A DNA stretch of 64,000 bases from sequence record NZ_CP137560.1; one strand, 5' to 3'. Both the position numbers and the translations under genes were made by a program. This DNA is from a plasmid. Below the pieces are notes generated by a model that did no database searches, was not told the origin of the DNA, and was given only the letters and a program-made list of their open reading frames with translations. How positions within the stretch are numbered: the first letter of the stretch is position 1; every line of letters begins with the position of its first letter. Shown here in pieces: positions 1-64,000 of the stretch.

Positions 1-174
1 ACTTCTTCTTAAAAACGTTGGCGTATTCTTCGGAAATCTCATCCTTGGCACTGATAATCTGCTCTTGGGCATCTTCCAAATCATCAAGCAAATCGTCTAA
101 AGCCGAGCATTTTTCGATAATGTTCAGTCCTTTTAACTTCGCCATTTCTTTATTAATATCAAACTTCTCCATTG
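1..174 (-). CDS. 5' end of an unknown protein-coding gene that runs off the window start. Its N-terminus reads MEKFDINKEMAKLKGLNIIEKCSALDDLLDDLEDAQEQ...
   Basis: Reverse-strand reading from the ATG at 174 stays open to position 1. A truncated copy of the first ~19 codons recurs inside repeat R2 at ~3963-4020. Confidence 0.4.
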
Positions 175-499
175 TATATCAATTAAAAATTCTGATGCAA
201 AGATAGCCCACACCTGTGTAAGTTCGTTTCACACAATAAAAAAATTTTTCATGCGCAATGATTTTTCTCACGATTCACCGAATTTTGCAGAAAAATGAAT
301 GAGCAAACAATGGAAATGGAAAAAGAACAATTAAACGGCAAGATAATGGATAGGGAGGATATCAAACATACCTTCAAAACGAGGTATCTCAATAGTGATA
401 AGGTAATCTTCTCTGAAAAGGGATGATTCGCAATTTAAATATAAAACACAGCATTCCGACAATAAAAGCAACTTTTATTTTGGTTTGTCCAAGTATATC
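123..499. repeat. Direct repeat R1, ~375 bp. Copy 2 lies at 3963-4336.
   Basis: Near-identical sequence by direct reading: ttcagtcc..ccattgtatatcaattaaaaattctgatgcaaagatagcccacacctgtgtaag...ttttggtttgtccaag in both copies. Confidence 0.9.
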
Positions 500-1122
500 G
501 AGAAAAATGATATTTATGAGCGGACAGGGCATCCTTGCAGACTGGTTGTTGAAAGGTTTGGTCAGTTTTGATAGGTTTGAGGGACAAACGTATCTCTGCA
601 GTATTAGATATATATAAGAAATTACCAGAAGAAGCGGAGCTGCTCATTAGTCATTCTTTCCTTAATGACAAGATGAAAAGAACCTATATCCGAATCATCA
701 AGGAAAGAATCGCTAGGTTCAATAGGCAGTCAGAATGGCTTCCTATAACTCCAAGTCGAGCCCATCATCAAACTCAACATTCTGGAATGTATGAATGCCG
801 AGGTTTTCCGCAGCGACACAATTCTCCTGGAGGTCGTCAATAAACAACGATTCTTCAGGAACTATCGCTGCCTGTCTGATGACTTCCTCGTAGATTTTTG
901 CATCCGGCTTGGAGAGATGGACGCCGCTGTGAAAGGAAGACATTTTCAAAATAGTCTTCCACATTATGCCCCTGATAGGGGAATAACTTCTCCACACAAT
1001 AATCCCAGTGAATGTCTATGGTGTTGCTCAATAGAAAGAGACGATAACCCTTAGCCTTGAGCTTTAAAAGCCTGCGTTTCTTCTCATCGGGAATAACAAC
1101 CAACATTCGATTGGCCGCTTCA
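500..1122. repeat. Segmental duplication: a diverged copy of 6590-7190, covering the 3' two-thirds of the HAD hydrolase gene plus its downstream flank.
   Basis: Long stretches are shared with 6590-7190 (gatatttatgagcggacagggcatccttgcagactggtt...). ORFs 743..997 and 855..1106 encode the same peptides as ORF 6822..7433. Confidence 0.85.
743..1122 (-). pseudogene. Truncated, frameshifted copy of the HAD-IA hydrolase gene at 6822..7433.
   Basis: Two minus-strand ORF fragments match the mid and C-terminal parts of the 203-aa protein (LQENCVAAENLGIHTFQNVEFDD; MLVVIPDEKKRRLLKLKAKGYRLFLLSNTIDIHWDYCVEKLFPYQGHNVEDYFE). A frameshift lies near 997-1000, the N-terminal third is missing, and similarity ends at ~1122. 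Confidence 0.8.
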
Positions 1123-1398
1123 CCCCTTTTTTATTAAAGGAGATTTATGGCAAATTGATAAATATTCACAACATGCTCAATCCTTGTTTTTTTCAGGCTT
1201 GAGTATATTTTTTCTTATCTACGCAGAAAGACTGCATACCCATGTTGTAACTTTGCATCCGAAAACAAGAAATATGGATATTTGGAGGTCAAGCGATGCT
1301 TACTTCATTAATGAATCGCTAGTACTGTTGTAGTACTAGAGCTATGGGTACTCAGCATGGCTATTACCTCCAATTTTCATTGCTTGAAGATAGTTTAT

Positions 1399-1525
1399 GG
1401 CTGCGATAGCTCAGCTGGTAGAGCATAGTTTTGTGTGGGAATTACCATCATCAAGCTGGTCAACTCACACATACTGCTGCAATGAAAGCCTAGTGTCGCT
1501 GGTTCGATTCCAGCTTGCAGCCCCA
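1399..1525 (+). tRNA. tRNA-His(GUG)-like gene with a 50-nt insertion (1436-1485) in the anticodon loop immediately 3' of the GTG anticodon.
   Basis: G-1 (1399) pairs with discriminator C1522. A 7-bp acceptor stem GCTGCGA/TTGCAGC carries one G-U pair. T8 is present. D arm is GCTC-AGCTGGTA-GAGC. 5' anticodon stem TAGTT, loop TTGTG|...|AA, 3' stem GCCTA (4 of 5 pairs), variable loop GTGTC, T arm GCTGG-TTCGATT-CCAGC, and an encoded CCA. The insert folds into its own hairpins (TGTGTG/CACACA; TTACCA/TGGTcAA). Confidence 0.6.
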
Positions 1526-1624
1526 ATTATTAACATAGGTCAAGAGGGACTTACTACATGACATAAGATTGCAGTTCTTAATGGTTTGAAGTTCCTCTAT
1601 TACCTTATTATATAATAGATAATT

Positions 1625-3883
1625 ATGAACGATGAGAATTTATTGAAGGTTGCTTTGAGATACAAGGCTTTGTATCTTGATATTGAAAAAGAGGATATAG
1701 ACATGTCCTCAAAGATGACACCTGCTGTTTATTCCCTCACTGAACGCCTGAAAGAAAATGGCTTTTGTTTGAGCGAAGAACTTCTCCATGCACTAGACGA
1801 AGTACCTGTGGCGAAATTAGCAGATATAGTCTCTATCATAGAGGATGTGATGGGAGTTGGACTCAATTGGTCGTCTCTTGTCAAAGGATGGGACATGCCT
1901 ACAGGCGAGGGAGTCGCTGACCACTTTATAACCTGGGTTGCCAACATCATCAAGGGTGAACTGAATATCAAGGGAACTACCCTACCTTGTGGTCACTTGA
2001 TTCCAGATGGTACATTTCCACTGGAAAGATACAATGGATGCCCTTTCTGTGGAACACCGTTCAAAACAACAAATTATGTGTACAAGGGACAGGGAAGCAA
2101 GCTCAAGGAACTTAGGTTATTGAACAGAGAAGATTTGAAGGGAATATTTCTTTCGTTACTTACCTCTCCTACTCCTCTTGATATAACCCAAAAAGATTCA
2201 CTCAATCTGCTTTTGAATTGTTTTGAGGTTCCAGAAGGTACAGAAATTGGCATGAAGGAGACCATGATGCTGGTCATCAAACATTGGGTGTCAACAGGTC
2301 AAGCTGATAGAGCCATGGACTATTTCAAGACTCCAACAGACATCTTGAGATACCTATGGTTTGAGAAGACAGGGCACGTTCAGATCATCAAACCTTCAAC
2401 TCTTATGAATAATGCTCGAAGACTGGGAGCTCACATGAACTTTGTTTGTGACAAAGCCTTGACTTATCAAGAGCAGATGAAGCAGCAGCTCATGCTCAAG
2501 TATAGTCGTAAAAATTGCAAGACGGTGAGCAAATGGATAAACAATCTCCCGCTTTCGGCAATTAAGATGGCTGAGGACATGAACTCCAAGCGTGGTATGT
2601 GGGTAAGATTCATACGTGCCTTGCGTCTGGCGGAGTACGCCAAGAGAAAAGGTTATGAGAAGTTAGCTGATGTCATGGACATTTTCTATAAACAAAACTA
2701 CACCACGTGGCAGGGAAACTTAGATCAGGCTTCGAACAACAACCAGGCAGAAAAGGTTTTAGGCATGCTCAAGGAAAGACCAGGTTCATTTGCCAGATGT
2801 CTCTTTGCTACTATGTTGAGATTCGGTAGCTTAAGAACCTTGAAAGCATTTGGAGAGATTGCCGATGAGCTGCCAGCCAGACTACTCGTCTCCCTTGGCA
2901 ATGCAGCAGAAGGATATTTTGACATCGACTCCATCAGGTCAATCAAGACTATTACTGGAATCCAGAAGATCATCCCACACAACAAATTGCTTGCTCTATA
3001 CAGTAAGGTAGAACGAGAGAAAATGATTGAGGATGTGAATGGTATGTACAAGGACTCTATGTTCAGGCGTTTCAAGGCACAGGACACAGAGAGCAAGACC
3101 ATCTACATCGCCCCTGAGTTATATGACATACCTATTAGCGTCGGCGACCGATCAACAACCATACAGGATACCAGTTGTGCACTGATGGGAACTCGCTTCC
3201 ATATGGAAGGAGATGCGGTAAGGTTATTCTTGCAATGGGGAAAGGGGCTGCATGCCCAGCATTTGGACATGGACTTGAGCTGTCGCATCTCTTACGAGGA
3301 TAAGATAGAGGAATGTGCCTATTACAATCTTACCTGCACAGGTGCCAAGCATTCTGGTGACATACGTTCTATCCCTGAGATGGTGGGTACAGCAGAGTAC
3401 ATTGAACTGTCACTGCCAGAACTGGAGGCTGCAGAAGCTAAGTATGCCATCTTCACATGCAACGCCTACTCCTGTGGATCCTTATCTCCAAATCTTGTAG
3501 TTGGTTGGATGAACTCCGCCAACAAGATGAAAATATCAGAGAAAGATGGAGTAGCTTATGACCCTTCCTGTGTTCAGCACATGGTGAGGGTTGCCGACGA
3601 CAATCTCTCCAAAGGATTGGTATTCGGGGTTCTGGACATTGCCAAACGAGAAATCATCTGGTTGGAAATGCCTATCGCAGGACAGACATTGCGTTCGGCT
3701 AGAAGTAAGGATATAGAGGCTTTACTCATAAAATTACAAAGGAAACTCAAGATTGGTGAGCTTCTTAAGATGAAAGCCGAAGCACAGAGTCAGAAAATAG
3801 TAGGTTCTGCAGAACAGGCAGATGAAAGCTATACCCATGAGTGGGCATTTAATCCGGCAGAAGTAAGTAAGCTGTTATATTGA
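1625..3883 (+). CDS. Hypothetical 752-aa protein with a treble-clef-like zinc ribbon (CGH-x15-CPFCG) near the N-terminus. No family was recognised from sequence.
   Basis: Long ORF immediately downstream of the tRNA-His-like gene. CxH...CxxC cluster at residues ~120-140. Followed by a rho-independent terminator. Confidence 0.7.
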   Translation: MNDENLLKVALRYKALYLDIEKEDIDMSSKMTPAVYSLTERLKENGFCLSEELLHALDEVPVAKLADIVSIIEDVMGVGLNWSSLVKGWDMPTGEGVADHFITWVANIIKGELNIKGTTLPCGHLIPDGTFPLERYNGCPFCGTPFKTTNYVYKGQGSKLKELRLLNREDLKGIFLSLLTSPTPLDITQKDSLNLLLNCFEVPEGTEIGMKETMMLVIKHWVSTGQADRAMDYFKTPTDILRYLWFEKTGHVQIIKPSTLMNNARRLGAHMNFVCDKALTYQEQMKQQLMLKYSRKNCKTVSKWINNLPLSAIKMAEDMNSKRGMWVRFIRALRLAEYAKRKGYEKLADVMDIFYKQNYTTWQGNLDQASNNNQAEKVLGMLKERPGSFARCLFATMLRFGSLRTLKAFGEIADELPARLLVSLGNAAEGYFDIDSIRSIKTITGIQKIIPHNKLLALYSKVEREKMIEDVNGMYKDSMFRRFKAQDTESKTIYIAPELYDIPISVGDRSTTIQDTSCALMGTRFHMEGDAVRLFLQWGKGLHAQHLDMDLSCRISYEDKIEECAYYNLTCTGAKHSGDIRSIPEMVGTAEYIELSLPELEAAEAKYAIFTCNAYSCGSLSPNLVVGWMNSANKMKISEKDGVAYDPSCVQHMVRVADDNLSKGLVFGVLDIAKREIIWLEMPIAGQTLRSARSKDIEALLIKLQRKLKIGELLKMKAEAQSQKIVGSAEQADESYTHEWAFNPAEVSKLLY

Positions 3884-3888
3884 ATTTA

Positions 3889-3932
3889 TGAAGGAGACCT
3901 AAACAAGGCCTCCTTCATTCTTTTTGCCTAAA
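3889..3932 (+). terminator. Rho-independent terminator after the 752-aa ORF.
   Basis: Hairpin TGAAGGAG...CTCCTTCA followed by TTCTTTTT. Confidence 0.55.
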
Positions 3933-3962
3933 TTTTGAAAATCAGTCAATCTATGAAGACAT

Positions 3963-4336
3963 AATGTTCAGTTTTTTCAACTTTGCCATTTCTTTATTAA
4001 TATTAAACTTCTCCATTGTATATCAATTAAAAATTCTGATGCAAAGATAGCCCACACCTGTGTAAGTTTGTTTAACACAACAAAAAGTTTTTTCATGCGC
4101 AATAATTTTTCTCACGATTCACTTAATTTTGCAGAAAAAATGAATGAGCAAACAATGGAAATGGAAAAAGAACAATTAAACGACAAGATAATGGATAGGG
4201 AGTATATCAAACATACCTTCAAAACGGGTATCTCAATAGTTATAAGGTGATCTTCTCAGAAAAGGGATGATTCACAATTTAAATATAAAACACAGCATTT
4301 CGACAATAAAAGCAACTTTTATTTTGGTTTGTCCAA
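3963..4336. repeat. Direct repeat R2, copy of 123-499.
   Basis: See R1. Contains a truncated copy of the window-start gene's 5' end (MEKFNINKEMAKLKKLNIMSS*) and a TAATTTTG promoter-like element just upstream of the exonuclease gene. Confidence 0.9.
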
Positions 4337-4358
4337 GATTTGCATTAATTTTGCACAT

Positions 4359-4853
4359 ATGAAGAATTTTGCAGCTATAGATTTTGAGACAGCCAACCAG
4401 CAACACACAAGCGTATGCTCCGTTGGCATTGTGATAGTAATAGATGGTGAGATTGTGGATAGCTACTACAGTCTCATCAAGCCAGAGCCTGAGTATTACT
4501 CTTATTGGAACACAAGGGTGCATGGACTTACCATGGAGGATACCATGAATGCCAGGGTGTTTCCAGAGGTCTGGGCTGAGATTGAACCAAAGATCAAGGG
4601 ATTGCCATTGGTGGCACACAACTCACCCTTTGATGAGGGATGCCTGAAAGCTGTATTTCAAATGTACCAGATGGAGTATCACGACTATGAGTTTCATTGC
4701 ACCTGTCGTGCCTCCAGGAAAAAGTTGGGCTCTCTCCTACCCAACCACCAGCTACATACCGTTGCCGCCTATTGTGGATACGACCTTACTTTGCACCATA
4801 ATGCTCTAGCTGACGCAGAGGCATGCGCTTGGATTGCTAGGGAACTATTATAA
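4359..4853 (+). CDS. DnaQ/epsilon-like 3'-5' exonuclease (DEDDh).
   Basis: Exo I AIDFETAN, Exo II HNSPFDEGCL, Exo III HNALADAEA. The start is placed at ATG 4359 (MKNFAAIDFE), because the track's earlier start uses TTG. Confidence 0.8.
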   Translation: MKNFAAIDFETANQQHTSVCSVGIVIVIDGEIVDSYYSLIKPEPEYYSYWNTRVHGLTMEDTMNARVFPEVWAEIEPKIKGLPLVAHNSPFDEGCLKAVFQMYQMEYHDYEFHCTCRASRKKLGSLLPNHQLHTVAAYCGYDLTLHHNALADAEACAWIARELL

Positions 4854-5393
4854 CTCTTCCAGCAAAGTATTAAATTGTGTCCAGAATGGATCTTGCCGCA
4901 TCGTATACTGAAGTTTGCGATCGAGCTTCAATTTGCCTAACACTTTGCCCGCATTTTCTGGATTACTTACCATCCAATAGATGCTGCAGACATTATTGCC
5001 CTCCACAAAACCAACAATCAGCGGATATGGCACATCCTTACATTTGATGCGAAGTGATAAATCGATGGAGCCTATCAAGTCCCCAAGGGCTTTTTTCTCC
5101 TTTTCCGTGGGCAGGCCCTGCTCGTCCATCTCTTCAATTGGAACTGTCACCTGACAGCACCACTTCAGTAAATTTCTCTTTTGGTAATTGCGCAGGCCAA
5201 CATTTACCTTGCCCTCATAAAGCTTGTCTCCTTTCGTGAAGGTATTCAAATCCTCAAGCTTTTTATTTGGACAAAGTTGATTGACTTGTTTCCAGCCATC
5301 CCTTATATAAGCTACAAAGCCTAACAACTTTTCCAAAAGTGCCAGGATACAGATGCCTGCACAAACGTATGTTATATATATCATAGAAATCAT
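4848..5393 (-). CDS. Hypothetical N-terminally membrane-anchored protein.
   Basis: 181-aa ORF with a hydrophobic N-terminus (ITYVCAGICILALL). No recognised motifs. Confidence 0.5.
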   Translation of the reverse strand: MISMIYITYVCAGICILALLEKLLGFVAYIRDGWKQVNQLCPNKKLEDLNTFTKGDKLYEGKVNVGLRNYQKRNLLKWCCQVTVPIEEMDEQGLPTEKEKKALGDLIGSIDLSLRIKCKDVPYPLIVGFVEGNNVCSIYWMVSNPENAGKVLGKLKLDRKLQYTMRQDPFWTQFNTLLEEL

Positions 5394-6028
5394 AAAATCG
5401 ACAAATGAGCCAGTTGCTCCTTTAAGTTATTACTACCAGTAAATAATATGCCTTGTATTCCTACTTGGTTGGCGCCATCCACATTGCGTTGTCTGTCATC
5501 TATAAAGACGCTTTCGGAAGCATTGAGGTTATATCGTCCAAGCAAGAGGTTGTAAATCTCCGGATTGGGTTTCACCATCTTCTCCTCGCCACTCACCACA
5601 ATGCCATCGAACAGTTCAAAGAGGCGTGCATGGACTTCCTTTACTATCGGGAAGGTCTCATGCGACCAGTTGGTCAGGCAATAAAGTTGATATCCCCTAT
5701 CCTTTAAATCCTTCATGACATCATAGATTCCTGGAATCTCACCGGCATCCATGTCCTTATAACAATACCAATATGCCACGATATAAGGAGCATACTTGGG
5801 ATAAGCCTGTTTGAGTTCGAAGATACATTCTTTGATAGGCTTGCCCAAGTCTGTCTGGTCATTCCAGGAGTTGGTGACGATGTTATCCACCATCCACTTA
5901 GCCTTATCCTTATCACCATGTAACAAGGTTGTGTAGAGGTTGATACGCATCCAATTAACCAGCACCGAACCTACATCAAATATAATATTTTTATATGTAC
6001 TCATTGAATATAAGTGTCTAAGAAGCAA
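5390..6028 (-). CDS. HAD-IA family hydrolase (YihX-like sugar phosphatase type).
   Basis: N-terminal IIFDVGSVLV (FDxGxV motif I variant), LTNW, a downstream VFIDD-like motif, and an overall HAD layout. Confidence 0.7.
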   Translation of the reverse strand: MLLRHLYSMSTYKNIIFDVGSVLVNWMRINLYTTLLHGDKDKAKWMVDNIVTNSWNDQTDLGKPIKECIFELKQAYPKYAPYIVAYWYCYKDMDAGEIPGIYDVMKDLKDRGYQLYCLTNWSHETFPIVKEVHARLFELFDGIVVSGEEKMVKPNPEIYNLLLGRYNLNASESVFIDDRQRNVDGANQVGIQGILFTGSNNLKEQLAHLSIL

Positions 6029-6821
6029 AGCATGGGATAGTTCTGCTTCTGAAGGGAATAGGTCTTCAAAACTTCAACTTGAAGCTCCCAATTTAACAAA
6101 ATTCCAAAACTATCAGAATACGTTCCCATTTCATTTGCCATATATATATATAAATAATGTGCAAAAATACATCATTTAATTTAAATAGCGACTAAGAAAT
6201 GCAACTTTTTTAATAATAGTCTCGTTTTCTAGGAATTTTAGCAAGCTACTAAAGCAAATATTATATGGAATACGTTGCCTCGCTCCTTTGGAAAAACGAG
6301 CGATAAAAATGGAACTTACTTCAAGTATGATGCTTCTTTCAAGGATATGCCAGAATGATTAAGAAATTCATTCCTGCTTGGATGGTAGTCATGGAGAAGT
6401 TCTACAAGTTGGTGGTCTTCAACCATATCTATGCCAATGGCGATGACCACTTTGAAGAATTTTTCCGTCATTCAGATTGGTGATACCTATCAGCTTGTCC
6501 TTGGTTACAATCTGATGAATACTCCCCTGCACATTGAGGGTGATGACCTTGGACTAAATGGTGGTTTGTCGGAGCATACCGAGAAAAGTGATATTTATGA
6601 GCGGACAGGGCATCCTTGCAGACTGGTTTTTGAAAGGTTTGGTCAGTTGATAGGTTTGAGGAACAAACGTATCTCTGCAGTATTGGATATACATAAGAAA
6701 TTACCAGAAGAAGCGGAGCTGCTCATTAGTCATTCTTTCCTCAATGACAAGATGAAAAGAAACTACATACGAATCGTCAAGGGAAGAATCGATAGGTTCA
6801 ATAGGCAGTCAGAATGGCTTC

Positions 6822-7433
6822 CTATAATTCCAAGTCGAGCCAATCATCAAACTCAACATTCTGGAATGTATGAATGCCGAGGTTTTCCGCAGCGACACAA
6901 TTCTCCTGAAGGTCGTCAATAAACAACGATTCTTCAGGAACTATCGCTGCTTGTCTGATGACTTCCTCGTAGATTCTTGCATCCGGCTTGGAGAGATGGA
7001 GCCGCTGTGAGAGGAAGACTTTTTCAAAATAGTCTTCCACATTATGCCCCTGATAGGGGAATAACTTCTCCACACAATAATCCCAGTGAATGTCTATGGT
7101 GTTGCTCAATAGAAAGAGACGATAGCCCTTAGCCTTGAGCTTTAAAAGCCTGCGTTTCTTCTCATCGGGGATAACAACCAACATTCGATTGGCCGCTTCA
7201 ATAATTTGGTGATTAGAAACTGTTGTCAGGGTCAAGTTCCTTGCCGCATCGCAAAACTGTTCCGTAGAGATCAGTCCTTCACCTAACTCACCCATGAGTC
7301 TCTTTGCCTCTGGGTTAGAGTCTATCAGTTTCTCCATTCCAAGTACCTTGAAAGCATTCATACATCCTAGAGAATTCAACTTCACAAGTACGTTCCCCAA
7401 ATCGAAAATGATATTTTTGTATTGCATCTTCAT
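6822..7433 (-). CDS. HAD-IA family hydrolase (YihX-like). This is the intact parent of the pseudogene copy at 743-1122.
   Basis: IIFDLGNVLV, LLSNT, SKPD, FIDD motifs. Paralogue of the 5390..6028 product. Confidence 0.75.
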   Translation of the reverse strand: MKMQYKNIIFDLGNVLVKLNSLGCMNAFKVLGMEKLIDSNPEAKRLMGELGEGLISTEQFCDAARNLTLTTVSNHQIIEAANRMLVVIPDEKKRRLLKLKAKGYRLFLLSNTIDIHWDYCVEKLFPYQGHNVEDYFEKVFLSQRLHLSKPDARIYEEVIRQAAIVPEESLFIDDLQENCVAAENLGIHTFQNVEFDDWLDLEL

Positions 7434-7566
7434 TGTTGTTTAATAGAGAGGTTGAGCACTCTTCTGTTAAGTCAACTCCAATCACCTTCTCGTGGGCAAA
7501 GATGATTCAGAGAACTGCTTGTAGCTGAAGCTGGCTCATGTCGCATATCGTCTTTAAGGAAACCTG

Positions 7567-7857
7567 TTATTTCTCAAACTGAAATTGTTCCAGTTTCAAT
7601 CCATGCTTCGTCAAAGCCTCTATTTGAGGAACCAACGTGGTAAAGTGAGCAGACTCCATGTGAGTTTTCAGCACCTTAGCGTTCTGCCAAGTCTCACATA
7701 TCATCATCACGCCATCACGAGTACCACTAACGAAATAGTCATAGGCAATGTTGCCTTCGTCAGCCAATGACTTTTCCACTAACTCCTGACACAGGGCATT
7801 AAGTTGCTCCATATCCACTCCTTCTTTCACTTCAAAAAATACATTCAGTCTTATCAT
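7567..7857 (-). CDS. ABM-domain (antibiotic biosynthesis monooxygenase / YgiN-like) small protein.
   Basis: 96 aa with the characteristic pattern NVFFEVKEG...E..A...H. Size is typical of Dabb/ABM proteins. Confidence 0.6.
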   Translation of the reverse strand: MIRLNVFFEVKEGVDMEQLNALCQELVEKSLADEGNIAYDYFVSGTRDGVMMICETWQNAKVLKTHMESAHFTTLVPQIEALTKHGLKLEQFQFEK

Positions 7858-8555
7858 GTCTGTAATATTTAAATTTTTACTATCAAAAACTTTCGGTGCA
7901 AAAGTACTGAATAATACTGAAAATCATCTATTTTTAAATGATTTTTTAATATCTTTTGCTCCATATAAGCAAAATGCCTAGCGAAAGAGCAACACTATAA
8001 TAAAGGCAATGATATAGCTGTTGGCATAGAAACAATATTTTATTTGTATAATGGAAAATCGCAAATGCTTTACTTTTCGTAAATTTGCTATATAATTTAG
8101 AAAAAAGTTCAGCATTATGCTTAATTTCAAGAAATTCAACAGCGTATGTCAGATACAGCATATACAACATCAACGTCACCACATAGTCGTGCATCCCTGC
8201 CATCTTTTCCTGCAACGACTCGGCTGCGTTCTTAGGCTTCTTTTTCTTGAAATCTTACTGATTGCTTATAAGATGCTGATATTCAATATATATTGTGTAG
8301 ACAGAATGGCGTAAGAAACAAATTAGGAACAATAAAAGCAAGAAACCATAAATTGAAAGCATGAGAATACAAAAATTAACACGGAAAACAATGGCAATTT
8401 TCCTATTTTGACATTTTACAAGTGTAGTCTATAAGGAAAAAATGGATCGCTCTTATTTTTTGTACTTCATAAAAGTGGGTATAACACAAAATATAATCTC
8501 ATAGGAAGTTAAATTAAATAAAGAATTTATGTTTTCTCGTTATATTTCTATATCT

Positions 8556-8563
8556 TTGCACCA
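8556..8563 (+). promoter_or_regulatory. Bacteroidetes -7 promoter element TATCTTTG (TAnnTTTG).
   Basis: Exact TAnnTTTG ~25 nt upstream of ATG 8589. Confidence 0.35.
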
Positions 8564-8588
8564 ATATATATATGAATATATGGCTAAT

Positions 8589-8771
8589 TTGAATAGGCTA
8601 AAAGCTGTGCTTGCGGAGCAAGATAAAACAGGAAAATGGCTTGCAGAACACAATCTTCAATGTGAGGTATATCCTGCTGAATGGAACAAGTATGAACGAG
8701 TAGCTGGACCTATCCGTAACAATCAAATGACAGAAGCTGCTGATGCTTTGATAGCATTTTGGGGACGGTAA
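8589..8771 (+). CDS. Degenerate HTH (XRE-like) small protein typical of Bacteroides mobilizable elements; possibly a fused or decayed gene.
   Basis: MANLNRLKAVLAEQDKTGKWLAE resembles the N-terminal HTH of Bacteroides mobile-element regulators. The downstream half is atypical. Confidence 0.35.
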   Translation: MNRLKAVLAEQDKTGKWLAEHNLQCEVYPAEWNKYERVAGPIRNNQMTEAADALIAFWGR

Positions 8772-8857
8772 GAGTTTTGGCACAAAATCAATGATAAATA
8801 TTGCAAAATCAAAAAGATTGAGGGTTGCAGTAGTTAGAATTTATAAATCAGAATAAT

Positions 8858-9070
8858 ATGAAGACATTTCTTGATATAATGAAAATTCTTTTAACCAAAG
8901 ATGAGAATAGATTGATATTTGCTATATTATGTGCAGATGTAGTTGTTTTATTTTTTATCCGCTGTATCTTTGTATGGATAGTTCTTGTCTTTTGTTGTGC
9001 CTACCTTATTTGGGCTCTAATTATTTTTTGTTTCAACGATATAGAAGTTATAGTGAAAAAAAATATATAA
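8858..9070 (+). CDS. Small hydrophobic (2-TM) hypothetical protein in a very AT-rich islet.
   Basis: 70-aa ORF with two hydrophobic segments. Low-GC context. Confidence 0.25.
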   Translation: MKTFLDIMKILLTKDENRLIFAILCADVVVLFFIRCIFVWIVLVFCCAYLIWALIIFCFNDIEVIVKKNI

Positions 9071-9107
9071 GCGACAAAATACAAAGAAAGAAGCTGATGA
9101 TCGTGTC

Positions 9108-9458
9108 ATGCGAAAAAAATTAGCTAAGGACTTATTTCATACGTTGGAGTACTTACCAAAACAATTACTGTGTTATGCAATATTAAAAGGGAAAAAAAGT
9201 TCTACATTTCAAAATGTTTGGATGTTTAATGATTTTAATGAACTCTATCCTATAGAGATAAATAAAATTGATTCCCTGAGAGTTCCGCATTATCCTCAAA
9301 TTGAATTTACTAAAATACAAACTAACTATAGACAAACATCTATAATGATTTTGCCAGAGTTAGTTGAACTTATTATGAATGAGATTACTAATAATCGGTA
9401 CACACTACAAAATGTGGTGAAAAACATTAATAAGTATTATGACATGATTAATGAATAA
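9108..9458 (+). CDS. Hypothetical 116-aa protein in an AT-rich islet.
   Basis: ORF only; unusual composition. Confidence 0.3.
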   Translation: MRKKLAKDLFHTLEYLPKQLLCYAILKGKKSSTFQNVWMFNDFNELYPIEINKIDSLRVPHYPQIEFTKIQTNYRQTSIMILPELVELIMNEITNNRYTLQNVVKNINKYYDMINE

Positions 9459-9565
9459 GTACTAAAATTGAGTTGCCAAAAATGGTTGTGTAAAAAGAAC
9501 AGTCACTGTACTGCTTACACAACCATTTTTTTATTAACCATAGTACCGTGGTGTTATCGCAATAC

Positions 9566-9984
9566 TTATAATCCCAACAAACACACTAAATCCCAATATG
9601 AAGAAGAACCAAAAGAACCACTGTACATAGTACCCAAGGTAACAGCTGTCATATTCCTCACATTGTCGCCTCGCTTTTCCAAAGTCTTATACGATAGAAA
9701 GTCCATAAACCCCTCGAAGATGCAGCATCTGTCCTGCCCTCCAACTTGCTGTGAATGTATCAAGGACATGTCTTTCTCACCCAAACAACCTTTATAATAT
9801 GGGTTACGCAGTTCATAACCATTGGTTTCGGCTGAAGTTCACCTTGAACGATGGCTTTGTCTCCGCATGCAATGGCGACAGATAATAAGAGGTGGACTTG
9901 CTGCATCGTTTGGGCTGATGTCCAAATACGCTCAGATAGTCCGTGAGTTTGATTTCCTTTGCTTGTTGTATGTTCATCTTTCAT
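9566..9984 (-). pseudogene. Remnants of a Toprim/primase-like gene from a mobilizable element.
   Basis: Two adjacent minus-strand ORF fragments. CCIFEGFMDFLSY resembles the Toprim motif of Bacteroides mobile-element primases. Coding is interrupted. Confidence 0.35.
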
Positions 9985-10084
9985 TCATTTTTTGTTCATT
10001 CGTGCGCTTATTACATATACACCAGAGTGAATGAACGGTTTTGTGAAGTCATTTTCTCGTATATAGCAGATATTAAAAACAAGA

Positions 10085-10262
10085 ATAGACTTAAGAGCCC
10101 CCTCGACAGAAAGAGCCTGCCGAGGGAAAGCGTTGGTGAAAATATCGTGGTTTGAACTGGAGCGTAGTGACCAACGATATGGGAAACTGCACTATGATGG
10201 CAGGAAATCCTGCCAAAATCATTAAAAGGCTATGCCGATAACGAGTTCTCTACCCAACGCTG
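10085..10262 (+). pseudogene. 3' fragment of a hexapeptide-repeat sugar O-acetyltransferase gene.
   Basis: ...ESVGENIVV* followed in another frame by GNCTMMAGNPAKIIKRL*, the typical acetyltransferase C-terminus. Frameshifted and lacking its N-terminus. Confidence 0.5.
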
Positions 10263-10268
10263 TGTTCA

Positions 10269-10904
10269 TCAATCCTTCTCCATAACAACAAGTTCTCTGG
10301 GGAGGTTGATAATTTTCAACCTCTCAAACCAAAGCTTGGTTGAAGTGCTTTGATGACGCTTGATGTGACTATTGATAATGTAATAGTCTGCTTGATATTC
10401 ATCCATCAAGTCAGAGAATGCTGCTTTGATTCGAGAGCACTTCTCATTGATAGCATTGTCCAGGGGATTGGTCAGACGATTCACGGTCTCCACCATTTTG
10501 TCAGGGCCTACCCTATTTCCCACCTCATTATATATTGCGAGCAATTCCTCACGGTAATCTATCAAGTTCTTAAACTCGATACCTTCTGGATGATTCAAAA
10601 AAAGCATATATAGAGACTTGTGAATAGGGCTAAGCATCACTTCCTTGTTTCCATAGTTAGGTAAAATGAAACGAAAGTCCTTGGTAATGACCAAGGGACT
10701 GAGCGTTGCCCTTGCCGCCTCGATGCGAAGTTGCTCAAGAACAGGCACACTGATAGCCTTAAGCAAAAGGTCTGTCCTGCCCTCTGCCAAAAGATCGGTG
10801 GAAAGCAACTTCACTTGTGTTGCTTTCTCCTCTGCGGTCATATTTCTTGCCTCTTCTTGCTTCATGGTGCAAAAATACAAAAAGAATGGGAAAAATAATT
10901 TCAC
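10269..10904 (-). CDS. Hypothetical protein. The likely true start is at MKQEEARNMTAEE (~10865).
   Basis: 211-aa ORF, divergent from the ftsZ-like gene. No recognised motifs. Confidence 0.5.
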   Translation of the reverse strand: MKLFFPFFLYFCTMKQEEARNMTAEEKATQVKLLSTDLLAEGRTDLLLKAISVPVLEQLRIEAARATLSPLVITKDFRFILPNYGNKEVMLSPIHKSLYMLFLNHPEGIEFKNLIDYREELLAIYNEVGNRVGPDKMVETVNRLTNPLDNAINEKCSRIKAAFSDLMDEYQADYYIINSHIKRHQSTSTKLWFERLKIINLPRELVVMEKD

Positions 10905-10965
10905 TCATTCCAAAAAATATCTTTTGCAAGGCTTGCGGACAAGAAAAACTTGCAATATTAATTTC

Positions 10966-10973
10966 TTTTATAT
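10966..10973 (+). promoter_or_regulatory. TATCTTTG (-7 TAnnTTTG) promoter element upstream of the ftsZ-like gene.
   Basis: Exact match ~30 nt upstream of ATG 11006. Confidence 0.35.
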
Positions 10974-11005
10974 ATCTTTGCCCAAAAATTAAAAAATGAT
11001 ATGCA

Positions 11006-12373
11006 ATGAAAGAAGAATGGACTCCCATAGATTTCGGACAGACTGAGGATACCACCAAGAACATCATCAAGGTCATTGGTGTTGGCGGTGGTGGCTGCAA
11101 TGCTGTCAAGAACATGTACGCTGAGGGTATTGTCAATGTGAGCTTTGCCGTCTGCAACACGGATAGCCAGTCGCTGTCCAAGTCGCCTGTGCCAGTAAAG
11201 ATTATGCTGGGCAAGAGTGGCTTGGGAGCTGGTGCCAATCCAGAGGTGGGTAGAAGCGAGGCACAGAATACTCAGGAAGACATCAAACGGCTCTTGAATG
11301 ACGGCACCAAGATGGTTTTCGTCACGGCGGGTATGGGTGGTGGCACTGGAACTGGTGCTGCACCAGTTATCGCGGGTATAGCCAAGGGGATGGGCATTCT
11401 AACGGTAGGCATCATCACCATTCCTTTCTACTTTGAAAAAAGGAAAAAAATCGTAAAGGCTCTTCAAGGTGTGGAAGAGATGCGCAAGAACGTGGATGCT
11501 TTACTCATCGTCAACAACGAACGTCTTTGTGATGTATATGCAGACTCAGAAATTACCGTAAAGGATGCTTTCAAACTGGCAGACAAGGTATTGAGTGATG
11601 CCACTAAAAGTATATCGGAGCTAATTACTGTAGAGGGAACCATCAATCTTGACTTCCGTGACATCGAGACTACCATCAAAAGCGGTGGTGGAGCTATCAT
11701 GGCCATGGGCAGAGCCAGTGGTGAAAGCAGAGTTCAGAATGCCATCAAGAATGCCTTGGATTCTCCCCTACTCTATGGCAGCGACATCGGCAATGCCCAG
11801 CGCATCCTCTTCAATATTTACACTTCCAGCAAGCACCCTATCTTTGTTAGAGAAATGCGAGAGATTGATGCTTTCTTTGATGAACTCAACCCGGATATTA
11901 AGGTAATTTGGGGCCTTTCTGACGACGATAGTCTGGATGAAGATGCCAAAGTTACCATCCTGGCAACCGGTCTGAACAATGAGATAGCGGAAGAAGTACC
12001 GGAAAACTCCACTATATCCAAGGATGAGGAAGATTACCAAAGAATCATAGACAAACTCTATCATCCAATAAGAGACAGTTTCAAAGCACGAAAAGATAAA
12101 ACTATTCAGAAAGAAAATATAGATAACAATCATTTGGACAATACTAAGAAAGAGTCTAAAGATGAAGATTTTAAGGCTGAAGCTGTTGAAGAAATGACTA
12201 AGGTTTCAATAAAAGACAATTCACACCCAACAAATGTCTCTGAAGAAACTTCTGAAAAACCATCAGAAACAAAGCCAAAACCATTAACTATGAAAGGGAG
12301 AATCAAAAATGGTCTTATAAAAATAGCAAAAGACTTGGAAATCATCACATATGATGAAGAAAACTACAAATAG
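11006..12373 (+). CDS. ftsZ: FtsZ-family tubulin-like GTPase. This is an orphan paralogue with a long K/E/D-rich C-terminal tail and no FtsA-binding C-terminal peptide.
   Basis: [14 protein letters not shown], tubulin signature [20 protein letters not shown] and [12 protein letters not shown] blocks. No ftsA or ftsQ neighbours. The C-terminus is [11 protein letters not shown]. Confidence 0.8.
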
Positions 12374-12398
12374 CTTCCCCCCTTCTTAAATGATATAT

Positions 12399-12441
12399 CT
12401 GCAGTTATCTCTCTACCTTTAAGGTGTGAGTTAACTGCAGA
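12399..12441 (+). terminator. Hairpin terminator after the ftsZ-like gene.
   Basis: CTGCAGTTA...TAACTGCAG inverted repeat. Confidence 0.4.
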
Positions 12442-12456
12442 ATCAAAAACATTCCA

Positions 12457-12795
12457 TCAGTCAATGGCTATGCCAATCGTTAAGAAAGAAATATCAGAAA
12501 TTGCTTCCAAATGATGTTTACTTCCTGCTTTAACCAAGACATACGTATCCTTAGTAAATGGTATTTCCGAACCATCTACCCACAAAGTACCCTCACCAGA
12601 AAAACAAAGATAGTGTTCGTCCATTGTAAGATGTACATGATCCTCAACCACCTCCCCAGATAGAAGCTGCGTTTTAGCTATCTGAGTGACTGCTGAAGCG
12701 GTTTCATCATTGGCAAGTAATACTTGCTTCAGGCCTATTTGATGAGTCGTGGGAACAGGTACAATTTTCTGTAAATCTTTAATTACATATGCCAT
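12457..12795 (-). CDS. Cupin-domain small protein.
   Basis: GEVVEDHVHLTMDEHYLCFSGEGTLWVDG...VLVKAGSKHHLEA matches the cupin two-motif pattern (G(x)5HxH...G...H). Confidence 0.6.
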   Translation of the reverse strand: MAYVIKDLQKIVPVPTTHQIGLKQVLLANDETASAVTQIAKTQLLSGEVVEDHVHLTMDEHYLCFSGEGTLWVDGSEIPFTKDTYVLVKAGSKHHLEAISDISFLTIGIAID

Positions 12796-12962
12796 TTTTT
12801 TTATTCTAAATCAAAGATATTTATAATCAACTGATAATCAGTTAGTTAAAAGTTACATAGACATATATACATATAAACTCATTAATACGTTTACACTATT
12901 ACACGTTTACGCATTTATTCAAAATCAAAATAAAAGGAGAGTATTAAATACCCTCCCTATTT

Positions 12963-13481
12963 TTAGAATAATCCTTTTTTCTGTATTGCATTTTTTATCT
13001 CAGCCAATTCACTGGCATTTTTCTCAATAAAAGTTCTAAGAGCTGCACACAGAACCGTACGGATAGAAAATCTTGGGTCATAATCCTTCAGGATGGAAAA
13101 TGAATCTACTAATTCATCATTAAGCCATACAGCTCTTCCTCGCCCCGGTTGACCTGCATAATAATCAACATACTTATTGAAAATGTCCATTTCTGAATCT
13201 TTTTCACCTATTTCAATGGATCTTTCAGATAACTTTGTGGACTTCCTATATTTACCATATTGGGACTCCCCTACTTCCACGTCTGGTTGTTTTTTAACAG
13301 AAGAAGCAGCAACATGCGCAGAGACAGGCTCTTCTTTAGCAACCTCAGGGGTTTGTACTTGTTGGTCATTCTTATTTTCCTTACCTACGGTCTTTTGACC
13401 ATGCATATTCTGAACCATGCCCTCCAAATCAGGAGAAAGACCAATCAACTGATCAGCAGGAATCTGTTTATTACGAATCAT
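12963..13481 (-). CDS. DUF3408-like protein, the ParA-associated partner typical of Bacteroidales plasmids and conjugative transposons.
   Basis: Sits immediately downstream of ParA in an operon-like arrangement. The C-terminal helical segment resembles Bacteroides DUF3408 proteins. Confidence 0.4.
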   Translation of the reverse strand: MIRNKQIPADQLIGLSPDLEGMVQNMHGQKTVGKENKNDQQVQTPEVAKEEPVSAHVAASSVKKQPDVEVGESQYGKYRKSTKLSERSIEIGEKDSEMDIFNKYVDYYAGQPGRGRAVWLNDELVDSFSILKDYDPRFSIRTVLCAALRTFIEKNASELAEIKNAIQKKGLF

Positions 13482-13486
13482 AAGCT

Positions 13487-14173
13487 TTACTTGGATTTAG
13501 GATAGATAATTTTATTAATTGCTTTAAAAGTTGGCTCAACTGCCTTTTTCTGAGAAGGCAGCAATTGAAGTGTATTGTAACGTTGAATATCTGCCAAGGC
13601 ACGAATACTCTTAACTATCTTACCAAAACCGGCCAAGAGAGAATCTGTAGCCGACCAGGTAGAAAGTTCAGCCTTAGTTCCAATTCTGGTATCAATTCTG
13701 TTTGGAACAAGAATAATCTCTGGATTCATATCCTCATATGTGGCTTGAAGCATATTGATTACCTTCAAAAAAGTGGAAGTAGAACCAATACATCCCTTTT
13801 CATATTGATAAGGGGTTACAATGACATCGGCACCAACAAAAATTGGAACCAAACCCTCTTGGGCAATATTACCAGGAGCATCAATCAATACGGTACCAGG
13901 AATTTCTTTAGCCTTTTGAATCATTTTAGCCACATCCTTTGGATCCTTAATACTAAATGCCTGAACAGAGTAAGGTATTACATCATCCTCCTCCATCAGA
14001 TTATTCTCATCAAACTGACGAGTTTGAAAGATGGTCTGCTGCATATCACAATCTATAACACAAAGAGGATAACCCTGCTCATGTAAATAGTTTGCATATA
14101 AAATACAAAGAGTAGTTTTACCCACACCACCCTTTTGGTTTGCGAATACTATTATTTTATTTTGATTCTTCAT
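13487..14173 (-). CDS. parA: ParA/MinD-family partition ATPase.
   Basis: Deviant Walker A KIIVFANQKGGVGKTT. 228 aa. Confidence 0.85.
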   Translation of the reverse strand: MKNQNKIIVFANQKGGVGKTTLCILYANYLHEQGYPLCVIDCDMQQTIFQTRQFDENNLMEEDDVIPYSVQAFSIKDPKDVAKMIQKAKEIPGTVLIDAPGNIAQEGLVPIFVGADVIVTPYQYEKGCIGSTSTFLKVINMLQATYEDMNPEIILVPNRIDTRIGTKAELSTWSATDSLLAGFGKIVKSIRALADIQRYNTLQLLPSQKKAVEPTFKAINKIIYPKSK

Positions 14174-14199
14174 ACTTGTATGACATTTTTAATATGGCA

Positions 14200-16700
14200 C
14201 AAAGATAAGCATAAAAATCTAAAGAACATCAAAGAAAGCTGAAAATAGATAGATTTTTATACTTATTTAATAAAAACATAGATATATAGACACATTTACA
14301 GCATTATATATCGATACATTTATGCGTTTACTTGTTTATACATTTATTTTTAAACGCCATTTTTTAAGCAAAATAGTGTTATTCATCTGTATTTCAACAC
14401 ATTTCACAATCAGAAGAAAACATTCAAATTACAAATATTACACGTTAACGTATTGACGTTTTTACATGTTTATCTAGAGAATTTATTTCAAAAAGCATTG
14501 ATTTTAAATAGAAATAATAGATACATTAACGTATTTATCCGTATATGTATTTATTTATAAATATATCTATCCGTAAATGTATTTACCCAGATCTTCACAG
14601 AACACTCCCCTACCCTAGAATTTAGGAACCACAGATTATACAGCAAAAAGTTATGCATTATCATCGACCACAAAAATAACGAGACCTTTATCCTTACCTG
14701 TAATTCGTGATACAGTATACAATAAGCACGTAGAATAGAAAAAACAACAGCTTACAACAACGGATAAAGTAGTTCTAAGAATATAAAGGTATACCATTAT
14801 CCTCTGGCGCTTATTAGCATACTTATAATTCGGAACTAATCAAAGAAAAAAAATCATTCCGGAAAAAACGACATAATTAAACACAAGACCAGAAGCACAA
14901 ATCAGGTTAACGCATATAGCTATATACATATTTACATGTTTACTTATCAACATTTTAAGCAATTTACTTCAAAAAAAAACAAATAGACAAAACGCTCAGA
15001 AAAAGAAATGATTCTCAAGACAATTTCAGAATTTATACAAAAGAAGATAAATAACACACGTTTACTTATTACTAAATTGACGGATATACATGTTTACACA
15101 TCCATAAGTTGATACGTATATTAATTAATATATTAACGCTTTGATGACATCGATACATAGACTCGTAAAAAAGTATAGACTTACAGATTAAGGCAGGTGA
15201 ATTGAGATTGAGATTGATCTACTATAAATTCAAGTTGCTGCAAGAAATCATATAAAAAAAGCACAAACGTATTTACACGTTGATTTATATATACATGGAC
15301 GTATTTATTTATTAATGTTATAACACGTATACATATTATCATATATACTTAACTAAAACCATTTTTATTGGTAAACTTATTAATGCCTAACATTCTCTTT
15401 GAGCGAATCAAAGCAAACTATGAAGCCAACAAAAAAAACGCAAATTTAAGATAAACCCAAAAGTTATATACCAGTTAAACAAAATCACCACAAAAGGTAG
15501 TGGGGGAGCATTTACTTATAAACACATTTACACATCTACATATAAATATCACATTAAAAGTAAAACATATATGGATTTATATATTGACGTGTAAATGTGT
15601 TAACAATTTAGAGATAAATTCCGATAAATCATTAAGAAACAGACATCTATAAGCAATAGACACATTTATGTATCAACGTGTAAATGTTTAAAAGCCAGAA
15701 AAAAGAGATAAAAACCAAGATAATGAGCAAATAAATGAAAAAAAATACAATTGACGTATTTACGTATAAACGTATAGATATATAAATCTATAAACAGATA
15801 ACTGTTACAGGTCATAGATGAATGACGAAAAAGCAAAAAGAAAGATCACCACTAATAAAAAAAGCAAAAATAACCATCTAAAAGACACAACACATAATTT
15901 TTTTGCCTTAAGGGAGACTTTGAAGAAGAATGGTACAAATCCACCTCAAAACAATAAAAAGAGCACAGAACGCAAATAAAAGCACAAGAACAGCATTTTT
16001 TTACGTTGATATTACAATTAGAGCAGTAATCTATTCTTTTTAAAAAGCATTTTTATTATCAAACCTAAATTCTAGAATCATTAAAAATAAAATTAAACTC
16101 TCAGAAGCTTCATAACAAAAAGCACAATAAAGCATTTATACGCTTACGTATTTACGCACATACGTGTTTACTTGTTTACCTGTTAACTTATTAACGTATA
16201 AATACATTAATAAAATAACTCATGAAAATAAACGAAGATTCAAGTAAGCAAAACCTAATACTATGAACAAAAAAGACGAAGTATCATGATAAAATAATGC
16301 AGAACATACTAAGTTTCATATGGAGTAGGAGGTAGATCGTCTCATAAAGCCAGATGATACAACCGTAATCAATAAACTTATAGACATATTAACGCGTTTA
16401 CTTGTTGATACATAAACTTATAAATCATCGGAAGAAAAAAAACAGAATTCAGGATTCCTCAGATCAAAGAACATACATAACAAACAGCAATGAACACATT
16501 TACACATTTACTTGTTGACGCTTTAACATATTAACGTATTAATTTAAAAAACATTTTTTCATAAGAAAATGAAATTTTAAGAGGAAAAATGAAAAAATCA
16601 AAATAAAAACATAAGTTTTTAATTGCACCTTTTGGATTTACAAAAAAAACATGTATCTTTGTAAGCGATTTAATTTTAAACCTATCTAGCACACGATTCT
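14200..16700. repeat. 2.5-kb ORF-free, extremely AT-rich region holding more than 30 copies of a 9-10-nt motif (A)CRT(A/G)TTTAC (also seen as CACATTTAC and CGTTTAC) in both orientations. Candidate centromere or iteron field.
   Basis: Direct reading gives examples such as aacgtatttacacgttg (15265), cacatttacacatttacttgttgacg (16497), ttgacgtgtaaatgtg (15582), and cgtatttacgcacatacgtgtttacttgtttacc (16150). The six-frame track shows no ORF of 60 aa or longer. Confidence 0.75.
16653..16660 (+). promoter_or_regulatory. TATCTTTG (-7) with a TTTG element ~20 nt upstream. Candidate promoter of the rep gene.
   Basis: ...ttttggatttacaaaaaaaacatgTATCTTTGtaag. Confidence 0.35.
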
Positions 16701-16766
16701 GTTTGTATAATTGGTCTTAAATGGCTATATACCAGCCTATGAAGCATCTGGCAAGACAGAATCGTA

Positions 16767-18035
16767 TTGACTAGAGAACTTAACAAAAGGAGTAACAATA
16801 TGCCAGAAAATAAAAAAAATGAAATACAAAATTCAAGCGTGGGAGAGATTTGGATAAATACCCCATTCTCATTCACAAAAATAGACAAGCAATATACCCT
16901 TGCTCAACAACACGTTCTATTTTGCGTAAGTTCGCATTTACAGGAATACGTTACAAGATATTTCAATGAAAAGCGAGAAAAAGGAAATTTACGCTCAGAC
17001 TACATGTTTGAGGTGGACAAAGAACATGTGGCTATGAATGTGCCTAGGATAAGGATCAAATTAAGCGAATTAGGGATAGAATCAAGCCATTACAAAGATG
17101 CACGTAAAACATTGAAAGATCTATTGGACTTCAGTGTAAGAATAAAGATTGACGGAAAAGCAGTAATTCAGCACGTCTTTTCAAACATCACTGAGGACAT
17201 CGTAACCAATGGATACACAAAAGATGGCGTTTCCTATGACAGGTCTAAAGGTGAAGTAGAATTGAAGATTGACCCAGTTGTGGCAAAATACGCATTTGAC
17301 ATGAGCCAGGGTTTTATTCACCATATGGCCTTAATTGCTCGTTATGCTAGCAGACTGAACACGCCAAGAGTTTATCTCTTTCTTCTGCGGCAGATGGGAA
17401 TCAACAATAAAATGACGATAAAGATACCTTTCATGCAATTAAAGGAATATTTGGGAATGGCTAAAATTGCAGAAGACGGGACTGTAGAAGAAGAACAATA
17501 CCCAAAATTCTCTCAATTTAAGAAACAGGTACTTGACGCTGTTCAAAAAGATTTTGCAAAATTGAGCAAGGAAGACAAAATTGATATCATATTCACAGAT
17601 TGTACTCCAGTTTACAAAAGAGGAAAATCTCGGGGAAATCCAGAAGAACTGATATTCAAAATTAAGAGAACTGCACTGGGTAAAGCTCACATCAATGGAA
17701 AAACCATGGAAAAGAGGGACTCAACACCATCGAAGAAATCGAAGCAGCCTGAAATGGGTGACTTATTTGCCCATGTTGCTCAATCAGAAGATCAAAAAAT
17801 TAAAATAGAGCAGGGTGGGGAAGACAAATGGAAAGAATTCCTCTCGATGGTAATAGATCCTGCTCAACAAGCACTTTTAAAAAGAATAGAATTCCTGGGC
17901 ATGAAGAATCAGAGATTCTGTGTGAGAGCAACAGAGGAAGACTTTGATTTATTAAAGAAACTGGGAGTAGAAAAAGTAGCTCAGCAATATTTCAACTGTG
18001 TAGGTTCATACTCACCTACTTTTTATGCAGGTTAA
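16767..18035 (+). CDS. rep: Plasmid replication initiator (Rep_3/RepB-like winged-helix initiator).
   Basis: The N-terminal block FTKIDKQYTLAQQHVLFCVSSHLQEY resembles the Rep_3 'LSLxEQKLLLxxISKI' DNA-binding region. It lies between two iteron-rich noncoding regions. Confidence 0.55.
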   Translation: MTRELNKRSNNMPENKKNEIQNSSVGEIWINTPFSFTKIDKQYTLAQQHVLFCVSSHLQEYVTRYFNEKREKGNLRSDYMFEVDKEHVAMNVPRIRIKLSELGIESSHYKDARKTLKDLLDFSVRIKIDGKAVIQHVFSNITEDIVTNGYTKDGVSYDRSKGEVELKIDPVVAKYAFDMSQGFIHHMALIARYASRLNTPRVYLFLLRQMGINNKMTIKIPFMQLKEYLGMAKIAEDGTVEEEQYPKFSQFKKQVLDAVQKDFAKLSKEDKIDIIFTDCTPVYKRGKSRGNPEELIFKIKRTALGKAHINGKTMEKRDSTPSKKSKQPEMGDLFAHVAQSEDQKIKIEQGGEDKWKEFLSMVIDPAQQALLKRIEFLGMKNQRFCVRATEEDFDLLKKLGVEKVAQQYFNCVGSYSPTFYAG

Positions 18036-18045
18036 ATACGAATAT

Positions 18046-18095
18046 AGCCGTAGATTATACCAGATAATCTATGGCTATATTTTTTATTTTTAAAA
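18046..18095 (+). terminator. Rho-independent terminator after rep.
   Basis: atatagccgtagatt...aatctatggctatat hairpin followed by ttttttattttt. Confidence 0.5.
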
Positions 18096-18099
18096 CCAA

Positions 18100-20200
18100 A
18101 AATCAAAGCAAATATCTACGAATCTGTTTACCTCAAAAATGCTATCTTGTTGATATTCAATATGTTAACTTAATATTTATAGTTTTCAACAAAGCTTTTT
18201 GAAAAAAATGTATTTCACATAAAAAATTGCTATACGTCTGATTATCAGTAACTTACTACTCATGTGGTAAACGAATTCGTAGATATCAAAGATTACTTTT
18301 CATTATATTCTTGTATAAAACTACGAAACCATGTACCTAAAAATCTATAAATACCTGAGTTCTTGGACTTTAACTATTTAAGAAAAGCCAGCAAAAAAAA
18401 TAAAAAATATTCATAATATTCATGATTTAAACTCGTAACTATCTGATTTTCTGTTATTTACAAAACATAAAGTACATAGTTTCGTAGATAATAGACCGTG
18501 GCAAAATAGTTTCATGCTTGACTAGAAAATAAACAGAAAGCAATTATAATAATCTTTTTAAAAAAAATTCGAATATCTACGAAATCATTTACCATATATA
18601 TGCTAACTTGTTGTATATCAACTACTTAGAATATTAAATACTTAAAGTAAATTTCTTTTAAAAATTAGAATTAGATAGATTATTAATATTACGGACATTC
18701 TAATTGCTTGGTAATCAGATAGTTTGCTCGTTCTTTGTACATGGTTTCGTAGATATAGGTACATAGTTTCGTAGATGTAGGTAAACAGTTTCGTAGTTTT
18801 AGGTACATAGTTTCGTAGTTTAAAGTAAACAGTTTCGTAGATGAAGCAATTTTAGTTATAACAAAATTAGAAACTTTCATCATAGAGTAGGGGATTAAGA
18901 ATGTATTTTCTGTTGTGAGTCTTTTATCGTGGATCCGCACTCAGATGAATCCATTGTCTTTTACCTAATGCGGGCGTTTGGTTACTTAGCTTCAAGACAT
19001 TATAATCAAGATGGTGCGTATAGCTTGTACTATTTCTGGTCTAGTTTCCAATACCAATTGCATCTGCGGTTGGTTATATGCTCATACCGCCAGTTCAATT
19101 CCTTACGGATCAGCCCTCTATGAGGTTAAAAAGGGAGAGCTTATGATACTTCTTCTGGGTGGTAGAATGATAGTCTTTTGGAAGCAGGGTATGGCATTAC
19201 TCATCGTCATATACATCATTGCACTACACCAAGGCTATACCTATGAAAGCATCATTCCTTAGACATATCTTTACCTTGGTAATTAGTTTCTGTTGTCGGA
19301 CAAGAAAGAGGTGTATTTGGATTCTTAACAAACTCGATTTTTCTCATTAGAATTATATTGCATCAGGGCAAATAGCTTTTGGTCAATTCCTTTTATGTCA
19401 TTTTTACCATCCCAAAAAGAAGAAAAAACTACGAAAGTGTTTACTTTAATTGGTTTAAATGGTTGATTATTAGGGTATTAGCGTATATTTTTATTGCAAA
19501 AACACATCGTTTTTAGGAGTATTTAAAGTAAACTTGTTGTTTACAACTAATACATAACGTATTGATTTACAGGAATTTAGAGTATTTAAGGTAAACGGAT
19601 AAGAAATACAAGGTAAAATTCTATAATGAGCATATTTGATATCTACGAAATCATTTACCTGCTTTTTGTATCTGCTTGAAATAGTGTGAGTTACAGAGTA
19701 ACTAAAAAAAACAATAAAATCTCTATGGTTAAAGTAAAACATAGAAAAAATAGTGTAATGCGTTATATTTCAGATGTTTATAAAAACAAAGTAAATAGTT
19801 TCGTATATATATATTGTTTTTATCACGTATTGTTTTAAGGGCTCTTCTTATATTTGCAATCTATGCAAATGATTAGAATGAATACAATAGCCTTTGAACT
19901 TAAAGACTCATCCTTTCAATTCTTATCTACGAAACTATTTACCTTAAAATCTATAAGTAATTGATAATCAGACGATTATCTTGTTTCTTTAGTGAATAAA
20001 AATTATTTTTAAAGATTTAGATTACATCATTATATATATTTACATTTTGTCTAAGATATTGATATACAGATAGTTATGAGTTTTAAGGTAAACACTTTCG
20101 TAGATATAGGTAAATGATTTCGTAGATATAGGTACATAGTTTCGTAGATGTAGGTACATAGTTTCGTAGTTTAAAGTAAACAGTTTCGTAGATAGAGGGC
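18100..20200. repeat. Iteron region: about 20 copies of a ~22-bp unit GTAMAYAGTTTCGTAGATRTAG in both orientations. Includes two tandem arrays at 18730-18835 (5 copies) and 20087-20195 (5-6 copies).
   Basis: Direct reading: ...catggtttcgtagatataggtacatagtttcgtagatgtaggtaaacagtttcgtagttttaggtacatagtttcgtagtttaaagtaaacagtttcgtagatg. The same array recurs at 20087. Dispersed inverted copies (atctacgaaatcatttacc) lie at 18578, 19640 and 19924. Confidence 0.85.
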
Positions 20201-20601
20201 TTTGGTTTGCTATAAGAATTGTTGAGTCTAGAACTAAAGTTTTTCCTATCTTTATATCCTCATCATTTTTTATAGATGCTAATTATCATCTCATGGCTTT
20301 TTAACGTGCAAAATTATAATAGTGAAGACAGATACCAAACACCAATTCTTTATAAGTAGAGAATCTTTTTCAGCAGTCTTCCTGAATCATAGATTAAGGT
20401 ATTCTAAAAATGATTCTCTGCTGATTGTTTGGTTTTCTGTCTTTTGTCCCTAATATATTAAAAGCACGTAAAAAGGCTATGTGATGATGGTTATGCCGGA
20501 ATGAAAAAAAACTCGGATTTCAGATAAGATAAGTTCTAAAAAGGCTGTGAATCCAAAAATCCAGAATGATATTAATGTTAAACATTTAAATTGAAAAGAA
20601 C

Positions 20602-20940
20602 ATGAAAGAGAAAATTCAAATCATGATTCCTACGTGGAATATTGAAGCTATGACAGGTTACAGACCATGCACTACATTTTGGCAAGATTTCTCTATTGCT
20701 GATGTATTTGGTAAGGAAGCCGTAATGGATACTTTTCAGCGAGCATTTGAAGAGTGGAAAAACAATTATGTTTTCATTACGGAGCTTGTAATGGTTCTCA
20801 ATCACAAAATTGCTCAGTGGTATGAAAAAAATGTCGAACTAGCTAAACTCTATAACAGATATTATCATGCCGTAGCTTGTTACGCTGAGAACAACCTCAA
20901 GGGAGATAAGTTAGAATATTACTATCGGATTACTGATTAA
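20602..20940 (+). CDS. Hypothetical 112-aa protein.
   Basis: ORF followed by a bidirectional terminator hairpin (20946-20990: ggtgtaccatactcaatatgtggcacacc + T-run). Confidence 0.45.
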   Translation: MKEKIQIMIPTWNIEAMTGYRPCTTFWQDFSIADVFGKEAVMDTFQRAFEEWKNNYVFITELVMVLNHKIAQWYEKNVELAKLYNRYYHAVACYAENNLKGDKLEYYYRITD

Positions 20941-21041
20941 AGGAAAAAAAGGTGTACCATACTCAATATGTGGCACACCTTTTTTCCTTATTTTTAGATT
21001 ATTCTTTTAAAAAATGACCAGAGTAGCAGGATGACGGTATA

Positions 21042-24000
21042 TCATTTCATTTTGCAGTCCGGTAAAACTGCTAAGCAGCGTTTTCCTTCTACTGTTTTGA
21101 GGATGCATCCTATTGTTTTTCTTCCTATGTTGCGTAAGATAGGAACTTTATTGATAGCTATCACTTCCACATAGTGTACTCCCGAATTAGGTACGTCCAT
21201 TGGCAAGGTACCATCGCCCTGCATTTTGGATTGACCGAATCTTTCTACGTCATCGAAACGTACATAACGATTATTCTTGCCATCTATGAAACCTACACAG
21301 ACAGAGTCGGCATTGGTGGCGATGGATGCGAATATCAGTTTTTCGTCGGCATTGCGCTTAAACACTCTGCCTCTTTCTCGCTGCAAGAGTTCTTCTACCG
21401 ATACCTTGCACACCCTTCCGCTTTCGTAAACAAGAATCAGCCATCCTTCTTCTTCATCTTCATGTACAGCTAATTTCAGGCGGTAGTCTTGCCAGTCATC
21501 TTCATCGAGTACCTTGTATTCGTCGGTTCCCATTAGGCAGATGACGGCCGTTGATGGTCTCCAACCTTCCTCGTATTCGTGGAGGGCATTGTTGCGTATG
21601 CGTGAAGTCTGGATGAAATCAGTTACAGGTGCAGATTCCACAGGTTTTACGATTTCCTTTTCCGGTACAGTTTCTGGTATGAGGGAATCGGTTTTCGTAT
21701 CCTCTATATGAGGCGCAAGCTCTTGGGCTCTTTGCTGGCGGATGGCAAGGAACTTGTCACGATAGTTGTCGTTTACCTTTCGGGCCGATGTTCCCATGCG
21801 TTCAAAATACTCGTTGCCTACTGCTATTGGGGTAGGGCATGGGGCAACATCGATGATGAGCACTGCATTCTTCACGTCTTCATCGAAATGAGTATGGATG
21901 TAGTGAGCACCCGTTTGCCCCAGATAATAGACAATCTGATTATTTACATATACCTCATACTTATCGCGAGATCCTTTAAAGAGTTGATTCTTCAGATCCT
22001 CCTCCAATCCCATCTCATACCCAATGTCTGATACTCCCAAATACAGGTGTCCACCATCGGCATTGAGGAAAGCACACAATTCCTGCATGATCTTTTTAGT
22101 CTGAGCCTGAACATCTACCCGCATGGAATTCTCCGGATAGATGATAGAGGTTTTAAACTCGGTATGGAAATCTTCCTTTCCATAGTTTTTCTTATTGGAG
22201 GACGATTTCTGGAGTTTGAGAAGCGCTCTGATTTTATCCAAGATATCAACAGCTTGTGACAATAGTCCCGACTTTTTGACGAAATTATGAGAGAGAACGA
22301 GCGAGGCGAGTTGCTGCAGTTGCGGATCTTCATTGCAACAGCTCCACCGGTAAAGTTCTTCATAATGGTCTTCACAGTCGAGACAGCCGATGATGCGCAG
22401 TTGCATGAAATCGTGTCGCAGGATGGCATTTCTATCGAAGAGTTCCGGGTCTGTATCAGCGATATGCTGTATTTTGCTTGTATCCACTTTGTCTAATACG
22501 GCAAAATCGTTGAGAATCTCCAAGAGGGCCAATCGGCTGTCATAGTAGCTGATCCGCTCTTTGTTTTCCAGGATAATGGCCATCAGCCGGCAGAAATTCA
22601 GATAATTGTATGCCTTGAGATTGTCTTCTTCCAGGGTAGCTTTGGCTTCAATGATGCACATTAATTCACTCACATAGACGGGCTCAAGCGGGTGGGATGC
22701 TGCCCATTCATCTTTTTCTGCCAGCGGGTTGTATATTTCTTTTTTGCTATACCCCAGCATCAGCTGGTGAAAGGCTTCTGCTGCATTAAATCGGCTTTCA
22801 GGAGCCTCACGCACATAGGTGGCGTTCAAATAGCCATTTGTGCCTTTCGAGATATTTTCCACTTCTACGATCATTCCCTTTCTCAATTCCTCTACAGTCA
22901 TGTCCTGCGCAGGAGAGACAGAAACGGACAGACCTTCACTGCTGATGGCTGGTACTCGCCCGATATCGGCTCCACGATTATTGAGCAGGCAGGTGAGTCT
23001 GGAGTTATAGAAAATATCATTCACGCGCACCTCTTCTTCATAATCTTCAATCATTTCGCTCAAGGCAAACACGTATGTTCCATCTGGATTTATGTCTTTT
23101 ACATAGGCTCTGAGCACGAGTGGCTTGTCGAGATATTGGAAGGATTTAATGCTTACTTCGCCGGGATAGTATGGTACCACATCTTCCAGTACATTCAGAG
23201 TGCCTGTGCATTCATATCCCTCCTCAATAACTTGGCATTCGAACATGAGCTGTCCGGCTAATTGCTTAGTTATAATGATGCTTGTTTCGTCGTCTATATC
23301 GAGTTTTCTTCTCTTATTACTGCCGGATTTTCGCTTATTGGAAAAGAGTGATTGGTTGATATACATCCATAGTTGCTTGTAGTGCTCGATGGTAGTACCC
23401 ACTTTTCCTCTCAGGTTTACTGGCGGTTTCTCGTCCAGATGAATGCTGAGTCCGTGCCACAATCCCATTCTTGAAGGGAAAGGCAGATAGAGATTCTCTT
23501 TGTTGAGATTCTTCGGTTGTATGGCAATGGTTTGTTCATTGACAGTGAGAATGGTCTGTTCTCCTTCGAACTTAGCGGATTCGAAATTTTCTACCGGTTC
23601 ATTGTTTTCCTGCGAGCAGAGCATATTGGCGATGATGAATGCATCATCACAATTGAAGGGTAGGGTAGCATCAAATTCTGTTGCCGTGAAAAGTGATCGG
23701 AATGCTTTTTGCAGTGTTTTGTTAGGATCGCTCACGTTCATCAGAGATACCAGTCGGTACAGGAGTGCCTGGATGAGTTGAGAATCATATATCTTATGAG
23801 TAGAATGGTTACTGAGCATCAGTTCAGTCACCAATACCTGAATCATAGTCTCCTTTGTGGCAGGATCGCTGGTAAGTTTGTCGGTCTGCGCATAAGTAAA
23901 ATCCACGTAACTTTGTAGCAGTTTGAGCCATTGCATCTGGAATGGTGTACGTGTCCAGAGATATACTTCCTGCTTACGGAGTGTGGAAAGGATTTTGCCT

Positions 24001-24995
24001 ATCTGTTTTTCCATGATAGAGACATCAAGCATGAAAATACACTGCATGATGCAGAATTGCTTTCTTGGTTGGTAGATGTAGGCACAGTCAGCGAGTGTAG
24101 AGAGGATATGCTCGATGGTATCTTCTGCTTTTCCTTCCTTAAGAATTTGGATGGCCTGGATATAATAAGACAGCAGCTCGATAACATCTGTAAATCTTTG
24201 CTCTAATAATATGCGTTCTGCTTCTTTGCACCGGGGCAGTAGTAAGTTACTCTGCAGGGTACAGAGACAATGATAGCGTATGTTTTGGAGTAAAGCTTGA
24301 AGTTGGTTCTGGGAAATATTTTGGGAGATATTTGAAATCCAGCGATGACATTCCACATCGAACATATCAGATGGAGTATCACCCAACATCAGTTTTCTGA
24401 AATTCTCTGTATTCCAGCTGGCAATATCTGTTCCTTCTTGTTTTTTATCGTTTTCTGAATTTGTGTCTGATTCATCAGTTCCTTCCTTTTTCTGCGTATC
24501 TTCTTGCAGAATTTTCTGGTGGATGGCTTCAAATATTTCCTGCAGATCATTTTCTGAGAGTGAGAATTCTGATTTCTCAGCTCCCAGCACTTCAACGAGT
24601 TTTACCTCCATATAGTTTTGTCTGAACTTCATGATCCTGCATCTTACTCTTGGTGTAAGAGCGGCATTGATATTAGTTTCACGGTCCATCATTGCCGTAA
24701 AACCATATTGATCTTCCAACTGGTATTTGTCGGTAAGAGTCAGTTTGATTTTAAAATCCACTTCCTCATTTTCATGGTAATAGCTTCTCATGAGGAGGTC
24801 GATATTTTGCGAGATAAAGATTTTGCCACTTGACGTTGTCAGCAGCTTGCAGTCAAGGAAATCGGGTAGGGGTAGCCTCCTTTGAAATGCAAGTTGGGCT
24901 ATCTTATAAATTTTACCTTCCCATTCGATGATAAACTTGTGCTCCTCTTCATCGGAGCGCAAGACTTTTGCTTTGATGTATTTATAATTATCCAT
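21042..24995 (-). CDS. Giant (1317-aa) protein containing an AlbA_2 (Schlafen-like 'divergent AAA') DNA-binding domain. Candidate defence or regulatory protein.
   Basis: AlbA_2 core EDFHTEFKTSIIYPE...IMQELCAFLNADGGHLYLGVSDIGYEMGLEED. The remainder is unrecognised. Confidence 0.6.
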   Translation of the reverse strand: MDNYKYIKAKVLRSDEEEHKFIIEWEGKIYKIAQLAFQRRLPLPDFLDCKLLTTSSGKIFISQNIDLLMRSYYHENEEVDFKIKLTLTDKYQLEDQYGFTAMMDRETNINAALTPRVRCRIMKFRQNYMEVKLVEVLGAEKSEFSLSENDLQEIFEAIHQKILQEDTQKKEGTDESDTNSENDKKQEGTDIASWNTENFRKLMLGDTPSDMFDVECHRWISNISQNISQNQLQALLQNIRYHCLCTLQSNLLLPRCKEAERILLEQRFTDVIELLSYYIQAIQILKEGKAEDTIEHILSTLADCAYIYQPRKQFCIMQCIFMLDVSIMEKQIGKILSTLRKQEVYLWTRTPFQMQWLKLLQSYVDFTYAQTDKLTSDPATKETMIQVLVTELMLSNHSTHKIYDSQLIQALLYRLVSLMNVSDPNKTLQKAFRSLFTATEFDATLPFNCDDAFIIANMLCSQENNEPVENFESAKFEGEQTILTVNEQTIAIQPKNLNKENLYLPFPSRMGLWHGLSIHLDEKPPVNLRGKVGTTIEHYKQLWMYINQSLFSNKRKSGSNKRRKLDIDDETSIIITKQLAGQLMFECQVIEEGYECTGTLNVLEDVVPYYPGEVSIKSFQYLDKPLVLRAYVKDINPDGTYVFALSEMIEDYEEEVRVNDIFYNSRLTCLLNNRGADIGRVPAISSEGLSVSVSPAQDMTVEELRKGMIVEVENISKGTNGYLNATYVREAPESRFNAAEAFHQLMLGYSKKEIYNPLAEKDEWAASHPLEPVYVSELMCIIEAKATLEEDNLKAYNYLNFCRLMAIILENKERISYYDSRLALLEILNDFAVLDKVDTSKIQHIADTDPELFDRNAILRHDFMQLRIIGCLDCEDHYEELYRWSCCNEDPQLQQLASLVLSHNFVKKSGLLSQAVDILDKIRALLKLQKSSSNKKNYGKEDFHTEFKTSIIYPENSMRVDVQAQTKKIMQELCAFLNADGGHLYLGVSDIGYEMGLEEDLKNQLFKGSRDKYEVYVNNQIVYYLGQTGAHYIHTHFDEDVKNAVLIIDVAPCPTPIAVGNEYFERMGTSARKVNDNYRDKFLAIRQQRAQELAPHIEDTKTDSLIPETVPEKEIVKPVESAPVTDFIQTSRIRNNALHEYEEGWRPSTAVICLMGTDEYKVLDEDDWQDYRLKLAVHEDEEEGWLILVYESGRVCKVSVEELLQRERGRVFKRNADEKLIFASIATNADSVCVGFIDGKNNRYVRFDDVERFGQSKMQGDGTLPMDVPNSGVHYVEVIAINKVPILRNIGRKTIGCILKTVEGKRCLAVLPDCKMK

Positions 24996-25149
24996 TTTAT
25001 ATAATAATTTTAATTCGTTTTCAATTACTGCGCTAAATTACTAAAAAAAATCTGATATGTATTAAAAATGAGCGAAAAAATCATTTTTCTTCTATTGTAA
25101 TATGTTATATAGTTCCAATGGCGACGGTATGAGTGGACAGAAAAAGGAA

Positions 25150-25205
25150 GTAGGAGGATAATAAAGATAGTTTTCCTTCTACTTCCTTTCATGTTTATGA
25201 TTTTA
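25150..25205 (-). terminator. Terminator hairpin downstream of dnaB on the minus strand.
   Basis: ggaagtagga...tctacttcc inverted repeat with a T-run on the minus strand. Confidence 0.45.
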
Positions 25206-25222
25206 CGTATTTCTTGTGTACT

Positions 25223-26740
25223 TTAGAACGGCAAAGAGCCATCAGATCCGATAGGAGGTGGTGGAACCTGATTTCCTCCATTCATACGTGAACCAATGAT
25301 TTCCCCACCGCCATCAGCTGCTGCCGGTGATGAAGTTGCTGCCTCAGTAGGATCCTGGAAACGGGTAAACTCGCCACGGAAGTTGAGCAACACGTCACCC
25401 GTAGAACCCTTACGGTGCTTGGCGATAATGATCTGTGCCATACCATGAAGGTCGTTTCCCTTTTCATCCTGATAGATGTGATAATACTCCGGGCGGTGTA
25501 CGAAGAGTACCATATCGGCATCCTGCTCGATGGCTCCAGACTCACGGAGGTCACTCAGCTGTGGGCGTTTTCCTTCAAGTCCCTCACGGTTTTCTACGTT
25601 ACGGCTCAACTGAGACAAAGCCAAGACAGGAATATCCAGTTCTTTGGCAAGTCCCTTGAGAGAACGGGAAATGGTAGAGACCTCCTCCTGGCGGCTGCCG
25701 AATTTCATACCGTTGGCATTCATCAGCTGCAGGTAGTCGATCATGATAATCTTGACACCTTTTTCGCGCACCAGTCGGCGGGCCTTGGTTCTCAATTCAA
25801 ACACAGAGAGGCCCGGTGTATCGTCCACATAGATAGGAGCATCGGTCAATCTGCCGATTCTCTTGTCCAGTCGTTCCCAGTCAGAAGGGTCCAGCTGACC
25901 ATTCAGAATCTTACGTCCAGAGACCTCACATACATTACTGATAAGACGGTTGACCAGCTGGACGTTGTTCATTTCAAGAGAGAAGAAGCCGATAGGAACC
26001 CCATAGTCTACAGCCACATTCTTGGCAATACTTAGTGCAAAGGAAGTTTTACCCATGGCAGGACGTCCTGCGATAATCACCAGATCGGAAGCCTGCCATC
26101 CGGAAGTGATCTCATCCATTCCAACATAACCGGTAGGAATACCGGTAAGACCACCCTTGTTGCTGGCAGCTCGCTGCAGAATTTCCACAGCATTCTTTAC
26201 CACAGGAGCCACCTGCGTAAAGTCTTGCTTCATGTTGTTCTGAGAAATCTGGAACAAGGATCCTTCCGCCTGCTGCATCAGTTCATCCACATCCACACTG
26301 CTGTCATAGGCTTTCGTTTCTATGTCACCAGCAAAATGAATCAGCTGTCGCTGCATATATTTCTCCGCCAGGATACGGGCATGAGATTCCACATGGGCAG
26401 CAGAAGCCACCTGTGAAGAAATCTCCATCAGATAGTCCACACCACCCACTTTGTCAATTTCGCCCATCTTGGAGAGTTCATCATTCAGCGTCATAATATC
26501 CACAGGACGTTCGTCCATGTTCATATTACGGATAGCCTCGTATATCTTCTGATGGCGAGGTTCGTAGAAAGTTTCGGGTTTGAGCAGCTCCGATACCACA
26601 GAAAAGGCATCAGAGTCAACCATCAAAGCACCGAGCACCACCCTCTCGATTTCTACAGCCTGCGGCTGAACATGTGCGAAATTAGGATCAATCGGGGAAG
26701 CTCCTTTTTTTCCATTATTTCTTTGTCTATTATCTGTCAT
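25223..26740 (-). CDS. dnaB: Replicative DNA helicase DnaB.
   Basis: Walker A IIAGRPAMGKTSFALSIA. The DnaB N-terminal region, an IIAKHRKGSTGDV arginine-finger region, and a Gly/Pro-rich C-terminal tail are present. Confidence 0.85.
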   Translation of the reverse strand: MTDNRQRNNGKKGASPIDPNFAHVQPQAVEIERVVLGALMVDSDAFSVVSELLKPETFYEPRHQKIYEAIRNMNMDERPVDIMTLNDELSKMGEIDKVGGVDYLMEISSQVASAAHVESHARILAEKYMQRQLIHFAGDIETKAYDSSVDVDELMQQAEGSLFQISQNNMKQDFTQVAPVVKNAVEILQRAASNKGGLTGIPTGYVGMDEITSGWQASDLVIIAGRPAMGKTSFALSIAKNVAVDYGVPIGFFSLEMNNVQLVNRLISNVCEVSGRKILNGQLDPSDWERLDKRIGRLTDAPIYVDDTPGLSVFELRTKARRLVREKGVKIIMIDYLQLMNANGMKFGSRQEEVSTISRSLKGLAKELDIPVLALSQLSRNVENREGLEGKRPQLSDLRESGAIEQDADMVLFVHRPEYYHIYQDEKGNDLHGMAQIIIAKHRKGSTGDVLLNFRGEFTRFQDPTEAATSSPAAADGGGEIIGSRMNGGNQVPPPPIGSDGSLPF

Positions 26741-26837
26741 AATGACTTCGCTTTCTTATTTACTCTTTGTTTATTACTTTAATAAGCAAGTGCAAAGTTA
26801 CTAAAAGTTTTTGTATTGTAGGAAGTGTTTTCTTACT

Positions 26838-27266
26838 TTAACCAAACAGCCAATCGCACAGTTTATTCATTGAAGATTTACTTTTTATTCTTTCGTAGTC
26901 AGTCAGATCTATAGTAGGCGTAATATGGAAATCATTGCTCTCATTAAGTTTGTCAGCCATATCCATGAAAATCTTATCATGGTTGGCTGTATTTAAATGA
27001 TAGACTGCTGACAAGTAGTAATGAAGCATTTCATGTATCAAGATACTGAGCAGCTGATACATGGTGTATCTGTATCTCCCGCTGATTTCTATGACAATGG
27101 AATTGTCATTCTGCCCTATATACTCATATCTGAAGTTACCAATTATTGTCTTGGAGTTGTTGATTATGAATGTTGGAGTCTCAAGTGAGAAATCAAACAA
27201 TTGCATATTGTATAGATTGAAGAGATTCTCCAATATATTTGCATTAGGCGTTATTCTTTCTTCCAT
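26838..27266 (-). CDS. SprT-like / zincin-like small metalloprotease-domain protein.
   Basis: LLSILIHEMLHYYL, an HExxH motif in an SprT-like context. Confidence 0.45.
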   Translation of the reverse strand: MEERITPNANILENLFNLYNMQLFDFSLETPTFIINNSKTIIGNFRYEYIGQNDNSIVIEISGRYRYTMYQLLSILIHEMLHYYLSAVYHLNTANHDKIFMDMADKLNESNDFHITPTIDLTDYERIKSKSSMNKLCDWLFG

Positions 27267-27507
27267 ATTTTTTTAGAAAATTGCAATAAAGTCAACCAGC
27301 AGCTTCCAAAGTATGCTGCACAGTTCGAAAAAGTCTTCATTACTTACTCCTAAAATAGGTACGAAGAATATATACGCACCAATAAACATGCTGATTGGAG
27401 TTACAATTATCATTGCAAGTATATTCAACGGTGTCATCTCCCATTCTCCGTATGAACCGTCTGACATTGGAAAAAATGTTCTCATCTGTTCTTCTATTTT
27501 TTGGTTT

Positions 27508-28119
27508 CTAAAACAGTTTTCCTTTCATAGCAGCTTTTAAAAGCTCTGCCCCTGATAGCTCTTCATCATTGTCAGCTTCCAGTTGGTCAATGTTCACTTT
27601 ATATTGCTGAGGATAGCGTTTGAATTCCTCGGCCATACGCATGATTCCCTGATAGCAGCAGTAAGCAGGTGTATTGGACCATTTAGCAGACATGGATGGT
27701 ACTGCAGGATCAAACTTTTCATCTATTACTGTAATGCCGAACATCTCTTTAATGACCTCTTTAGTGAGATTGATGAAGTAGGGGATACGTATCACCTTGA
27801 ACCCTTCGCCTTCATAGATGGCCTGGTTCTTACGGTCTTTTCTGATGTTCGCTGGATTTGTATAGTGCTGGAGTCCGTCAAACTCTATGATGATCTTTTC
27901 TTCTTCACATAGGTAGTCCGGACGGATTCGGTAGCTCTTTCCGCTGCGTTTTCCGAATGGTTTATCGTGAATCCAGGTTTTACCGGGATACAGGGTAGGT
28001 AAATATTCATCCAGTCCAATGAAATTGCATTCCGGATTCTTCTTTGCGGCATTTTCTGCCATCTCTCTGGTTTCTCTGATGTATGTACCTTTCGGATTTT
28101 TTTGAAGTTTATCATTCAT
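27508..28119 (-). CDS. DUF559 / Vsr-like PD-(D/E)xK endonuclease-fold protein.
   Basis: IIIEFDGLQHYT...RKDRKNQAIYEGEGFKVIRIPY matches the DUF559 signature. Confidence 0.6.
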   Translation of the reverse strand: MNDKLQKNPKGTYIRETREMAENAAKKNPECNFIGLDEYLPTLYPGKTWIHDKPFGKRSGKSYRIRPDYLCEEEKIIIEFDGLQHYTNPANIRKDRKNQAIYEGEGFKVIRIPYFINLTKEVIKEMFGITVIDEKFDPAVPSMSAKWSNTPAYCCYQGIMRMAEEFKRYPQQYKVNIDQLEADNDEELSGAELLKAAMKGKLF

Positions 28120-28121
28120 AA

Positions 28122-29722
28122 CTGAAGTTTCGCAAGTGAATAAATATCAACTTGCTTGTTTATAAATATACATATTACGTAGCGTATGGGCAACAGGATT
28201 ACTTTCGATGAAATCTGCCAGCAACTCTGTAGCATCTATAGAGTAACGCTCTGCTGCTTCCAGAACGAAGTCCAAAATGATAGCCCATATCTTGTCCGTT
28301 ACGGACAACTCGAGAGTGTCATTGGTAACCTCTGTAAAGAGACCACCGATGGTTTCATACGCTTCAAATCTCTTCACTGTACACAAGATGTTATACTGCA
28401 TCATTGTCAAAGTGAAGCTAGCAATTTGAGCGGCAAAATGTACAGACTGGCATTTACCAAAGTTCAGCAAGGTCTTGCAATCCTTGTATGCAACTTCGGT
28501 AGCCCATCGTCTGGCATAAATACGATACGCTTCAAGGAAGCTAAGAGAAAGGTCTGTGGTCAACAACCCATTCCAGTTTCCCTTGCGTCCTCGTTTGCAA
28601 AAGAACAAACGGACTGGCACACCATCCAACTTAACGTCCATTGTACAATAGGTACAGCGAAGTATTTTGTTGTGTTTGCATGCCTTCTCCTTTTGCAGGT
28701 GCTTGATGATTTGCTTGGCATTCATCTTGCCATGCTTCGTTGCATAGTTGGTTTTGCCCAGTTTAATCATGCCCAACAGGTGACACTTGATATGTCTGCT
28801 GGAAATGAAACGCACAAGCTTAGTGTTTGTAAACCAGCTATCTACGAGCAAGTAATCAAAGCGAACACCTCGCTTGATGGCATACTTGACCATATCTATG
28901 GCCTTGTCTGTCTTCTTCATCAGATATTCATCCACACGATCTTTTACCGCTTGCCCTTCGTGGTCCTCGGTATAGCGAGCTTTGCGTTGCTTAGCAGTAA
29001 GTCCCTGAACCTTTTGCTTGTCCTTTCCCTCCTCACCATGAAGAGAAAAATCGAGAAAGAGCTGGCTAACGCCATCGGACAACATCATGGTCAGACACTT
29101 ATAACCAAGGATGCTCTTTTGATGAACATGAGACCAGATTCTTCCTATGAGTTCGGTCGTCATACCAGTCTTAGGTGCATCAGTATCATCAATAATCAAA
29201 CAAACCGGCTTGTCATGATGAACAGTTGTGCTGCTTGATATCTTCTTTATCAGCTGAAGATTCATTGCATATAGTAACTTGCGCCACTTGACGTTGCCAT
29301 CATTCATAAAACGATAGAACATGTCTTTATCACAATTGAACAATTTACTCAAGGACGAGTTGGAGTATCGACTCGCATTCTTGACTACGAAGAACGGGAA
29401 GAGCATGAGGAGGTTGAGTACCTGCAAAGTGGTGAACTTGCAGTTCTCTTTCTTCTCTACTCCAATCTGGCTGGAGCGTATATTTATATGTTCCATCACA
29501 CCCATAATGCACTTAATTGCACGATTATCGTCATTTTTTGCGAAAAAGCTTCGCAGATCTGAAATAATTTTTGTATATTTGCTCACGGCTTTGAAGTTTT
29601 ATCTTTATTGTTTAGCGATTATAAAGATACTCATTTTCTGTGAGTTATACAAACTTCAGAGCCTTTTTTATTCCAAAATTACGTTAAATCACGCTTGTGA
29701 ATTTTCACTTGCGAAACTTTAG
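28122..29722. mobile_element. IS4-family insertion sequence (~1.6 kb) with 17-19-bp imperfect terminal inverted repeats.
   Basis: IRL ctGAAGTTTCGCAAGTGAA (28122-28140) matches the reverse complement of IRR TTCACTTGCGAAACTTTag (29704-29722). A single transposase ORF lies inside. No clean target-site duplication is seen. Confidence 0.7.
28147..29586 (-). CDS. IS4-family DDE transposase.
   Basis: YARRWATEVAYKDCK is the Y-x2-R-x3-E-x6-K signature of IS4 transposases. 479 aa. Confidence 0.8.
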   Translation of the reverse strand: MSKYTKIISDLRSFFAKNDDNRAIKCIMGVMEHINIRSSQIGVEKKENCKFTTLQVLNLLMLFPFFVVKNASRYSNSSLSKLFNCDKDMFYRFMNDGNVKWRKLLYAMNLQLIKKISSSTTVHHDKPVCLIIDDTDAPKTGMTTELIGRIWSHVHQKSILGYKCLTMMLSDGVSQLFLDFSLHGEEGKDKQKVQGLTAKQRKARYTEDHEGQAVKDRVDEYLMKKTDKAIDMVKYAIKRGVRFDYLLVDSWFTNTKLVRFISSRHIKCHLLGMIKLGKTNYATKHGKMNAKQIIKHLQKEKACKHNKILRCTYCTMDVKLDGVPVRLFFCKRGRKGNWNGLLTTDLSLSFLEAYRIYARRWATEVAYKDCKTLLNFGKCQSVHFAAQIASFTLTMMQYNILCTVKRFEAYETIGGLFTEVTNDTLELSVTDKIWAIILDFVLEAAERYSIDATELLADFIESNPVAHTLRNMYIYKQAS

Positions 29723-29748
29723 TAAAATATGAACTAAAACATTTTAGT

Positions 29749-30321
29749 ATGAAGCATTTATTGACATCTTTGCTGCTTTTCTTTGCAGTTGGCATTTGTT
29801 CTGCACAGTCTGAGCACATGAAATTCAAAGGGATACCAATGGAAGGTTCCCTGAATAGTTTCGTTGATAAACTCAAAAGTAAAGGGTATACTTATCTAGG
29901 ACAACAAGAAGGTATTGCTCTTCTTCAAGGTGAGTTCGCTGCTACCAAAAATTGTATCATAAGTGTCGTTCGTTTTTCAGATAAGGATCAAGTAAATATG
30001 GTAGTTGTATTATTGCCTGGTCAGAAATCATGGTCTAGTATTATAAGTGATTATAATACGTTTAAGAATCTCCTTACTGAGAAGTATGGAATACCAAACG
30101 TAACAGAAAGCTTTTCAAACCAAGAACCTACTTCAGACTTTTTGAAGTTCTATGCACTATTAAATGATGAATGCCATTATCTTTCTGAGTTTACGACAGA
30201 AAATGGTAGAATACAGCTGACAATGGGCAAGAAAGATTATGATGAAGCTTCTATAATCTTAAAATACATTGATAATGCGAATGTTTCTGAGACTCGCAAG
30301 AAAATAATGGATGATCTTTAA
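29749..30321 (+). CDS. Secreted or lipoprotein hypothetical protein.
   Basis: Signal peptide with a lipobox-like AVGICSAQ. Confidence 0.5.
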   Translation: MKHLLTSLLLFFAVGICSAQSEHMKFKGIPMEGSLNSFVDKLKSKGYTYLGQQEGIALLQGEFAATKNCIISVVRFSDKDQVNMVVVLLPGQKSWSSIISDYNTFKNLLTEKYGIPNVTESFSNQEPTSDFLKFYALLNDECHYLSEFTTENGRIQLTMGKKDYDEASIILKYIDNANVSETRKKIMDDL

Positions 30322-30372
30322 AATCTGTATATTTTCAAAGTTGGGAACTATAAAGTATAAAAAACTATTATC

Positions 30373-32172
30373 ATGAGTAGTAATAAAATAAATTTAGGTG
30401 AATACATTAGAAATCGCACCATAGAGATTCCATGTTATCAACGTGGATATATTTGGGGTAAGAAACATGATGGTAGCAGGGATTCTGTTACTTATATGCT
30501 TGACACTCTTAAAAAAGGTTTTGATAACAATAAAAAAGATATTTTTGTTCAAGGAATAACCATAGGAAATTCCCTTGATAGCCCTGTGTATAATGTCATT
30601 GATGGACAGCAAAGAAGTACATTCTTTTATCTGTTACTTAAAACTTTAGGTGATAGTGCTTTTAACATTAAATATGAAAGTACTAGAGGTGCAGAATTAG
30701 AGGTTAGTGAGTCACCTCAAAAATGGCTCGATGAATTTTCCGCAGATACTAATTGTGATGAAAATCAGAAGGAACCAACTCAAGATGTGTTTTTTTTCAA
30801 GAAGACGGTTAGATTAATAAAAAGTCATGAACTTTTTAATGACAAGCATCATGATGTTATAGAGTATTTGTATGACCATATTTTCTTCTTAATAATTCCT
30901 ATTCAAGAAAAATTGGCTGTATCTACATTTACTATGATGAATGGTAATAAGGCAAATATGGCTGATTATGAATTAATTAAAGCTGATTTGCTCCGTCGTG
31001 CTTCATTGGGTACTGGTGGTTATACAAATAAGATGGCAAGTGAATGGGACAATATTTCTTTACGAAGCCGTTACGCCCATGAATGGGATAGATGGCTTCA
31101 TTGGTGGAATCAGAAAGAAGTACAGCAAATGTATAACTGCAGTAATCCAATGGGTTGGCTGTTGAAAACTGTCTTTGATGTTAAAAATGAGTCTGACAAT
31201 CTCTTCCGTGCTTATGAAAACTATCTTGATTCAACTAAAAATGTAGCCAAAGCTGCCAAAAACTTGTTCGGACAGTTACGAGATTGCCAACATCGTTTCG
31301 AAATAGCTTATACAGATGCTGTTCAATATAATCAATTTGGAATCATCATGCGCTTTATAGATCGACCTGAAGATAAGATAAAGTTTATAAAGAATCAGTT
31401 TGCTTCATCGACAGTGCCTGATGTTGAAGTTAAAGACTTGCATACGTTATATAATTTGCTTTTGCTTGGATTTACATATACTATGATTTCTAAGAATGAT
31501 TTAGACCAGGATTATGTTGGTAAATATTTAAAGGCAATTACTGATGGCAACCTTTATCATACAGGAAGCGAGTTGGCCTACCGTTATCTGTTAGTTCGTA
31601 ATGTTGAAAGGGATTCGGAATTAGATAGAAAATTCGATTTTTCTATTTGGAGTAACCGTTCTCTGGAACATGTATATCCCAAATCCAAGGTTTTACATGT
31701 TGAGAATAATGAAATTCTAGGTGGTGATGGTAAATTGCATCCTGAGTTTGAGGGACTTAAAATAACAAAAAAGGGAGAATTTATTCAAACTTCAAGTATT
31801 GAGAAATCTTATCAGATGGACACATTTATATCAAGGGCTTCTATAGAAAATGCTTGGAATACTTATCAAGCTGAATTTGGTCAATATGAAAATGTACAAG
31901 TAGATAGCATATCAGAACATAGCTTAGGAAATTTGTTGCTCCTTTATAAAAACAACAATTCTTCTTTTGGTAATAAGATGCCAGAAGATAAAAGAAAGAG
32001 TTATTTTGAATTGAATAAGGATGATATGTTTGCCAGTCGTCATCTTTTACATACAGTATTCTCATTTGGTCGCTTTGAGAAATTTGACCAAAATGCAATC
32101 TGCGAAAATCAGAAGGATGCTATTTTAGATATAGCCAAGCGAATACATGAAGTTGAACCTTTATTAAATTAA
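30373..32172 (+). CDS. DUF262 (ParB/Srx-like NTPase) + DUF1524 (His-Me finger nuclease) protein; GmrSD/SspE-like type IV restriction-type enzyme.
   Basis: N-terminal IPCYQRGYIW and IDGQQRSTFFYLL (the DGQQR hallmark). C-terminal SLEHVYPKS plus LGNLLLLYKNNNSSFGNK (DUF1524). Confidence 0.75.
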   Translation: MSSNKINLGEYIRNRTIEIPCYQRGYIWGKKHDGSRDSVTYMLDTLKKGFDNNKKDIFVQGITIGNSLDSPVYNVIDGQQRSTFFYLLLKTLGDSAFNIKYESTRGAELEVSESPQKWLDEFSADTNCDENQKEPTQDVFFFKKTVRLIKSHELFNDKHHDVIEYLYDHIFFLIIPIQEKLAVSTFTMMNGNKANMADYELIKADLLRRASLGTGGYTNKMASEWDNISLRSRYAHEWDRWLHWWNQKEVQQMYNCSNPMGWLLKTVFDVKNESDNLFRAYENYLDSTKNVAKAAKNLFGQLRDCQHRFEIAYTDAVQYNQFGIIMRFIDRPEDKIKFIKNQFASSTVPDVEVKDLHTLYNLLLLGFTYTMISKNDLDQDYVGKYLKAITDGNLYHTGSELAYRYLLVRNVERDSELDRKFDFSIWSNRSLEHVYPKSKVLHVENNEILGGDGKLHPEFEGLKITKKGEFIQTSSIEKSYQMDTFISRASIENAWNTYQAEFGQYENVQVDSISEHSLGNLLLLYKNNNSSFGNKMPEDKRKSYFELNKDDMFASRHLLHTVFSFGRFEKFDQNAICENQKDAILDIAKRIHEVEPLLN

Positions 32173-32178
32173 ACAAAA

Positions 32179-34551
32179 ATGAATGACATTAATGAAAAGA
32201 TTGGATATAAACTCCAATCCAGCCATTTATACAATATGGAAGGGTTGTTTGTAAATTCAGACAATGCCAAAATAGTCATACCCGATTTGCAAAGAGAATA
32301 TTGTTGGGGTACCGTTGGAAGTTTAGTTTCAGACTTTGTTTCAAATTTAATTACGCATTTCACTAATAATAAGTCCGAAGAACTTATTATGGGACTCATT
32401 TATGGATATTACGAAAAAGAGCGTCCATACTTACAATTATGTGATGGTCAACAGCGTTTGACTACACTATATTTGCTAATGGGCATGCTCAATCTATATT
32501 CATTAAAAAATGAATTTAAAGATTATCTTATTTCTGATTTTGAGTTAAAAGACGATGATAAGGAACCTACTTTGTTGTATGCAATAAGAGATTCCTCATT
32601 ATATTTTTTGTCAGATTTAGTATGCCATTTTTTTATTGATTCAGATTTTGTTAGCAATGAATCTCCATCAGATTATATTATGAGTAGACCATGGTGGTTT
32701 GTAGAATATAATGAAGACCCAACTATAAAAAGCATGTTAGCTGCATTAAATACAATACAGACTTTGATAAAAGAAAACTTTTCTGACGATATAAATAAGA
32801 TAAGTCTTTTTGGTCATTATGTTGCTAGCCAGCTTCTTTTTATCTATTATGATATGGGAGGCCGTGAAGAAGGAGAGGAAACTTTCGTGATCATCAACAC
32901 TACAGGTGAGCCATTGTCCTCAACTGAGAACTTAAAACCTCTTGTTGTGACAAATGGAACAGAGAATGAAAAAGTTTGGAAGAAGAATAGTGCAATTTGG
33001 GAAAAAATTGACAACTATTTTTGGCAATATGAAAACCGAGCAGAAAATTCTGACACATCAGATGCCGGAATGTACGAGTTTTTGAGGATTGTTGCAGCTC
33101 TATACAATCCCATGGATGCTATGCTTGAATATTTATCTGAGGATAAGTATTTTTTCCCATACAAAGATATTACTGTGGATATGATAGATTCTGTTTTTTC
33201 AGTATATAAGTCTATTGCTGATAATCCTGCATTGAAGGAAAATTGTGACCTTTTGAATCTCTCAGATAAAGCAATTGTGGGGAAAAAGAAGACTTTGAAG
33301 GATTATTTTGTTGTTTTACCAGTTTTGGCCTTTATGCTTCATGCGAAAAATCCTTCAGATTTAGATATAGAGAGAGTATATAGACTATTTGAAAATATGA
33401 CTCGTTATACAGATATAAATAGTAAATCAAATCAAATTGCAGATGCAATATTGTTGATGGAATATTTCAAGAATATTGCCAATTGTGATGTTTGTACATT
33501 ACTTGATGATACAAGCATTCATGCAAAGAAGATTCTTTCTCCTGAAGAGAGGATGCGTTTAGCTATTTATCGAAAAAATCCGAATTGTCGCCAACAAATA
33601 GAATCAATATTTAACAACCTATCAAGTAGATATTCTAATCTTCTGAAAGGGCGTGTCTCAAATCTTGTAAAATGGTCAGGGGCGCTTTGTTCTGATAATT
33701 TCTTTAGCATTCATGATTTCAAAGTAATCACAGAGAAGTTCGAGAAGATTTTCTTTAATTATAACCAAACTGTATCAGATTTAACGGCCATTTCATATGC
33801 TTGCTTTGCAAATATGAAAGATTATCCTGTTAGCACAAACAGTACAAACTATTCGTTCTTGTATCATTTGACCGATTGGAATGAACGTCTTTTCTCAGAG
33901 AAAAGCAATCTATCACAATTGGCATCAAATTTTGGTGAGTATTTGAATTCTCTTTCCGAGAATAATATTCATGAATCCCAAATCATGATGATTACAAATT
34001 GGTTAAATCAAACTTCTAATGCTTCTAGTGATTTATATTTCTTTATAAAATATTTTGAGAGCATGAACTTCTTTAATGATAATCAGGGAAATATTAAATT
34101 TAATGATGGTTTTTGGGGAAGACAGCTTTGCATAAAAGATCCGAGATTCTGTCAAATTATTTATAGTTCTTATAATAATTATAGGGATATATACTTGTAT
34201 GGCAATGATTGGATTGTGAGTGGTGAAAAAGCTTCAAATTGGAAAATCATTAACTGTTACAATGAAAATTCGTATGTGTGCCTCTTCACAGATCATAAAA
34301 AATATGATATAGCCATTGATTTAACTCTAAGTGATGATGCAAGAAATGGTCAAATTTATTTGTTTAAACGTGGTGATATTAATCGTAAACATTTTGATTT
34401 AAGTAAGATTTTTGAATTACCAATGTTTAAGGGCTCAACATCCGAGGATAATGGTCGGAAAACTGTTTTGATGCCAACAACCGAGGTCTTAGCTAATTTC
34501 TCTAAGATAAAAGATGAGATAGACAATGGCTTATCTTGTAAAATTAGTTAA
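32179..34551 (+). CDS. Large (790-aa) DUF262-domain protein with no recognisable nuclease domain. Partner of the upstream DUF262-DUF1524 gene.
   Basis: IPDLQREYCW and CDGQQRLTTLYLLMG. Its start lies 7 nt after the upstream gene's stop, so the two are probably co-transcribed. Confidence 0.65.
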   Translation: MNDINEKIGYKLQSSHLYNMEGLFVNSDNAKIVIPDLQREYCWGTVGSLVSDFVSNLITHFTNNKSEELIMGLIYGYYEKERPYLQLCDGQQRLTTLYLLMGMLNLYSLKNEFKDYLISDFELKDDDKEPTLLYAIRDSSLYFLSDLVCHFFIDSDFVSNESPSDYIMSRPWWFVEYNEDPTIKSMLAALNTIQTLIKENFSDDINKISLFGHYVASQLLFIYYDMGGREEGEETFVIINTTGEPLSSTENLKPLVVTNGTENEKVWKKNSAIWEKIDNYFWQYENRAENSDTSDAGMYEFLRIVAALYNPMDAMLEYLSEDKYFFPYKDITVDMIDSVFSVYKSIADNPALKENCDLLNLSDKAIVGKKKTLKDYFVVLPVLAFMLHAKNPSDLDIERVYRLFENMTRYTDINSKSNQIADAILLMEYFKNIANCDVCTLLDDTSIHAKKILSPEERMRLAIYRKNPNCRQQIESIFNNLSSRYSNLLKGRVSNLVKWSGALCSDNFFSIHDFKVITEKFEKIFFNYNQTVSDLTAISYACFANMKDYPVSTNSTNYSFLYHLTDWNERLFSEKSNLSQLASNFGEYLNSLSENNIHESQIMMITNWLNQTSNASSDLYFFIKYFESMNFFNDNQGNIKFNDGFWGRQLCIKDPRFCQIIYSSYNNYRDIYLYGNDWIVSGEKASNWKIINCYNENSYVCLFTDHKKYDIAIDLTLSDDARNGQIYLFKRGDINRKHFDLSKIFELPMFKGSTSEDNGRKTVLMPTTEVLANFSKIKDEIDNGLSCKIS

Positions 34552-34738
34552 TAGAATAATGTTACATACATCCATCAACCTGCTGGTTTCAATTAACATC
34601 AAATGTAATGAAGAATATGTTTTTCAAATGTTCTTAGATGTGAGGGAAATATAATATACAGCTTTAAAGACTACTATCTGTGTTCAATGTAAATTTGAAC
34701 TAGATGGTAGTCTTTTTCAAACATTTTTTGGAAATCCA

Positions 34739-35470
34739 TCATTTAAAAGGTTTATCACGTTGTTGTTTGGATCGTTCAGCACTAACGTTATGTGAGCAAT
34801 AATCAGCGTCTCTAAAAATTCCATCATTGCCAGGAATGTGATAATATATATCTGTATTTCTGGCTCTACAATATTGACTCTTTTCCATCAATATCTTCAC
34901 GGCTTTTCGTGCTACTTTTGGATCTTGAGAGAATTTGCCATATTGCATTTCTTGTCTCCAAGGTGTCTGTTCTAACTCATAATTGAAAGTATCACTCAGC
35001 TGAACTGGGATGGCAGTTGTTGCTTCTATGCCGTAGCACCCATAGAAAAAGTGACGCAAAAGGTTGATGACTCGTTTAAAGATACCTTTACCTCTAAATT
35101 CAGGAAGGACTTCTATCTTATTAATTACCAATATATTGGAATTCATTTGGCATTCAAAAACAAGATTCTCATACTTTTCATTCAAGTTAGTTGTATTTGG
35201 ATCAAAAAATTCCTTATAAACTTGGAACTGATTGGATTCCATAAATGACTGCATGAGTACGTCTGGCTCTTTGTATTTTTGCGCTCGTTCAACGAGATAC
35301 AGTCCAACTGATCCTTTACCGGCTACCTCTTCGAAGTTCGGGTCATTCGGCTGGAGATCCTTATTACAATAAATAATCTCAAAATTGTAATGATTATAGT
35401 GGTCTTCCATGATATCATCTTCAGTGATTCCTGTTGAAATTTTAAGTTGAATTGCCATTGATTTATACAT
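34739..35470 (-). CDS. GNAT-like acetyltransferase-fold protein (tentative).
   Basis: LVINKIEVLPEFRGKGIFKRVI resembles GNAT motif A (R/Q-x-x-G-x-G/A). Confidence 0.4.
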   Translation of the reverse strand: MYKSMAIQLKISTGITEDDIMEDHYNHYNFEIIYCNKDLQPNDPNFEEVAGKGSVGLYLVERAQKYKEPDVLMQSFMESNQFQVYKEFFDPNTTNLNEKYENLVFECQMNSNILVINKIEVLPEFRGKGIFKRVINLLRHFFYGCYGIEATTAIPVQLSDTFNYELEQTPWRQEMQYGKFSQDPKVARKAVKILMEKSQYCRARNTDIYYHIPGNDGIFRDADYCSHNVSAERSKQQRDKPFK

Positions 35471-35599
35471 TTAAGTGAATACTTTGTTATTCAGCTTATT
35501 AAAGCCTTATAACTTATCGGGTACAAAGGTAGTGGGTATAGTTCTATCCACCAAAATTCGCAGAATTAATCCCCTAATTTAACACTTTTGAATGTTTTG

Positions 35600-36118
35600 G
35601 TCTGAAAGAGGGTGGCTATAAGTTTAGCAATATTTATTTGAACTACCCACAAGCTAAAGACTTGTGGGATTCCGACTTCTTCAAGGAATGTTTGCATGCA
35701 AGTCTTACGCACTCTCCATCGGTGTAATCGACAGTTCCTGCCGATATCCTTGAAGCTAAAGATACAATCTGCGCAGAATATGAGGAAGCTTGTAATAAGA
35801 AATTTGAAGAAGAGATAAAAACATTTATCAATACAAATTTCCAAGAGCAAAAACCAGAGATAGGTGACAACATTGTTTGTACCTTTAGTTACAATGGAGT
35901 TTTAATGTTAGTCCACCCTATGTGTTGTGATGGGGGAATGGAGTATTAAAGCTTCTGTTAAAGGAAACCAAGGAAGCATCAAACCTGCACAGGAATTGTT
36001 CAGAAAACTTAGAGGAAATACCAAAACTGGTTATTTATTAGTCTCAGAAGACACTGTTGCTTCTAAGATAGAACTGGCGTTATCCTTTTCTGACGGATAT
36101 GTAGGGAATCTTAAATAG
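35600..36118 (+). pseudogene. Possible frameshifted small gene.
   Basis: Two adjacent + strand reading frames (...DNIVCTFSYNGVLMLVHPMCCDGGMEY* then WSIKASVKGNQGS...YVGNLK*) that would be contiguous with a 1-nt shift. Confidence 0.25.
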
Positions 36119-36182
36119 CTAAAATTTGTCCCGAAGACATTTTTGCTCCTCTCTTTTGAGATTAAAGAGAGGAGTTATCTTT

Positions 36183-37316
36183 TTATGCTTGCGTTTTTAC
36201 CTTTTGGAGTCGGTCTACTACCTTATAGCCCCTTCCATATCGTTTTCCTTTAATTCCTATGAGACCACCTTCATAGTAGTTTACGATGGAACTTCTATGT
36301 AGTTTACCAATGATGGCTTTGAGGCTATCTTCCTTGATATCTGGTCTATATTGGATGATGTCATTTAAGATGGATTCTCTTGTTTGTGGCTGATTGTATT
36401 TGGTCAATACTATTTCTACCGCTTTGGCTATGGAGATGCTTTGTGTTTCCAGTTCCTTTTCAGTGAGTGTAATTCCTTCAGGAGTTGCAGCGATAAGCTC
36501 TTCTTTTTTGGCTAGCAAGGTGAAAGAAATTGTATCGATGTCAAGATTGATGCCAAGAATGTCGGAAATGATACTTTTAAGGACGAATATAAAGAGTTCG
36601 CTATCTTTTCCTTTCAAGGATGTTTCCATTTTCCAATATCGTTTTTTGAAAGATAAACTGGTGAGGTCATCTAACTGCTCTTTGGTAACTTCTGCTTTAC
36701 CTAAAAGACGGTTGTTTGCGACATTTAAGAATGATGTGAAAGAAAATGAGGCAAACTGATTAGGGATAAGTAGGGTATAGATATGGTCATCATTCTCCTG
36801 AGCTTTTGGCTTTTTTAAGTTAATCATGCTCATACCTTTGACCAAAGCGATTAAAAATGCCATGCTTGCATAAGAGAGGGATGTTTGTTCATCAAGGCAG
36901 ATTCCTTTGTAATCAATGTTCTTCTCAGAAATATAATTCATGGAGAATAGGCCATAGCTTGGCCATTGTGAGGAATGGAGCAAGGAAATGAGATTGGCAT
37001 CATCAGGAAGACCAAGACCTCTATTGACGCTATCCACATATCGGCGCATGTTCTCCACCTCATCCCAAGTGGAAGGTAGCTCAGCTTCTGATGGGGCTGA
37101 TTCTCTTATTCCTGCAATGATACCCATTCTGATAACATCTGGAGATGTGGAGATTTGCAGGTAATTTACGAGTTTTGCAAACAAATTTGGCTGCCAGTTC
37201 ATTGACTCACCTGGTGCTTGATCAAAGAAATCGTCAAGATTGCTATCGTATTCTATATAATTTTGGCCCATAAAATAATTTTGTGATCTTGTACTAATAA
37301 TGTTTTCTTGGTGCAA
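36183..37316 (-). CDS. Hypothetical 377-aa protein.
   Basis: Long ORF; no recognised motifs. Confidence 0.5.
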   Translation of the reverse strand: MHQENIISTRSQNYFMGQNYIEYDSNLDDFFDQAPGESMNWQPNLFAKLVNYLQISTSPDVIRMGIIAGIRESAPSEAELPSTWDEVENMRRYVDSVNRGLGLPDDANLISLLHSSQWPSYGLFSMNYISEKNIDYKGICLDEQTSLSYASMAFLIALVKGMSMINLKKPKAQENDDHIYTLLIPNQFASFSFTSFLNVANNRLLGKAEVTKEQLDDLTSLSFKKRYWKMETSLKGKDSELFIFVLKSIISDILGINLDIDTISFTLLAKKEELIAATPEGITLTEKELETQSISIAKAVEIVLTKYNQPQTRESILNDIIQYRPDIKEDSLKAIIGKLHRSSIVNYYEGGLIGIKGKRYGRGYKVVDRLQKVKTQA

Positions 37317-37787
37317 AAGTAATAAAAATGAATGAGAATGCCAAGCTTATAGCTAAGTTTTTATCCGTCTTACCCTCTTTGCCAGAATTCCTTTTTAACA
37401 ATCTGACTTCAAATCAGATCGTGAAGAGTCCGCAAACAACGGATGACCATGATATACCTTCCCTGATAAGGCTATTATCTTTGTGACGGGTTAGATCTCT
37501 TTTACAAATTAACTTCATGTCATGGGAGGCTATGGAAGTCAGTATGGGTAAAACTCGAACAGGAAAGTATACTGAAAGTGACATTTGCGCTTTTACGCAA
37601 GTGCAGTATGTAGTGTGCCTGCCAATACTGTTTTTTACTTATTCCTCCAATTATAGTTACCCTATGCGAGGGAAATCTTTTTCGTTTTATAGAAAATACT
37701 TTGAATCTAAACACGAAATAAGCTTTTTTTATATGGATTGAAAAGAAATAACCAAATAAGGGTGTGTCATAAGTCCATGACGCACCC

Positions 37788-40505
37788 TTATTTGGTTATC
37801 GAGTGTTTAGTTTTCAAGGCATGATGAGGACTAGGAAGTTCATTGGATGACTCCTTATTAGCTCCTTGCTTGTTATCGGCAGCCAAGTTCTCTTGGCTTT
37901 CCACGATGCCATTGCCATCTACATCTTGCTCGATGGGAGTGGTACTTCTTAGGTCAATGCTTTTTCCATAGTTCTCCGATGTGCTTGCCTTTTCTGCATA
38001 CTGAAAGATGATTCCAGTGGAGCGTTCGGCTGCCGCAAGAGCATTCTTGGTGAACGATGGATTATCTTGGAGGAGTTCTTTCCAAAACTTATTATGGCTC
38101 AAGCTTCGTACCTCAAACTGATACTTCTGGCCAATCATGGCACTACCGATATGGGCAAGCAAATCTTCCTTAACCAGATTCTCATAACTAGTTATCTGGC
38201 TCTCCCTGATTCTAGTACTTCTCATAAGGCCTATCGAGAGGTCTCTATAAAAGTCATCCTGTCTATCATAGCAGTGTTGAGGTGACAGATGGATACAATC
38301 TTCCTTACTGCTATAGCTGGCAATATCCTTTTTACCATCAAAGTGGATGTTGGCAGGGTAGGATCCCACCTCCTTCAATCTTAAAAGGGAAGACACACTT
38401 GCCTGGTCTTGCTGGCCAAAGCGTGATTTCAACCATTCCCATCTTGACGGGTCTCTCTGGGGAAGGTCAGTTTGCTCTATATTATACAGCAGCAGGATGC
38501 CCTGTCCTGTGATGAGAGGAAACGGCTCTTTTCTCATATCAACTCTTAAGTTCGCCTTTTGTATCTCTTCTTGGGTGACATACAAAGGTAATTCGTAGCC
38601 TTCCTTTTCCGCCAAAAGTGCCAAGACAAGAGCATCTTTCCCGTGATAGGCATCACCATGAGAAGTGTGAGGTATGGCCTTTGGAGCTTGCAACCAAGGA
38701 ATTTCCGGATAGGTTAATTGCAAGTTTAACTTCTCTGCTATAAGTTTACCATATCGAATATAGGCCTCTTTTTGCTTGAAATCATCAGTGTGCCATCGTC
38801 CTTTCTCCGGAGAAACGAAGGCTTCTGAGAGTTCATGAAGTTGGATAACTTTTTGCCGTGGAGCAGGGGAGGCTGCGTCTTGAGAAAGTCCCTGATAAGC
38901 TTCCACAAGAGACATTACCTTATTCTTATAGTTCGTATAGCTTTGGTTGATTTTGTCTTCCAAATCCTTTCTGTCCTCTGGGCAGAGGAAGCAAACACTA
39001 CCATAATACTCTTCCTCAAGTGATTCATATCGGCTATATAAGTTACTCACCTCACTGCCAGATAAGAGTAGTTCAACGTCTCCTGAAAGGGCATTGCTCT
39101 TGTCTTTCAAGGAGTCAAAGTAGGGTTTGATGTCTTTGATCTCCTCTTTTGTATTATCGTGAACAGGAATGAGTTGTCGCTTTTGTTCCTCCTGAATCCT
39201 CTTCTGTTGAAACTCAAACTTACTCATACGCTTATTCAGTTCATCTTGCCCGCCTAGAATCAAGGATAATTCCTTGGTAAGCATTTGCAGACGTTCTGAA
39301 TGAGCTTTGCTTTCTCTGTTCAAGAGTTTGATTTCTCTTAAACCTTCATCTATCAGCCCCTCACGAATAGACGGATTATCATCTAAAGTAAGGGGTACTT
39401 CTTCATGGTTAGGATTCTTGAAGGCCGACAACTTTCTATTGGAAGATAAAACCAAACCATCAATCATGCCATGAGAAGTAGCGATATGATGGCTTTCCTT
39501 GAGCGCAACAATTGTAATATCACCAATCTTATTACCCATCAAAGTGGTTAGCTTATCCAATTGCGCATCCAAATTCTCTCTGTTAACCAAATTTTTGACG
39601 GCATTGATGAGCTCTTGATAGAGATAAGCATTGCTTGCATTGATGTTAACATGGTGAACTTTGTCACACTTCTCAGCCATATATACTCCAACAACCACCT
39701 CAGAATCACCCGAAAGCGTCCACATTTGAGGAATAATATTTTTTCCAAAATGTTTAGAATAAAGAACTTCTTGCAAGTCTGCTGAGAATGAACCACCTAG
39801 GGTAGGAGGATAGCTACGCCCTATGTCCTTGATTAGTTGTTTGAGTTCAGAGCCAGCTATCCCAATCTTCTCCCTCTCTTGTTTCCATTCCGTGGATTCT
39901 TTATGAGATAAACGCTTGAACTTTTGGGATGATAGCATCGCCTGAAACTCCGCCAATGTCAATTCTTGAAGCTTTGGATTTGAAGCAGGATTGTCATAAG
40001 ATGAGATTGAAACAGTAGGCCCCTTCTGCATATCCCGATGATAGACATCCACCATTATCACAGGATTTGTCTTGCTGCTTGAATTTTTAAAAAACTTACC
40101 AACCAAATCAGTTCCCACCTTATCCTCGATGATGGTTTCATAGTGTGAGGGGATATGATAGCCTTCTACCTTCAAAATTTGCAAACGTTCAGCTTGCCTT
40201 GTCTTTGTGTCAGCTTGCGGGACTCCATCAATCCAGGTGGTGAGAATACCATCCTTCCATTTTACTCCAGGCAGTTTCTTATCCCATTGAGCCTTATCTC
40301 TAGCCCATTTGCTCAACTGAATCGCCCATTTTTCCAGGATATTCAGCTCTTCCGTGGAAGAAGAGAGAAAATCTACTTCCTCAGAAGAAAAGAAGTGATC
40401 CTTGGGAAAAGGTTTCTTCTCACCGGTTGCTTCGCCTTTACCAAAGATAGACTGCCATCCCATGACGAACCGTTCCCCCAAACTTTTATTCATTGTATTG
40501 TTCAT
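37788..40505 (-). CDS. Large (905-aa) protein with a C-proximal ArdC-N-like (DUF1738) ssDNA-binding-type domain.
   Basis: HGKDALVLALLAEKEGYELPLYVTQEEIQKANLRVDMRKEPFP resembles the ArdC N-terminal domain pattern (GY..P.W.T..Q....G..V.KGE). Confidence 0.5.
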   Translation of the reverse strand: MNNTMNKSLGERFVMGWQSIFGKGEATGEKKPFPKDHFFSSEEVDFLSSSTEELNILEKWAIQLSKWARDKAQWDKKLPGVKWKDGILTTWIDGVPQADTKTRQAERLQILKVEGYHIPSHYETIIEDKVGTDLVGKFFKNSSSKTNPVIMVDVYHRDMQKGPTVSISSYDNPASNPKLQELTLAEFQAMLSSQKFKRLSHKESTEWKQEREKIGIAGSELKQLIKDIGRSYPPTLGGSFSADLQEVLYSKHFGKNIIPQMWTLSGDSEVVVGVYMAEKCDKVHHVNINASNAYLYQELINAVKNLVNRENLDAQLDKLTTLMGNKIGDITIVALKESHHIATSHGMIDGLVLSSNRKLSAFKNPNHEEVPLTLDDNPSIREGLIDEGLREIKLLNRESKAHSERLQMLTKELSLILGGQDELNKRMSKFEFQQKRIQEEQKRQLIPVHDNTKEEIKDIKPYFDSLKDKSNALSGDVELLLSGSEVSNLYSRYESLEEEYYGSVCFLCPEDRKDLEDKINQSYTNYKNKVMSLVEAYQGLSQDAASPAPRQKVIQLHELSEAFVSPEKGRWHTDDFKQKEAYIRYGKLIAEKLNLQLTYPEIPWLQAPKAIPHTSHGDAYHGKDALVLALLAEKEGYELPLYVTQEEIQKANLRVDMRKEPFPLITGQGILLLYNIEQTDLPQRDPSRWEWLKSRFGQQDQASVSSLLRLKEVGSYPANIHFDGKKDIASYSSKEDCIHLSPQHCYDRQDDFYRDLSIGLMRSTRIRESQITSYENLVKEDLLAHIGSAMIGQKYQFEVRSLSHNKFWKELLQDNPSFTKNALAAAERSTGIIFQYAEKASTSENYGKSIDLRSTTPIEQDVDGNGIVESQENLAADNKQGANKESSNELPSPHHALKTKHSITK

Positions 40506-40616
40506 ACTTGCTTTATGCGAAAGAGCAGATAGGGATGATTGCCAAAGCTATGGTAGGGACCATTATGACGAGGCAAGCATTTCCCTATCTGGAAGTTATA
40601 TGTTCTTTAAAACTTG

Positions 40617-41231
40617 CTAATTAGCATTCCCGGAAACGTTTAAGTCCCAAGGGCAGATGGTGGAAACACGACAACCTATCTGCAGACTGTTCTTATATAC
40701 GTCTAACAACAAATCACCATGAACTTCCACATACTCACCAGCCTTGGCTGCATAATCAAGGAATTGGTTCAAGGTGAACTTAACCCAAGTGAAGGCACGT
40801 TTTTCGCCATCCTTATCGGCAGAGAATGCAGAGAAAGTCTTGAACGTTCCGCCGTTCTTGGTAGGGTAGCTCTCCAAGCCTTTTTTGCCAATTTTACCCT
40901 TAAACTCCATCTTGCCCTCAATCTTGTCGGCCTGTGATGTATCATTCTCTTTGATATCACCTTCTGCTCTTAGATTATAGTAGAGGGTATCTTCTACTTT
41001 CTTGATGTAGAGATTGCCTTGGATGGTGACCTTTTTACCAGCTGCATATTTGGCTGCAGTTGACGCATTACCTTCGGTTGTTACACCAATATGGAGCTCT
41101 TTTACACTCTTGTCTCGTCCCTCTATAGGAACCACGATAGTGAAGGCGAGGAACTTGCCACCTTTCTTGTTAGTTTTTTCCTGGGCACTGCTTACAATGA
41201 TGCCACAGGCTGTGATGTTACATTTGATCAT
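40617..41231 (-). CDS. SSB-like OB-fold protein (tentative; possibly a tandem OB fold).
   Basis: The N-terminus ITACGIIVS...KKGGKFLAFTIVV and a second block GTFKTFSAFSADKDGEKRAFTWVKFTL resemble SSB beta-strands. It sits between ArdC-like genes. Confidence 0.35.
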   Translation of the reverse strand: MIKCNITACGIIVSSAQEKTNKKGGKFLAFTIVVPIEGRDKSVKELHIGVTTEGNASTAAKYAAGKKVTIQGNLYIKKVEDTLYYNLRAEGDIKENDTSQADKIEGKMEFKGKIGKKGLESYPTKNGGTFKTFSAFSADKDGEKRAFTWVKFTLNQFLDYAAKAGEYVEVHGDLLLDVYKNSLQIGCRVSTICPWDLNVSGNAN

Positions 41232-41266
41232 TATTCTTAGTCTATTAAATGATGAATATTCAATTA

Positions 41267-42703
41267 TTACACTTGCTTGAGAGAATGCGTTTGCTTTTCC
41301 TCAGGACACTCTGTCTCAAAATAAGTACTTGCCTGGAGTTGGAGCTTGGATGCGTCCACTTTTTCCCTATCACGTTTTACTATATTTTCCTCATCCTTGG
41401 ACAGCGCCTGCTCATTTTCCTCTTGGATACGACTTGATGCTTTGATGGCCTCTGAAATCTTAATCCTTGCTGCTATTGTCAGCGCTGCTGAGAATAATGT
41501 TGAGATAAGTTCCGAGAAGGCATCCTGGTTATTATTCTGCTCACCATTCATCTCCTTCAAGCAGGAAAGCCACTTGGTGGGGTCGTTAGAGTTGGTTATC
41601 TGAGCCAACAGTTGTTTGGACATATCCGCCTGTGGATAAGTAACCGGCTGCTTGATATATTGAGAACGATACTCAGCGAGAATGTCTTTTCCATCCTTCA
41701 TGAGGGGTATGGAATTTCCAGTCTCGCCTTCAATGGCAGCAAGATACTCACGTGGGTCAAATCTTTCCCATTTACCCTGAGAGTTAAGCAACTTGGTCTC
41801 AAAGTGAAGGTGTGGTCCAGAGGAGCGGCCTGTATTGCCAGAGATACCAATCTGTTGGCCGGCTTGCACGATGTCGCCCTTTTTCACATCTCTTTTACTC
41901 AAATGCATATATACACATTGAAGTTTGCTACCGTCTTCTTTAGTATATTCGACCGTTATCATGTTACCTGTAGCATTGCCTTTACAGGAGGCGACAACCT
42001 TTCCGTTGTTCTCGGTGGCATACACGGGTAAGTTCTTGTGACCAGTGGCGATGTCTATACCTCCATGCAGATGGTCACCTCTGTTTTCCTTGAACAATCC
42101 TGTAGCTTTAAGCCCCTGCATGTTGATTGGAAGGGCACAAGAAATTGTTTGTATAGGAAGTGAGGCTCCCATATTCTGAGCAAAGCCTATGGTTTTACCC
42201 ATTTTTTGAGCATAATCCCAAGCCATTTTATCATATCTGTCCAAATGATATCTCTCAATTTCTCCCACCAGGGCTTCCTTATAGCTTGGATTACTAGCAT
42301 AGCCGCCTCTGCAAATACCATCCGCCCATCCCTTGTAATCGAGCGGGCTTCGTGCAGCGCAATACTTTTGGTATCGCTGCAGCATGAGAACCTTGGAGTG
42401 GTCTTCTACACTTGCCCTCACATCACTATATACCCTGAAAGGCTCTGGATATTTATGGTCATCCAAATGATAACTGACAGGTCCGTTCCAAGAACTTCCT
42501 TTTTTTACGCCAAAAAAGTTAGAGTCATTCCTGGCTAACTTAGATGTTCCGAAGCTGCTCTCAAATCCCATCTGTGCCAGGGTGATGGATGCTGGTATGC
42601 CATACTTGATCTGTTGTTCGATGGCCACCGCTGCATATTTTTCGTAAAATGCTTTTTTGTCTATTGCCATGTTACTATGATTTTGTTGTCCATGAGATGG
42701 CAC
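41267..42703 (-). CDS. Bifunctional peptidoglycan hydrolase: glucosaminidase (FlgJ-like) domain plus M23 (LytM) peptidase domain.
   Basis: The N-terminal QMGFESSFGTSKLARNDSNFFGVK is glucosaminidase-like. The C-terminal HGGIDIATGH...GNTGRSSGPHLHFE is the M23 signature. Confidence 0.75.
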   Translation of the reverse strand: MPSHGQQNHSNMAIDKKAFYEKYAAVAIEQQIKYGIPASITLAQMGFESSFGTSKLARNDSNFFGVKKGSSWNGPVSYHLDDHKYPEPFRVYSDVRASVEDHSKVLMLQRYQKYCAARSPLDYKGWADGICRGGYASNPSYKEALVGEIERYHLDRYDKMAWDYAQKMGKTIGFAQNMGASLPIQTISCALPINMQGLKATGLFKENRGDHLHGGIDIATGHKNLPVYATENNGKVVASCKGNATGNMITVEYTKEDGSKLQCVYMHLSKRDVKKGDIVQAGQQIGISGNTGRSSGPHLHFETKLLNSQGKWERFDPREYLAAIEGETGNSIPLMKDGKDILAEYRSQYIKQPVTYPQADMSKQLLAQITNSNDPTKWLSCLKEMNGEQNNNQDAFSELISTLFSAALTIAARIKISEAIKASSRIQEENEQALSKDEENIVKRDREKVDASKLQLQASTYFETECPEEKQTHSLKQV

Positions 42704-42726
42704 GAGGCCAACCCTATGGACTTATA

Positions 42727-42912
42727 TTATCGGTGAAAACCTCTGGAGGGGGTATTCTCCTTGACTTCTTCCTTTTCCTCTTTGACTGCAGGAATTTGTT
42801 CTTGCTTGAGATTCTCATCTGCCTTCACAGAGTTTTTTTGCTCCACTTGCACTTCCTTGTTGACTGTAGGGATAAAACTTACGGCTGCAACAGCTTTCTT
42901 ATAGGCTGCCAT
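42727..42912 (-). CDS. Small K/E-rich hypothetical protein.
   Basis: 61-aa ORF between two large genes on the same strand. Confidence 0.3.
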   Translation of the reverse strand: MAAYKKAVAAVSFIPTVNKEVQVEQKNSVKADENLKQEQIPAVKEEKEEVKENTPSRGFHR

Positions 42913-42924
42913 ATCATCTGCAAG

Positions 42925-45900
42925 TCACAGATTATACCATTGTTGCTTAGAGATAGTCTGTCTCTTTTGTTCACCATCAATGGTGGCAATAACAACCTTC
43001 ACTTTAGGATTTTCCTTGTCTGAGGTAATTCTTACCTTTTCCACACGGCTCAAATCTATGCCTTTTGTGTTTGGCATAATGAGTTCCTGCTTGGAATCAG
43101 GATAGGTTGAAGCCATCTCATAATATTTCCGTGCCAAGGCATTATGCATCTGATTCTTATTTTCCTTGCCCATGACACTGAAATATGAGTTGAGATGTTC
43201 CTTCATCGGATAGACGGAGAAGGATGGCTCATTCTCAGGTTTAATAAAGAATGCATACTTGCCCATATGATCCTGGATTGCCTGGAACTTCAATATTTTG
43301 GTCTCTTGCTTCTCGTTGACCTTACTCGCCACATCAATAGTCTGGTTGGTAAGCAGCGTATATTGTTTGAGTCTGCTCACGGTAACCTCCTTGTCCTTGT
43401 AGTAGCTGTTTGGCTGTTTCAAAGCAAGGCTACCGCCTGCATTGTAGAAGCTCACCTCTTTGATTCCTTCTTTTCCAAGAGCGATACCAACACGTCTTTT
43501 ATTCATACCAGGAACCTCATTGTTTACCTGCAAAGATGCACCAGCAGGCAATATGACATCGGCGGTCTTGTTCTGTCTATCCATGACCACCACAAGTTCC
43601 TTGGTGTCAATGCTAGGTAACTTGTTGAGTTCACGAGATATGGAAAAATCATTAGAGCAAGAGAGCAAGTCTTTGTTAGGCAGTTCTCCCTTAATCGCCT
43701 CATAATTTACCTTTCTGCTAGCCATGAGGTTGTCAATGGTCTCAAGGGCATTGTTAACATCCCTCTCAAGGATACCTACCAGTTTGCTATTCTCCTTGAT
43801 TTCTCGCTCCCAGTAAGGAATCTGCTTTTGACTTTCTTGGGAGAAGGTAGCCGGTAATCCCTGACGAGCCATCATCACACCTGCCGTAAGTTCTCTGACT
43901 AGCAACTCATGCTTGGCATCATCAGCTGGCAAAAGATTATTTCTGCCTGTGCGGTCCAATCTATGTTCATGACCAGTAGAACCCACAACGGCACGATAGA
44001 TATCATTGGCTTTAAGGATGGCTTTAACCTCCTCATTACCGCCCTTTGGACTCATGCCGCTGACAATGATCTTGTCCTGGACTTTATCATATTGTGCATC
44101 TTGCAACACCATAACTCTCTCATACCCAATACCAGATGACTTCGCAACCTGCGATGCCGTTTGATAGGCAGTGGACAAGATTTTCTGAGCAGAAGGAACG
44201 TCCTTGCTCATCTTTGCGACATCTTGACCATCATTCATGGCAATGCGATTACCTGCTCTGATAAGTTTTGGCAAGCAATTATCCAATGCATGATAAGGAA
44301 AGGCTGCATAGCTTATCTTTTTTCCACCCACATCCTTGGTGGATGCAGGAAGGCCAAGGACTTTTCCCATCACATCTGCCTTCTCTCCATAAGTCTCATA
44401 GAAATCCTTGTTTCTGATGAGGATAATGGCATCAGGATGTTTCTTCTCTTGCTCCATGACATATGAAACGGCAGTCTCAGCAGAAAGCTCTTTTGCATGA
44501 TCTTTACTGAAATTCTTGATCTGCTCTCCTTTTTCACGGACCAAAGAGCCATAACCTTCCACATCATTTGCAGGCATGACCGTCTGGTCTATGTTATACA
44601 TATGGAAACGCTGACGAGTAGCATGAATCGCGTAATTGGTCTTTTCTGCATCACTCAATTCTGCATATTGCTCCTTTGAAATTGTATCGTTTGGATTAGT
44701 CACGTTTTGGTATTCCCATTTTGTCCAGTTGAAAGGCAATGATGTCTGTCCTCTCATCACCGGCATATCGTTATCCTTGGCAGGGTTAAAAGAGGTGTAA
44801 ACATTGGTCTTATAACCTTGCAAGTCAGAGTTCAAGTTCATCATCAGGTTGTTGAACGGCGTAATAGGCTTCTTGAAATGCAAGAACTCAGCATTGCTTT
44901 TACCCTTACCATTCATCCAAACTCCATCATGAGACTTGGCCATTTCGAGTGCACCAAGAAGAATGGATGCATGGGTAGCAGCTTTAGCTGTACTAATCTG
45001 TTCATCTTTAGCTGTCTCCTCACTTACCTTTGGTAAAACATCTTGCTTTGCCTCCTTTTCCACTTGGTGATAAGCTGCATGTTGCTCATCATCAGAGATT
45101 GCCTTGGCTTCTTTCTCAGCCACGTGCATAGGTACTCCAGTGTGGGCAATCTGTTCTGCTTTACCTGCAACATCGGTTTGGATGTTACTATCCTCATGGG
45201 CCGGCTGTTCTTCTTGATGTTGAGAGTTCTCTGGCTTTTCCTCCATAACCGCTTCTTCCTCAACCGTCTGATATTCGGGCATTTCAGAAAGGTTATCAAT
45301 GACAGCATCCAAATTTCTCTCCCAAGTAGCTCCATGATCATATGGGAAACTGTGCTTTACCATGAGTCCGATATTGCTCACGGTACCCACGTCAATGGAA
45401 TCCTTCTCCTTGTTATATTCAAAATGAAGGAGGTCTCCATTTGGCATGGTGAATGCAGGTGTTTTATCTCTGAGTTTTAGTGTCATCTCTTCCTCGGCCA
45501 TGTTCTTGGCTACCTCCACTACTGCTTCAGAGGCATCTTTCTCCAATCCATAGCTATCGATGGACATTCTCAGATCATTCTCACTCACTCTGCGAAGTAG
45601 TTCATAGGTACCACCCACACTGTTGTTATATACTACTGCGTAGTTTTCATTTTCCGCTAACAAGCTATCACCTGAATTACTTGTTGCACTTTTAGTGATT
45701 TGGGACTGTGTTAGAGCATCACCAGGGTCATACTCTTGAGCCAGATTGAGCAACTGATCCCATTTCTCTTTAGTATTCAAGTCATCGAACTCCTGAGTAT
45801 CATCAGTACTCTGCAAATACTGGTATGAGAAGTAATACGGCTTACCCTGTTGAGTATCCTTTATTTCATGCGAGTTATTCTTAGAATCGTTCATATTCTG

Positions 45901-47301
45901 TTCTTTGTTCGTATTTTGTTCTGTCACTATGTTTGGAAGAAGGGAAGCTCCTGCCGTCAAAAGCTGCTCATCTGTAGCATTTTGAATCCATGAGCCAAAT
46001 ACTTCATGCTCCTTATAATAGTCTCGCAGTTCTGATAGACTTTTGACCTGTAAGACGGTATGCTCACTGTTCTTGTCAGAAACTATGTTATGGATAAGTG
46101 CCGTAAAATGGTTCTCAGCTGGACTGACCGAAGATACTTGTGTTTCTTGTGGGGCATCTTTTTCCTGAGAAATCTGGTCAAGTTTGATTTGCTCAAACTG
46201 TTCCTTATTCTTGAGCTGTTCCTCAATACCATCGAGGTTACCTTCCATAAGTGGCTTTTCACCCAACTTTACCTTCTGCTTATCAATCTCTTCCAAAATC
46301 ATTCGAGAAGCCTTGTTGACATCGGACATGACTGTGACGATATACTTTGGCTCTTCACGCAATTTTTGTATCCACCAATCTACATAAGCTGCATTATTGT
46401 CTGAGATTCTATTGGAAAATCCCATCGCATTGCCGATGACAAAGGCAGTAGTCTCTGCCACAAGTTCTTCTTTAGCATATTCCTGCGAACCGAACTGAGC
46501 TTCTGGCAAACGGTCAAGTCTACTAGAATGTCCCGTGGAGTGCGCCATTTCGTGCATAGCAGAGGAATAATACTCCTGTCCATCCATGAAGATTTCCTCA
46601 AGTTCATCGTGAATGTTGAACTGTGCCTTCATAGGCACCACAATAGAGTCTTTCTTCGCATTGTAAACAGCTCCCTTTGCCTCTTGATCCACTTGGATAG
46701 GACAAAGCCATTCCTGTTTGTCAAACATACGATCAAGAGCTTCATTCTTATACATACCCTTATCATCCTTGATAGGCGGGAATTGGAATCGGGAGAGGAT
46801 GGCTTGGTATTTCTCGTTATTATCCTCTTCAAAAGTGGTTTGGTCTATGTTCCATTCGTTGAAAACCTTCAAATAGGGACGTACTTGACATTTGTTTTGC
46901 TCATCCTTGGATAAGTCACGAAAAGCATCCTCAGACAAACGCTTTCCATTTTCATCCTTGATATTGAGTCCCCACTTGAATACAGGAACAGAATGCTCAC
47001 CTTTTTTTATATGAACACCATTCTCCTTCATCTGTGTTCTCGTCATGTAGACTGGAACATGGAAACCCCTCATGGAAGTGTGAACCTGAAGCAAAAAGGC
47101 ATTGCCACCTACATAAGTTCTGCCAGTGATGTTCTGCGGAAGGCCACCAAAGCCATGTGAACCTTCTGTCCATCCTTGTTCCCAGTCCTTTTTTTTGCTG
47201 TTTTCCAAACGCTGAATCATCAGGTCGGCGAACTTTTGGATGGCACGGTCGATTCGGGTGCCTTCCGTTTCCTCTTGTTTGTTGATTTCTTTGTTATCCA
47301 T
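42925..47301 (-). CDS. Giant (1458-aa) ArdC-like protein. It has an N-terminal DUF1738/ArdC-N domain plus a zincin HExxH metallopeptidase motif, an acidic linker, and a second ArdC-N-like repeat.
   Basis: N-terminal YVGGNAFLLQVHTSMRGFHVPVYMTRTQMKENGVHIKKGEHSVPV, and HEMAHSTGH. A second repeat reads HGVWMNGKGKSNAEFLHF...YTSFNPAKDNDMPVMRGQTS. Confidence 0.65.
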   Translation of the reverse strand: MDNKEINKQEETEGTRIDRAIQKFADLMIQRLENSKKKDWEQGWTEGSHGFGGLPQNITGRTYVGGNAFLLQVHTSMRGFHVPVYMTRTQMKENGVHIKKGEHSVPVFKWGLNIKDENGKRLSEDAFRDLSKDEQNKCQVRPYLKVFNEWNIDQTTFEEDNNEKYQAILSRFQFPPIKDDKGMYKNEALDRMFDKQEWLCPIQVDQEAKGAVYNAKKDSIVVPMKAQFNIHDELEEIFMDGQEYYSSAMHEMAHSTGHSSRLDRLPEAQFGSQEYAKEELVAETTAFVIGNAMGFSNRISDNNAAYVDWWIQKLREEPKYIVTVMSDVNKASRMILEEIDKQKVKLGEKPLMEGNLDGIEEQLKNKEQFEQIKLDQISQEKDAPQETQVSSVSPAENHFTALIHNIVSDKNSEHTVLQVKSLSELRDYYKEHEVFGSWIQNATDEQLLTAGASLLPNIVTEQNTNKEQNMNDSKNNSHEIKDTQQGKPYYFSYQYLQSTDDTQEFDDLNTKEKWDQLLNLAQEYDPGDALTQSQITKSATSNSGDSLLAENENYAVVYNNSVGGTYELLRRVSENDLRMSIDSYGLEKDASEAVVEVAKNMAEEEMTLKLRDKTPAFTMPNGDLLHFEYNKEKDSIDVGTVSNIGLMVKHSFPYDHGATWERNLDAVIDNLSEMPEYQTVEEEAVMEEKPENSQHQEEQPAHEDSNIQTDVAGKAEQIAHTGVPMHVAEKEAKAISDDEQHAAYHQVEKEAKQDVLPKVSEETAKDEQISTAKAATHASILLGALEMAKSHDGVWMNGKGKSNAEFLHFKKPITPFNNLMMNLNSDLQGYKTNVYTSFNPAKDNDMPVMRGQTSLPFNWTKWEYQNVTNPNDTISKEQYAELSDAEKTNYAIHATRQRFHMYNIDQTVMPANDVEGYGSLVREKGEQIKNFSKDHAKELSAETAVSYVMEQEKKHPDAIILIRNKDFYETYGEKADVMGKVLGLPASTKDVGGKKISYAAFPYHALDNCLPKLIRAGNRIAMNDGQDVAKMSKDVPSAQKILSTAYQTASQVAKSSGIGYERVMVLQDAQYDKVQDKIIVSGMSPKGGNEEVKAILKANDIYRAVVGSTGHEHRLDRTGRNNLLPADDAKHELLVRELTAGVMMARQGLPATFSQESQKQIPYWEREIKENSKLVGILERDVNNALETIDNLMASRKVNYEAIKGELPNKDLLSCSNDFSISRELNKLPSIDTKELVVVMDRQNKTADVILPAGASLQVNNEVPGMNKRRVGIALGKEGIKEVSFYNAGGSLALKQPNSYYKDKEVTVSRLKQYTLLTNQTIDVASKVNEKQETKILKFQAIQDHMGKYAFFIKPENEPSFSVYPMKEHLNSYFSVMGKENKNQMHNALARKYYEMASTYPDSKQELIMPNTKGIDLSRVEKVRITSDKENPKVKVVIATIDGEQKRQTISKQQWYNL

Positions 47302-47507
47302 ATTGAATTATTGATAGTTATACAGCTTTTTGGGTACAAAGTAAATGAAATCCATTAGGATAGAGACAATTGGAAAAATTGAATTTTATTTTTAACTTAA
47401 ATCGGGCATTTTACGGCAAAAATCGTCTGAAAAGTGTTAAAAAGGAATGATAATTGATGATTTCTTATAATTAGGCAATAACATCGGAGTTGACCCAAAT
47501 ACCTAAA

Positions 47508-47545
47508 AAAATGAGCAACCTAATTAGGCTGCTCATTTTCATTAT
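47508..47545. terminator. Intergenic hairpin that may act as a bidirectional terminator.
   Basis: aaatgagcaacctaattaggctgctcatttt. Confidence 0.35.
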
Positions 47546-47602
47546 ATGAGTCCCATTAAAAGGGGGGCTCAATATATTATAATTAATTGTTATCGTCTGT
47601 TA

Positions 47603-47800
47603 TTACCAAACGGGGCTGATACTGCATTCTTCGTTGTATTTTCCATTATATATATCATAAAATTTGCTTGCGAACATGAGACACCATATCTTGCCTTTCC
47701 CTTTCTGTGTGGATGTCCAGTACATTCCCGTTTCATTCTTCTTGAAAACTTCACTACAGGTGAATTTACATCCAGAGGCAGAAAAATATATGGTTTCCAT
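47603..47800 (-). pseudogene. Isolated fragment of a DUF1566-domain gene.
   Basis: The YWTSTQKGKGKIWCLMF...ECSISPV pattern matches the DUF1566 (Lcl C-terminal) core. It is too short to be a full gene. Compare the intact DUF1566 gene at 54627..55301. Confidence 0.3.
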
Positions 47801-47989
47801 TAGGACCGATTACGCGATATCCGTAAATGAATTTTTGTCGTTTTACAAGCAAAATCCCACGAAACCCTATAGGTTGCGGATTTGAGGTTAATAATCATTT
47901 TTCGTGTCCACTTTGGTGAGCTGCTACAATGGTTATTATTGTGATAAAACTCTCAAACATCCAAATTTCGTATTTTCAAAGGATTTTGC

Positions 47990-48059
47990 AATATGAATTT
48001 GCGTATTTTCGTATATTTCATGGAAATAAATTTGCGTATTTTCAATATCATTCGTATCT
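47990..48059 (+). promoter_or_regulatory. Promoter region with three AATTTGCGTATTTTC-like direct repeats and a TATCTTTG -7 element upstream of the AAA ATPase gene.
   Basis: caatatgaatttgcgtattttcgtatatttcatggaaataaatttgcgtattttcaatatcattcgTATCTTTGcac. Confidence 0.4.
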
Positions 48060-48120
48060 TTGCACTGCGTAAGTATCAAATAGTCAGTAACTTTTATATA
48101 AAAAATAAAGAAAAGAATAT

Positions 48121-49452
48121 ATGAATAGAATATTTAAGCGCAAATTGTATGATAGATTGCTTCAATGGAAGGCTACAAGGGATGGTAAAACTGCTATTCT
48201 TGTAGAGGGGGCACGCCGTGTAGGTAAGTCTACTTTGGTGGAACAGTTTGCACAAAAAGAGTATGAATCATACATCCTTATAGACTTCAATAAGGCATCA
48301 AAACGAGTTGTTTCCTTGTTTGATGATTTGATGGATATTGATTTTATCTTCCTTCAGTTGCAAACCATATATAAAACCATCTTGACCAATAGGCGTTCTG
48401 TCATCATCTTTGATGAAGTTCAGTCTTGTCCTAAGGCAAGACAAGCCATCAAGTATTTGGTGGCTGATGGGCGTTATGACTACATTGAGACGGGCTCGCT
48501 TATCAGTATTACTAAGAATACAAAAAACATCACTATTCCCAGTGAGGAAGAACGGGTTGCCTTGTATCCTATGGATTATGAAGAGTTCAGATGGGCATTG
48601 GGTGATTACGCTTCTATACCTCTTCTAAAGCAGTTCTTCGACAAACGCCTGTCACTCGGACAAGCCCATAGAGACAAGATGAGAGAACTCCGGCTATATG
48701 CACTCATAGGAGGGATGCCACAAGCTGTAAACGAATATCTGGTGTCGAATAATCTGAGTATGGTGGATCTCGTGAAACGTGATATCATTCGTCTGTATCT
48801 CGATGATTTCCAAAAGATAGATCCTTCGCGTAGAATAGAGCAATTGTTTAAGAATATTCCTGCTCAGTTGTCTCAAAATAGCAATCGTTATAAGCCATAT
48901 TCAGTCTTAGGAAATGTGGAGGATCACAAGCTGCAGGGGCTGTTGCGAGAGATGGAGGATAGCAAGACCGTATTGTTTGCCAGTCATGCCAATGAGCCTA
49001 ATGTAGGTATGTCGCTTCATAAAGATACCAATAAGTTCAAGCTCTTCTGTGCAGACACAGGCCTTTTTATAACTCTGGCGTTTTGGGACAAGGAATTTAC
49101 AGATAATGTCATCTACGATAAGCTACTAGGCGATAAGTTGAGTGCCAATTTAGGTTATGTATATGAGAACTTAGTGGCACAGATGCTGACGGCTTCTGGC
49201 AATGAACTTTTTTACTACACTTGGCCTAAGGATGCTACTCACAATTATGAGATAGACTTTTTGGTGTCTCGTGGTTCCAAGATTTGTCCGATAGAGGTTA
49301 AATCTTCGGGGTATAAGTCGCATGCCTCACTTGATGCCTTTAGTGAGAAGTTCTCGAAAGTTGTCTTGCAAAAATACCTGTTTTATGGCAAGGATTTGCA
49401 GAAGGATGGCAACACTCTTTTGCTACCATTCTATATGACTCCTTTCGTCTAA
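48121..49452 (+). CDS. AAA+ ATPase with a DUF4143-type C-terminal domain (COG1373-like).
   Basis: Walker A VEGARRVGKSTLV, Walker B VIIFDEVQ. 443 aa. Confidence 0.7.
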   Translation: MNRIFKRKLYDRLLQWKATRDGKTAILVEGARRVGKSTLVEQFAQKEYESYILIDFNKASKRVVSLFDDLMDIDFIFLQLQTIYKTILTNRRSVIIFDEVQSCPKARQAIKYLVADGRYDYIETGSLISITKNTKNITIPSEEERVALYPMDYEEFRWALGDYASIPLLKQFFDKRLSLGQAHRDKMRELRLYALIGGMPQAVNEYLVSNNLSMVDLVKRDIIRLYLDDFQKIDPSRRIEQLFKNIPAQLSQNSNRYKPYSVLGNVEDHKLQGLLREMEDSKTVLFASHANEPNVGMSLHKDTNKFKLFCADTGLFITLAFWDKEFTDNVIYDKLLGDKLSANLGYVYENLVAQMLTASGNELFYYTWPKDATHNYEIDFLVSRGSKICPIEVKSSGYKSHASLDAFSEKFSKVVLQKYLFYGKDLQKDGNTLLLPFYMTPFV

Positions 49453-49819
49453 ATCCAAAAGAAAGTGTTAAGTCTTGAGCCCATTTAAAAAGTCATTTTT
49501 ACGAAAATGTGCTATTGATTGTCAATAAGTTACAAAGACAAAAAATATGATTCGGGACTTTTTCAATTGGACTCAGTTTAAAATAATATAGTACCTTTGC
49601 GTAGTCAAAATCTATGTTGTGTAGAAATCAAAAGAATCCTTTGTGGATAAGTTTTTCTGATGTGAAGCCAACATAATTGACTACGCAACATATTAAATAT
49701 TATGTTGTACACAACATAACAACTCAATATGAACGAACACATCGGTCTGATTGTTGTATGAAAAAAAAGAGAGGCAATAGGTTTCTTGATTACAGCCTAT
49801 GACTCTCTTCTTATTTTGA

Positions 49820-51898
49820 TTATCTAATACCCATAACCTTGGTGTTGGATTCTTCTTTGTTGAGCGTTCTGTCAAACTCTCTTTCAGCTAAAGCCTGGTT
49901 CTCATCATGTTTTTTGAGAACGGCATTTGATAAGGTTGAAAGAGGCAAATAGCCTTTTTCATAAGCATCAATGGCATTTTCAGAAATACCAATGACGCAG
50001 GGCTTACCATCAATATTAGCTATCATTGAGCCTCCCTTTATAACTGGTGAAGTGATGCGAGGATTCAATGATTCTTCCTCATATTGCTTATATGTTTTTC
50101 TTGGCTCACTACTTGTCCTGGCCTGACCAAGAGCAGCATGCCCTGCATTATTGAGCAAGTTGGCTCCGCCGAATCCCAACAAAAGCATTTTGAGCAATGG
50201 ATTCTTGATGAACAAGCCACCGAATATGGAAGCCAAAGGTAATAAGTTGTCCTCTAACTGCAGGTTAGGATTCTTACCCGTAAACATACCAATAATCATG
50301 TCAGGGAGCATGGCAAGTACATAGCCTAAATTCTTGGTCACATCACTAAAGTCAGACAAACCTGCATGTTGCAAGGCATTTCCCCAGCCCTCTGTCAACT
50401 CCGTTGGAAAGGCACTAAAAATACCATTACCAGCATCAAGAGTGTTTGGAGTTTGAGAGAAAGGCGAGTTCTGTACCGCTGAAAAGGAAGGTGTATAACC
50501 AGAGTTATTTGTGTTAGTTGGGCCTGGCATATTGTTTTGCTGATTGAAACTATCCATATTTGGATCTCTATTATCATTTTTTTTAGCCCTTGCTGTATAT
50601 GAACCTTGCCTTTTCTCACAAACTTGTGCTGCTGCAGCGTAGTCATAGGCTCGTTGGCTCACTTGCTTGAGAGTCATTCTTTTACCTCCAATACTTATCC
50701 ATGCCTTACTTTCTCTGGACATTTCCATCGCAATGGAATAAAATCCTGATGCACATTGCTGGCATCTTTTCGTCCCAAGCTTGAGCATCCATTGAGGAAC
50801 CTTGCTAGAAGCATCGAATGGAATAGCCTGTTTTGAAAAACTCGTTCTTATCATGTTTAGCAATTTGCCAGTTTGATTCTTATGCTGGCTATAAACATGA
50901 TCCATATCCTTTTTGGTTCTATCAGAGAAGGATGGGATAAAGGTCTTGATTTTTCTTTCAAGTTGACCATTGAGTTTGTATATCCCTACAGTATTGGCAC
51001 GCTTGATATTATCACTTCCTTCTTGGATGTGCCTCTGAGCATCCTGATCACCTAACAAATTCTTACAATCCTCTTTGGCATATTTCTCGTTTTGCCATGT
51101 ATTTTCATGGTGGATGGCAAAGCCCGTCCTTAATCCGCCATCTATTACGGCTCCACTCCAAGCTGAGTTTAAAAATGCTGCTGCTTTAGGTGTAACGTTG
51201 ATGCCAGCTTTGGTGGCACCTTTCACCAGAAGTGAACTACCGCTGCCATATCCACCTGTCAAGCCAGCATCTATCATCATGGATCCCCCTATGGCAGTTG
51301 CTTTTTCGGCGATGTTGGGGCTATAGATATCATCCGCTTTTTTCTCAATGGTATCATCCAATTCTCCTTTTTTAGGGCCAATACTGGGCAATAACCCCAA
51401 AAGGCTATCTTCCATGGCTCTCTTAGCGATATAGGCAGCACTGTTTTTGGGGACTTGCTCCCTTGCCAGTTGTTCAACGATAAGACCTTGGAATCTATTG
51501 GCAACATATTTTTCTGCAAATACAGCCAGCTTTTCATTTTCCTTGCCTCCATGCATTCTGACCAACTCCCTATAGAAAGAGTTGAGAAAAGTTTGATAGT
51601 CCTTGGCGAACTTAGTATCCTTTCCCCATCTATCCTTGCAAAACTTAATCACATCATCTGAAGACTTCTTATACCATTTACCTGCAGCCTTAAGCTGCAG
51701 GTCCGTATTTTGAAGTTGTACATTCACAGGAACAAAGGGTGAGGCATTCTTTTGAAGTTGCTCAGTAAATTCCTTAATCTGATTATGCTTAAGCTGTCGG
51801 GTTTCCTTGATAAGCGTAGGCGCCAAGTACTTGCTAAAGTACTGGCGCATGCAATAGTCAATCTCCGATAAATTCTTGTAATCGTAGTCCTTTGCCAT
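49820..51898 (-). CDS. Hypothetical 692-aa Gly/Ala/Asn-rich protein, possibly a virion or injection protein.
   Basis: Long ORF; no recognised motifs. Confidence 0.5.
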   Translation of the reverse strand: MAKDYDYKNLSEIDYCMRQYFSKYLAPTLIKETRQLKHNQIKEFTEQLQKNASPFVPVNVQLQNTDLQLKAAGKWYKKSSDDVIKFCKDRWGKDTKFAKDYQTFLNSFYRELVRMHGGKENEKLAVFAEKYVANRFQGLIVEQLAREQVPKNSAAYIAKRAMEDSLLGLLPSIGPKKGELDDTIEKKADDIYSPNIAEKATAIGGSMMIDAGLTGGYGSGSSLLVKGATKAGINVTPKAAAFLNSAWSGAVIDGGLRTGFAIHHENTWQNEKYAKEDCKNLLGDQDAQRHIQEGSDNIKRANTVGIYKLNGQLERKIKTFIPSFSDRTKKDMDHVYSQHKNQTGKLLNMIRTSFSKQAIPFDASSKVPQWMLKLGTKRCQQCASGFYSIAMEMSRESKAWISIGGKRMTLKQVSQRAYDYAAAAQVCEKRQGSYTARAKKNDNRDPNMDSFNQQNNMPGPTNTNNSGYTPSFSAVQNSPFSQTPNTLDAGNGIFSAFPTELTEGWGNALQHAGLSDFSDVTKNLGYVLAMLPDMIIGMFTGKNPNLQLEDNLLPLASIFGGLFIKNPLLKMLLLGFGGANLLNNAGHAALGQARTSSEPRKTYKQYEEESLNPRITSPVIKGGSMIANIDGKPCVIGISENAIDAYEKGYLPLSTLSNAVLKKHDENQALAEREFDRTLNKEESNTKVMGIR

Positions 51899-51910
51899 AT
51901 AAAATGGTGT

Positions 51911-52195
51911 TTAAAATGAAAGTAATTGTTGACGTGCCTGCTCAATGGCCTTATGATAGACCGACATTTGCTTAGGATAGAATCGGGTAAGCCAGTCATT
52001 TTGCGAAATCTCGTCATTGATGAACTTGATGGCCAGCATTCGCGTAATCTCAATTGCTTTCTCACCCTTTTCCCTTCCATTGAACCAGGCTTTGGTCCAA
52101 CATCTTCTGCCAGATGAGTCAAAATAGACGTAGGCTTCATGCTTGATATCAAAGCTCTCTACATCTATAGCCAAATCTGAAAGCGGGTCAATCAC
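51911..52195 (-). CDS. Hypothetical 94-aa protein.
   Basis: ORF in an operon-like series. Confidence 0.35.
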   Translation of the reverse strand: MIDPLSDLAIDVESFDIKHEAYVYFDSSGRRCWTKAWFNGREKGEKAIEITRMLAIKFINDEISQNDWLTRFYPKQMSVYHKAIEQARQQLLSF

Positions 52196-53043
52196 TAAGC
52201 CGTCTGAGGCAACTTGATCAGAAAGTTTTTTTTTTGAGTTTCTGTCCAGGAAGCAGGGTATGCATCGTGTCGAAGCATCACATAGCTCAAGAAATCCTCA
52301 ATCAAAAGATTTTGTACTTTCTCGGCAAGAGGGACGCTCCTCTCTGATAATCCTAAAGGATTCCCCATATTGGGCATCTTCTCAAAGAGATAATTTCTGT
52401 TGGCTGCCTCTGAGAAAATATGGCGCAGGTGCGTCTGCATTCTCTCTGGTGGCTGATAGCTGCCAGTACGAAGCTCATTCATATAGCTCGGCAGCCATCG
52501 CAACATCATCATGAGAATTTCATCCTGCTCCTTGTCATAGTTTGTCTTGACCTCTTGGTTTCCCAGTTTCTCTGGCTTAGGCATATTGCTAATACCCATC
52601 GCTGCCAGTTGTTGTATGTTAGCCCAAATCATACCCAAGAACTCCATCGGGTCAATGCTCACTCCATCAAATCGTACTTCCAGATGGAGGAACTTGCCGC
52701 TTTTCCCCACTTCCTGACCTGCTCTGATGCTTGTTCCATAAGGACAGTAAGCTTCTTCAACATGACCATACTTTACCTCATACTTTCCGTATTTGGCAAC
52801 AATATAGTTTCCATGGATGGAATCATGTCCAGCACCGATAATCGTACCAGTGGCAATGGCATAAAGACTTTTACCATTCGTTAGTAAATCCACCCCTTGG
52901 TGGTGGAACTGATTTCCATTGGATGGATGTCTTTGCTCACCATATCCCAGCGTGGTCTGCAATTCTTCATCGTCGCCCAGAGCGAAGGGCATCATAAATC
53001 CACTTCCTGACTCCAGGAGCATATCTTGATAATTCTTTTTCAT
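52195..53043 (-). CDS. M23 family peptidase.
   Basis: HHQGVDL...GHDSIHGNYIV...GKFLHLEVRFDG matches the LytM/M23 motifs. Confidence 0.7.
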   Translation of the reverse strand: MKKNYQDMLLESGSGFMMPFALGDDEELQTTLGYGEQRHPSNGNQFHHQGVDLLTNGKSLYAIATGTIIGAGHDSIHGNYIVAKYGKYEVKYGHVEEAYCPYGTSIRAGQEVGKSGKFLHLEVRFDGVSIDPMEFLGMIWANIQQLAAMGISNMPKPEKLGNQEVKTNYDKEQDEILMMMLRWLPSYMNELRTGSYQPPERMQTHLRHIFSEAANRNYLFEKMPNMGNPLGLSERSVPLAEKVQNLLIEDFLSYVMLRHDAYPASWTETQKKNFLIKLPQTA

Positions 53044-53073
53044 TGTTCTCTAAATTAAATTATTATTCATTGA

Positions 53074-54609
53074 CTAAAGCCCCATACCTCTTGGGCGTTG
53101 AACGATATCCTCTTCTGCGTCTTGTGACACACTCGAGGACGGGATGCTAACTGCAGACTGCAAATAGCCATTAGGTGGTGAAGCTTGCTGATAGCCTTGG
53201 CTTGGGGGTTGTTGGATAGGCATTTGTTGATAGCCTGCCTGACGGTGGTTGATATTCTTAAGAGTCATACCACCCAGCAATAAGCTGGCAGCCTTGCCCA
53301 ACCACCCAAATCTTCCAAACATCATATAGGAAGCTACGGCTAGACTCAAGATGTTCATCTTAGAGACACTGCCGCCTGTTATTTCATTTACGGCATGGTT
53401 CATGCCGCTCATAACCTTATTCAGCATACCATCCTGCCCATAACCTTGTGGGGTATTCTGATAAGGATTGCTCACTTGATAAGGATTCTGGTAGGGGTTT
53501 GGGTAAGATTGTGTACTTGGATCCGAATAGCCACCTTGGTCATTCTCGACCATGCCATTACCAACATAGTCTTTTCCTATTTGATACAAATTAGCACCTT
53601 CGTCAGCTACACCAGCCACAGTTCCTTTTCCTGTCTGATAAAGGTTCACACCTTCATCCACTACTGCTCCTGCAGCATCGGTTACCTTATTATATATGTC
53701 TGGGGCATTATCACCAGCTACAGCTTGTCCTACCATACCACCAAGTCCATTCTCTGAGGCGTTACTTCCACCCAATACATATAAAAGAGGTTTCAGGAAG
53801 CCATCTCCTGAAGCGATGCCATATGCTCCAAGAGCGAAAGCTGAGTGCCATCCCAATGTTTTTGGGTTCTTTGCATAGAATCTTGCTGTCTTCTTTAAGG
53901 TACTTTCTTTCTTGGCGGCTTCCTTGGCAGTTTCTTTTTCAGCCTCCTTGGCGTTCTTTACTTTCTCAGCTGCCTTTTCGGTTGTCTTCGGAGCTTCCTT
54001 AGTTGCTTGTTTTGTGCTGGATTTCATTTCCTCAGCAACTTTCTTTTCTGCTTTGATCGTTTCTTCAGCTACATCCTTCTTTCCCCTGATAGCTTCTTTT
54101 GCCTTAGCTATAGGGTGGAAATTCGGTTTAAAAGATGCCTTTGGCAATGAATTCTCCCAAGAAAGATAACCGCTGTCTTTAAAGATGGGGTTTCTTGCGG
54201 GTTTCATCGAAGGCATCACTTGTGAAGTCTGCTCCGTTACAGAAGGTTTTGGAGAAAATCTATGAAACCAATTCTTCATTCTATCCGTAAAGGAGAGGGT
54301 AGGAGTTGCCTTTTGTACTGTCATAGGAACTTCCTTTGGGGTTCTTTTCCACAAATTATTCCAAGTATCCTTCATGGAAAAATTTAACCTACCATTGAAG
54401 GAAGGAATGAAGTTAAACTTCGGCAATGATCTCTCCTTTGAGATAGGTGATAGGGCTGCCTTACCTTTTTCAGCACCTAAAGGACTGACCTTGGCACCCT
54501 TGACGATGGCTTCTGTCTCTTTTGTGGCATGTAGGGCTTGTTTTCCTCCACGGAAGAAACTCTTGCCTTTTTCCAAGGCTGCCACGCCCAATTCTTTCCA
54601 AAATGCCAT
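53074..54609 (-). CDS. Hypothetical 511-aa low-complexity (K/A/E-rich, then G/N/P/Q/Y-rich) protein.
   Basis: ORF with repetitive NPYQ motifs near the C-terminus. Confidence 0.45.
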   Translation of the reverse strand: MAFWKELGVAALEKGKSFFRGGKQALHATKETEAIVKGAKVSPLGAEKGKAALSPISKERSLPKFNFIPSFNGRLNFSMKDTWNNLWKRTPKEVPMTVQKATPTLSFTDRMKNWFHRFSPKPSVTEQTSQVMPSMKPARNPIFKDSGYLSWENSLPKASFKPNFHPIAKAKEAIRGKKDVAEETIKAEKKVAEEMKSSTKQATKEAPKTTEKAAEKVKNAKEAEKETAKEAAKKESTLKKTARFYAKNPKTLGWHSAFALGAYGIASGDGFLKPLLYVLGGSNASENGLGGMVGQAVAGDNAPDIYNKVTDAAGAVVDEGVNLYQTGKGTVAGVADEGANLYQIGKDYVGNGMVENDQGGYSDPSTQSYPNPYQNPYQVSNPYQNTPQGYGQDGMLNKVMSGMNHAVNEITGGSVSKMNILSLAVASYMMFGRFGWLGKAASLLLGGMTLKNINHRQAGYQQMPIQQPPSQGYQQASPPNGYLQSAVSIPSSSVSQDAEEDIVQRPRGMGL

Positions 54610-54626
54610 AATGATGTATTGTGAAG

Positions 54627-55301
54627 TTAATGAACTGGATAATTGATTCTAACAATGGCACGAGCTTTATGAATCTCGGTCTTTGGTGTCTCTATAATAC
54701 CTCCACCGGTAGTGGAGCATAACCATGCCTGATAGCCTGGATTCTCCTTGACCTCTGTAGAGGTCCAGTACCAAGTATCATCTGTTTTATCAATGGGGAT
54801 TCCACCCAGTTTCTCAATGATACCATTGATATAAGCTGCACTTTTTACCAATAGGCATTGTTCTGCCACGCTAGGTATATAGTCACTTTGCCCTCCGCTG
54901 TGAAAATGAAACATGGTTTCTGCAATTGGGCAGCCCTTACCTGTTTTTTTAAACTTGCTTTGGAACATGGCGATGGTATTGGTATGCCCATCGAAAGCGG
55001 AAATATCCTGGCTTGTACCATTCTCCAGCCCCAGAGAGTCACAAAATGCCCCCCGGGTTTCTTGGAGCATCACAGCAAGGGCAGGATGCTCATCCGTGGC
55101 CTCGGCAAAAATGACACCCACCGCTTTCTTGGTGGATTGACTGAAATAAGTTTGAGTATCCATACAGCTGTGGTCATCACACAGAACATAGCCAACATGT
55201 AATTGATGGTCAGTTGGCTCATGCTCATCACACGAGACCAACAGACTTTGTAAAATGATAGCAAACAGCCCGCAAAAAATAGAAAAATATGTTCTTCTCA
55301 T
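54627..55301 (-). CDS. DUF1566 (Lcl C-terminal domain) lipoprotein.
   Basis: Lipobox LLVSC. The C-terminal WYWTSTEV...AWLCSTTGG...ARAIVRI matches the DUF1566 pattern. Confidence 0.55.
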   Translation of the reverse strand: MRRTYFSIFCGLFAIILQSLLVSCDEHEPTDHQLHVGYVLCDDHSCMDTQTYFSQSTKKAVGVIFAEATDEHPALAVMLQETRGAFCDSLGLENGTSQDISAFDGHTNTIAMFQSKFKKTGKGCPIAETMFHFHSGGQSDYIPSVAEQCLLVKSAAYINGIIEKLGGIPIDKTDDTWYWTSTEVKENPGYQAWLCSTTGGGIIETPKTEIHKARAIVRINYPVH

Positions 55302-55311
55302 TGTCTTTTAA

Positions 55312-55836
55312 TTATAATGGAATCTTAACTCCCAGTGAAACACCAGTCTTGAACCGATCTTTAGCTCTAATGGTAATGTCTTCCTTGATAGCAAAGAATA
55401 CACTCCAACCATCATATAGGTTATAAGTATGTTCATACCCCAAATGAGCAGCACCTATAGCTTTCTCAAAATCACTACCAGCACTGGCACCGATTCTTAA
55501 GCTACCGTGATGGTTGCGGCCTCTTGTTACACAGGGCTTATAAGCAACGCCAATCATCCAGGTGTTATAATGATGCCAAAATGATTTCGGAGTAATGTGT
55601 CCAGCTTCCGGGTCATCTGCATATTGAATGGAGTAACTACCAAAGTACTCCCAGGCATGATGATAGTCACCTTCCTTCTCATAGGCCAGAGTAGCTTCCA
55701 TGGTCTTTGGATATAAGACACCCAAGGAAACTTGAAGGTGGCTTCCATGACTTTGTGCCACCATACTGGTAGGAATACCTATGACCATAAAGGACATAAG
55801 CACTGCTTTTTTGAACTTCTTGATTATTTTGTCCAT
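55312..55836 (-). CDS. Outer-membrane beta-barrel-type protein.
   Basis: Signal peptide, alternating aromatic/hydrophobic strands, and a C-terminal ...GVKIPL. Confidence 0.45.
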   Translation of the reverse strand: MDKIIKKFKKAVLMSFMVIGIPTSMVAQSHGSHLQVSLGVLYPKTMEATLAYEKEGDYHHAWEYFGSYSIQYADDPEAGHITPKSFWHHYNTWMIGVAYKPCVTRGRNHHGSLRIGASAGSDFEKAIGAAHLGYEHTYNLYDGWSVFFAIKEDITIRAKDRFKTGVSLGVKIPL

Positions 55837-55989
55837 GTGCTATAGTTACTTTATTGTTCTCTTAATAGAATGGAGTCGAAGGAATCCGCAGCAAGCAAAT
55901 CCTCATAGTCCAGATTGATGGATATATTTCTACCGCTAATTTGCTTTTCACTCAGAGAGATGCTCAATACCTTGTCGTTAGGAAAGGTC

Positions 55990-56140
55990 ATCTTTATAAT
56001 CCGCAAAACGAAATGTTCGTCAATCGTAAAACGAAACGATATATTTTCAAAACGAAACGTATATTTTTCGTTTCTCCCTCCATTACACAAATAATGTGAT
56101 TATAATCGCTTTTTAACGGCATTATAATCACATTATTTTT
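55990..56140. promoter_or_regulatory. Intergenic repeats: four AAAACGAAA(C/T)G direct repeats plus an AATGTGATTATAAT / ATTATAATCACATT palindrome.
   Basis: gcaaaacgaaatg..gtaaaacgaaacg..caaaacgaaacg..tttttcgtttc, then cacaaataatgtgattataatcgctttttaacggcattataatcacatt. Confidence 0.45.
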
Positions 56141-56563
56141 TTATATATCCTCATACTCTGACTTAGCGTCGAAACAAGGACACCATTTCTTCCATTTTTG
56201 GGGGTCGCTACCCCAAATATCTCTATGTCCCATAATTTGTGCGCCAGGGTATTGACGATGCAGCTCTATAAGCAATGATCTTAAAGCTATTTTTTGCGCT
56301 TCCGTTCGATTATCAACAGGCTTACCCTTACTATCAATACCACCCACGTATGCTACATTAATGGCAGTGGAGTTGTAGCCTTGTACTCCGTTACTGACCT
56401 TACTAATATCTAATAACTGATGCACAACACCATCCTCGGTCACTACCTTGTGATACCCTGGGTTCTTCCAGCCTTTCGCTCTGAACTCTGCAAGGAGTTC
56501 CTTAACTCCCCATTTCTGGCTCGAAGCCGTACAATGAACGAATATTCTTTCAATCTTTCTCAT
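56141..56563 (-). CDS. N-acetylmuramoyl-L-alanine amidase (Amidase_2/PGRP, T7-lysozyme-like endolysin).
   Basis: RIFVHCTAS, GYHKVV..DG, NVAYVGG, IMGHRDI, C..C. The start is placed at MRKIERIF. Confidence 0.75.
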   Translation of the reverse strand: MRKIERIFVHCTASSQKWGVKELLAEFRAKGWKNPGYHKVVTEDGVVHQLLDISKVSNGVQGYNSTAINVAYVGGIDSKGKPVDNRTEAQKIALRSLLIELHRQYPGAQIMGHRDIWGSDPQKWKKWCPCFDAKSEYEDI

Positions 56564-56782
56564 TTTACATAAAAATAAAATAATTAATAAGACTTCCAAA
56601 CACTATCACTACCGAATACCTTATCACGTCTTCCCACTCGAAATGTGAGAGGCAATAATGCTTATATTGATACATTTCTCTGCTTACCATTACAAGCAAA
56701 GCAAACAATCCTGTCAATATACCCATCAGTAGCCAACAAGCAAGACCGATACAGTCTCGCTTGTTGAGAGTAAATAACCTTT

Positions 56783-57307
56783 TCAGCATACGCAAAGCCA
56801 ATAGGTAAGATATACATCGAGGAATGCCGCCACCTCTGCCCAATAGCATCCGACAGCTTTCGGCTTTGCAGCAGGAGGGAAATAGATAATAAGCACCGCA
56901 ATAGCTAATAGTAGAGTAGGGGCAAGATTGACGCTTGAACACCAGCCTACACACCCGATAGCTGCCACAATAGCGCCACCTTTATGAATAGGGTAGGTGT
57001 CCTTATCTATATAATTAGGCGCTGCGCCTACAAACATTAATCCAGCGCACCCCAAGAAGACAAGGCATTGAATACCCTTATCAGAGCCGAGCAGAGGAAT
57101 GAGCATGAGAATAACACTCGTGAACATGACAAGCGTGAACACCCAACCATAATTGCACTTGCGTTTACCTCCGACAATCTCACTGTCAGCACAATTCTGC
57201 AACTGATAATACACATCGCTCACCATATCCGGAACACCGAACCGCATAGCTGCGAGAAGAAGAAATCCTCCAAGCAAGAGGAATGAAATAATACTTAATA
57301 CATACAT
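56783..57307 (-). CDS. Multi-pass membrane protein, possibly a holin-associated or lysis membrane protein.
   Basis: 174-aa ORF with four or more hydrophobic segments, directly upstream of the amidase gene. Confidence 0.4.
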   Translation of the reverse strand: MYVLSIISFLLLGGFLLLAAMRFGVPDMVSDVYYQLQNCADSEIVGGKRKCNYGWVFTLVMFTSVILMLIPLLGSDKGIQCLVFLGCAGLMFVGAAPNYIDKDTYPIHKGGAIVAAIGCVGWCSSVNLAPTLLLAIAVLIIYFPPAAKPKAVGCYWAEVAAFLDVYLTYWLCVC

Positions 57308-57367
57308 AATTTTTCATTTTATTTAGTTAAACATCACTATCATTTTCCCAATGCCAGGGAAATGATA

Positions 57368-57964
57368 TTATATTTTTAGATTGAGCTTTTCAGGATAGCC
57401 CGTCTTGTAATCATAGGCTTTCACCTCTTCGATGGTCGTCAACTTATTAACCTCTGCCTGATGAGTTGCGGTCACATTGTAGCAATCTTTTGCATACACC
57501 TCAATAGTACAGATAAGGTCTTGAGCCGCTGCGATGGGCATGACTAAACACTTTCCATCAAGCCAGAGACTCGTTTCTTCTCGACCCTTATAAGCAATTC
57601 TCTCATTACCGGCAAATACACGATCTCTCAGGTTGAAGTCGAGCCAGTGCTGCTCCCCGTTAAGGTAAAACGCATTGACGGCAGGAGATTTGTCGTAGGC
57701 AGTAATCTCTGCTATCTTATCAGCCTTTGCCTGTTCAAGTTTCAGTGCATCCATCTTAACCGAAAATTCAACAAATGCCTTCTGTATTTCTTCCTCGTCA
57801 AAGGCAGAAACTGCCATGGAGCACTCATAACATTCGTATGCGCCTAATTCCTTATTAAGCGCTTCCCCGATATGATAAATCATCAAGCTTCCAAGCTCAT
57901 ATTGCTTTTTGAAAGCTGCTTCCGGGATAATTGTCCTAATAAAATTAATCTTCATAATCGACAT
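57368..57964 (-). CDS. Hypothetical 198-aa protein.
   Basis: ORF directly downstream of the RT gene on the same strand. Confidence 0.45.
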   Translation of the reverse strand: MSIMKINFIRTIIPEAAFKKQYELGSLMIYHIGEALNKELGAYECYECSMAVSAFDEEEIQKAFVEFSVKMDALKLEQAKADKIAEITAYDKSPAVNAFYLNGEQHWLDFNLRDRVFAGNERIAYKGREETSLWLDGKCLVMPIAAAQDLICTIEVYAKDCYNVTATHQAEVNKLTTIEEVKAYDYKTGYPEKLNLKI

Positions 57965-57972
57965 TTTTATAA

Positions 57973-59130
57973 TTAAACCTTAAATTTATTCATAATCTTG
58001 ATAACCTTCATATTCTTACAATAGAGTCTGTCTTTGTGTGGCATCATCATCCAGGCTTTGCGCCTTATGTGATAGCTGTCACAATAGGCAAGCAGTCCCA
58101 TCAGACTATTGATGCGTCCGACGTATCGTTTTAAGACCTGGCTCGTGGGATTTTCGATCATCCCGAGCTCGTCTATCACGGCATACAGTCGTTCCACTGT
58201 CTGTCTGTTAGGAACAAGTCTGTGAGGTCTTATCATCGTGCCGATGAATCGAACGCCATTGCTCACTCTCTGCAAGGAGATTTTGCGAGGATGTAGCGTC
58301 AATCCTAATTCGTCTCTCAGATATATCCTGCCATCTTGCAGGATGCGATGAAGCAGTCTTCTATCCCTGTTGATGACGATGAAGTCGTCGACATATCTGC
58401 CATATCCACCGTCCGTACCCACCGCCGAGACCATCATCTTATCGAAGTCGGACAACAGCAAATTGGCAAGCAACTGACTTGGAAGATTACCGATAGGAAG
58501 GCCCTTATTCTTGTCACATGTGAACAGCGACTTATTTTTGGGCAGTATATCGAATAACTTCAGGTTGCCGGTCTTGACGCAGTTCTTTGTTGGATCATGC
58601 AACACCACTATCTTCCACAACCATAGCCACCACTCGATATCCTTACCACGATACTTCGTCCTAATCAGCCGTTCCAGTTTGTCATATAACATTTTTCTAT
58701 CGATACTCATGAAAAAGCCCTGAAGGTCGCACTTAAGAACCCAAGCCTCCCGAGTATAGCCTTCGCTCACCCGTTCCATCTGGGCCTTAACCTGCTCGAC
58801 ACCGTAAAGAACACCCTTACCTTGCCTACAAGCAAATGCGCTATCGGTCAGTTCGTCCTCAAGAATATCTCCAAACTTCAACGCAAGAAGATGATGCACG
58901 ACTCTGTCGCGGAAATGAACACAGAACACCTCCCTCAACTTTGGACGAGTCACACAGAAAGCCTTGCTTGGACCTATCTTGTAGGTCAGCCGGTTAAGGT
59001 CTGCGTACAGCTGATAGTTGTTGATTATCGCCTCTGCCTGATAGCTTACACAATCGTCGGTCGAAGTCTTATGCTTGCAGCAGTCGATATACGCCTGTCT
59101 AATATCCTCGATGGAGACATACTCTTGCAT
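57973..59130 (-). CDS. Reverse transcriptase of a diversity-generating retroelement.
   Basis: YGRYVDDFIVI (YxDD catalytic box). The 385-aa size is typical of DGR RTs. It lies adjacent to TR and avd. Confidence 0.85.
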   Translation of the reverse strand: MQEYVSIEDIRQAYIDCCKHKTSTDDCVSYQAEAIINNYQLYADLNRLTYKIGPSKAFCVTRPKLREVFCVHFRDRVVHHLLALKFGDILEDELTDSAFACRQGKGVLYGVEQVKAQMERVSEGYTREAWVLKCDLQGFFMSIDRKMLYDKLERLIRTKYRGKDIEWWLWLWKIVVLHDPTKNCVKTGNLKLFDILPKNKSLFTCDKNKGLPIGNLPSQLLANLLLSDFDKMMVSAVGTDGGYGRYVDDFIVINRDRRLLHRILQDGRIYLRDELGLTLHPRKISLQRVSNGVRFIGTMIRPHRLVPNRQTVERLYAVIDELGMIENPTSQVLKRYVGRINSLMGLLAYCDSYHIRRKAWMMMPHKDRLYCKNMKVIKIMNKFKV

Positions 59131-59197
59131 GATAATTTGATTGTTAGATATACAGAAGGATGGCGAAAAGAATCGGGCATCATCAATATGTGATAAT

Positions 59198-59289
59198 CGA
59201 AAACTGGCAGTACGACGTTGCTGTTCGTCTTGTTGTTGTTGTTCGCACCACTGTTGTAGATCCAGGCGTTACCAGCGCCGTTCTGCGTT
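59198..59289 (-). repeat. DGR template repeat (TR).
   Basis: A ~92-nt match to 59881-59972 with 6 mismatches. All mismatches fall at plus-strand T, which is A on the coding minus strand. Confidence 0.85.
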
Positions 59290-59402
59290 ACCGATGCCTT
59301 CTCCCTTTAAGGTCTGACCACTTCTTCTGAAGAAGTTGCGTGGCGGCATCCCTTGTCATCATCTGATGGCGGCACTCCCACGTTGCCTTAGCTTCGTGGC
59401 TC

Positions 59403-59759
59403 TCACCTCTGCGAAGATCCGAGAGAACTCCTTCGCCATCCGTATGCAAATTGTAGCAGCCTGTCTGTGAGTTTCGTCAGGTTTGTGGCCTTTCGAACAT
59501 CAAGATAGGCGAGGTCGTCGAAAATGCCGACGAATGTGCGTATCTCCCGGACAATCATGATATACTCGTCTATATATTCCACACGTCTTGCCATGCTGCC
59601 GTTTGCCAGATACACCAAGTCCAAGGCTCTTGCTGACTTCTCTGTCATCCGTTCGTAGATACCATATCTCACCACCTTGCTAACATTCCTTCCGTATTCC
59701 AACAACAGCTTGCAGAGCAAGCGTGTATCCTTGTATATTCCCAATCCTTCCGCTAACAT
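59403..59759 (-). CDS. avd: Avd (accessory variability determinant) of the DGR.
   Basis: 118-aa helical, basic small protein positioned between the target gene and TR/RT, the canonical DGR order. Confidence 0.7.
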   Translation of the reverse strand: MLAEGLGIYKDTRLLCKLLLEYGRNVSKVVRYGIYERMTEKSARALDLVYLANGSMARRVEYIDEYIMIVREIRTFVGIFDDLAYLDVRKATNLTKLTDRLLQFAYGWRRSSLGSSQR

Positions 59760-59869
59760 CCTTCTGTTTTATTTATGTTAATTAATTCACTAAAATTCAC
59801 GCCCCTTGCCGTTGCCTCTTTTTACTCCTTAGTGAGCTGGGGTTGTCAAGAGGTAAAGAGGCGAAGAGG

Positions 59870-61627
59870 TCAAGGGCAAGCGAAAACTGGCAGTACGACG
59901 TTGCTGTACGTCTTGTTGTTGCTGCCCGCACCACTGTTGTAGACCCAGGCGTTACCAGCGCCGTACTGCGAACTGGTCCATCGCCAATTGCTCATGACGA
60001 ACTTGTAGTAGGCGTTTCCCACGTCCTCGCCATACAATATGGTCAGTATCTGTTTGATAGGACTCGCATTCGCCATGTGGATAAATTCCTGTCCTGCCGA
60101 CATTTTGAACCCATGCAGCTCCTGACCACCAATACTGAATATCTGGTTGTAGGCGTAGTCTGCCGCCGGCACGGAAAGGCTTCGCTCCTGTGCCTCCTGC
60201 CGGATGAGAAAAGTGCCCGACTCGCCATTGTAGTAGTTGGCGTCTGAGCTAACATTGCCGTTTGAGGCGATGCTTGTAAACAGCAGCTGCTGTGTACACC
60301 ATGGCAGCTTGGGCAACTTGGACATATTTCTAAGGTCGGAGGTTCTAATCATGAACGTACCCTTATTGATCATCAAGGTGGAGTCCGCCACCTTTAGTGC
60401 CACAACATCCTCGCTGTCTCTGCCAGTCGCGACCCAACTGTCGATGTAATACTCGTTGAGATCACCATCCACTACAAAGACGCCTGCCTTAAATTGATAC
60501 ATCCTGTAATCCAATAATCTTTGCGGAACCGCCGCCGTGTAGGTCCTTGTGTTTTTGTTGAAACTGACATAGTAACCTTCTTGATTCTCGACCTTGACGG
60601 TATATTCCTTGCCGTAAGGCACATAGACTGTCACCTGTCCCTTGCTGTCAGAGTGATACTCAACGATCTTCTTGTCATAGGTTACCGACACAGGGATACC
60701 CTCGTAAGCGACGGCCTGGTTGTCTGCCCCATACTTGGTGACCGTCACCACCACCTTCTCACTTGAATCCTCGTCGTATGGCAGATAGCTTAGGTTAATA
60801 TCTCGACTCTCCAATACGGCGGTGAATCCCACAGGAGAGATTGGCTGCGCATTTCCATACTGAGGCACGCTCAGTTCATAATACTCACCTCTATGAACCT
60901 TGAAAACAGCCTTGCCATCATCATCGGTAACGAACGTCTGCGGCGTGGTGCCGTGGTTGTATCTCACAGCTATCGAGATGCCGCCTACCTTTACGCTCTC
61001 CACCGACGAAGTGATTGTCACCGTCACCACCTCATCGATGTCGCCCAAGTTGATACTCTTCACCTCCCCTTGCCGGTTGGTCACGGTAAGCACGTGATCA
61101 ACGAGGTCTGCGTTGACATTCTCGGCTGCCGACAGGGCGGTCTTGGCGTTCTTCGAAGCCTCGCTCGCTGTGTCCGCCGCTCTCTGAGCTGCATCCACAA
61201 GTCCTTTCGCCTGCGAGATGAGTTGCTCTAATTCCACGCTTGGAGGCAGTATCACCAAGGAGGTGTCCATCTCTACGCTGTTGTCTCCTTCGTCAGTTTC
61301 TCCAAACTCGGTGTCGCCGTCCTTATTGTACTCCACGATGGCTATCTGCTCGTATTCCTTGCTCTGCCATGCGTTGCCCAATTTTCTGCCGCTCACCACG
61401 AGCGAATAGACATCCTTCTTAACGCGGTCGCCCTTTACTTCAGCGATGATTACGTTGTCGTGCTCAATGTCGAGCGTGTAGGCGAGGGTAAGGATGGAGA
61501 AGCTGCCCACCAGCTGCACCTTAATGTCAGTACACCCTGTCAATGGGAACGGCACGATGTCGCCGTTTACTTTCTTCGACACCGGAATCTTCAGTGCGAA
61601 GTCATTTCCTTTCACTATTTTTTTCAT
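59870..61627 (-). CDS. DGR target protein: 585-aa putative receptor-binding or surface protein with the VR encoded at its C-terminus (CLec-like variable region).
   Basis: The VR overlaps the last ~30 codons (...NAWVYNSGAGSNNKTYSNVVLPVFACP*). A GC-rich inverted repeat (cccttgcc...ggcaaggg) lies just downstream, resembling the DGR cis-hairpin. Confidence 0.8.
   Translation of the reverse strand: MKKIVKGNDFALKIPVSKKVNGDIVPFPLTGCTDIKVQLVGSFSILTLAYTLDIEHDNVIIAEVKGDRVKKDVYSLVVSGRKLGNAWQSKEYEQIAIVEYNKDGDTEFGETDEGDNSVEMDTSLVILPPSVELEQLISQAKGLVDAAQRAADTASEASKNAKTALSAAENVNADLVDHVLTVTNRQGEVKSINLGDIDEVVTVTITSSVESVKVGGISIAVRYNHGTTPQTFVTDDDGKAVFKVHRGEYYELSVPQYGNAQPISPVGFTAVLESRDINLSYLPYDEDSSEKVVVTVTKYGADNQAVAYEGIPVSVTYDKKIVEYHSDSKGQVTVYVPYGKEYTVKVENQEGYYVSFNKNTRTYTAAVPQRLLDYRMYQFKAGVFVVDGDLNEYYIDSWVATGRDSEDVVALKVADSTLMINKGTFMIRTSDLRNMSKLPKLPWCTQQLLFTSIASNGNVSSDANYYNGESGTFLIRQEAQERSLSVPAADYAYNQIFSIGGQELHGFKMSAGQEFIHMANASPIKQILTILYGEDVGNAYYKFVMSNWRWTSSQYGAGNAWVYNSGAGSNNKTYSNVVLPVFACP
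59881..59972 (-). repeat. DGR variable repeat (VR) at the extreme 3' end of the target gene.
   Basis: See TR. Mismatches: TR t to VR a/c at 6 positions (gtTcg/gtAcg; ttgTtgTtCgc/ttgCtgCcCgc; agaTcc/agaCcc; cgtTct/cgtAct). The VR ends 8 nt before the stop codon. Confidence 0.85.
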
Positions 61628-61645
61628 AAGCTTATATAAAATTTA

Positions 61646-63982
61646 TTATGGACGATAATTCATGAATTGCAGTTGCCAAGCCCCACGGATAAAAACAAGG
61701 ATAGTAAACTGTCCTATCGTTCCCGAATAGAATCTATTGCCGGTATCGTATCTCGTCTGACCACCCCAATATATCGTATCGCCTTTAGGAGGAACGATAT
61801 ATACCCTTTTGTCATTACCTTGAATAATTATCAGCGTCTGACCATCAACAGGATTGGCAGGAAGTGTTAACGTCATATCAGAAGGATTTGTGCAAATAAC
61901 GATTCCGACGCCGTTTGATATTTGCTGAGTATCACTAATAATCTCTGTGTTCGGTGCTAACGCTCCTCGTATAGCGCCGTTTGTCTGTATAGCCGTTGGT
62001 GTACCCGAAAAACCCTTGGCAATAACATTTATAGCCAACGCAGGCGACTCTTGTTTACTCTGTTCAGAATAAATATACTGCACTGGTTCGTATTGGGTAT
62101 TATAATCATAATTTGTTGGAAGATTTACGTTGTTTACCGAACCTTTACAGACAATTCTTGCAGCATCTCCAAACCACACGGCATTAAAATAATTTAGAGT
62201 TGACTGATATGAAAACTCCGTACAGGACGCACCTACGCGAAAATAAGCAGTATTAGGTGAACCACCTCGGACAAATAACGGGCAATACTGAATACCAGTT
62301 ACAACAGTTGCACCATTATATTCTGTACACTCCGCTTGCATAATATCCCCCCAATTATCATCCTTTTTAATGCTCCATATTCCGATTTTGCTATCTCCTG
62401 TGACATTAAGCTTAGTAGCTGTAATCACCTGAGCATTGATACCTTTAGCTACGACGTCTCCTGCGTTGATGAATTTCGCATTGAGCTTTCCATTTTGAAA
62501 CATAGCAGCTTCGTCATAACCCTCTGAAGGATTGGCTTTCGGGGTTTTTACCTGTACTTTGTTTCCGTACAAGGTAACTTGGTCGCTCGTAATCTCTATA
62601 CCTGCTGCCTTCAGGCTCGCCTTATCCACAAGGTCACTTTTGCGCTCGGTGTATTCGGTAACAACCGCACCAGCTTCGAGCTTCGGCTGAGCAATGTAGC
62701 AGTTAGTTATAGGTGCATCACCTTCGCTGCTCTGTATCGTTCTGTTGAGTCTCAAAAGGACATACTTGTGCGAGCTGTCTGATGGTCGCCAATGTACCCA
62801 ATATTTTTTCCAATCGCTCGTCAGTTGGAAATTTGCTGCTCCATCTACTCTCGTAGCTGTTTCTCCTAAAGAGCTCTCAACGAATACGTCTGTCTCAGGG
62901 CTGTAGAAGTATGCTGTCAACTTACCAGTTCCCTTAGCCATGAACGAGAAAACGTAATCCTTGTTAGCCTCCAAGCCGAAAGGAACGAATCCCCCCGATT
63001 CTAATTTTCTCCATTCAAGAACATTATAATAGTAATCATTACCGACACTCTCAAACTCGCTGCCGTTGTACCTGTAGCATATTTCGGTATTACGTACACA
63101 GTATGTATCACCATACACGTTTCCCGAAGATGGGAGCTGGCTAAAGCTATTAACAGTTCCTTTCAGCACATAAGAGAACGACTTGTATATAGACGTGCTC
63201 TCGCCAAATCCTGCTGGAGTCAGCGAACCGTTAACATCGTATAGTGTACCCGACTTATCGAGCGACAATGTATTATCGAGCATGTTGCCACCTACGTAAT
63301 CGTAATCCTCTGTCGATAGCGTCCAGCCATTATAGGTATCGCCTTCCTCGACCATCGGGCGACAAATCCAAGCTTCAATACGACCATAATTGCCGTTGTT
63401 ATATTCAAAAAAGTTGAAGGCAATATAGTCATACTCCGCATCGGTTGTATCTATAATCGCCACGAATAATTCCCACTTATTCGCACTTTTGCAACGGAAA
63501 GAACTATTTGTGAGATATTTTGGACCTCCCATTCTTTGCGCGTTCGTCTGCTTGTCTGTATATAATGCTTCAAGGCAAAAGATTCCATTTGTGTCATTCG
63601 TCTTACAATAGCATGATATAACGTACTTCTTGCCCTTTGTTATCTTCACACTCTTACCTCCTTGCGAACCATCCCAGAAAGCGCCACAATAATGCGGTGT
63701 CCCATCCGTATCATCAATAATCTTGGCGCAGTTTGTACCCTGATAGCCAGAATTTATCTCGATACTTGCGGCATAGTTTAGAATACGATTATTATCATCA
63801 CGCAGGAACGCACTACCTATAAGTAGGTTTCTTCTGTCGATTATCTTCTCGCTTACCGAAAGTGAGATTTCCCTTGCGGTCTGCTCAAATTTCGACGTTG
63901 CGTCCTCCAGCTCGTCTTTAGTTGCAGCATTCTTTGACAATTCATCAAATTGTATCTTGTAGCTCTTATTATTAACAACCAC
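61646..63982 (-). CDS. Large tail-fibre-like / carbohydrate-binding structural protein (778 aa).
   Basis: Long Gly/Asn/Thr/Tyr-rich beta-type sequence with no enzymatic motifs, immediately upstream of the DGR target gene. Confidence 0.5.
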   Translation of the reverse strand: MVVNNKSYKIQFDELSKNAATKDELEDATSKFEQTAREISLSVSEKIIDRRNLLIGSAFLRDDNNRILNYAASIEINSGYQGTNCAKIIDDTDGTPHYCGAFWDGSQGGKSVKITKGKKYVISCYCKTNDTNGIFCLEALYTDKQTNAQRMGGPKYLTNSSFRCKSANKWELFVAIIDTTDAEYDYIAFNFFEYNNGNYGRIEAWICRPMVEEGDTYNGWTLSTEDYDYVGGNMLDNTLSLDKSGTLYDVNGSLTPAGFGESTSIYKSFSYVLKGTVNSFSQLPSSGNVYGDTYCVRNTEICYRYNGSEFESVGNDYYYNVLEWRKLESGGFVPFGLEANKDYVFSFMAKGTGKLTAYFYSPETDVFVESSLGETATRVDGAANFQLTSDWKKYWVHWRPSDSSHKYVLLRLNRTIQSSEGDAPITNCYIAQPKLEAGAVVTEYTERKSDLVDKASLKAAGIEITSDQVTLYGNKVQVKTPKANPSEGYDEAAMFQNGKLNAKFINAGDVVAKGINAQVITATKLNVTGDSKIGIWSIKKDDNWGDIMQAECTEYNGATVVTGIQYCPLFVRGGSPNTAYFRVGASCTEFSYQSTLNYFNAVWFGDAARIVCKGSVNNVNLPTNYDYNTQYEPVQYIYSEQSKQESPALAINVIAKGFSGTPTAIQTNGAIRGALAPNTEIISDTQQISNGVGIVICTNPSDMTLTLPANPVDGQTLIIIQGNDKRVYIVPPKGDTIYWGGQTRYDTGNRFYSGTIGQFTILVFIRGAWQLQFMNYRP

Positions 63983-64000
63983 AGAACCCGTAAACTTCGC

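What the first reader, a model, noticed from the sequence alone, without database searches (positions are those of the whole stretch)
1399..3883. tRNA-His(GUG)-like gene interrupted by a 50-nt structured insert in the anticodon loop, paired with a 752-aa zinc-ribbon protein
The RNA gene has every hallmark of bacterial tRNA-His: an encoded G-1 pairing with C73, a 7-bp acceptor stem, canonical D and T arms, a GTG anticodon and an encoded CCA. However, 50 nt (1436-1485) are inserted immediately after the anticodon, and this insert folds into its own bulged hairpin. Bacteria lack a tRNA splicing endonuclease, and the insert is far too short for a group I intron. Three readings remain open: a novel tRNA-derived ncRNA, a decoy or anticodon-nuclease-resistant tRNA, or an unusual intron. 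A large unrecognised protein with a CGH...CPFCG zinc ribbon begins 100 nt downstream, which suggests an RNA-protein module.
Basis: partly seen in the sequence, partly recalled or inferred. Interest (0 to 1): 0.75.

Follow-up and report, generated by a model that had tools for sequence, protein, structure and literature searches.

The report
tRNA-shaped RNA carrying protein-binding handle
The "interrupted tRNA-His" is a tRNA-shaped non-coding RNA whose anticodon loop is replaced by a conserved structured "handle" that recurs in neighbouring RNAs and in the leader of the adjacent 752-aa gene, which points to an undescribed RNA-protein particle that is widespread in Bacteroidota and often sits in RtcB RNA-repair operons.

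Summary
The Rfam tRNA model hits 1400-1522 with the anticodon loop replaced by a large insert. The tRNA-His and intron readings do not hold. G-1, C73, CCA and "GUG" are not conserved in homologues, and GUG is one strand of a covarying 7-bp helix.

The insert is a conserved handle: helix A, AAUU/CAA internal loop, hairpin B, single-stranded (A/U)UACUUC tail. The window holds two more copies in circularly permuted form, at 1284-1371 and at 1535-1607. The second ends 18 nt before the start codon of the 752-aa gene.

In 83 Bacteroidota loci (62-99% protein identity in 81 Bacteroidales loci, about 50% in Flavobacterium and Cytophagaceae), 157 handle hits all lie on the gene's strand. Almost all lie within 1.5 kb upstream of the gene. 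Other handle RNAs carry a tRNA minihelix or a 23S GTPase-centre mimic as cargo.

The protein combines a degenerate RING zinc knuckle, an α-solenoid and a TerD-fold domain. RtcB lies within 6 kb in 21 of 83 loci and a WYL regulator in 27 of 83.

Best reading: a Ro60/Y-RNA-like particle built from non-homologous parts, with autoregulation through the leader handle. Protein-RNA binding and biological function are inferred, not shown.

The parts
1248..1255 (+). TAACTTTG, a match to the Bacteroidetes -7 promoter box (TAnnTTTG). Candidate promoter of the RNA-protein transcription unit.
   Evidence: Read directly from the sequence. The consensus is from established knowledge of Bacteroides promoters. 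This is inference and was not tested. The sigma-70 scan does not apply to this phylum.
1284..1371 (+). Stand-alone handle RNA unit in permuted topology: GGAGGU-CAA-GCGAUGC-UUACUUC-[48-nt cargo hairpin]-GCAUGGC-UAUU-ACCUCC.
   Evidence: Model R2 hit, 35.4 bits, E 2.8e-5. Coordinates verified. Conserved in L010, L011, L012 and L016, with a covarying cargo hairpin.
1399..1525 (+). tRNA-shaped ncRNA (class 1). It has acceptor, D, anticodon-stem and T arms. The anticodon loop is replaced by the handle. This copy carries G-1 and an encoded CCA.
   Evidence: Rfam tRNA 43.2 bits. Model R1 149 bits. Covariation in all helices. The anticodon stem 27-31/39-43 is kept in register, 81.7% paired against about 30-38% out of register.
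1433..1477 (+). Embedded handle. Helix A is 1433-1439 with 1464-1470. AAUU is 1440-1443. Hairpin B is 1444-1460. CAA is 1461-1463. The tail AUACUGC is 1471-1477.
   Evidence: Helix A is 87.8% paired with compensatory changes at all 7 pairs, and hairpin B is 92.3% paired, over 75 distinct sequences.
1535..1607 (+). Leader handle in permuted topology: AGGU-CAA-GAGGGAC-UUACUAC-[33-nt loop]-GUUCCUC-UAUU-ACCU. It ends about 18 nt before the AUG. Candidate autoregulatory operator.
   Evidence: Model R2 hit, 47.2 bits, E 3.5e-8. The same element is found in 74 of 83 loci. In 63 cases it ends within 60 nt of the AUG. Helix A is 96.9% paired over 132 distinct sequences.
1625..3883 (+). 752-aa protein with four regions: an N-terminal region, a degenerate RING zinc knuckle (aa 117-145), an α-solenoid (aa ~165-485) and a TerD-fold β-sandwich (aa ~490-690).
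1988..2053 (+). Zinc knuckle C122-x-H124...C139-x2-C142. It corresponds to the second zinc site of a RING (C3, H4, C7, C8). The first site is missing.
   Evidence: These residues are invariant in alignments A5 and A6. Weak profile alignment to the TRIM32 RING.
3092..3694 (+). TerD-fold domain with the invariant acidic residues D548, D550, D579 and E591.
3890..3926 (+). Terminator-like hairpin GAAGGAGACC-UAAACAA-GGCCUCCUUC followed by AUUCUUUUUG. Probable end of the unit.
   Evidence: Read directly from the sequence. The automatic scan did not report it, probably because of the one mismatch in the stem.

Best explanation
Shown:
- 1399-1525 is a tRNA-shaped non-coding RNA. It is not a tRNA-His gene with an intron.
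- Its anticodon loop is replaced by a roughly 45-nt conserved handle. The handle is a 7-bp helix A, an asymmetric AAUU/CAA internal loop, hairpin B, and a single-stranded (A/U)UACUUC tail on the 3' side of helix A.
- The same handle occurs in neighbouring small RNAs. It is either embedded in this way or circularly permuted, opened in hairpin B and closed through helix A by a variable 'cargo' loop.
- The window has three copies in tandem upstream of the 752-aa gene: 1284-1371, 1433-1477 and 1535-1607.

Inferred:
- The three RNAs and the gene form one transcription unit.
- The 752-aa protein (zinc knuckle, α-solenoid, TerD-fold domain) binds the handle.
- It therefore forms particles whose RNA cargo mimics translation RNAs: a full tRNA body here, and an acceptor/T-arm minihelix or the 23S GTPase-associated centre in relatives.
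- The leader copy ends 9-20 nt before the start codon. Through it, free protein would repress its own translation, with the small RNAs competing for the protein.

Inferred more weakly:
- The particle acts in the response to RNA damage by ribotoxins, as a tether or decoy. This would parallel Ro60 with YrlA RNA in the rsr-yrlBA-rtcBA operon.
- The basis is that in a quarter to a third of loci the unit lies between or beside rtcB and a divergent WYL regulator, sometimes next to arrays of canonical tRNA genes.
For: - **The RNA is real.** R1 finds 38 strong class-1 hits, all on the gene's strand directly upstream. It also hits Flavobacterium johnsoniae and a Cytophagaceae genome, where the protein is only about 50% identical.
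- **Covariation, embedded form.** 96.1% of cells are paired, 0 of 500 shuffles reach this, and slid controls give about 40%.
- **Permuted handle, pattern search.** 132 matches on the + strand against 2 on the - strand in 1.02 Mb. 130 of the 132 lie within 1.5 kb upstream of the ATG. There are 55 distinct helix-A sequences.
- **Permuted handle, covariance model.** R2 gives 157 hits at E <= 0.001, all on the + strand. Helix A is 96.9% paired, with compensatory changes at all 7 pairs.
- **Position in the leader.** The leader copy ends 9-20 nt from the AUG in most loci.
- **Linkage in an independent sample.** In a metagenome sample, 20 of 25 hits that pass the full-handle test have the protein gene downstream. 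None of the 97 hits that fail it do.
- **Cargo mimicry.** tRNA body. 94-nt acceptor/T-arm RNAs. A 23S H43/H44 mimic at 65-71 bits.
- **Protein.** The solenoid carries many invariant arginines: R323, R328, R334, R391, R419 and R438. The C-terminal domain has the TerD fold.
- **Context.** RtcB in 21 of 83 loci and WYL in 27 of 83. In L018 the order is WYL(-), rtcB(+), RNA array, gene. F. johnsoniae has WYL, RtcB, TatD and RlaP nearby. Canonical tRNA arrays occur in about 10 loci.
Against: - No experiment or computation here shows that the protein binds the RNA, or that the RNAs are expressed and processed.
- No known RNA-binding domain was detected in the protein.
- The window itself has no RtcB or WYL gene, so the repair link is not obligatory.
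- Three distinct metagenome contigs carry a good handle without the protein gene in the 1-2 kb available downstream.
- Distant relatives of the protein in Firmicutes (about 25% identity) show no handle or tRNA-like RNA upstream.
- The conserved single-stranded tail and the circular permutation would also fit a catalytic or ligand-binding RNA.
Confidence: 0.6

Rival explanations
1. It is a genuine tRNA-His (or another tRNA) gene with an unusual short intron. An unknown endonuclease removes the intron and RtcB rejoins the exons, giving a decoding tRNA.
For: The window copy has G-1, C73, CCA and a GUG triplet. RtcB, the splicing ligase of archaea and metazoa, is encoded next to many homologous loci.
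Against: - G-1, C73 and CCA are not conserved.
- GUG and CAC are the two strands of helix A.
- No conserved U33/R37 loop context remains after any excision.
- ARAGORN's parse is Val(CAC).
- The same motif occurs outside tRNA frames and in the mRNA leader.
- Up to three such RNAs per locus share the same 'GUG'.
- The window and most loci lack RtcB.
- No bulge-helix-bulge or group I features are visible on inspection.
Confidence: 0.03
2. The handle is a catalytic or processing element. It would be a new small self-cleaving ribozyme, or the cleavage site of a host or encoded nuclease that dices the polycistronic transcript. The resulting 2',3'-cyclic phosphate and 5'-OH ends would be RtcB substrates, possibly allowing circularisation. 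That would explain why both circular permutations exist.
For: - About 14 near-invariant unpaired nucleotides (AAUU, CAA, UACUUC) sit around two covarying helices.
- The motif occurs in circularly permuted forms, as known for several ribozyme classes (prior knowledge).
- It occurs in tandem arrays of up to 4 or more units.
- It is associated with RtcB.
Against: - No match to any Rfam ribozyme family, even at E <= 10.
- Tight linkage to one particular protein gene and to its start-codon region is not typical of free-standing ribozymes.
- Most loci lack RtcB.
- No cleavage site can be inferred from sequence.
Confidence: 0.1
3. The handle is a cis-regulatory aptamer. It would bind a small ligand or a different trans factor, such as a ribosomal protein, the WYL regulator or RtcB. 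The 752-aa protein would be only the regulated gene, not the binder.
For: The leader copy closes with a helix whose 3' strand abuts the ribosome-binding zone, which is a riboswitch-like layout. In some loci two AAUUACCU strands compete for one AAGGU strand.
Against: - A riboswitch would not explain several additional handle copies embedded in stable tRNA-like or rRNA-like RNAs in the same unit.
- WYL and RtcB are absent from most loci.
- The protein gene is the only constant partner.
Confidence: 0.1
4. It is a decayed tRNA pseudogene, or a tRNA gene disrupted by a small mobile insertion, with no function. The adjacency to the 752-aa gene is accidental.
For: The locus lies in a recombined, repeat-flanked region of the window. 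Default ARAGORN does not call it.
Against: The RNA is conserved with compensatory changes across orders of Bacteroidota. It is constantly positioned and oriented relative to the gene.
Confidence: 0.01

Closest known systems
Ro60 (Rsr) with Y RNA/YrlA particles of the rsr-yrlBA-rtcBA RNA-repair operon (Chen et al. 2014, PMC4201824; Hughes et al. 2020, PMC7790460)
   Same: - One or more ncRNAs are encoded beside a large α-solenoid-containing protein.
- The RNA joins a protein-binding module to a tRNA-like domain through the anticodon-stem position.
- The operon is shared with RtcB and has a divergent ligand-sensing regulator.
- tRNA tertiary-interaction nucleotides are preserved.
- Different circular orientations of the tRNA-like part also exist among Y RNAs (PMC4201824).
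   Different: - The RNA is not a YrlA family member. No window hit, and 28.9 bits against a gathering score of 69 in L018.
- The handle (AAUU/CAA plus UACUUC) differs from the Ro60-binding helix and its GNCGAA motif.
- Here the RNA ends lie at a free 7-bp acceptor stem. In Salmonella YrlA the acceptor is closed by a loop.
- Further cargo types exist here (23S mimic, minihelix, simple hairpins), as does a leader copy.
- The regulator is a WYL protein, not RtcR with its CARF domain.
Intron-containing tRNA genes (bacterial group I introns in the anticodon loop; archaeal and eukaryal bulge-helix-bulge introns)
   Same: A canonical cloverleaf is interrupted in the anticodon region by extra, structured RNA.
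   Different: - The insert is 45-60 nt, far below group I size.
- No bulge-helix-bulge motif is present.
- No anticodon loop could be regenerated by excision.
- The insert is a motif that also exists outside tRNA frames.
Autogenous translational operators that mimic the protein's RNA target (E. coli thrS operator mimicking tRNA-Thr; ribosomal-protein leaders). From prior knowledge.
   Same: A copy of the motif carried by the presumed RNA ligands sits in the 5' leader next to the start codon of the presumed binding protein.
   Different: Regulation has not been demonstrated here. The operator is a circular permutation of the motif in the partner RNA. Partner RNAs and mRNA appear to be co-transcribed.
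TerD-family and Prok-RING_4 proteins; NCBIfam NF041916 'MXAN_6230/SCO0854 family RING domain-containing protein'
   Same: The C-terminal domain has the TerD fold with conserved acidic residues. The zinc knuckle matches Prok-RING_4. The match to NF041916 covers aa 358-687. Distant relatives are annotated 'TerD family protein'.
   Different: All scores are below the curated cut-offs: 23.9 against 27, and 129 against 600. Only one of the two RING zinc sites is kept. As far as I could find, no RNA partner has been described for these families.
SPFH/Band-7-associated 'novel tRNA-like molecule' in RtcB systems (Burroughs & Aravind 2016, NAR 44:8525). Recalled from the abstract; the paper is not held in the library.
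   Same: A tRNA-like ncRNA paired with a putative scaffold protein in RNA-repair gene neighbourhoods.
   Different: No Band_7/SPFH domain is found in the 752-aa protein. I could not check whether that paper also mentions this TerD/RING protein.

Membership tests
Canonical bacterial tRNA-His | GUG anticodon at positions 34-36 of a 7-nt loop closed by a 5-bp stem | tested here: not met
   No 7-nt loop exists. GUG (1433-1435) pairs with CAC (1468-1470) in helix A. ARAGORN finds no gene by default and calls Val(CAC) in intron mode.
Canonical bacterial tRNA-His | G-1:C73 identity pair conserved among orthologues | tested here: not met
   The pair is present in the window and its close Segatella relatives. 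Position -1 is U and the discriminator varies in most other class-1 RNAs. True tRNA-His genes in related loci have a different acceptor stem.
tRNA fold (Rfam RF00005) | Score above the gathering threshold, with acceptor, D and T arms and the tertiary-interaction nucleotides | tested here: met
   43.2 bits against a threshold of 29. U8, A14, G18 and G19 and GGUUCGAUUCC are present. The anticodon stem is kept in register. It therefore has the tRNA shape, although it has no decoding loop.
Group I intron in a tRNA gene | Intron of 200 nt or more with a P1-P9 core | tested here: not met
   The insert is about 55-60 nt. No Rfam intron hit, even at E <= 10.
Archaeal/eukaryal spliced tRNA intron | Bulge-helix-bulge (3-4-3) motif at the exon-intron junctions, plus an EndA-type endonuclease | tested here: not met
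   Inspection of 1426-1492 and its folds shows a continuous 7-bp helix A and no 3-4-3 motif. Absence of EndA in Bacteroidota is prior knowledge and was not tested.
Y RNA / YrlA (Rfam RF02553) | Score at or above the gathering threshold of 69 bits | tested here: not met
   No hit in the window. 28.9 bits in L018, spanning two adjacent tRNA-like genes.
Ro60/TROVE proteins | TROVE plus vWA domains | tested here: not met
   [not shown]
TerD fold | β-sandwich superimposable on TerD structures, with the acidic metal-site residues | tested here: met
   [not shown]
Prok-RING_4 (PF14447) / NF041916 | Score above the curated cut-off | tested here: not met
   23.9 against 27 bits, and 129 against 600 bits. 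The protein is related but not a curated member. Several homologues carry a precomputed PF14447 hit.
Known self-cleaving ribozyme classes (Rfam) | Match to a covariance model | tested here: not met
   No hit in 1150-1650 at E <= 10.
RtcB RNA-repair operon | An rtcB gene in the same neighbourhood | tested here: inconclusive
   Present within 6 kb in 21 of 83 related loci, with WYL in 27 of 83. Both are absent from the 64-kb window.
Known anti-phage defence systems (PADLOC) | HMM match | tested here: not met
   0 families.

The most novel reading that the evidence does not exclude
This is a new class of modular ribonucleoprotein. A TerD/solenoid/zinc-knuckle protein is loaded, through a universal handle usable in either circular permutation, with an array of exchangeable RNA cargoes. 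The cargoes imitate the main ribotoxin targets: the tRNA body, the acceptor minihelix and the 23S GTPase centre. The particle would serve as a decoy or sensor platform for RNA-targeting toxins and would be coupled to RtcB repair. This would be a handle-plus-variable-part organisation outside CRISPR and snoRNPs. An alternative version is that the handle itself is a new catalytic RNA.
Probability: 0.3. Interest if true: 0.9.

Novelty: new variant of a known kind. Interest (0 to 1): 0.8.

Why it matters
- The protein family is encoded in at least 567 GTDB species representatives. These include abundant human-gut and rumen Segatella/Prevotella and the genetically tractable Flavobacterium johnsoniae. 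It is annotated only as 'hypothetical' or 'TerD family'.
- The handle RNAs are in no Rfam family, and tRNA finders miss or mis-call them.
- If the protein binds the handle, this would be a second, independently evolved solution to the design seen in Ro60/Y RNA: a protein-binding module fused to a tRNA mimic. That would help test what tRNA mimicry does in bacterial RNA-damage responses.
- It would also give a first molecular role to a TerD-fold/RING-like protein.
- The handle's tolerance of circular permutation and arbitrary cargo could be useful as an RNA scaffold.
- For annotation, these loci should not be called tRNA-His or intron-containing tRNAs.

Tried and rejected
- **Default ARAGORN** finds nothing. 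Intron mode gives an inconsistent Val(CAC) call.
- **Free-energy folding** of the whole RNA breaks the D arm and is only weakly better than shuffles, z -2.7. The comparative data carry the argument, not thermodynamics.
- **Rfam at E <= 10** over 1150-1650 gives only tRNA and noise.
- **PADLOC and PDB sequence searches** of the protein: no PADLOC family, and only one non-significant PDB match at E 1.8. The profile search against PDB gives only weak RING hits.
- **Origin of the tRNA body.** Comparison with canonical tRNAs in the loci was crude and showed no clear parent.
- **Phage origin.** Only 3 of 2.9 million viral contigs carry the protein.
- **Wider family.** Firmicute and other relatives at about 25% identity have no handle or tRNA-like RNA detectable with R2 or Rfam. 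One MAG has ordinary tRNAs upstream.
- **Literature.** No paper in the searchable library describes the RNA, or links TerD/Prok-RING_4 proteins to RNA. Burroughs & Aravind 2016 could not be opened, so prior mention there cannot be excluded.
- **Pairing of the tail.** Checked by eye, pairing of the UACUUC tail with neighbouring strands was inconsistent across loci. I therefore treat the tail as single-stranded.
- **Sigma-70 promoter scan** is not informative for Bacteroidota.
Full report
**1. The observation**

The window is Segatella (Prevotella) hominis DNA. Locus L010 from strain BCRC 81118 matches at 99% protein identity.

At 1399-1525(+) the sequence forms a cloverleaf:
- G1399 lies opposite C1522.
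- The acceptor stem is 1400-1406 with 1515-1521.
- The D arm is 1409-1424 with G18 and G19.
- The T arm is 1498-1514 (GGUUCGAUUCC).
- CCA is at 1523-1525.

Rfam's tRNA model scores 43.2 bits (gathering score 29) and skips 61 nt in the anticodon region. ARAGORN finds no gene by default. With introns allowed it calls tRNA-Val(CAC) with a 32-nt intron and a long variable arm. The anticodon is therefore not defined by the sequence. ORF 1625-3883 encodes 752 aa containing CGH...CPFCG. The literal observation is confirmed.

**2. The RNA is conserved, but not as tRNA-His**

The protein has thousands of homologues. Every homologous locus first fetched had an interrupted tRNA-like gene of about 120 nt directly upstream, on the same strand.

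A covariance model (R1) was run over 80 species-representative loci, mostly Bacteroidales at 62-99% protein identity.
- It found 38 strong full-length hits, always upstream of the gene and co-oriented with it.
- It also hit Flavobacterium johnsoniae and a Cytophagaceae genome, where the protein is about 50% identical.

Across 75 distinct sequences, 96.1% of cells in the proposed pairs are paired. None of 500 shuffles reach this, and slid controls give about 40%. Compensatory changes occur in all five helices.

The canonical anticodon stem (27-31 with 39-43) is retained in register. It is 81.7% paired against about 30-38% out of register, with several pair types per position.

The 'His' features are not conserved.
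- Position -1 is U in most RNAs.
- The discriminator varies.
- The 3' trailer is CAA, CUA or CAC rather than CCA.
- 'GUG' is conserved only as the 5' strand of a helix whose partner is CAC.
- Canonical tRNA-His genes in related loci have a different acceptor stem.

**3. What the insert is**

In all class-1 RNAs the anticodon loop is replaced by the same elements, in this order:
1. a short U-rich linker;
2. helix A, 7 bp;
3. AAUU (sometimes CAUU or GAUU);
4. hairpin B, which usually starts ACC, UCC or GCC;
5. C(N)AA;
6. the 3' strand of helix A;
7. (A/U)UACU(U/C)C;
8. a variable stretch that returns to the anticodon stem.

In the window the coordinates are:
- helix A, 1433-1439 with 1464-1470;
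- AAUU, 1440-1443;
- hairpin B, 1444-1460;
- CAA, 1461-1463;
- tail, 1471-1477.

Helix A is 87.8% paired and hairpin B 92.3% paired. Both-sided changes occur at every pair. Some RNAs carry two such units in tandem inside one tRNA frame (192 nt; L073, L075 and L086).

A second RNA class of about 94 nt keeps only the acceptor stem and T arm plus the same unit.

In L007/L018 a further RNA carries an 88-nt copy of the 23S rRNA GTPase-associated centre (H43/H44). It scores 65-71 bits against the LSU model. By eye it lies between the two half-sites of a unit.

I call the shared unit the 'handle' and the rest the 'cargo'.

**4. The handle also exists circularly permuted, including in the mRNA leader**

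I aligned the 130 nt upstream of the start codon in all loci. Nearly all contain this arrangement:

5'-(A)AGGU-C(N)AA-[7 nt]-(A/U)UACUUC-[15-50 nt]-[7-nt complement]-AAUU-ACCU(U/C)-3'

This is the same order of elements, opened in hairpin B and closed through helix A.

A pattern-plus-complementarity search gave these results:
- It found such a unit within 260 nt of the ATG in 74 of 83 loci.
- Over 1.02 Mb it gave 132 hits on the gene strand and 2 on the opposite strand.
- 130 of the 132 end within 1.5 kb upstream of the ATG, and 63 within 60 nt.
- There are 55 different helix-A sequences.

A covariance model of the permuted form (R2) gave these results:
- It gave 157 hits at E <= 0.001, all on the gene strand.
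- 76 of 83 loci have at least one hit.
- Helix A is 96.9% paired over 132 distinct sequences. One pair, for example, reads CG 37, AU 35, UA 27, GC 21.
- Helix B scores lower, at 73%. The CAA and CCAA variants shift its register in the alignment.

In the window R2 hits two places:
- 1535-1607 at 47.2 bits. This is AGGU-CAA-GAGGGAC-UUACUAC-loop-GUUCCUC-UAUU-ACCU, ending 18 nt before the AUG.
- 1284-1371 at 35.4 bits. Its helix B is GGAGGU with ACCUCC.

No Rfam family matches the handle, even at E <= 10.

**5. Linkage to the protein gene**

Inside the 14-kb loci and the 64-kb window, handles occur essentially only upstream of the gene.

As an independent sample I scanned metagenome contigs for a 20-nt handle pattern. 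The scan returned 120 stretches with 122 pattern hits:
- 97 hits lacked the rest of the handle, and none of them had the protein gene.
- 25 hits passed the full-handle test, and 20 of them had the gene just downstream.
- Of the other five, one looks like a chance match.
- The remaining four belong to three distinct contigs. These carry convincing 'orphan' handles, one with a tRNA-like T arm, but no detectable gene in the 1-2 kb available.

Linkage is therefore strong but not absolute.

**6. The protein**

Sequence searches:
- Pfam gives only a sub-threshold Prok-RING_4 match at aa 118-143.
- NCBIfam gives a partial match (129 bits against a cut-off of 600) to the 'MXAN_6230/SCO0854 family RING domain-containing protein'.
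- PADLOC gives no family, and the PDB sequence search gives one non-significant match at E 1.8.

The zinc ligands C122, H124, C139 and C142 are invariant. They align with the second zinc site of RING domains. The first site is absent.

An AlphaFold2 model (mean pLDDT 76, pTM 0.65) shows these regions:
- a small N-terminal region;
- the zinc knuckle;
- an α-solenoid at about aa 165-485;
- a β-sandwich at about aa 490-690;
- C-terminal helices.

Distribution of the family:
- About 35 full-length clusters at 31-59% identity, plus a broad outer family of about 700-aa proteins at 23-30% identity.
- NCBI names the outer family 'TerD family protein' in Paenibacillus, Brevibacillus and others.
- Three outer-family loci showed no handle.
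- The family is rare in viral contigs, at 3 of 2.9 million.

**7. Genomic context**

- RtcB lies within 6 kb in 21 of 83 loci, and a WYL-domain regulator in 27 of 83.
- The typical order is WYL (divergent), rtcB, RNA array, gene (L018).
- In F. johnsoniae the neighbours are WYL, RtcB, TatD and the RNA-ligase-associated nucleotidyltransferase RlaP.
- About ten loci also carry arrays of 3-11 canonical tRNA genes: Arg-ACG, His, Gln, Ser, Tyr, Phe, Thr and Glu.
- Other loci sit among defence-type genes, such as AbiEii, helicases and PLD.

The window has neither RtcB nor WYL. There the unit runs from a Bacteroidetes-type -7 box (TAACTTTG, 1248-1255) to a hairpin plus U-run at 3890-3926. Both were read from the sequence and neither was tested.

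The unit lies between diverged direct repeats. 117-493 matches 3961-4337 at 94%, and 481-1122 matches 6562-7200 at 96%. This is the arrangement expected from single-crossover integration of a circular donor. In S. copri the system is on an extrachromosomal record (L011).

**8. Mechanism**

Shown:
- There is a family of structured RNAs with a common handle, in two circular permutations.
- Their cargo includes faithful tRNA and 23S mimics.
- They are obligately positioned upstream of one protein gene, and one copy abuts its start codon.

Inferred:
- The protein binds the handle and forms particles with these RNAs.
- The leader copy is an operator for autogenous translational repression, with the small RNAs as competitors.

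Inferred more weakly:
- The particle works in RNA-damage or ribotoxin responses, like Ro60 with YrlA.
- For YrlA, a role as competitive inhibitor of an anticodon nuclease has been suggested (PMC7790460).
- Here the anticodon loop is absent. Any decoy role would therefore concern factors that read the tRNA elbow or acceptor, or the 23S GTPase centre.

Rivals are scored separately in the report: a true intron, a ribozyme or processing site, a riboswitch or another binder, and a pseudogene. The ribozyme or processing reading is the one I cannot exclude. It is favoured by the permutation, the invariant unpaired bases and the RtcB link. It is disfavoured by the tight coupling to one gene and its start codon.

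**9. Comparison with known systems and novelty**

The closest known system is Ro60/Y RNA (PMC4201824). The design is the same, with a protein-binding module joined through the anticodon stem to a tRNA mimic in an RtcB operon. Every membership test fails, however:
- There is no TROVE or vWA domain.
- There is no YrlA model match.
- The binding motif is different.

The RNA is not an intron-containing tRNA. The protein is a TerD-fold, RING-like family member with no described RNA partner.

I found no description of the handle or of this pairing in the searchable literature. I could not read Burroughs & Aravind 2016, which surveys RtcB neighbourhoods and reports another tRNA-like RNA with SPFH proteins.

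I rate the finding a new variant of a known kind. There is a real chance, about 0.3, that it is a new class of modular ribonucleoprotein.

Noticed in passing
window 117-493 vs 3961-4337, and 481-1122 vs 6562-7200: Two diverged direct repeats (94% and 96% identity) bracket the RNA-protein unit in the order A-B-[unit]-A'-X-B'. X is the exonuclease gene and two other genes. This is the pattern expected from single-crossover (Campbell-type) integration of a circular donor carrying A-B plus the unit. The upstream copy holds broken HAD-hydrolase ORFs.
   Followed up: partly
L018 5778-5865 (= L007 3781-3868): An 88-nt faithful mimic of the 23S rRNA GTPase-associated centre (H43/H44, the L11/thiostrepton site) is encoded among the handle RNAs just upstream of the protein gene. 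It scores 65-71 bits to the LSU model.
   Followed up: partly
L013, L014, L017, L018, L021, L042, L045, L051, L082 (e.g. L018 9499-10400): Arrays of 3-11 canonical tRNA genes (Arg-ACG, His-GUG, Gln, Ser, Tyr, Phe, Thr, Glu) lie within a few kb of the system, often with RtcB and WYL. Many of these isoacceptors are classic anticodon-nuclease targets, so the arrays may be tRNA-replenishment islands.
   Followed up: no
leaders of many loci, e.g. L041 5909-5985; window 1530-1607: The leader consensus UAUUAACAAGGUCAAGG...hairpin...AAUUACCUUUUAA resembles, from memory, the 3' end of 16S rRNA (GUAACAAGGUAGCC-h45-GGAACACCUCCUUU), sharing the 9-mer UAACAAGGU. It may be a mimic of the 16S 3' minor domain, or it may be coincidence.
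   Followed up: no
L073, L075 and L086 (e.g. L073 5723-5914); L065 5615-5812: Some tRNA-shaped RNAs are 192-198 nt. In L073, L075 and L086 they carry two complete handles in tandem within one anticodon arm.
   Followed up: no
L209 ~6494-6590; L212 ~5830-5990 (= L194); L155 ~3282-3340: These contigs carry orphan handles, one preceded by a tRNA-like T arm, with no detectable 752-aa gene in the available downstream sequence. Neighbours include a WGR-domain protein, RsgA and a metallophosphatase. They may be decayed loci, or the handle may be used with the protein encoded elsewhere.
   Followed up: partly
L011 (NZ_CP152347.1): In Segatella copri HDE04 the whole system lies on a 182-kb record labelled extrachromosomal, consistent with horizontal mobility.
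   Followed up: no
L093 19-447 and 4920-4979: One of the three viral-collection contigs carrying the protein has at least four handle units about 4.6 kb upstream of the gene, in addition to the leader copy. This is a larger, detached array.
   Followed up: no
L217 5145-5833: A distant relative of the protein (outer family), in a phage-like context with GIY-YIG endonucleases and an SNF2 helicase, has three ordinary-length tRNA genes directly upstream on the same strand. No handle is present.
   Followed up: no
window 1397-1561 (+): A 54-aa ATG ORF runs straight through the tRNA-shaped RNA. It is almost certainly spurious and could be mis-annotated as a gene.
   Followed up: no

Follow-up and report, generated by a model that had tools for sequence, protein, structure and literature searches.

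Probable nesting of a Mu-like, Hankyphage-like prophage in the traN gene of a large extrachromosomal Segatella replicon

Introduction

Plasmid maintenance genes, conjugation-related genes and phage late genes lie within one contiguous stretch of 64,000 nucleotides of the plasmid record NZ_CP137560.1 (hereafter the 64-kb window), raising the question of whether they form a single phage-plasmid or belong to separate elements that share a molecule. A first-pass annotation had allowed for either a phage-plasmid or a plasmid carrying a prophage in place of an ordinary chromosomal locus, and had named as the contrary outcome a chromosome bearing separately integrated elements. Our best reading, to which we assign a probability of about 0.88, is that the window is a piece of a large extrachromosomal Segatella replicon with a Mu-like, Hankyphage-like prophage nested in traN. 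The evidence supports a plasmid carrying a prophage and not a phage-plasmid hybrid, and both components, the plasmid backbone and the transposable phage, are already known kinds of element. The host belongs to the gut bacteria of the Segatella copri complex (a genus formerly named Prevotella) and is most likely S. hominis.

The plasmid backbone and its replication module

The backbone, a plasmid or large extrachromosomal element (LEE), occupies positions 1-55994 (no strand assigned); the same replicon already fills the window from position 1 and extends beyond its left edge, so that position 10269, from which the first-pass annotation described it, is an arbitrary start. Many gut-metagenome contigs match the backbone at 99-100% nucleotide identity over window positions 1-13893, 15201-28121 and 43073-55994, and its exact proteins recur across public assemblies (54-473 index blocks). 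Structural variability between the copies is high, and they hold many transposase, defence and unknown genes.

A Rep3-family replication initiator is encoded at 16767-18035 (plus strand; Pfam Rep3_N, 25.9 bits against a cut-off of 22.4) and has 78-84% amino acid identity to Reps on closed Segatella plasmids and an LEE. Its relatives include those of the complete plasmid 1A8_2 of S. copri (40,375 bp; 84% identity to an S. copri plasmid) and of the HDD05 extrachromosomal element (72,494 bp; 81%). Beside rep is an iteron field (~18112-20195, no strand assigned) in which the 22-bp sequence GGTAAAYAGTTTCGTAGATAT forms two direct tandem arrays (18737-18842 and 20086-20198) with dispersed copies in both orientations; 15 matches with three or fewer mismatches were found against 0.01 expected, all confined to 18112-20195. 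Initiator and iteron arrays together are those of an iteron-type Rep3 replicon. The adjoining Schlafen/AlbA_2-domain protein of 1317 residues (21042-24995, minus strand; Pfam) is a member of this conserved replicon module, as 75-80% identical homologues adjoin rep on closed Segatella plasmids.

A ParA-type partition ATPase (13487-14173, minus strand; Pfam AAA_31, CbiA, MipZ) is followed directly downstream by a 172-residue protein of no known family (12963-13481, minus strand; no Pfam match). This protein also neighbours parA in all of L007-L012, and its position makes it a candidate partition adaptor. An AT-rich region (12890-16543, plus strand; GC 28%) has 8-bp-phased TTWAC repeats, with 12 matches against 0.06 expected, all on one strand and inside this region; they are candidate centromere or origin-associated repeats. 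The ParA, Rep and iterons proposed earlier at 13-20 kb are thus upheld by Pfam for the two proteins, by the Rep homologues on closed plasmids and by the iteron count. A DnaB replicative helicase paralogue, likewise proposed, is present at 25223-26740 (minus strand; Pfam DnaB_C, E 1e-103), and the identical protein occurs in 134 index blocks from gut-metagenome and other public assemblies.

The replicon also encodes its own FtsZ paralogue of 455 residues (11006-12373, plus strand; Pfam Tubulin, E 6e-40, and FtsZ_C), which was absent from the earlier gene list. It matches FtsZ in the PDB at E 1e-73, retains the motifs GGGTGTG and NLDFRD, is ~55% identical to Bacteroidales FtsZ and was found in six of the six backbone copies examined (L007-L012); any role assigned to it is presumptive.

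It is unlikely, in our view, that the window is instead a chromosomal region or an integrated conjugative element in which several elements integrated independently, and not an episome. The FtsZ and DnaB paralogues do resemble chromosomal genes, the tra genes discussed below are of the "conjugative transposon" type usual in integrated elements, and a TraN fusion, also described below, lies on a 317-kb NCBI contig that is longer than most plasmids. However, this species complex has known LEEs as large as 329 kb (Blanco-Miguez et al. 2023, PMC10635906), and the presence of ParA and of an iteron-type Rep with homologues on closed circular Segatella plasmids and an LEE argues for an episome. Neither the 64-kb window nor ~8 kb of its left flank contains housekeeping genes, the backbone showed neither an integrase nor an att-like boundary, and no index contig with backbone proteins exceeds 200 kb (the 317-kb NCBI contig is outside the index). 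The plasmid-type replicon with its conjugation-related genes agrees with the original view that this is not an ordinary chromosomal locus, and by analogy with its closed relatives and with the LEEs of PMC10635906 the molecule is probably circular and extrachromosomal.

Cargo and polyvalent proteins of the backbone

An insertion sequence (28122-29723, minus strand) was recognized by its DDE_5 transposase (28147-29586; Pfam) and terminal inverted repeats (28112-28140 and 29704-29732), and the identity of six other backbone copies to the window stops at 28121 beside it. A GmrSD/DUF262-type defence nuclease pair (30373-34551, plus strand; Pfam, PADLOC HEC-06/SspE-like) is variable cargo, present in L145 and L146 and missing from L001-L006 and L147. 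An AAA_14/DUF4143 ATPase at 48121-49452 (plus strand; Pfam) is a candidate defence gene, PDC-S01 (PADLOC, E 3e-91).

The first-pass annotation had likened the region between these defence genes to a conjugative leading region with giant ArdC-like proteins, an SSB-like protein and a lytic hydrolase. The ArdC claim stands for the polyvalent protein of 1458 residues at 42925-47301 (minus strand), in which Pfam identifies ArdC-N, MPTase-PolyVal zincin and MutS_I domains and which matches ArdC in the PDB (6I89) at E 2.4e-16, and is doubtful for the 905-residue protein at 37788-40505 (minus strand), which is syntenic in L145-L149 and has weak, sub-threshold Pfam similarity to ArdC-N and zincin (polyvalent-protein) domains. 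The 204-residue protein at 40617-41231 (minus strand) can hardly be called SSB-like, with a Pfam SSB score of 23 bits against a cut-off of 26 and no match in the PDB. The hydrolase was recovered as a cell-wall hydrolase with glucosaminidase and M23 domains (41267-42703, minus strand; Pfam, NCBIfam). Among leading-region-type genes the window thus has a clear ArdC domain and a below-threshold SSB match, and no PsiB was found among its anti-defence and ssDNA-handling genes.

We propose that the backbone replicates from an iteron-controlled Rep3-type origin. Besides Rep it encodes ParA, FtsZ and DnaB paralogues of its own, a cell-wall hydrolase and ArdC-type polyvalent proteins, with the GmrSD pair, the Schlafen-domain protein and PDC-S01 as defence cargo, and it further carries one insertion sequence and a Bacteroidetes-type (TraG/J/K/M/N) type IV secretion operon.

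Interruption of the tra operon at traN

The genes at 49820-55836 (minus strand), which encode in order of transcription proteins of 174, 224, 511, 282 (M23), 94 and 692 residues, are the distal part of this tra operon: in six contigs (L025-L030) they lie directly after traG-...-traK-traL-traM-traN on the same strand. Each of these contigs, which are all six that reach this point, is 99.9-100% identical to the window until 55994, where the match ends, and then continues with an intact traN, traM, traL, traK and traJ through to traG. In these uninterrupted copies TraG, TraK, TraM and TraN pass NCBIfam cut-offs (equivalog or subfamily), TraJ weakly so. The window itself has only the distal genes and a traN remnant at 55851-55994 (minus strand), corresponding to the final 144 of 849 nucleotides of the intact gene of L025. 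A search that covered a minor part of the replicon, namely the window, a 7-kb stretch on the upstream side of traG and the unknown proteins that were checked, yielded neither a relaxase nor a coupling protein nor an oriT.

These contigs alter the reading of the region from 52 kb onward, which had been taken as a single phage block with membrane and M23 genes for lysis. One M23 gene is present there (52195-53043; Pfam), but it and its neighbours at 49.8-55.8 kb belong to the tra operon, and the phage part begins exactly at 55995. Homologues in the related viral contigs examined follow the same boundary, being found only for window genes from 56141 onward and for none of those up to 55836.

A true phage-plasmid of the P1, N15 or SSU5 kind, in which Rep and ParA would maintain an episomal lysogen and a lytic cycle would draw on the lysis, DGR and tail genes, would account for maintenance genes and phage late genes on one contiguous stretch. 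We consider it highly improbable. At least six contigs have the backbone with no phage block and with the tra operon intact at the junction, the backbone genes have no homologue in the related viral loci examined, and no relatives of Rep were found in IMG/VR. The phage block, for its part, ends in a transposon-like terminus conserved in its family, with a target duplication in traN, and the same or a closely related phage occurs in other, unrelated flanks. The empty-site contigs (L025-L030) and both junctions, detailed below, refute the phage-plasmid option.

Termini and junctions of the transposable prophage

The right terminus of the prophage (55995-56059, plus strand) consists of TATAATCCGC followed by three AAAACGAAAYG repeats (three matches against 0.12 expected), and traN is broken at 55994/55995, exactly at TATAATCCGC. 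Of 23 IMG/VR contigs, 22 have this terminus next to unrelated flanking sequence, as do more than 120 in a wider scan, and it is invariably located at the late-gene end. The contigs sharing it include close Hankyphage relatives (reverse transcriptase 93%, minor tail protein 75% and tape measure 67% amino acid identity), and one member of this terminus family (L197) has homologues of MuF, portal and TerL. Ends of the same or closely related phages (93-100% nucleotide identity) were found in three different flanks; the terminal 85 nucleotides are joined in identical form to three different flanks and the exact endolysin protein is present in three insertion contexts. Conserved termini with sub-terminal repeats of the transposase-binding type and many unrelated insertion sites are features of Mu-like, Hankyphage-like phages.

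The reciprocal left junction was identified in L271 (run SRR29689121), which runs through traK-traL-traM and codons 1-236 of traN into TAAAGGGCACAAAACGAAGCG. The resulting TraN fusion of 253 residues is identical to NCBI WP_218456502.1 of Prevotella hominis, the contig of which (317,413 bp) is the sole hint of the total size of the replicon. This phage left end is common to eight IMG/VR contigs, each with different flanks. In one of these, L272, the successive genes are for a CI/S24 repressor, a 677-residue protein, an AAA_22 protein, a DUF3164 protein and a Mu gpG-like protein. The 677-residue putative transposase has no Pfam match and is 34% identical (E 1e-28) to the MuA-like transposase of Hankyphage over the N-terminal 210 residues of the latter only; the AAA_22 protein is 27% identical (E 7e-26) to the Hankyphage MuB-like protein.

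Comparison of the window with L271 and the empty site of L025 places the right copy of the target-site duplication at 55991-55994 (AAGA on the traN strand; no strand assigned to the feature). The duplication most plausibly spans 4 bp, with the sequence AAGA here and CAAG in IMG/VR contig 128119, a reading based on two insertions only; a 5-bp reading, AAGAT, requires counting the conserved terminal T as target. The target duplication of Mu is 5 bp.

The conserved terminus, the left junction in traN with its duplication and the occurrence of the same or a related phage elsewhere lead us to conclude that the phage is a separately integrated element. That part of the contrary outcome named at the outset therefore holds, while the other part, a chromosome, is unlikely; of the two options originally allowed, the plasmid carrying a prophage is favoured by the terminus, both junctions and the empty sites, and the phage-plasmid is contradicted by the numerous independent contigs in which the phage block is missing and the tra operon is uninterrupted.

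We give almost no credence to an assembly chimera of a phage contig and a plasmid contig. DGR-bearing regions do assemble poorly, and the exact Avd protein described below was found on short contigs only. However, the break coincides to the base with the start of a terminus that more than 120 viral contigs have in conserved form, no repeat is common to both sides of the join, the reciprocal left junction exists together with a target duplication, and the junction recurs with 100% identity over 9877 nucleotides in a separate assembly (Logan contig L264, run SRR29689121). L264 and L271 are possibly from the same strain as the window, and so confirm the assembly and do not represent an independent insertion event.

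Approximately 630 bp of the left arm of this prophage were recovered, in L271; the transposase and head genes are outside the window, and capsid, portal and terminase genes would be expected to the right of position 64000. Judging from its relatives, the prophage is probably complete, at about 34-36 kb (roughly as long as one related complete genome), with a Mu-type transposase, and it may be active.

The phage right arm and its DGR

The right arm (55995-64000) includes an endolysin, a membrane protein, a DGR and a tail fibre, all on the minus strand. The Amidase_2 endolysin (56141-56563 or 56141-56599; Pfam), correctly recognized at first pass, has homologues of 84-89% amino acid identity in IMG/VR. 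It is followed by a hydrophobic membrane protein of 174 residues (56783-57307), with an 80% identical homologue in the IMG/VR locus L056 and a position suggestive of a holin, and by a 198-residue phage protein of no assigned function (57368-57964), also with an 80% identical homologue in L056.

The predicted DGR is likewise substantiated. Its reverse transcriptase (57973-59130; Pfam RVT_1) is 67% identical to that of L056 and 38% identical to that of Bacteroides phage F2, its homologues being reverse transcriptases of phage DGRs. A template repeat (TR, 59195-59287) and an Avd accessory protein (59403-59759; phrog_3206, E 2e-8) precede, in window coordinates, the target protein of 585 residues (59870-61627), which has a 62% identical homologue in L055 and contains the variable repeat (VR) at 59878-59970. 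TR and VR are 93 nucleotides long and 92% identical, all seven mismatches (7/7) fall at TR adenines, and the VR ends 8 nucleotides before the end of the target gene. A reverse transcriptase, an adenine-only TR/VR pair at the 3' end of the target and Avd are thus all present.

The tail-fibre-like gene is confirmed as an ORF at 61646-64000 that is open to the window end and encodes the C-terminal 784 of ~1000 residues, with matches to tail-fibre PHROGs. Its best homologue has 1006 residues and is 78% identical; homologues of 48-52% identity in IMG/VR phages are neighbours of tail and tape-measure genes. The tail-fibre/DGR module is nearest (64-77% nucleotide identity) to IMG/VR phage contigs of 70-89 kb.

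Relationship to known elements

LEEs of 72-329 kb, eight of ten with an rRNA operon, have been described in the Segatella copri complex (Blanco-Miguez et al. 2023, PMC10635906). The window resembles these LEEs and the Segatella plasmids in its host group, in a Rep that is 81-84% identical and adjoins a likewise conserved 1317-residue gene, in a GC content that appears to lie below that of a typical Segatella chromosome (GC data and PMC10635906), and in its structurally variable copies with many transposase, defence and unknown genes. A Rep homologue on the HDD05 LEE and the TraN fusion on the 317-kb P. hominis contig are compatible with the LEE size range. Unlike them, the 64 kb of the window contain no rRNA operon, which could be elsewhere on the replicon; a T4SS, an FtsZ or DnaB paralogue and a prophage are not described on LEEs in PMC10635906, and the DSM 18205 LEE in PLSDB has no nucleotide-level match to the window.

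TraG, TraK, TraM and TraN of the uninterrupted copies, in passing the NCBIfam cut-offs, resemble CTnDOT-like Tra systems; the window copy differs from Bacteroidetes-type conjugative systems in that its traN is disrupted and a relaxase and coupling protein were not located. The large Bacteroidales conjugative plasmid pMMCAT belongs to another plasmid family and host genus, and according to its preprint is absent where Segatella dominates, but some of its copies have integrated IS elements and prophages, as here. With phage-plasmids (P1, N15 and SSU5 types) the window shares the presence of phage and plasmid genes on one molecule, whereas here two separable elements meet at defined transposition junctions and the plasmid also has a conjugation system.

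Hankyphage (Bacteroides phage p00, BK010646) is a Mu-like transposable siphophage with a DGR, having its MuA/MuB-like genes at the left end and the DGR in the right arm. The right arm of p00 has, as here, a tail protein, a DGR target with VR, TR, reverse transcriptase, a few genes and then the right end, and the termini of both have the form TA(A/T)AATCCG(G/C) followed by repeated AAAACGA motifs. Reverse transcriptase, tail and tape-measure proteins of terminus-family members are 67-93% identical to those of p00, the left-end relative L272 matches p00 in the order of its repressor, MuA-like and MuB-like genes, and many insertion sites are used. In contrast, the proteins of the window phage itself are distant from those of p00, the lysin alone matching (34%); it has an Avd gene, an endolysin at the right end, Segatella rather than Bacteroides or Phocaeicola as host, and a target duplication that appears to be 4 bp.

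Taken inward, the order of the phage arm is right terminus, endolysin and membrane protein, DGR (reverse transcriptase, TR, Avd, target with VR) and tail fibre, with the genes transcribed toward the terminus. A Mu-like, Hankyphage-like transposable siphophage has most probably transposed into traN, removing its last 47 codons and producing an apparently 4-bp target duplication, and this disruption may have led to the loss of conjugative transfer. The DGR of the phage would diversify the C-terminal end of a tail protein whose gene lies downstream of that for the tail fibre, with a change of receptor specificity as the presumed result.

The transfer operon and the interruption of traN

Exact-protein look-up of the 511-aa protein encoded at 53074-54609 led to contigs that carry a Bacteroidetes-type transfer operon, in which TraG, TraK, TraM, and TraN pass the NCBIfam curated cut-offs and TraJ matches weakly. 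In those contigs the genes for proteins of 174, 224, 511, 282 (M23), 94, and 692 aa lie directly 3' of the transfer operon and on the same strand, and we therefore assign the window genes from 49820 to 55836, including that of the M23 protein (52195-53043, Pfam), to the distal tra operon. The first-pass annotation had taken 52-64 kb as a phage block and had given the M23 peptidase at 52-55.8 kb a role in phage lysis. Its phage assignment holds from 55995 on, whereas 49820-55836 is tra operon and the peptidase is one of the distal genes of that operon. No match was found for the tra-distal 174-, 224-, 511-, and 692-aa proteins in Pfam and NCBIfam, or in PDB searches with the 511- and 692-aa proteins and a 377-aa protein (36183-37316). 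Neither an oriT nor a relaxase was found in the window, in the 7 kb upstream of traG, or among the unknown proteins checked.

Only the last 144 nt of traN remain in the window (55851-55994). All six contigs with an uninterrupted traN are 99.9-100% identical to the window up to position 55994 and then continue into the remainder of the gene, showing that a conjugative-type plasmid backbone occurs both with and without the phage. The same boundary appeared when all window proteins were compared with viral loci by tblastn, as every gene from 56141 on had homologs and none up to 55836 did.

A conserved right terminus shared by a family of gut phages

The window sequence starting at 55995 is TATAATCCGC, then three AAAACGAAAYG repeats (three matches vs. 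0.12 expected), a hairpin, and the gene of an Amidase_2 endolysin (56141-56599, Pfam). Scanning IMG/VR for the repeat pattern returned 23 viral contigs, in 22 of which an identical TATAATCCGC precedes the pattern while the sequence outside it differs from contig to contig. The terminal 21-mer alone occurs in at least 120 IMG/VR contigs. Among the matches listed, many contigs are 33-45 kb and the 21-mer always lies at the end toward which the late genes are transcribed; it therefore marks right ends only, and no transposase can be reached through it.

The contigs that share this terminus include close relatives of Hankyphage (RT 93%, minor tail protein 75%, and tape measure 67% identical). Hankyphage p00 itself resembles the window phage in the layout of its right end, TAAATCCGG then repeated AAAAACGA motifs, and in carrying a diversity-generating retroelement (DGR) in its right arm; its deposited genome has MuA-like and MuB-like genes at the left end. 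At the level of gene order, an IMG/VR locus (L139) with 34-59% identity has the same succession of tail fiber, DGR target, Avd, reverse transcriptase, two small genes, amidase, and terminus. A blastn search of the phage arm against phages gave no match, and a literature search for the terminus sequence returned chance primer matches only. IMG/VR contigs of ~39 kb that stop after the amidase gene were considered as genome ends and rejected, as the terminus is missing from them and further phage genes follow. Separately, one transposable phage in IMG/VR (L180) has a host flank (nt 10535-10931) with 77% identity to the window phage's own lysis region (56939-57334), which hints that related phages insert in tandem or inside one another.

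Both ends of the prophage and its target duplication

The exact endolysin protein was found on contigs that join an identical terminal 85 nt (...GCGGATTATA) to three unrelated flanks: the traN remnant of the window, shared with the Logan contig L264 (100% identity to the window across 9877 nt); a region adjoining tyrosine-recombinase genes, in five contigs of which one is an NCBI assembly; and a third, unrelated locus. The phages at the second and third flanks are 93-95% identical in nucleotide sequence to the window phage.

The left end was reached via a truncated member of the protein cluster of intact TraN, WP_218456502.1 (253 aa, Prevotella hominis), which is recorded on a 317,413-bp contig. 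The only contig retrievable for this protein, L271, belongs to the sequencing run that also gave L264 and carries traK, traL, traM, and the first 236 codons of traN, followed by TAAAGGGCACAAAACGAAGCG... This left phage end is common to eight IMG/VR contigs with different flanks, and its first base is always T. Comparison of the empty site with the left and right junctions gives the target duplication AAGA, and a second case with both termini, IMG/VR contig 128119 (34.8 kb), gives CAAG. Judged from these two sequences (n = 2), a 4-bp duplication with TA...TA termini would be the only reading that fits both. These data show that, inside traN, the phage block lies between termini conserved in its family and is flanked by a target duplication.

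The genes next to the left end were examined in a left-end relative, L272, where they encode, in order, a CI/S24 repressor, a 677-aa protein that across its first 210 residues shares 34% identity with the MuA-like transposase of Hankyphage (E 1e-28), an AAA_22 protein that aligns along its entire length with the MuB-like protein of Hankyphage (27% identity, E 7e-26), a DUF3164 protein, and a Mu gpG-like morphogenesis protein. The prophage would thus be expected to move by Mu-type transposition. It is probably complete at ~34-36 kb, like the related two-ended genome of 34.8 kb, and after simple transposition its far end would read ...CGCTTCGTTTTGTGCCCTTTA, then TCTT, the first 708 nt of traN, and traM. 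Loss of the last 47 residues of TraN would disable the plasmid's own mating apparatus.

The junctions also bear on two other explanations. A chimeric assembly, in which plasmid and phage would have been joined artificially, is given practically no weight by us, since the break coincides with the conserved terminus to the first base and the reciprocal junction exists. The first-pass annotation had proposed a mosaic episome, either a phage-plasmid or a plasmid with a prophage, and as a label "mosaic episome" was right in spirit. A true phage-plasmid, with both parts forming a single genome, is however extremely improbable given the empty-site contigs, the two junctions, and the related phages that are without backbone genes.

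The DGR and tail fiber region

Within the prophage of the plasmid, the DGR noted in the first-pass annotation is genuine: in addition to the reverse transcriptase (57973-59130, Pfam) an Avd was found, and the template and variable repeats (TR and VR) differ at template adenines alone. The counterpart of the 93-nt TR (59195-59287) is a VR (59878-59970) that closes the gene of a 585-aa protein at its 3' end, and seven of the seven differences are at TR adenines. Adenine-specific mutagenesis is thereby shown for the C-terminal 31 codons of this protein, whose gene comes right after that of the tail fiber. DGRs vary receptor binding in BPP-1 and Hankyphage, and this one would do the same. Exact-protein look-up of the DGR target gave no match, as expected of a variable protein, and the exact Avd protein was on short contigs only. 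The tail-fiber-like ORF is open up to the window end and belongs to a highly diverse family (best match 78%). The tail-fiber/DGR module is mosaic, its closest matches (64-77% nucleotide identity) being 70-89-kb IMG/VR phage contigs without the transposon terminus.

Genes and repeats of the plasmid backbone

All long ORFs of the window were translated and scanned with Pfam, and most of the genes named in the first-pass annotation were recovered. These include ParA (13487-14173), a Rep3-type initiator with a score barely above the cut-off (16767-18035), DnaB (25223-26740), a hydrolase with glucosaminidase and M23 domains (41267-42703), and a 1458-aa polyvalent protein with ArdC-N, zincin, and MutS-I domains (42925-47301) that also matches a solved ArdC structure and has a weaker, 905-aa relative (37788-40505). 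The score of the "SSB-like" protein was under the threshold. Lying beyond the distal end of the tra operon, the ArdC-type polyvalent proteins and the hydrolase, a putative leading region in the first-pass annotation, would serve transfer and establishment. PADLOC supported GmrSD-like and PDC-S01 defense candidates. A sigma-70 promoter scan is uninformative for Bacteroidota.

The iterons are likewise real, with 15 copies of the 22-bp unit GGTAAAYAGTTTCGTAGATAT at ≤3 mismatches, all in 18112-20195 (0.01 expected). Different from these are 8-bp-phased TTWAC repeats on one strand of the 28%-GC parA-rep spacer (12890-16543; 12 matches vs. 0.06 expected), which may be a centromere or origin element. 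Overlooked previously was a full-length FtsZ paralog at 11006-12373 (+), with a match to PDB FtsZ at E 1e-73 and ~55% identity to the FtsZ of Bacteroidales. Both the GGGTGTG and the NLDFRD motif are retained, and the C-terminal tail is divergent. The gene adjoins cupin, 172-aa, and parA genes, is conserved in six of six backbone copies examined, and might have a role in replicon segregation or be a marker of a chromid-like nature. The plasmid dnaB is ~75% identical over 474 nt to Bacteroides chromosomal dnaB. A 192-kb Bacteroides finegoldii "plasmid" in PLSDB (NZ_OY725914.1), considered as a relative via dnaB, was rejected as a mislabeled chromosomal fragment rich in housekeeping genes, with pheT, lepA, and rnf; the PLSDB matches to FtsZ are presumably fragments of the same kind.

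Two further features lie near the left of the window. At 1400-1522 (+), upstream of the gene for a 752-aa protein, an Rfam tRNA match of 43 bits preserves the acceptor, D, and T arms, has 61 nt in place of the model's 11-nt anticodon stem-loop, and is not called by ARAGORN. A tRNA interrupted by an insertion or intron is one possibility, a tRNA-like element another. Two pairs of segmental duplications in direct orientation, with 93-98% identity (117-493/3961-4337 and 481-1122/6562-7200) flank this 752-aa gene and the HAD-hydrolase genes.

Extent and relatives of the replicon

Exact copies of the backbone proteins are widespread in public assemblies, most of them from human-gut metagenomes (54 to 473 index blocks in the look-up), and none of the contigs that carry them in the look-up index exceeds 200 kb. 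Public contigs match the window at 99-100% identity over 1-13893, 15201-28121, and 43073-55994. As this identity starts at position 1, the element begins to the left of the window, and not at 10269 as had been proposed. Cargo varies among copies, some having a GmrSD pair and others a MoxR/VWA-type module instead. An IS with a DDE_5 transposase (28122-29723; 29-nt imperfect inverted repeats at 28112-28140 and 29704-29732) sits at the exact end of identity to six other copies, and because this is also the meeting point of the two structural variants, it suggests an IS-mediated rearrangement or deletion in the window's copy.

The Rep is 78-84% identical to those of the complete 40-kb plasmid of Segatella copri 1A8_2 and the 72.5-kb "extrachromosomal" replicon of HDD05, a range that also covers two uncultured or draft contigs (Prevotella sp. 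MAG and Prevotella sp. CAG:732). A 1317-aa Schlafen-domain gene beside rep is kept on both closed Segatella replicons too. Megablast of 10-35 kb and 39-64 kb of the window against PLSDB and INPHARED gave no close match. Circular large extrachromosomal elements (LEEs) of 72-329 kb have been described in the S. copri species complex (Blanco-Miguez et al., PMC10635906). That the backbone is instead integrated in a chromosome is quite improbable in view of its iteron Rep/ParA module, its closed plasmid relatives, and the documented sizes of LEEs.

Plasmids as possible vehicles of transposable phages

Each component described here is of a known kind: Segatella LEEs and plasmids, Bacteroidetes-type T4SSs, Hankyphage-like transposable DGR phages, and prophages in large Bacteroidales plasmids, the last mentioned in passing for pMMCAT. 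The window adds a documented case, with exact termini, of a transposable phage inserted in the conjugative plasmid of an important gut genus, a host genus other than that of Hankyphage. A vague "mosaic episome" becomes two defined elements with base-pair boundaries, and the exact left (TAAAGGGCACAAAACGAAGCG...) and right (...CGTTTCGTTTTGCGGATTATA) termini of a widespread gut phage family are usable for calling prophages and insertion sites in metagenomes. The presence of a Bacteroidetes-type T4SS, and of separate FtsZ and DnaB paralogs, on a Segatella LEE-type replicon is relevant to the question of whether LEEs should be seen as plasmids or as nascent secondary chromosomes.

Insertion into plasmids or ICEs was raised by the Hankyphage authors as speculation only (PMC12135933). 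The window phage lies in traN, and three IMG/VR contigs with the family terminus have flanks resembling the window's plasmid family or its S. copri relatives: nt 617-1350 of L255 (97-98% nucleotide identity to window 9658-10062), nt 2-429 of L137 (80% to the RNase_T gene at 4359-4786), and the flank of L154 (65% to the region upstream of rep in an S. copri plasmid, L014). These flanks hint at repeated insertion into such plasmids. The broader idea, that LEE-type conjugative replicons of Segatella are recurrent targets of Hankyphage-like transposable phages and serve them as vehicles, we regard as unlikely. If such insertions are active, the plasmid could ferry the phage between Segatella species, and the phage could switch conjugation off by hitting tra genes.
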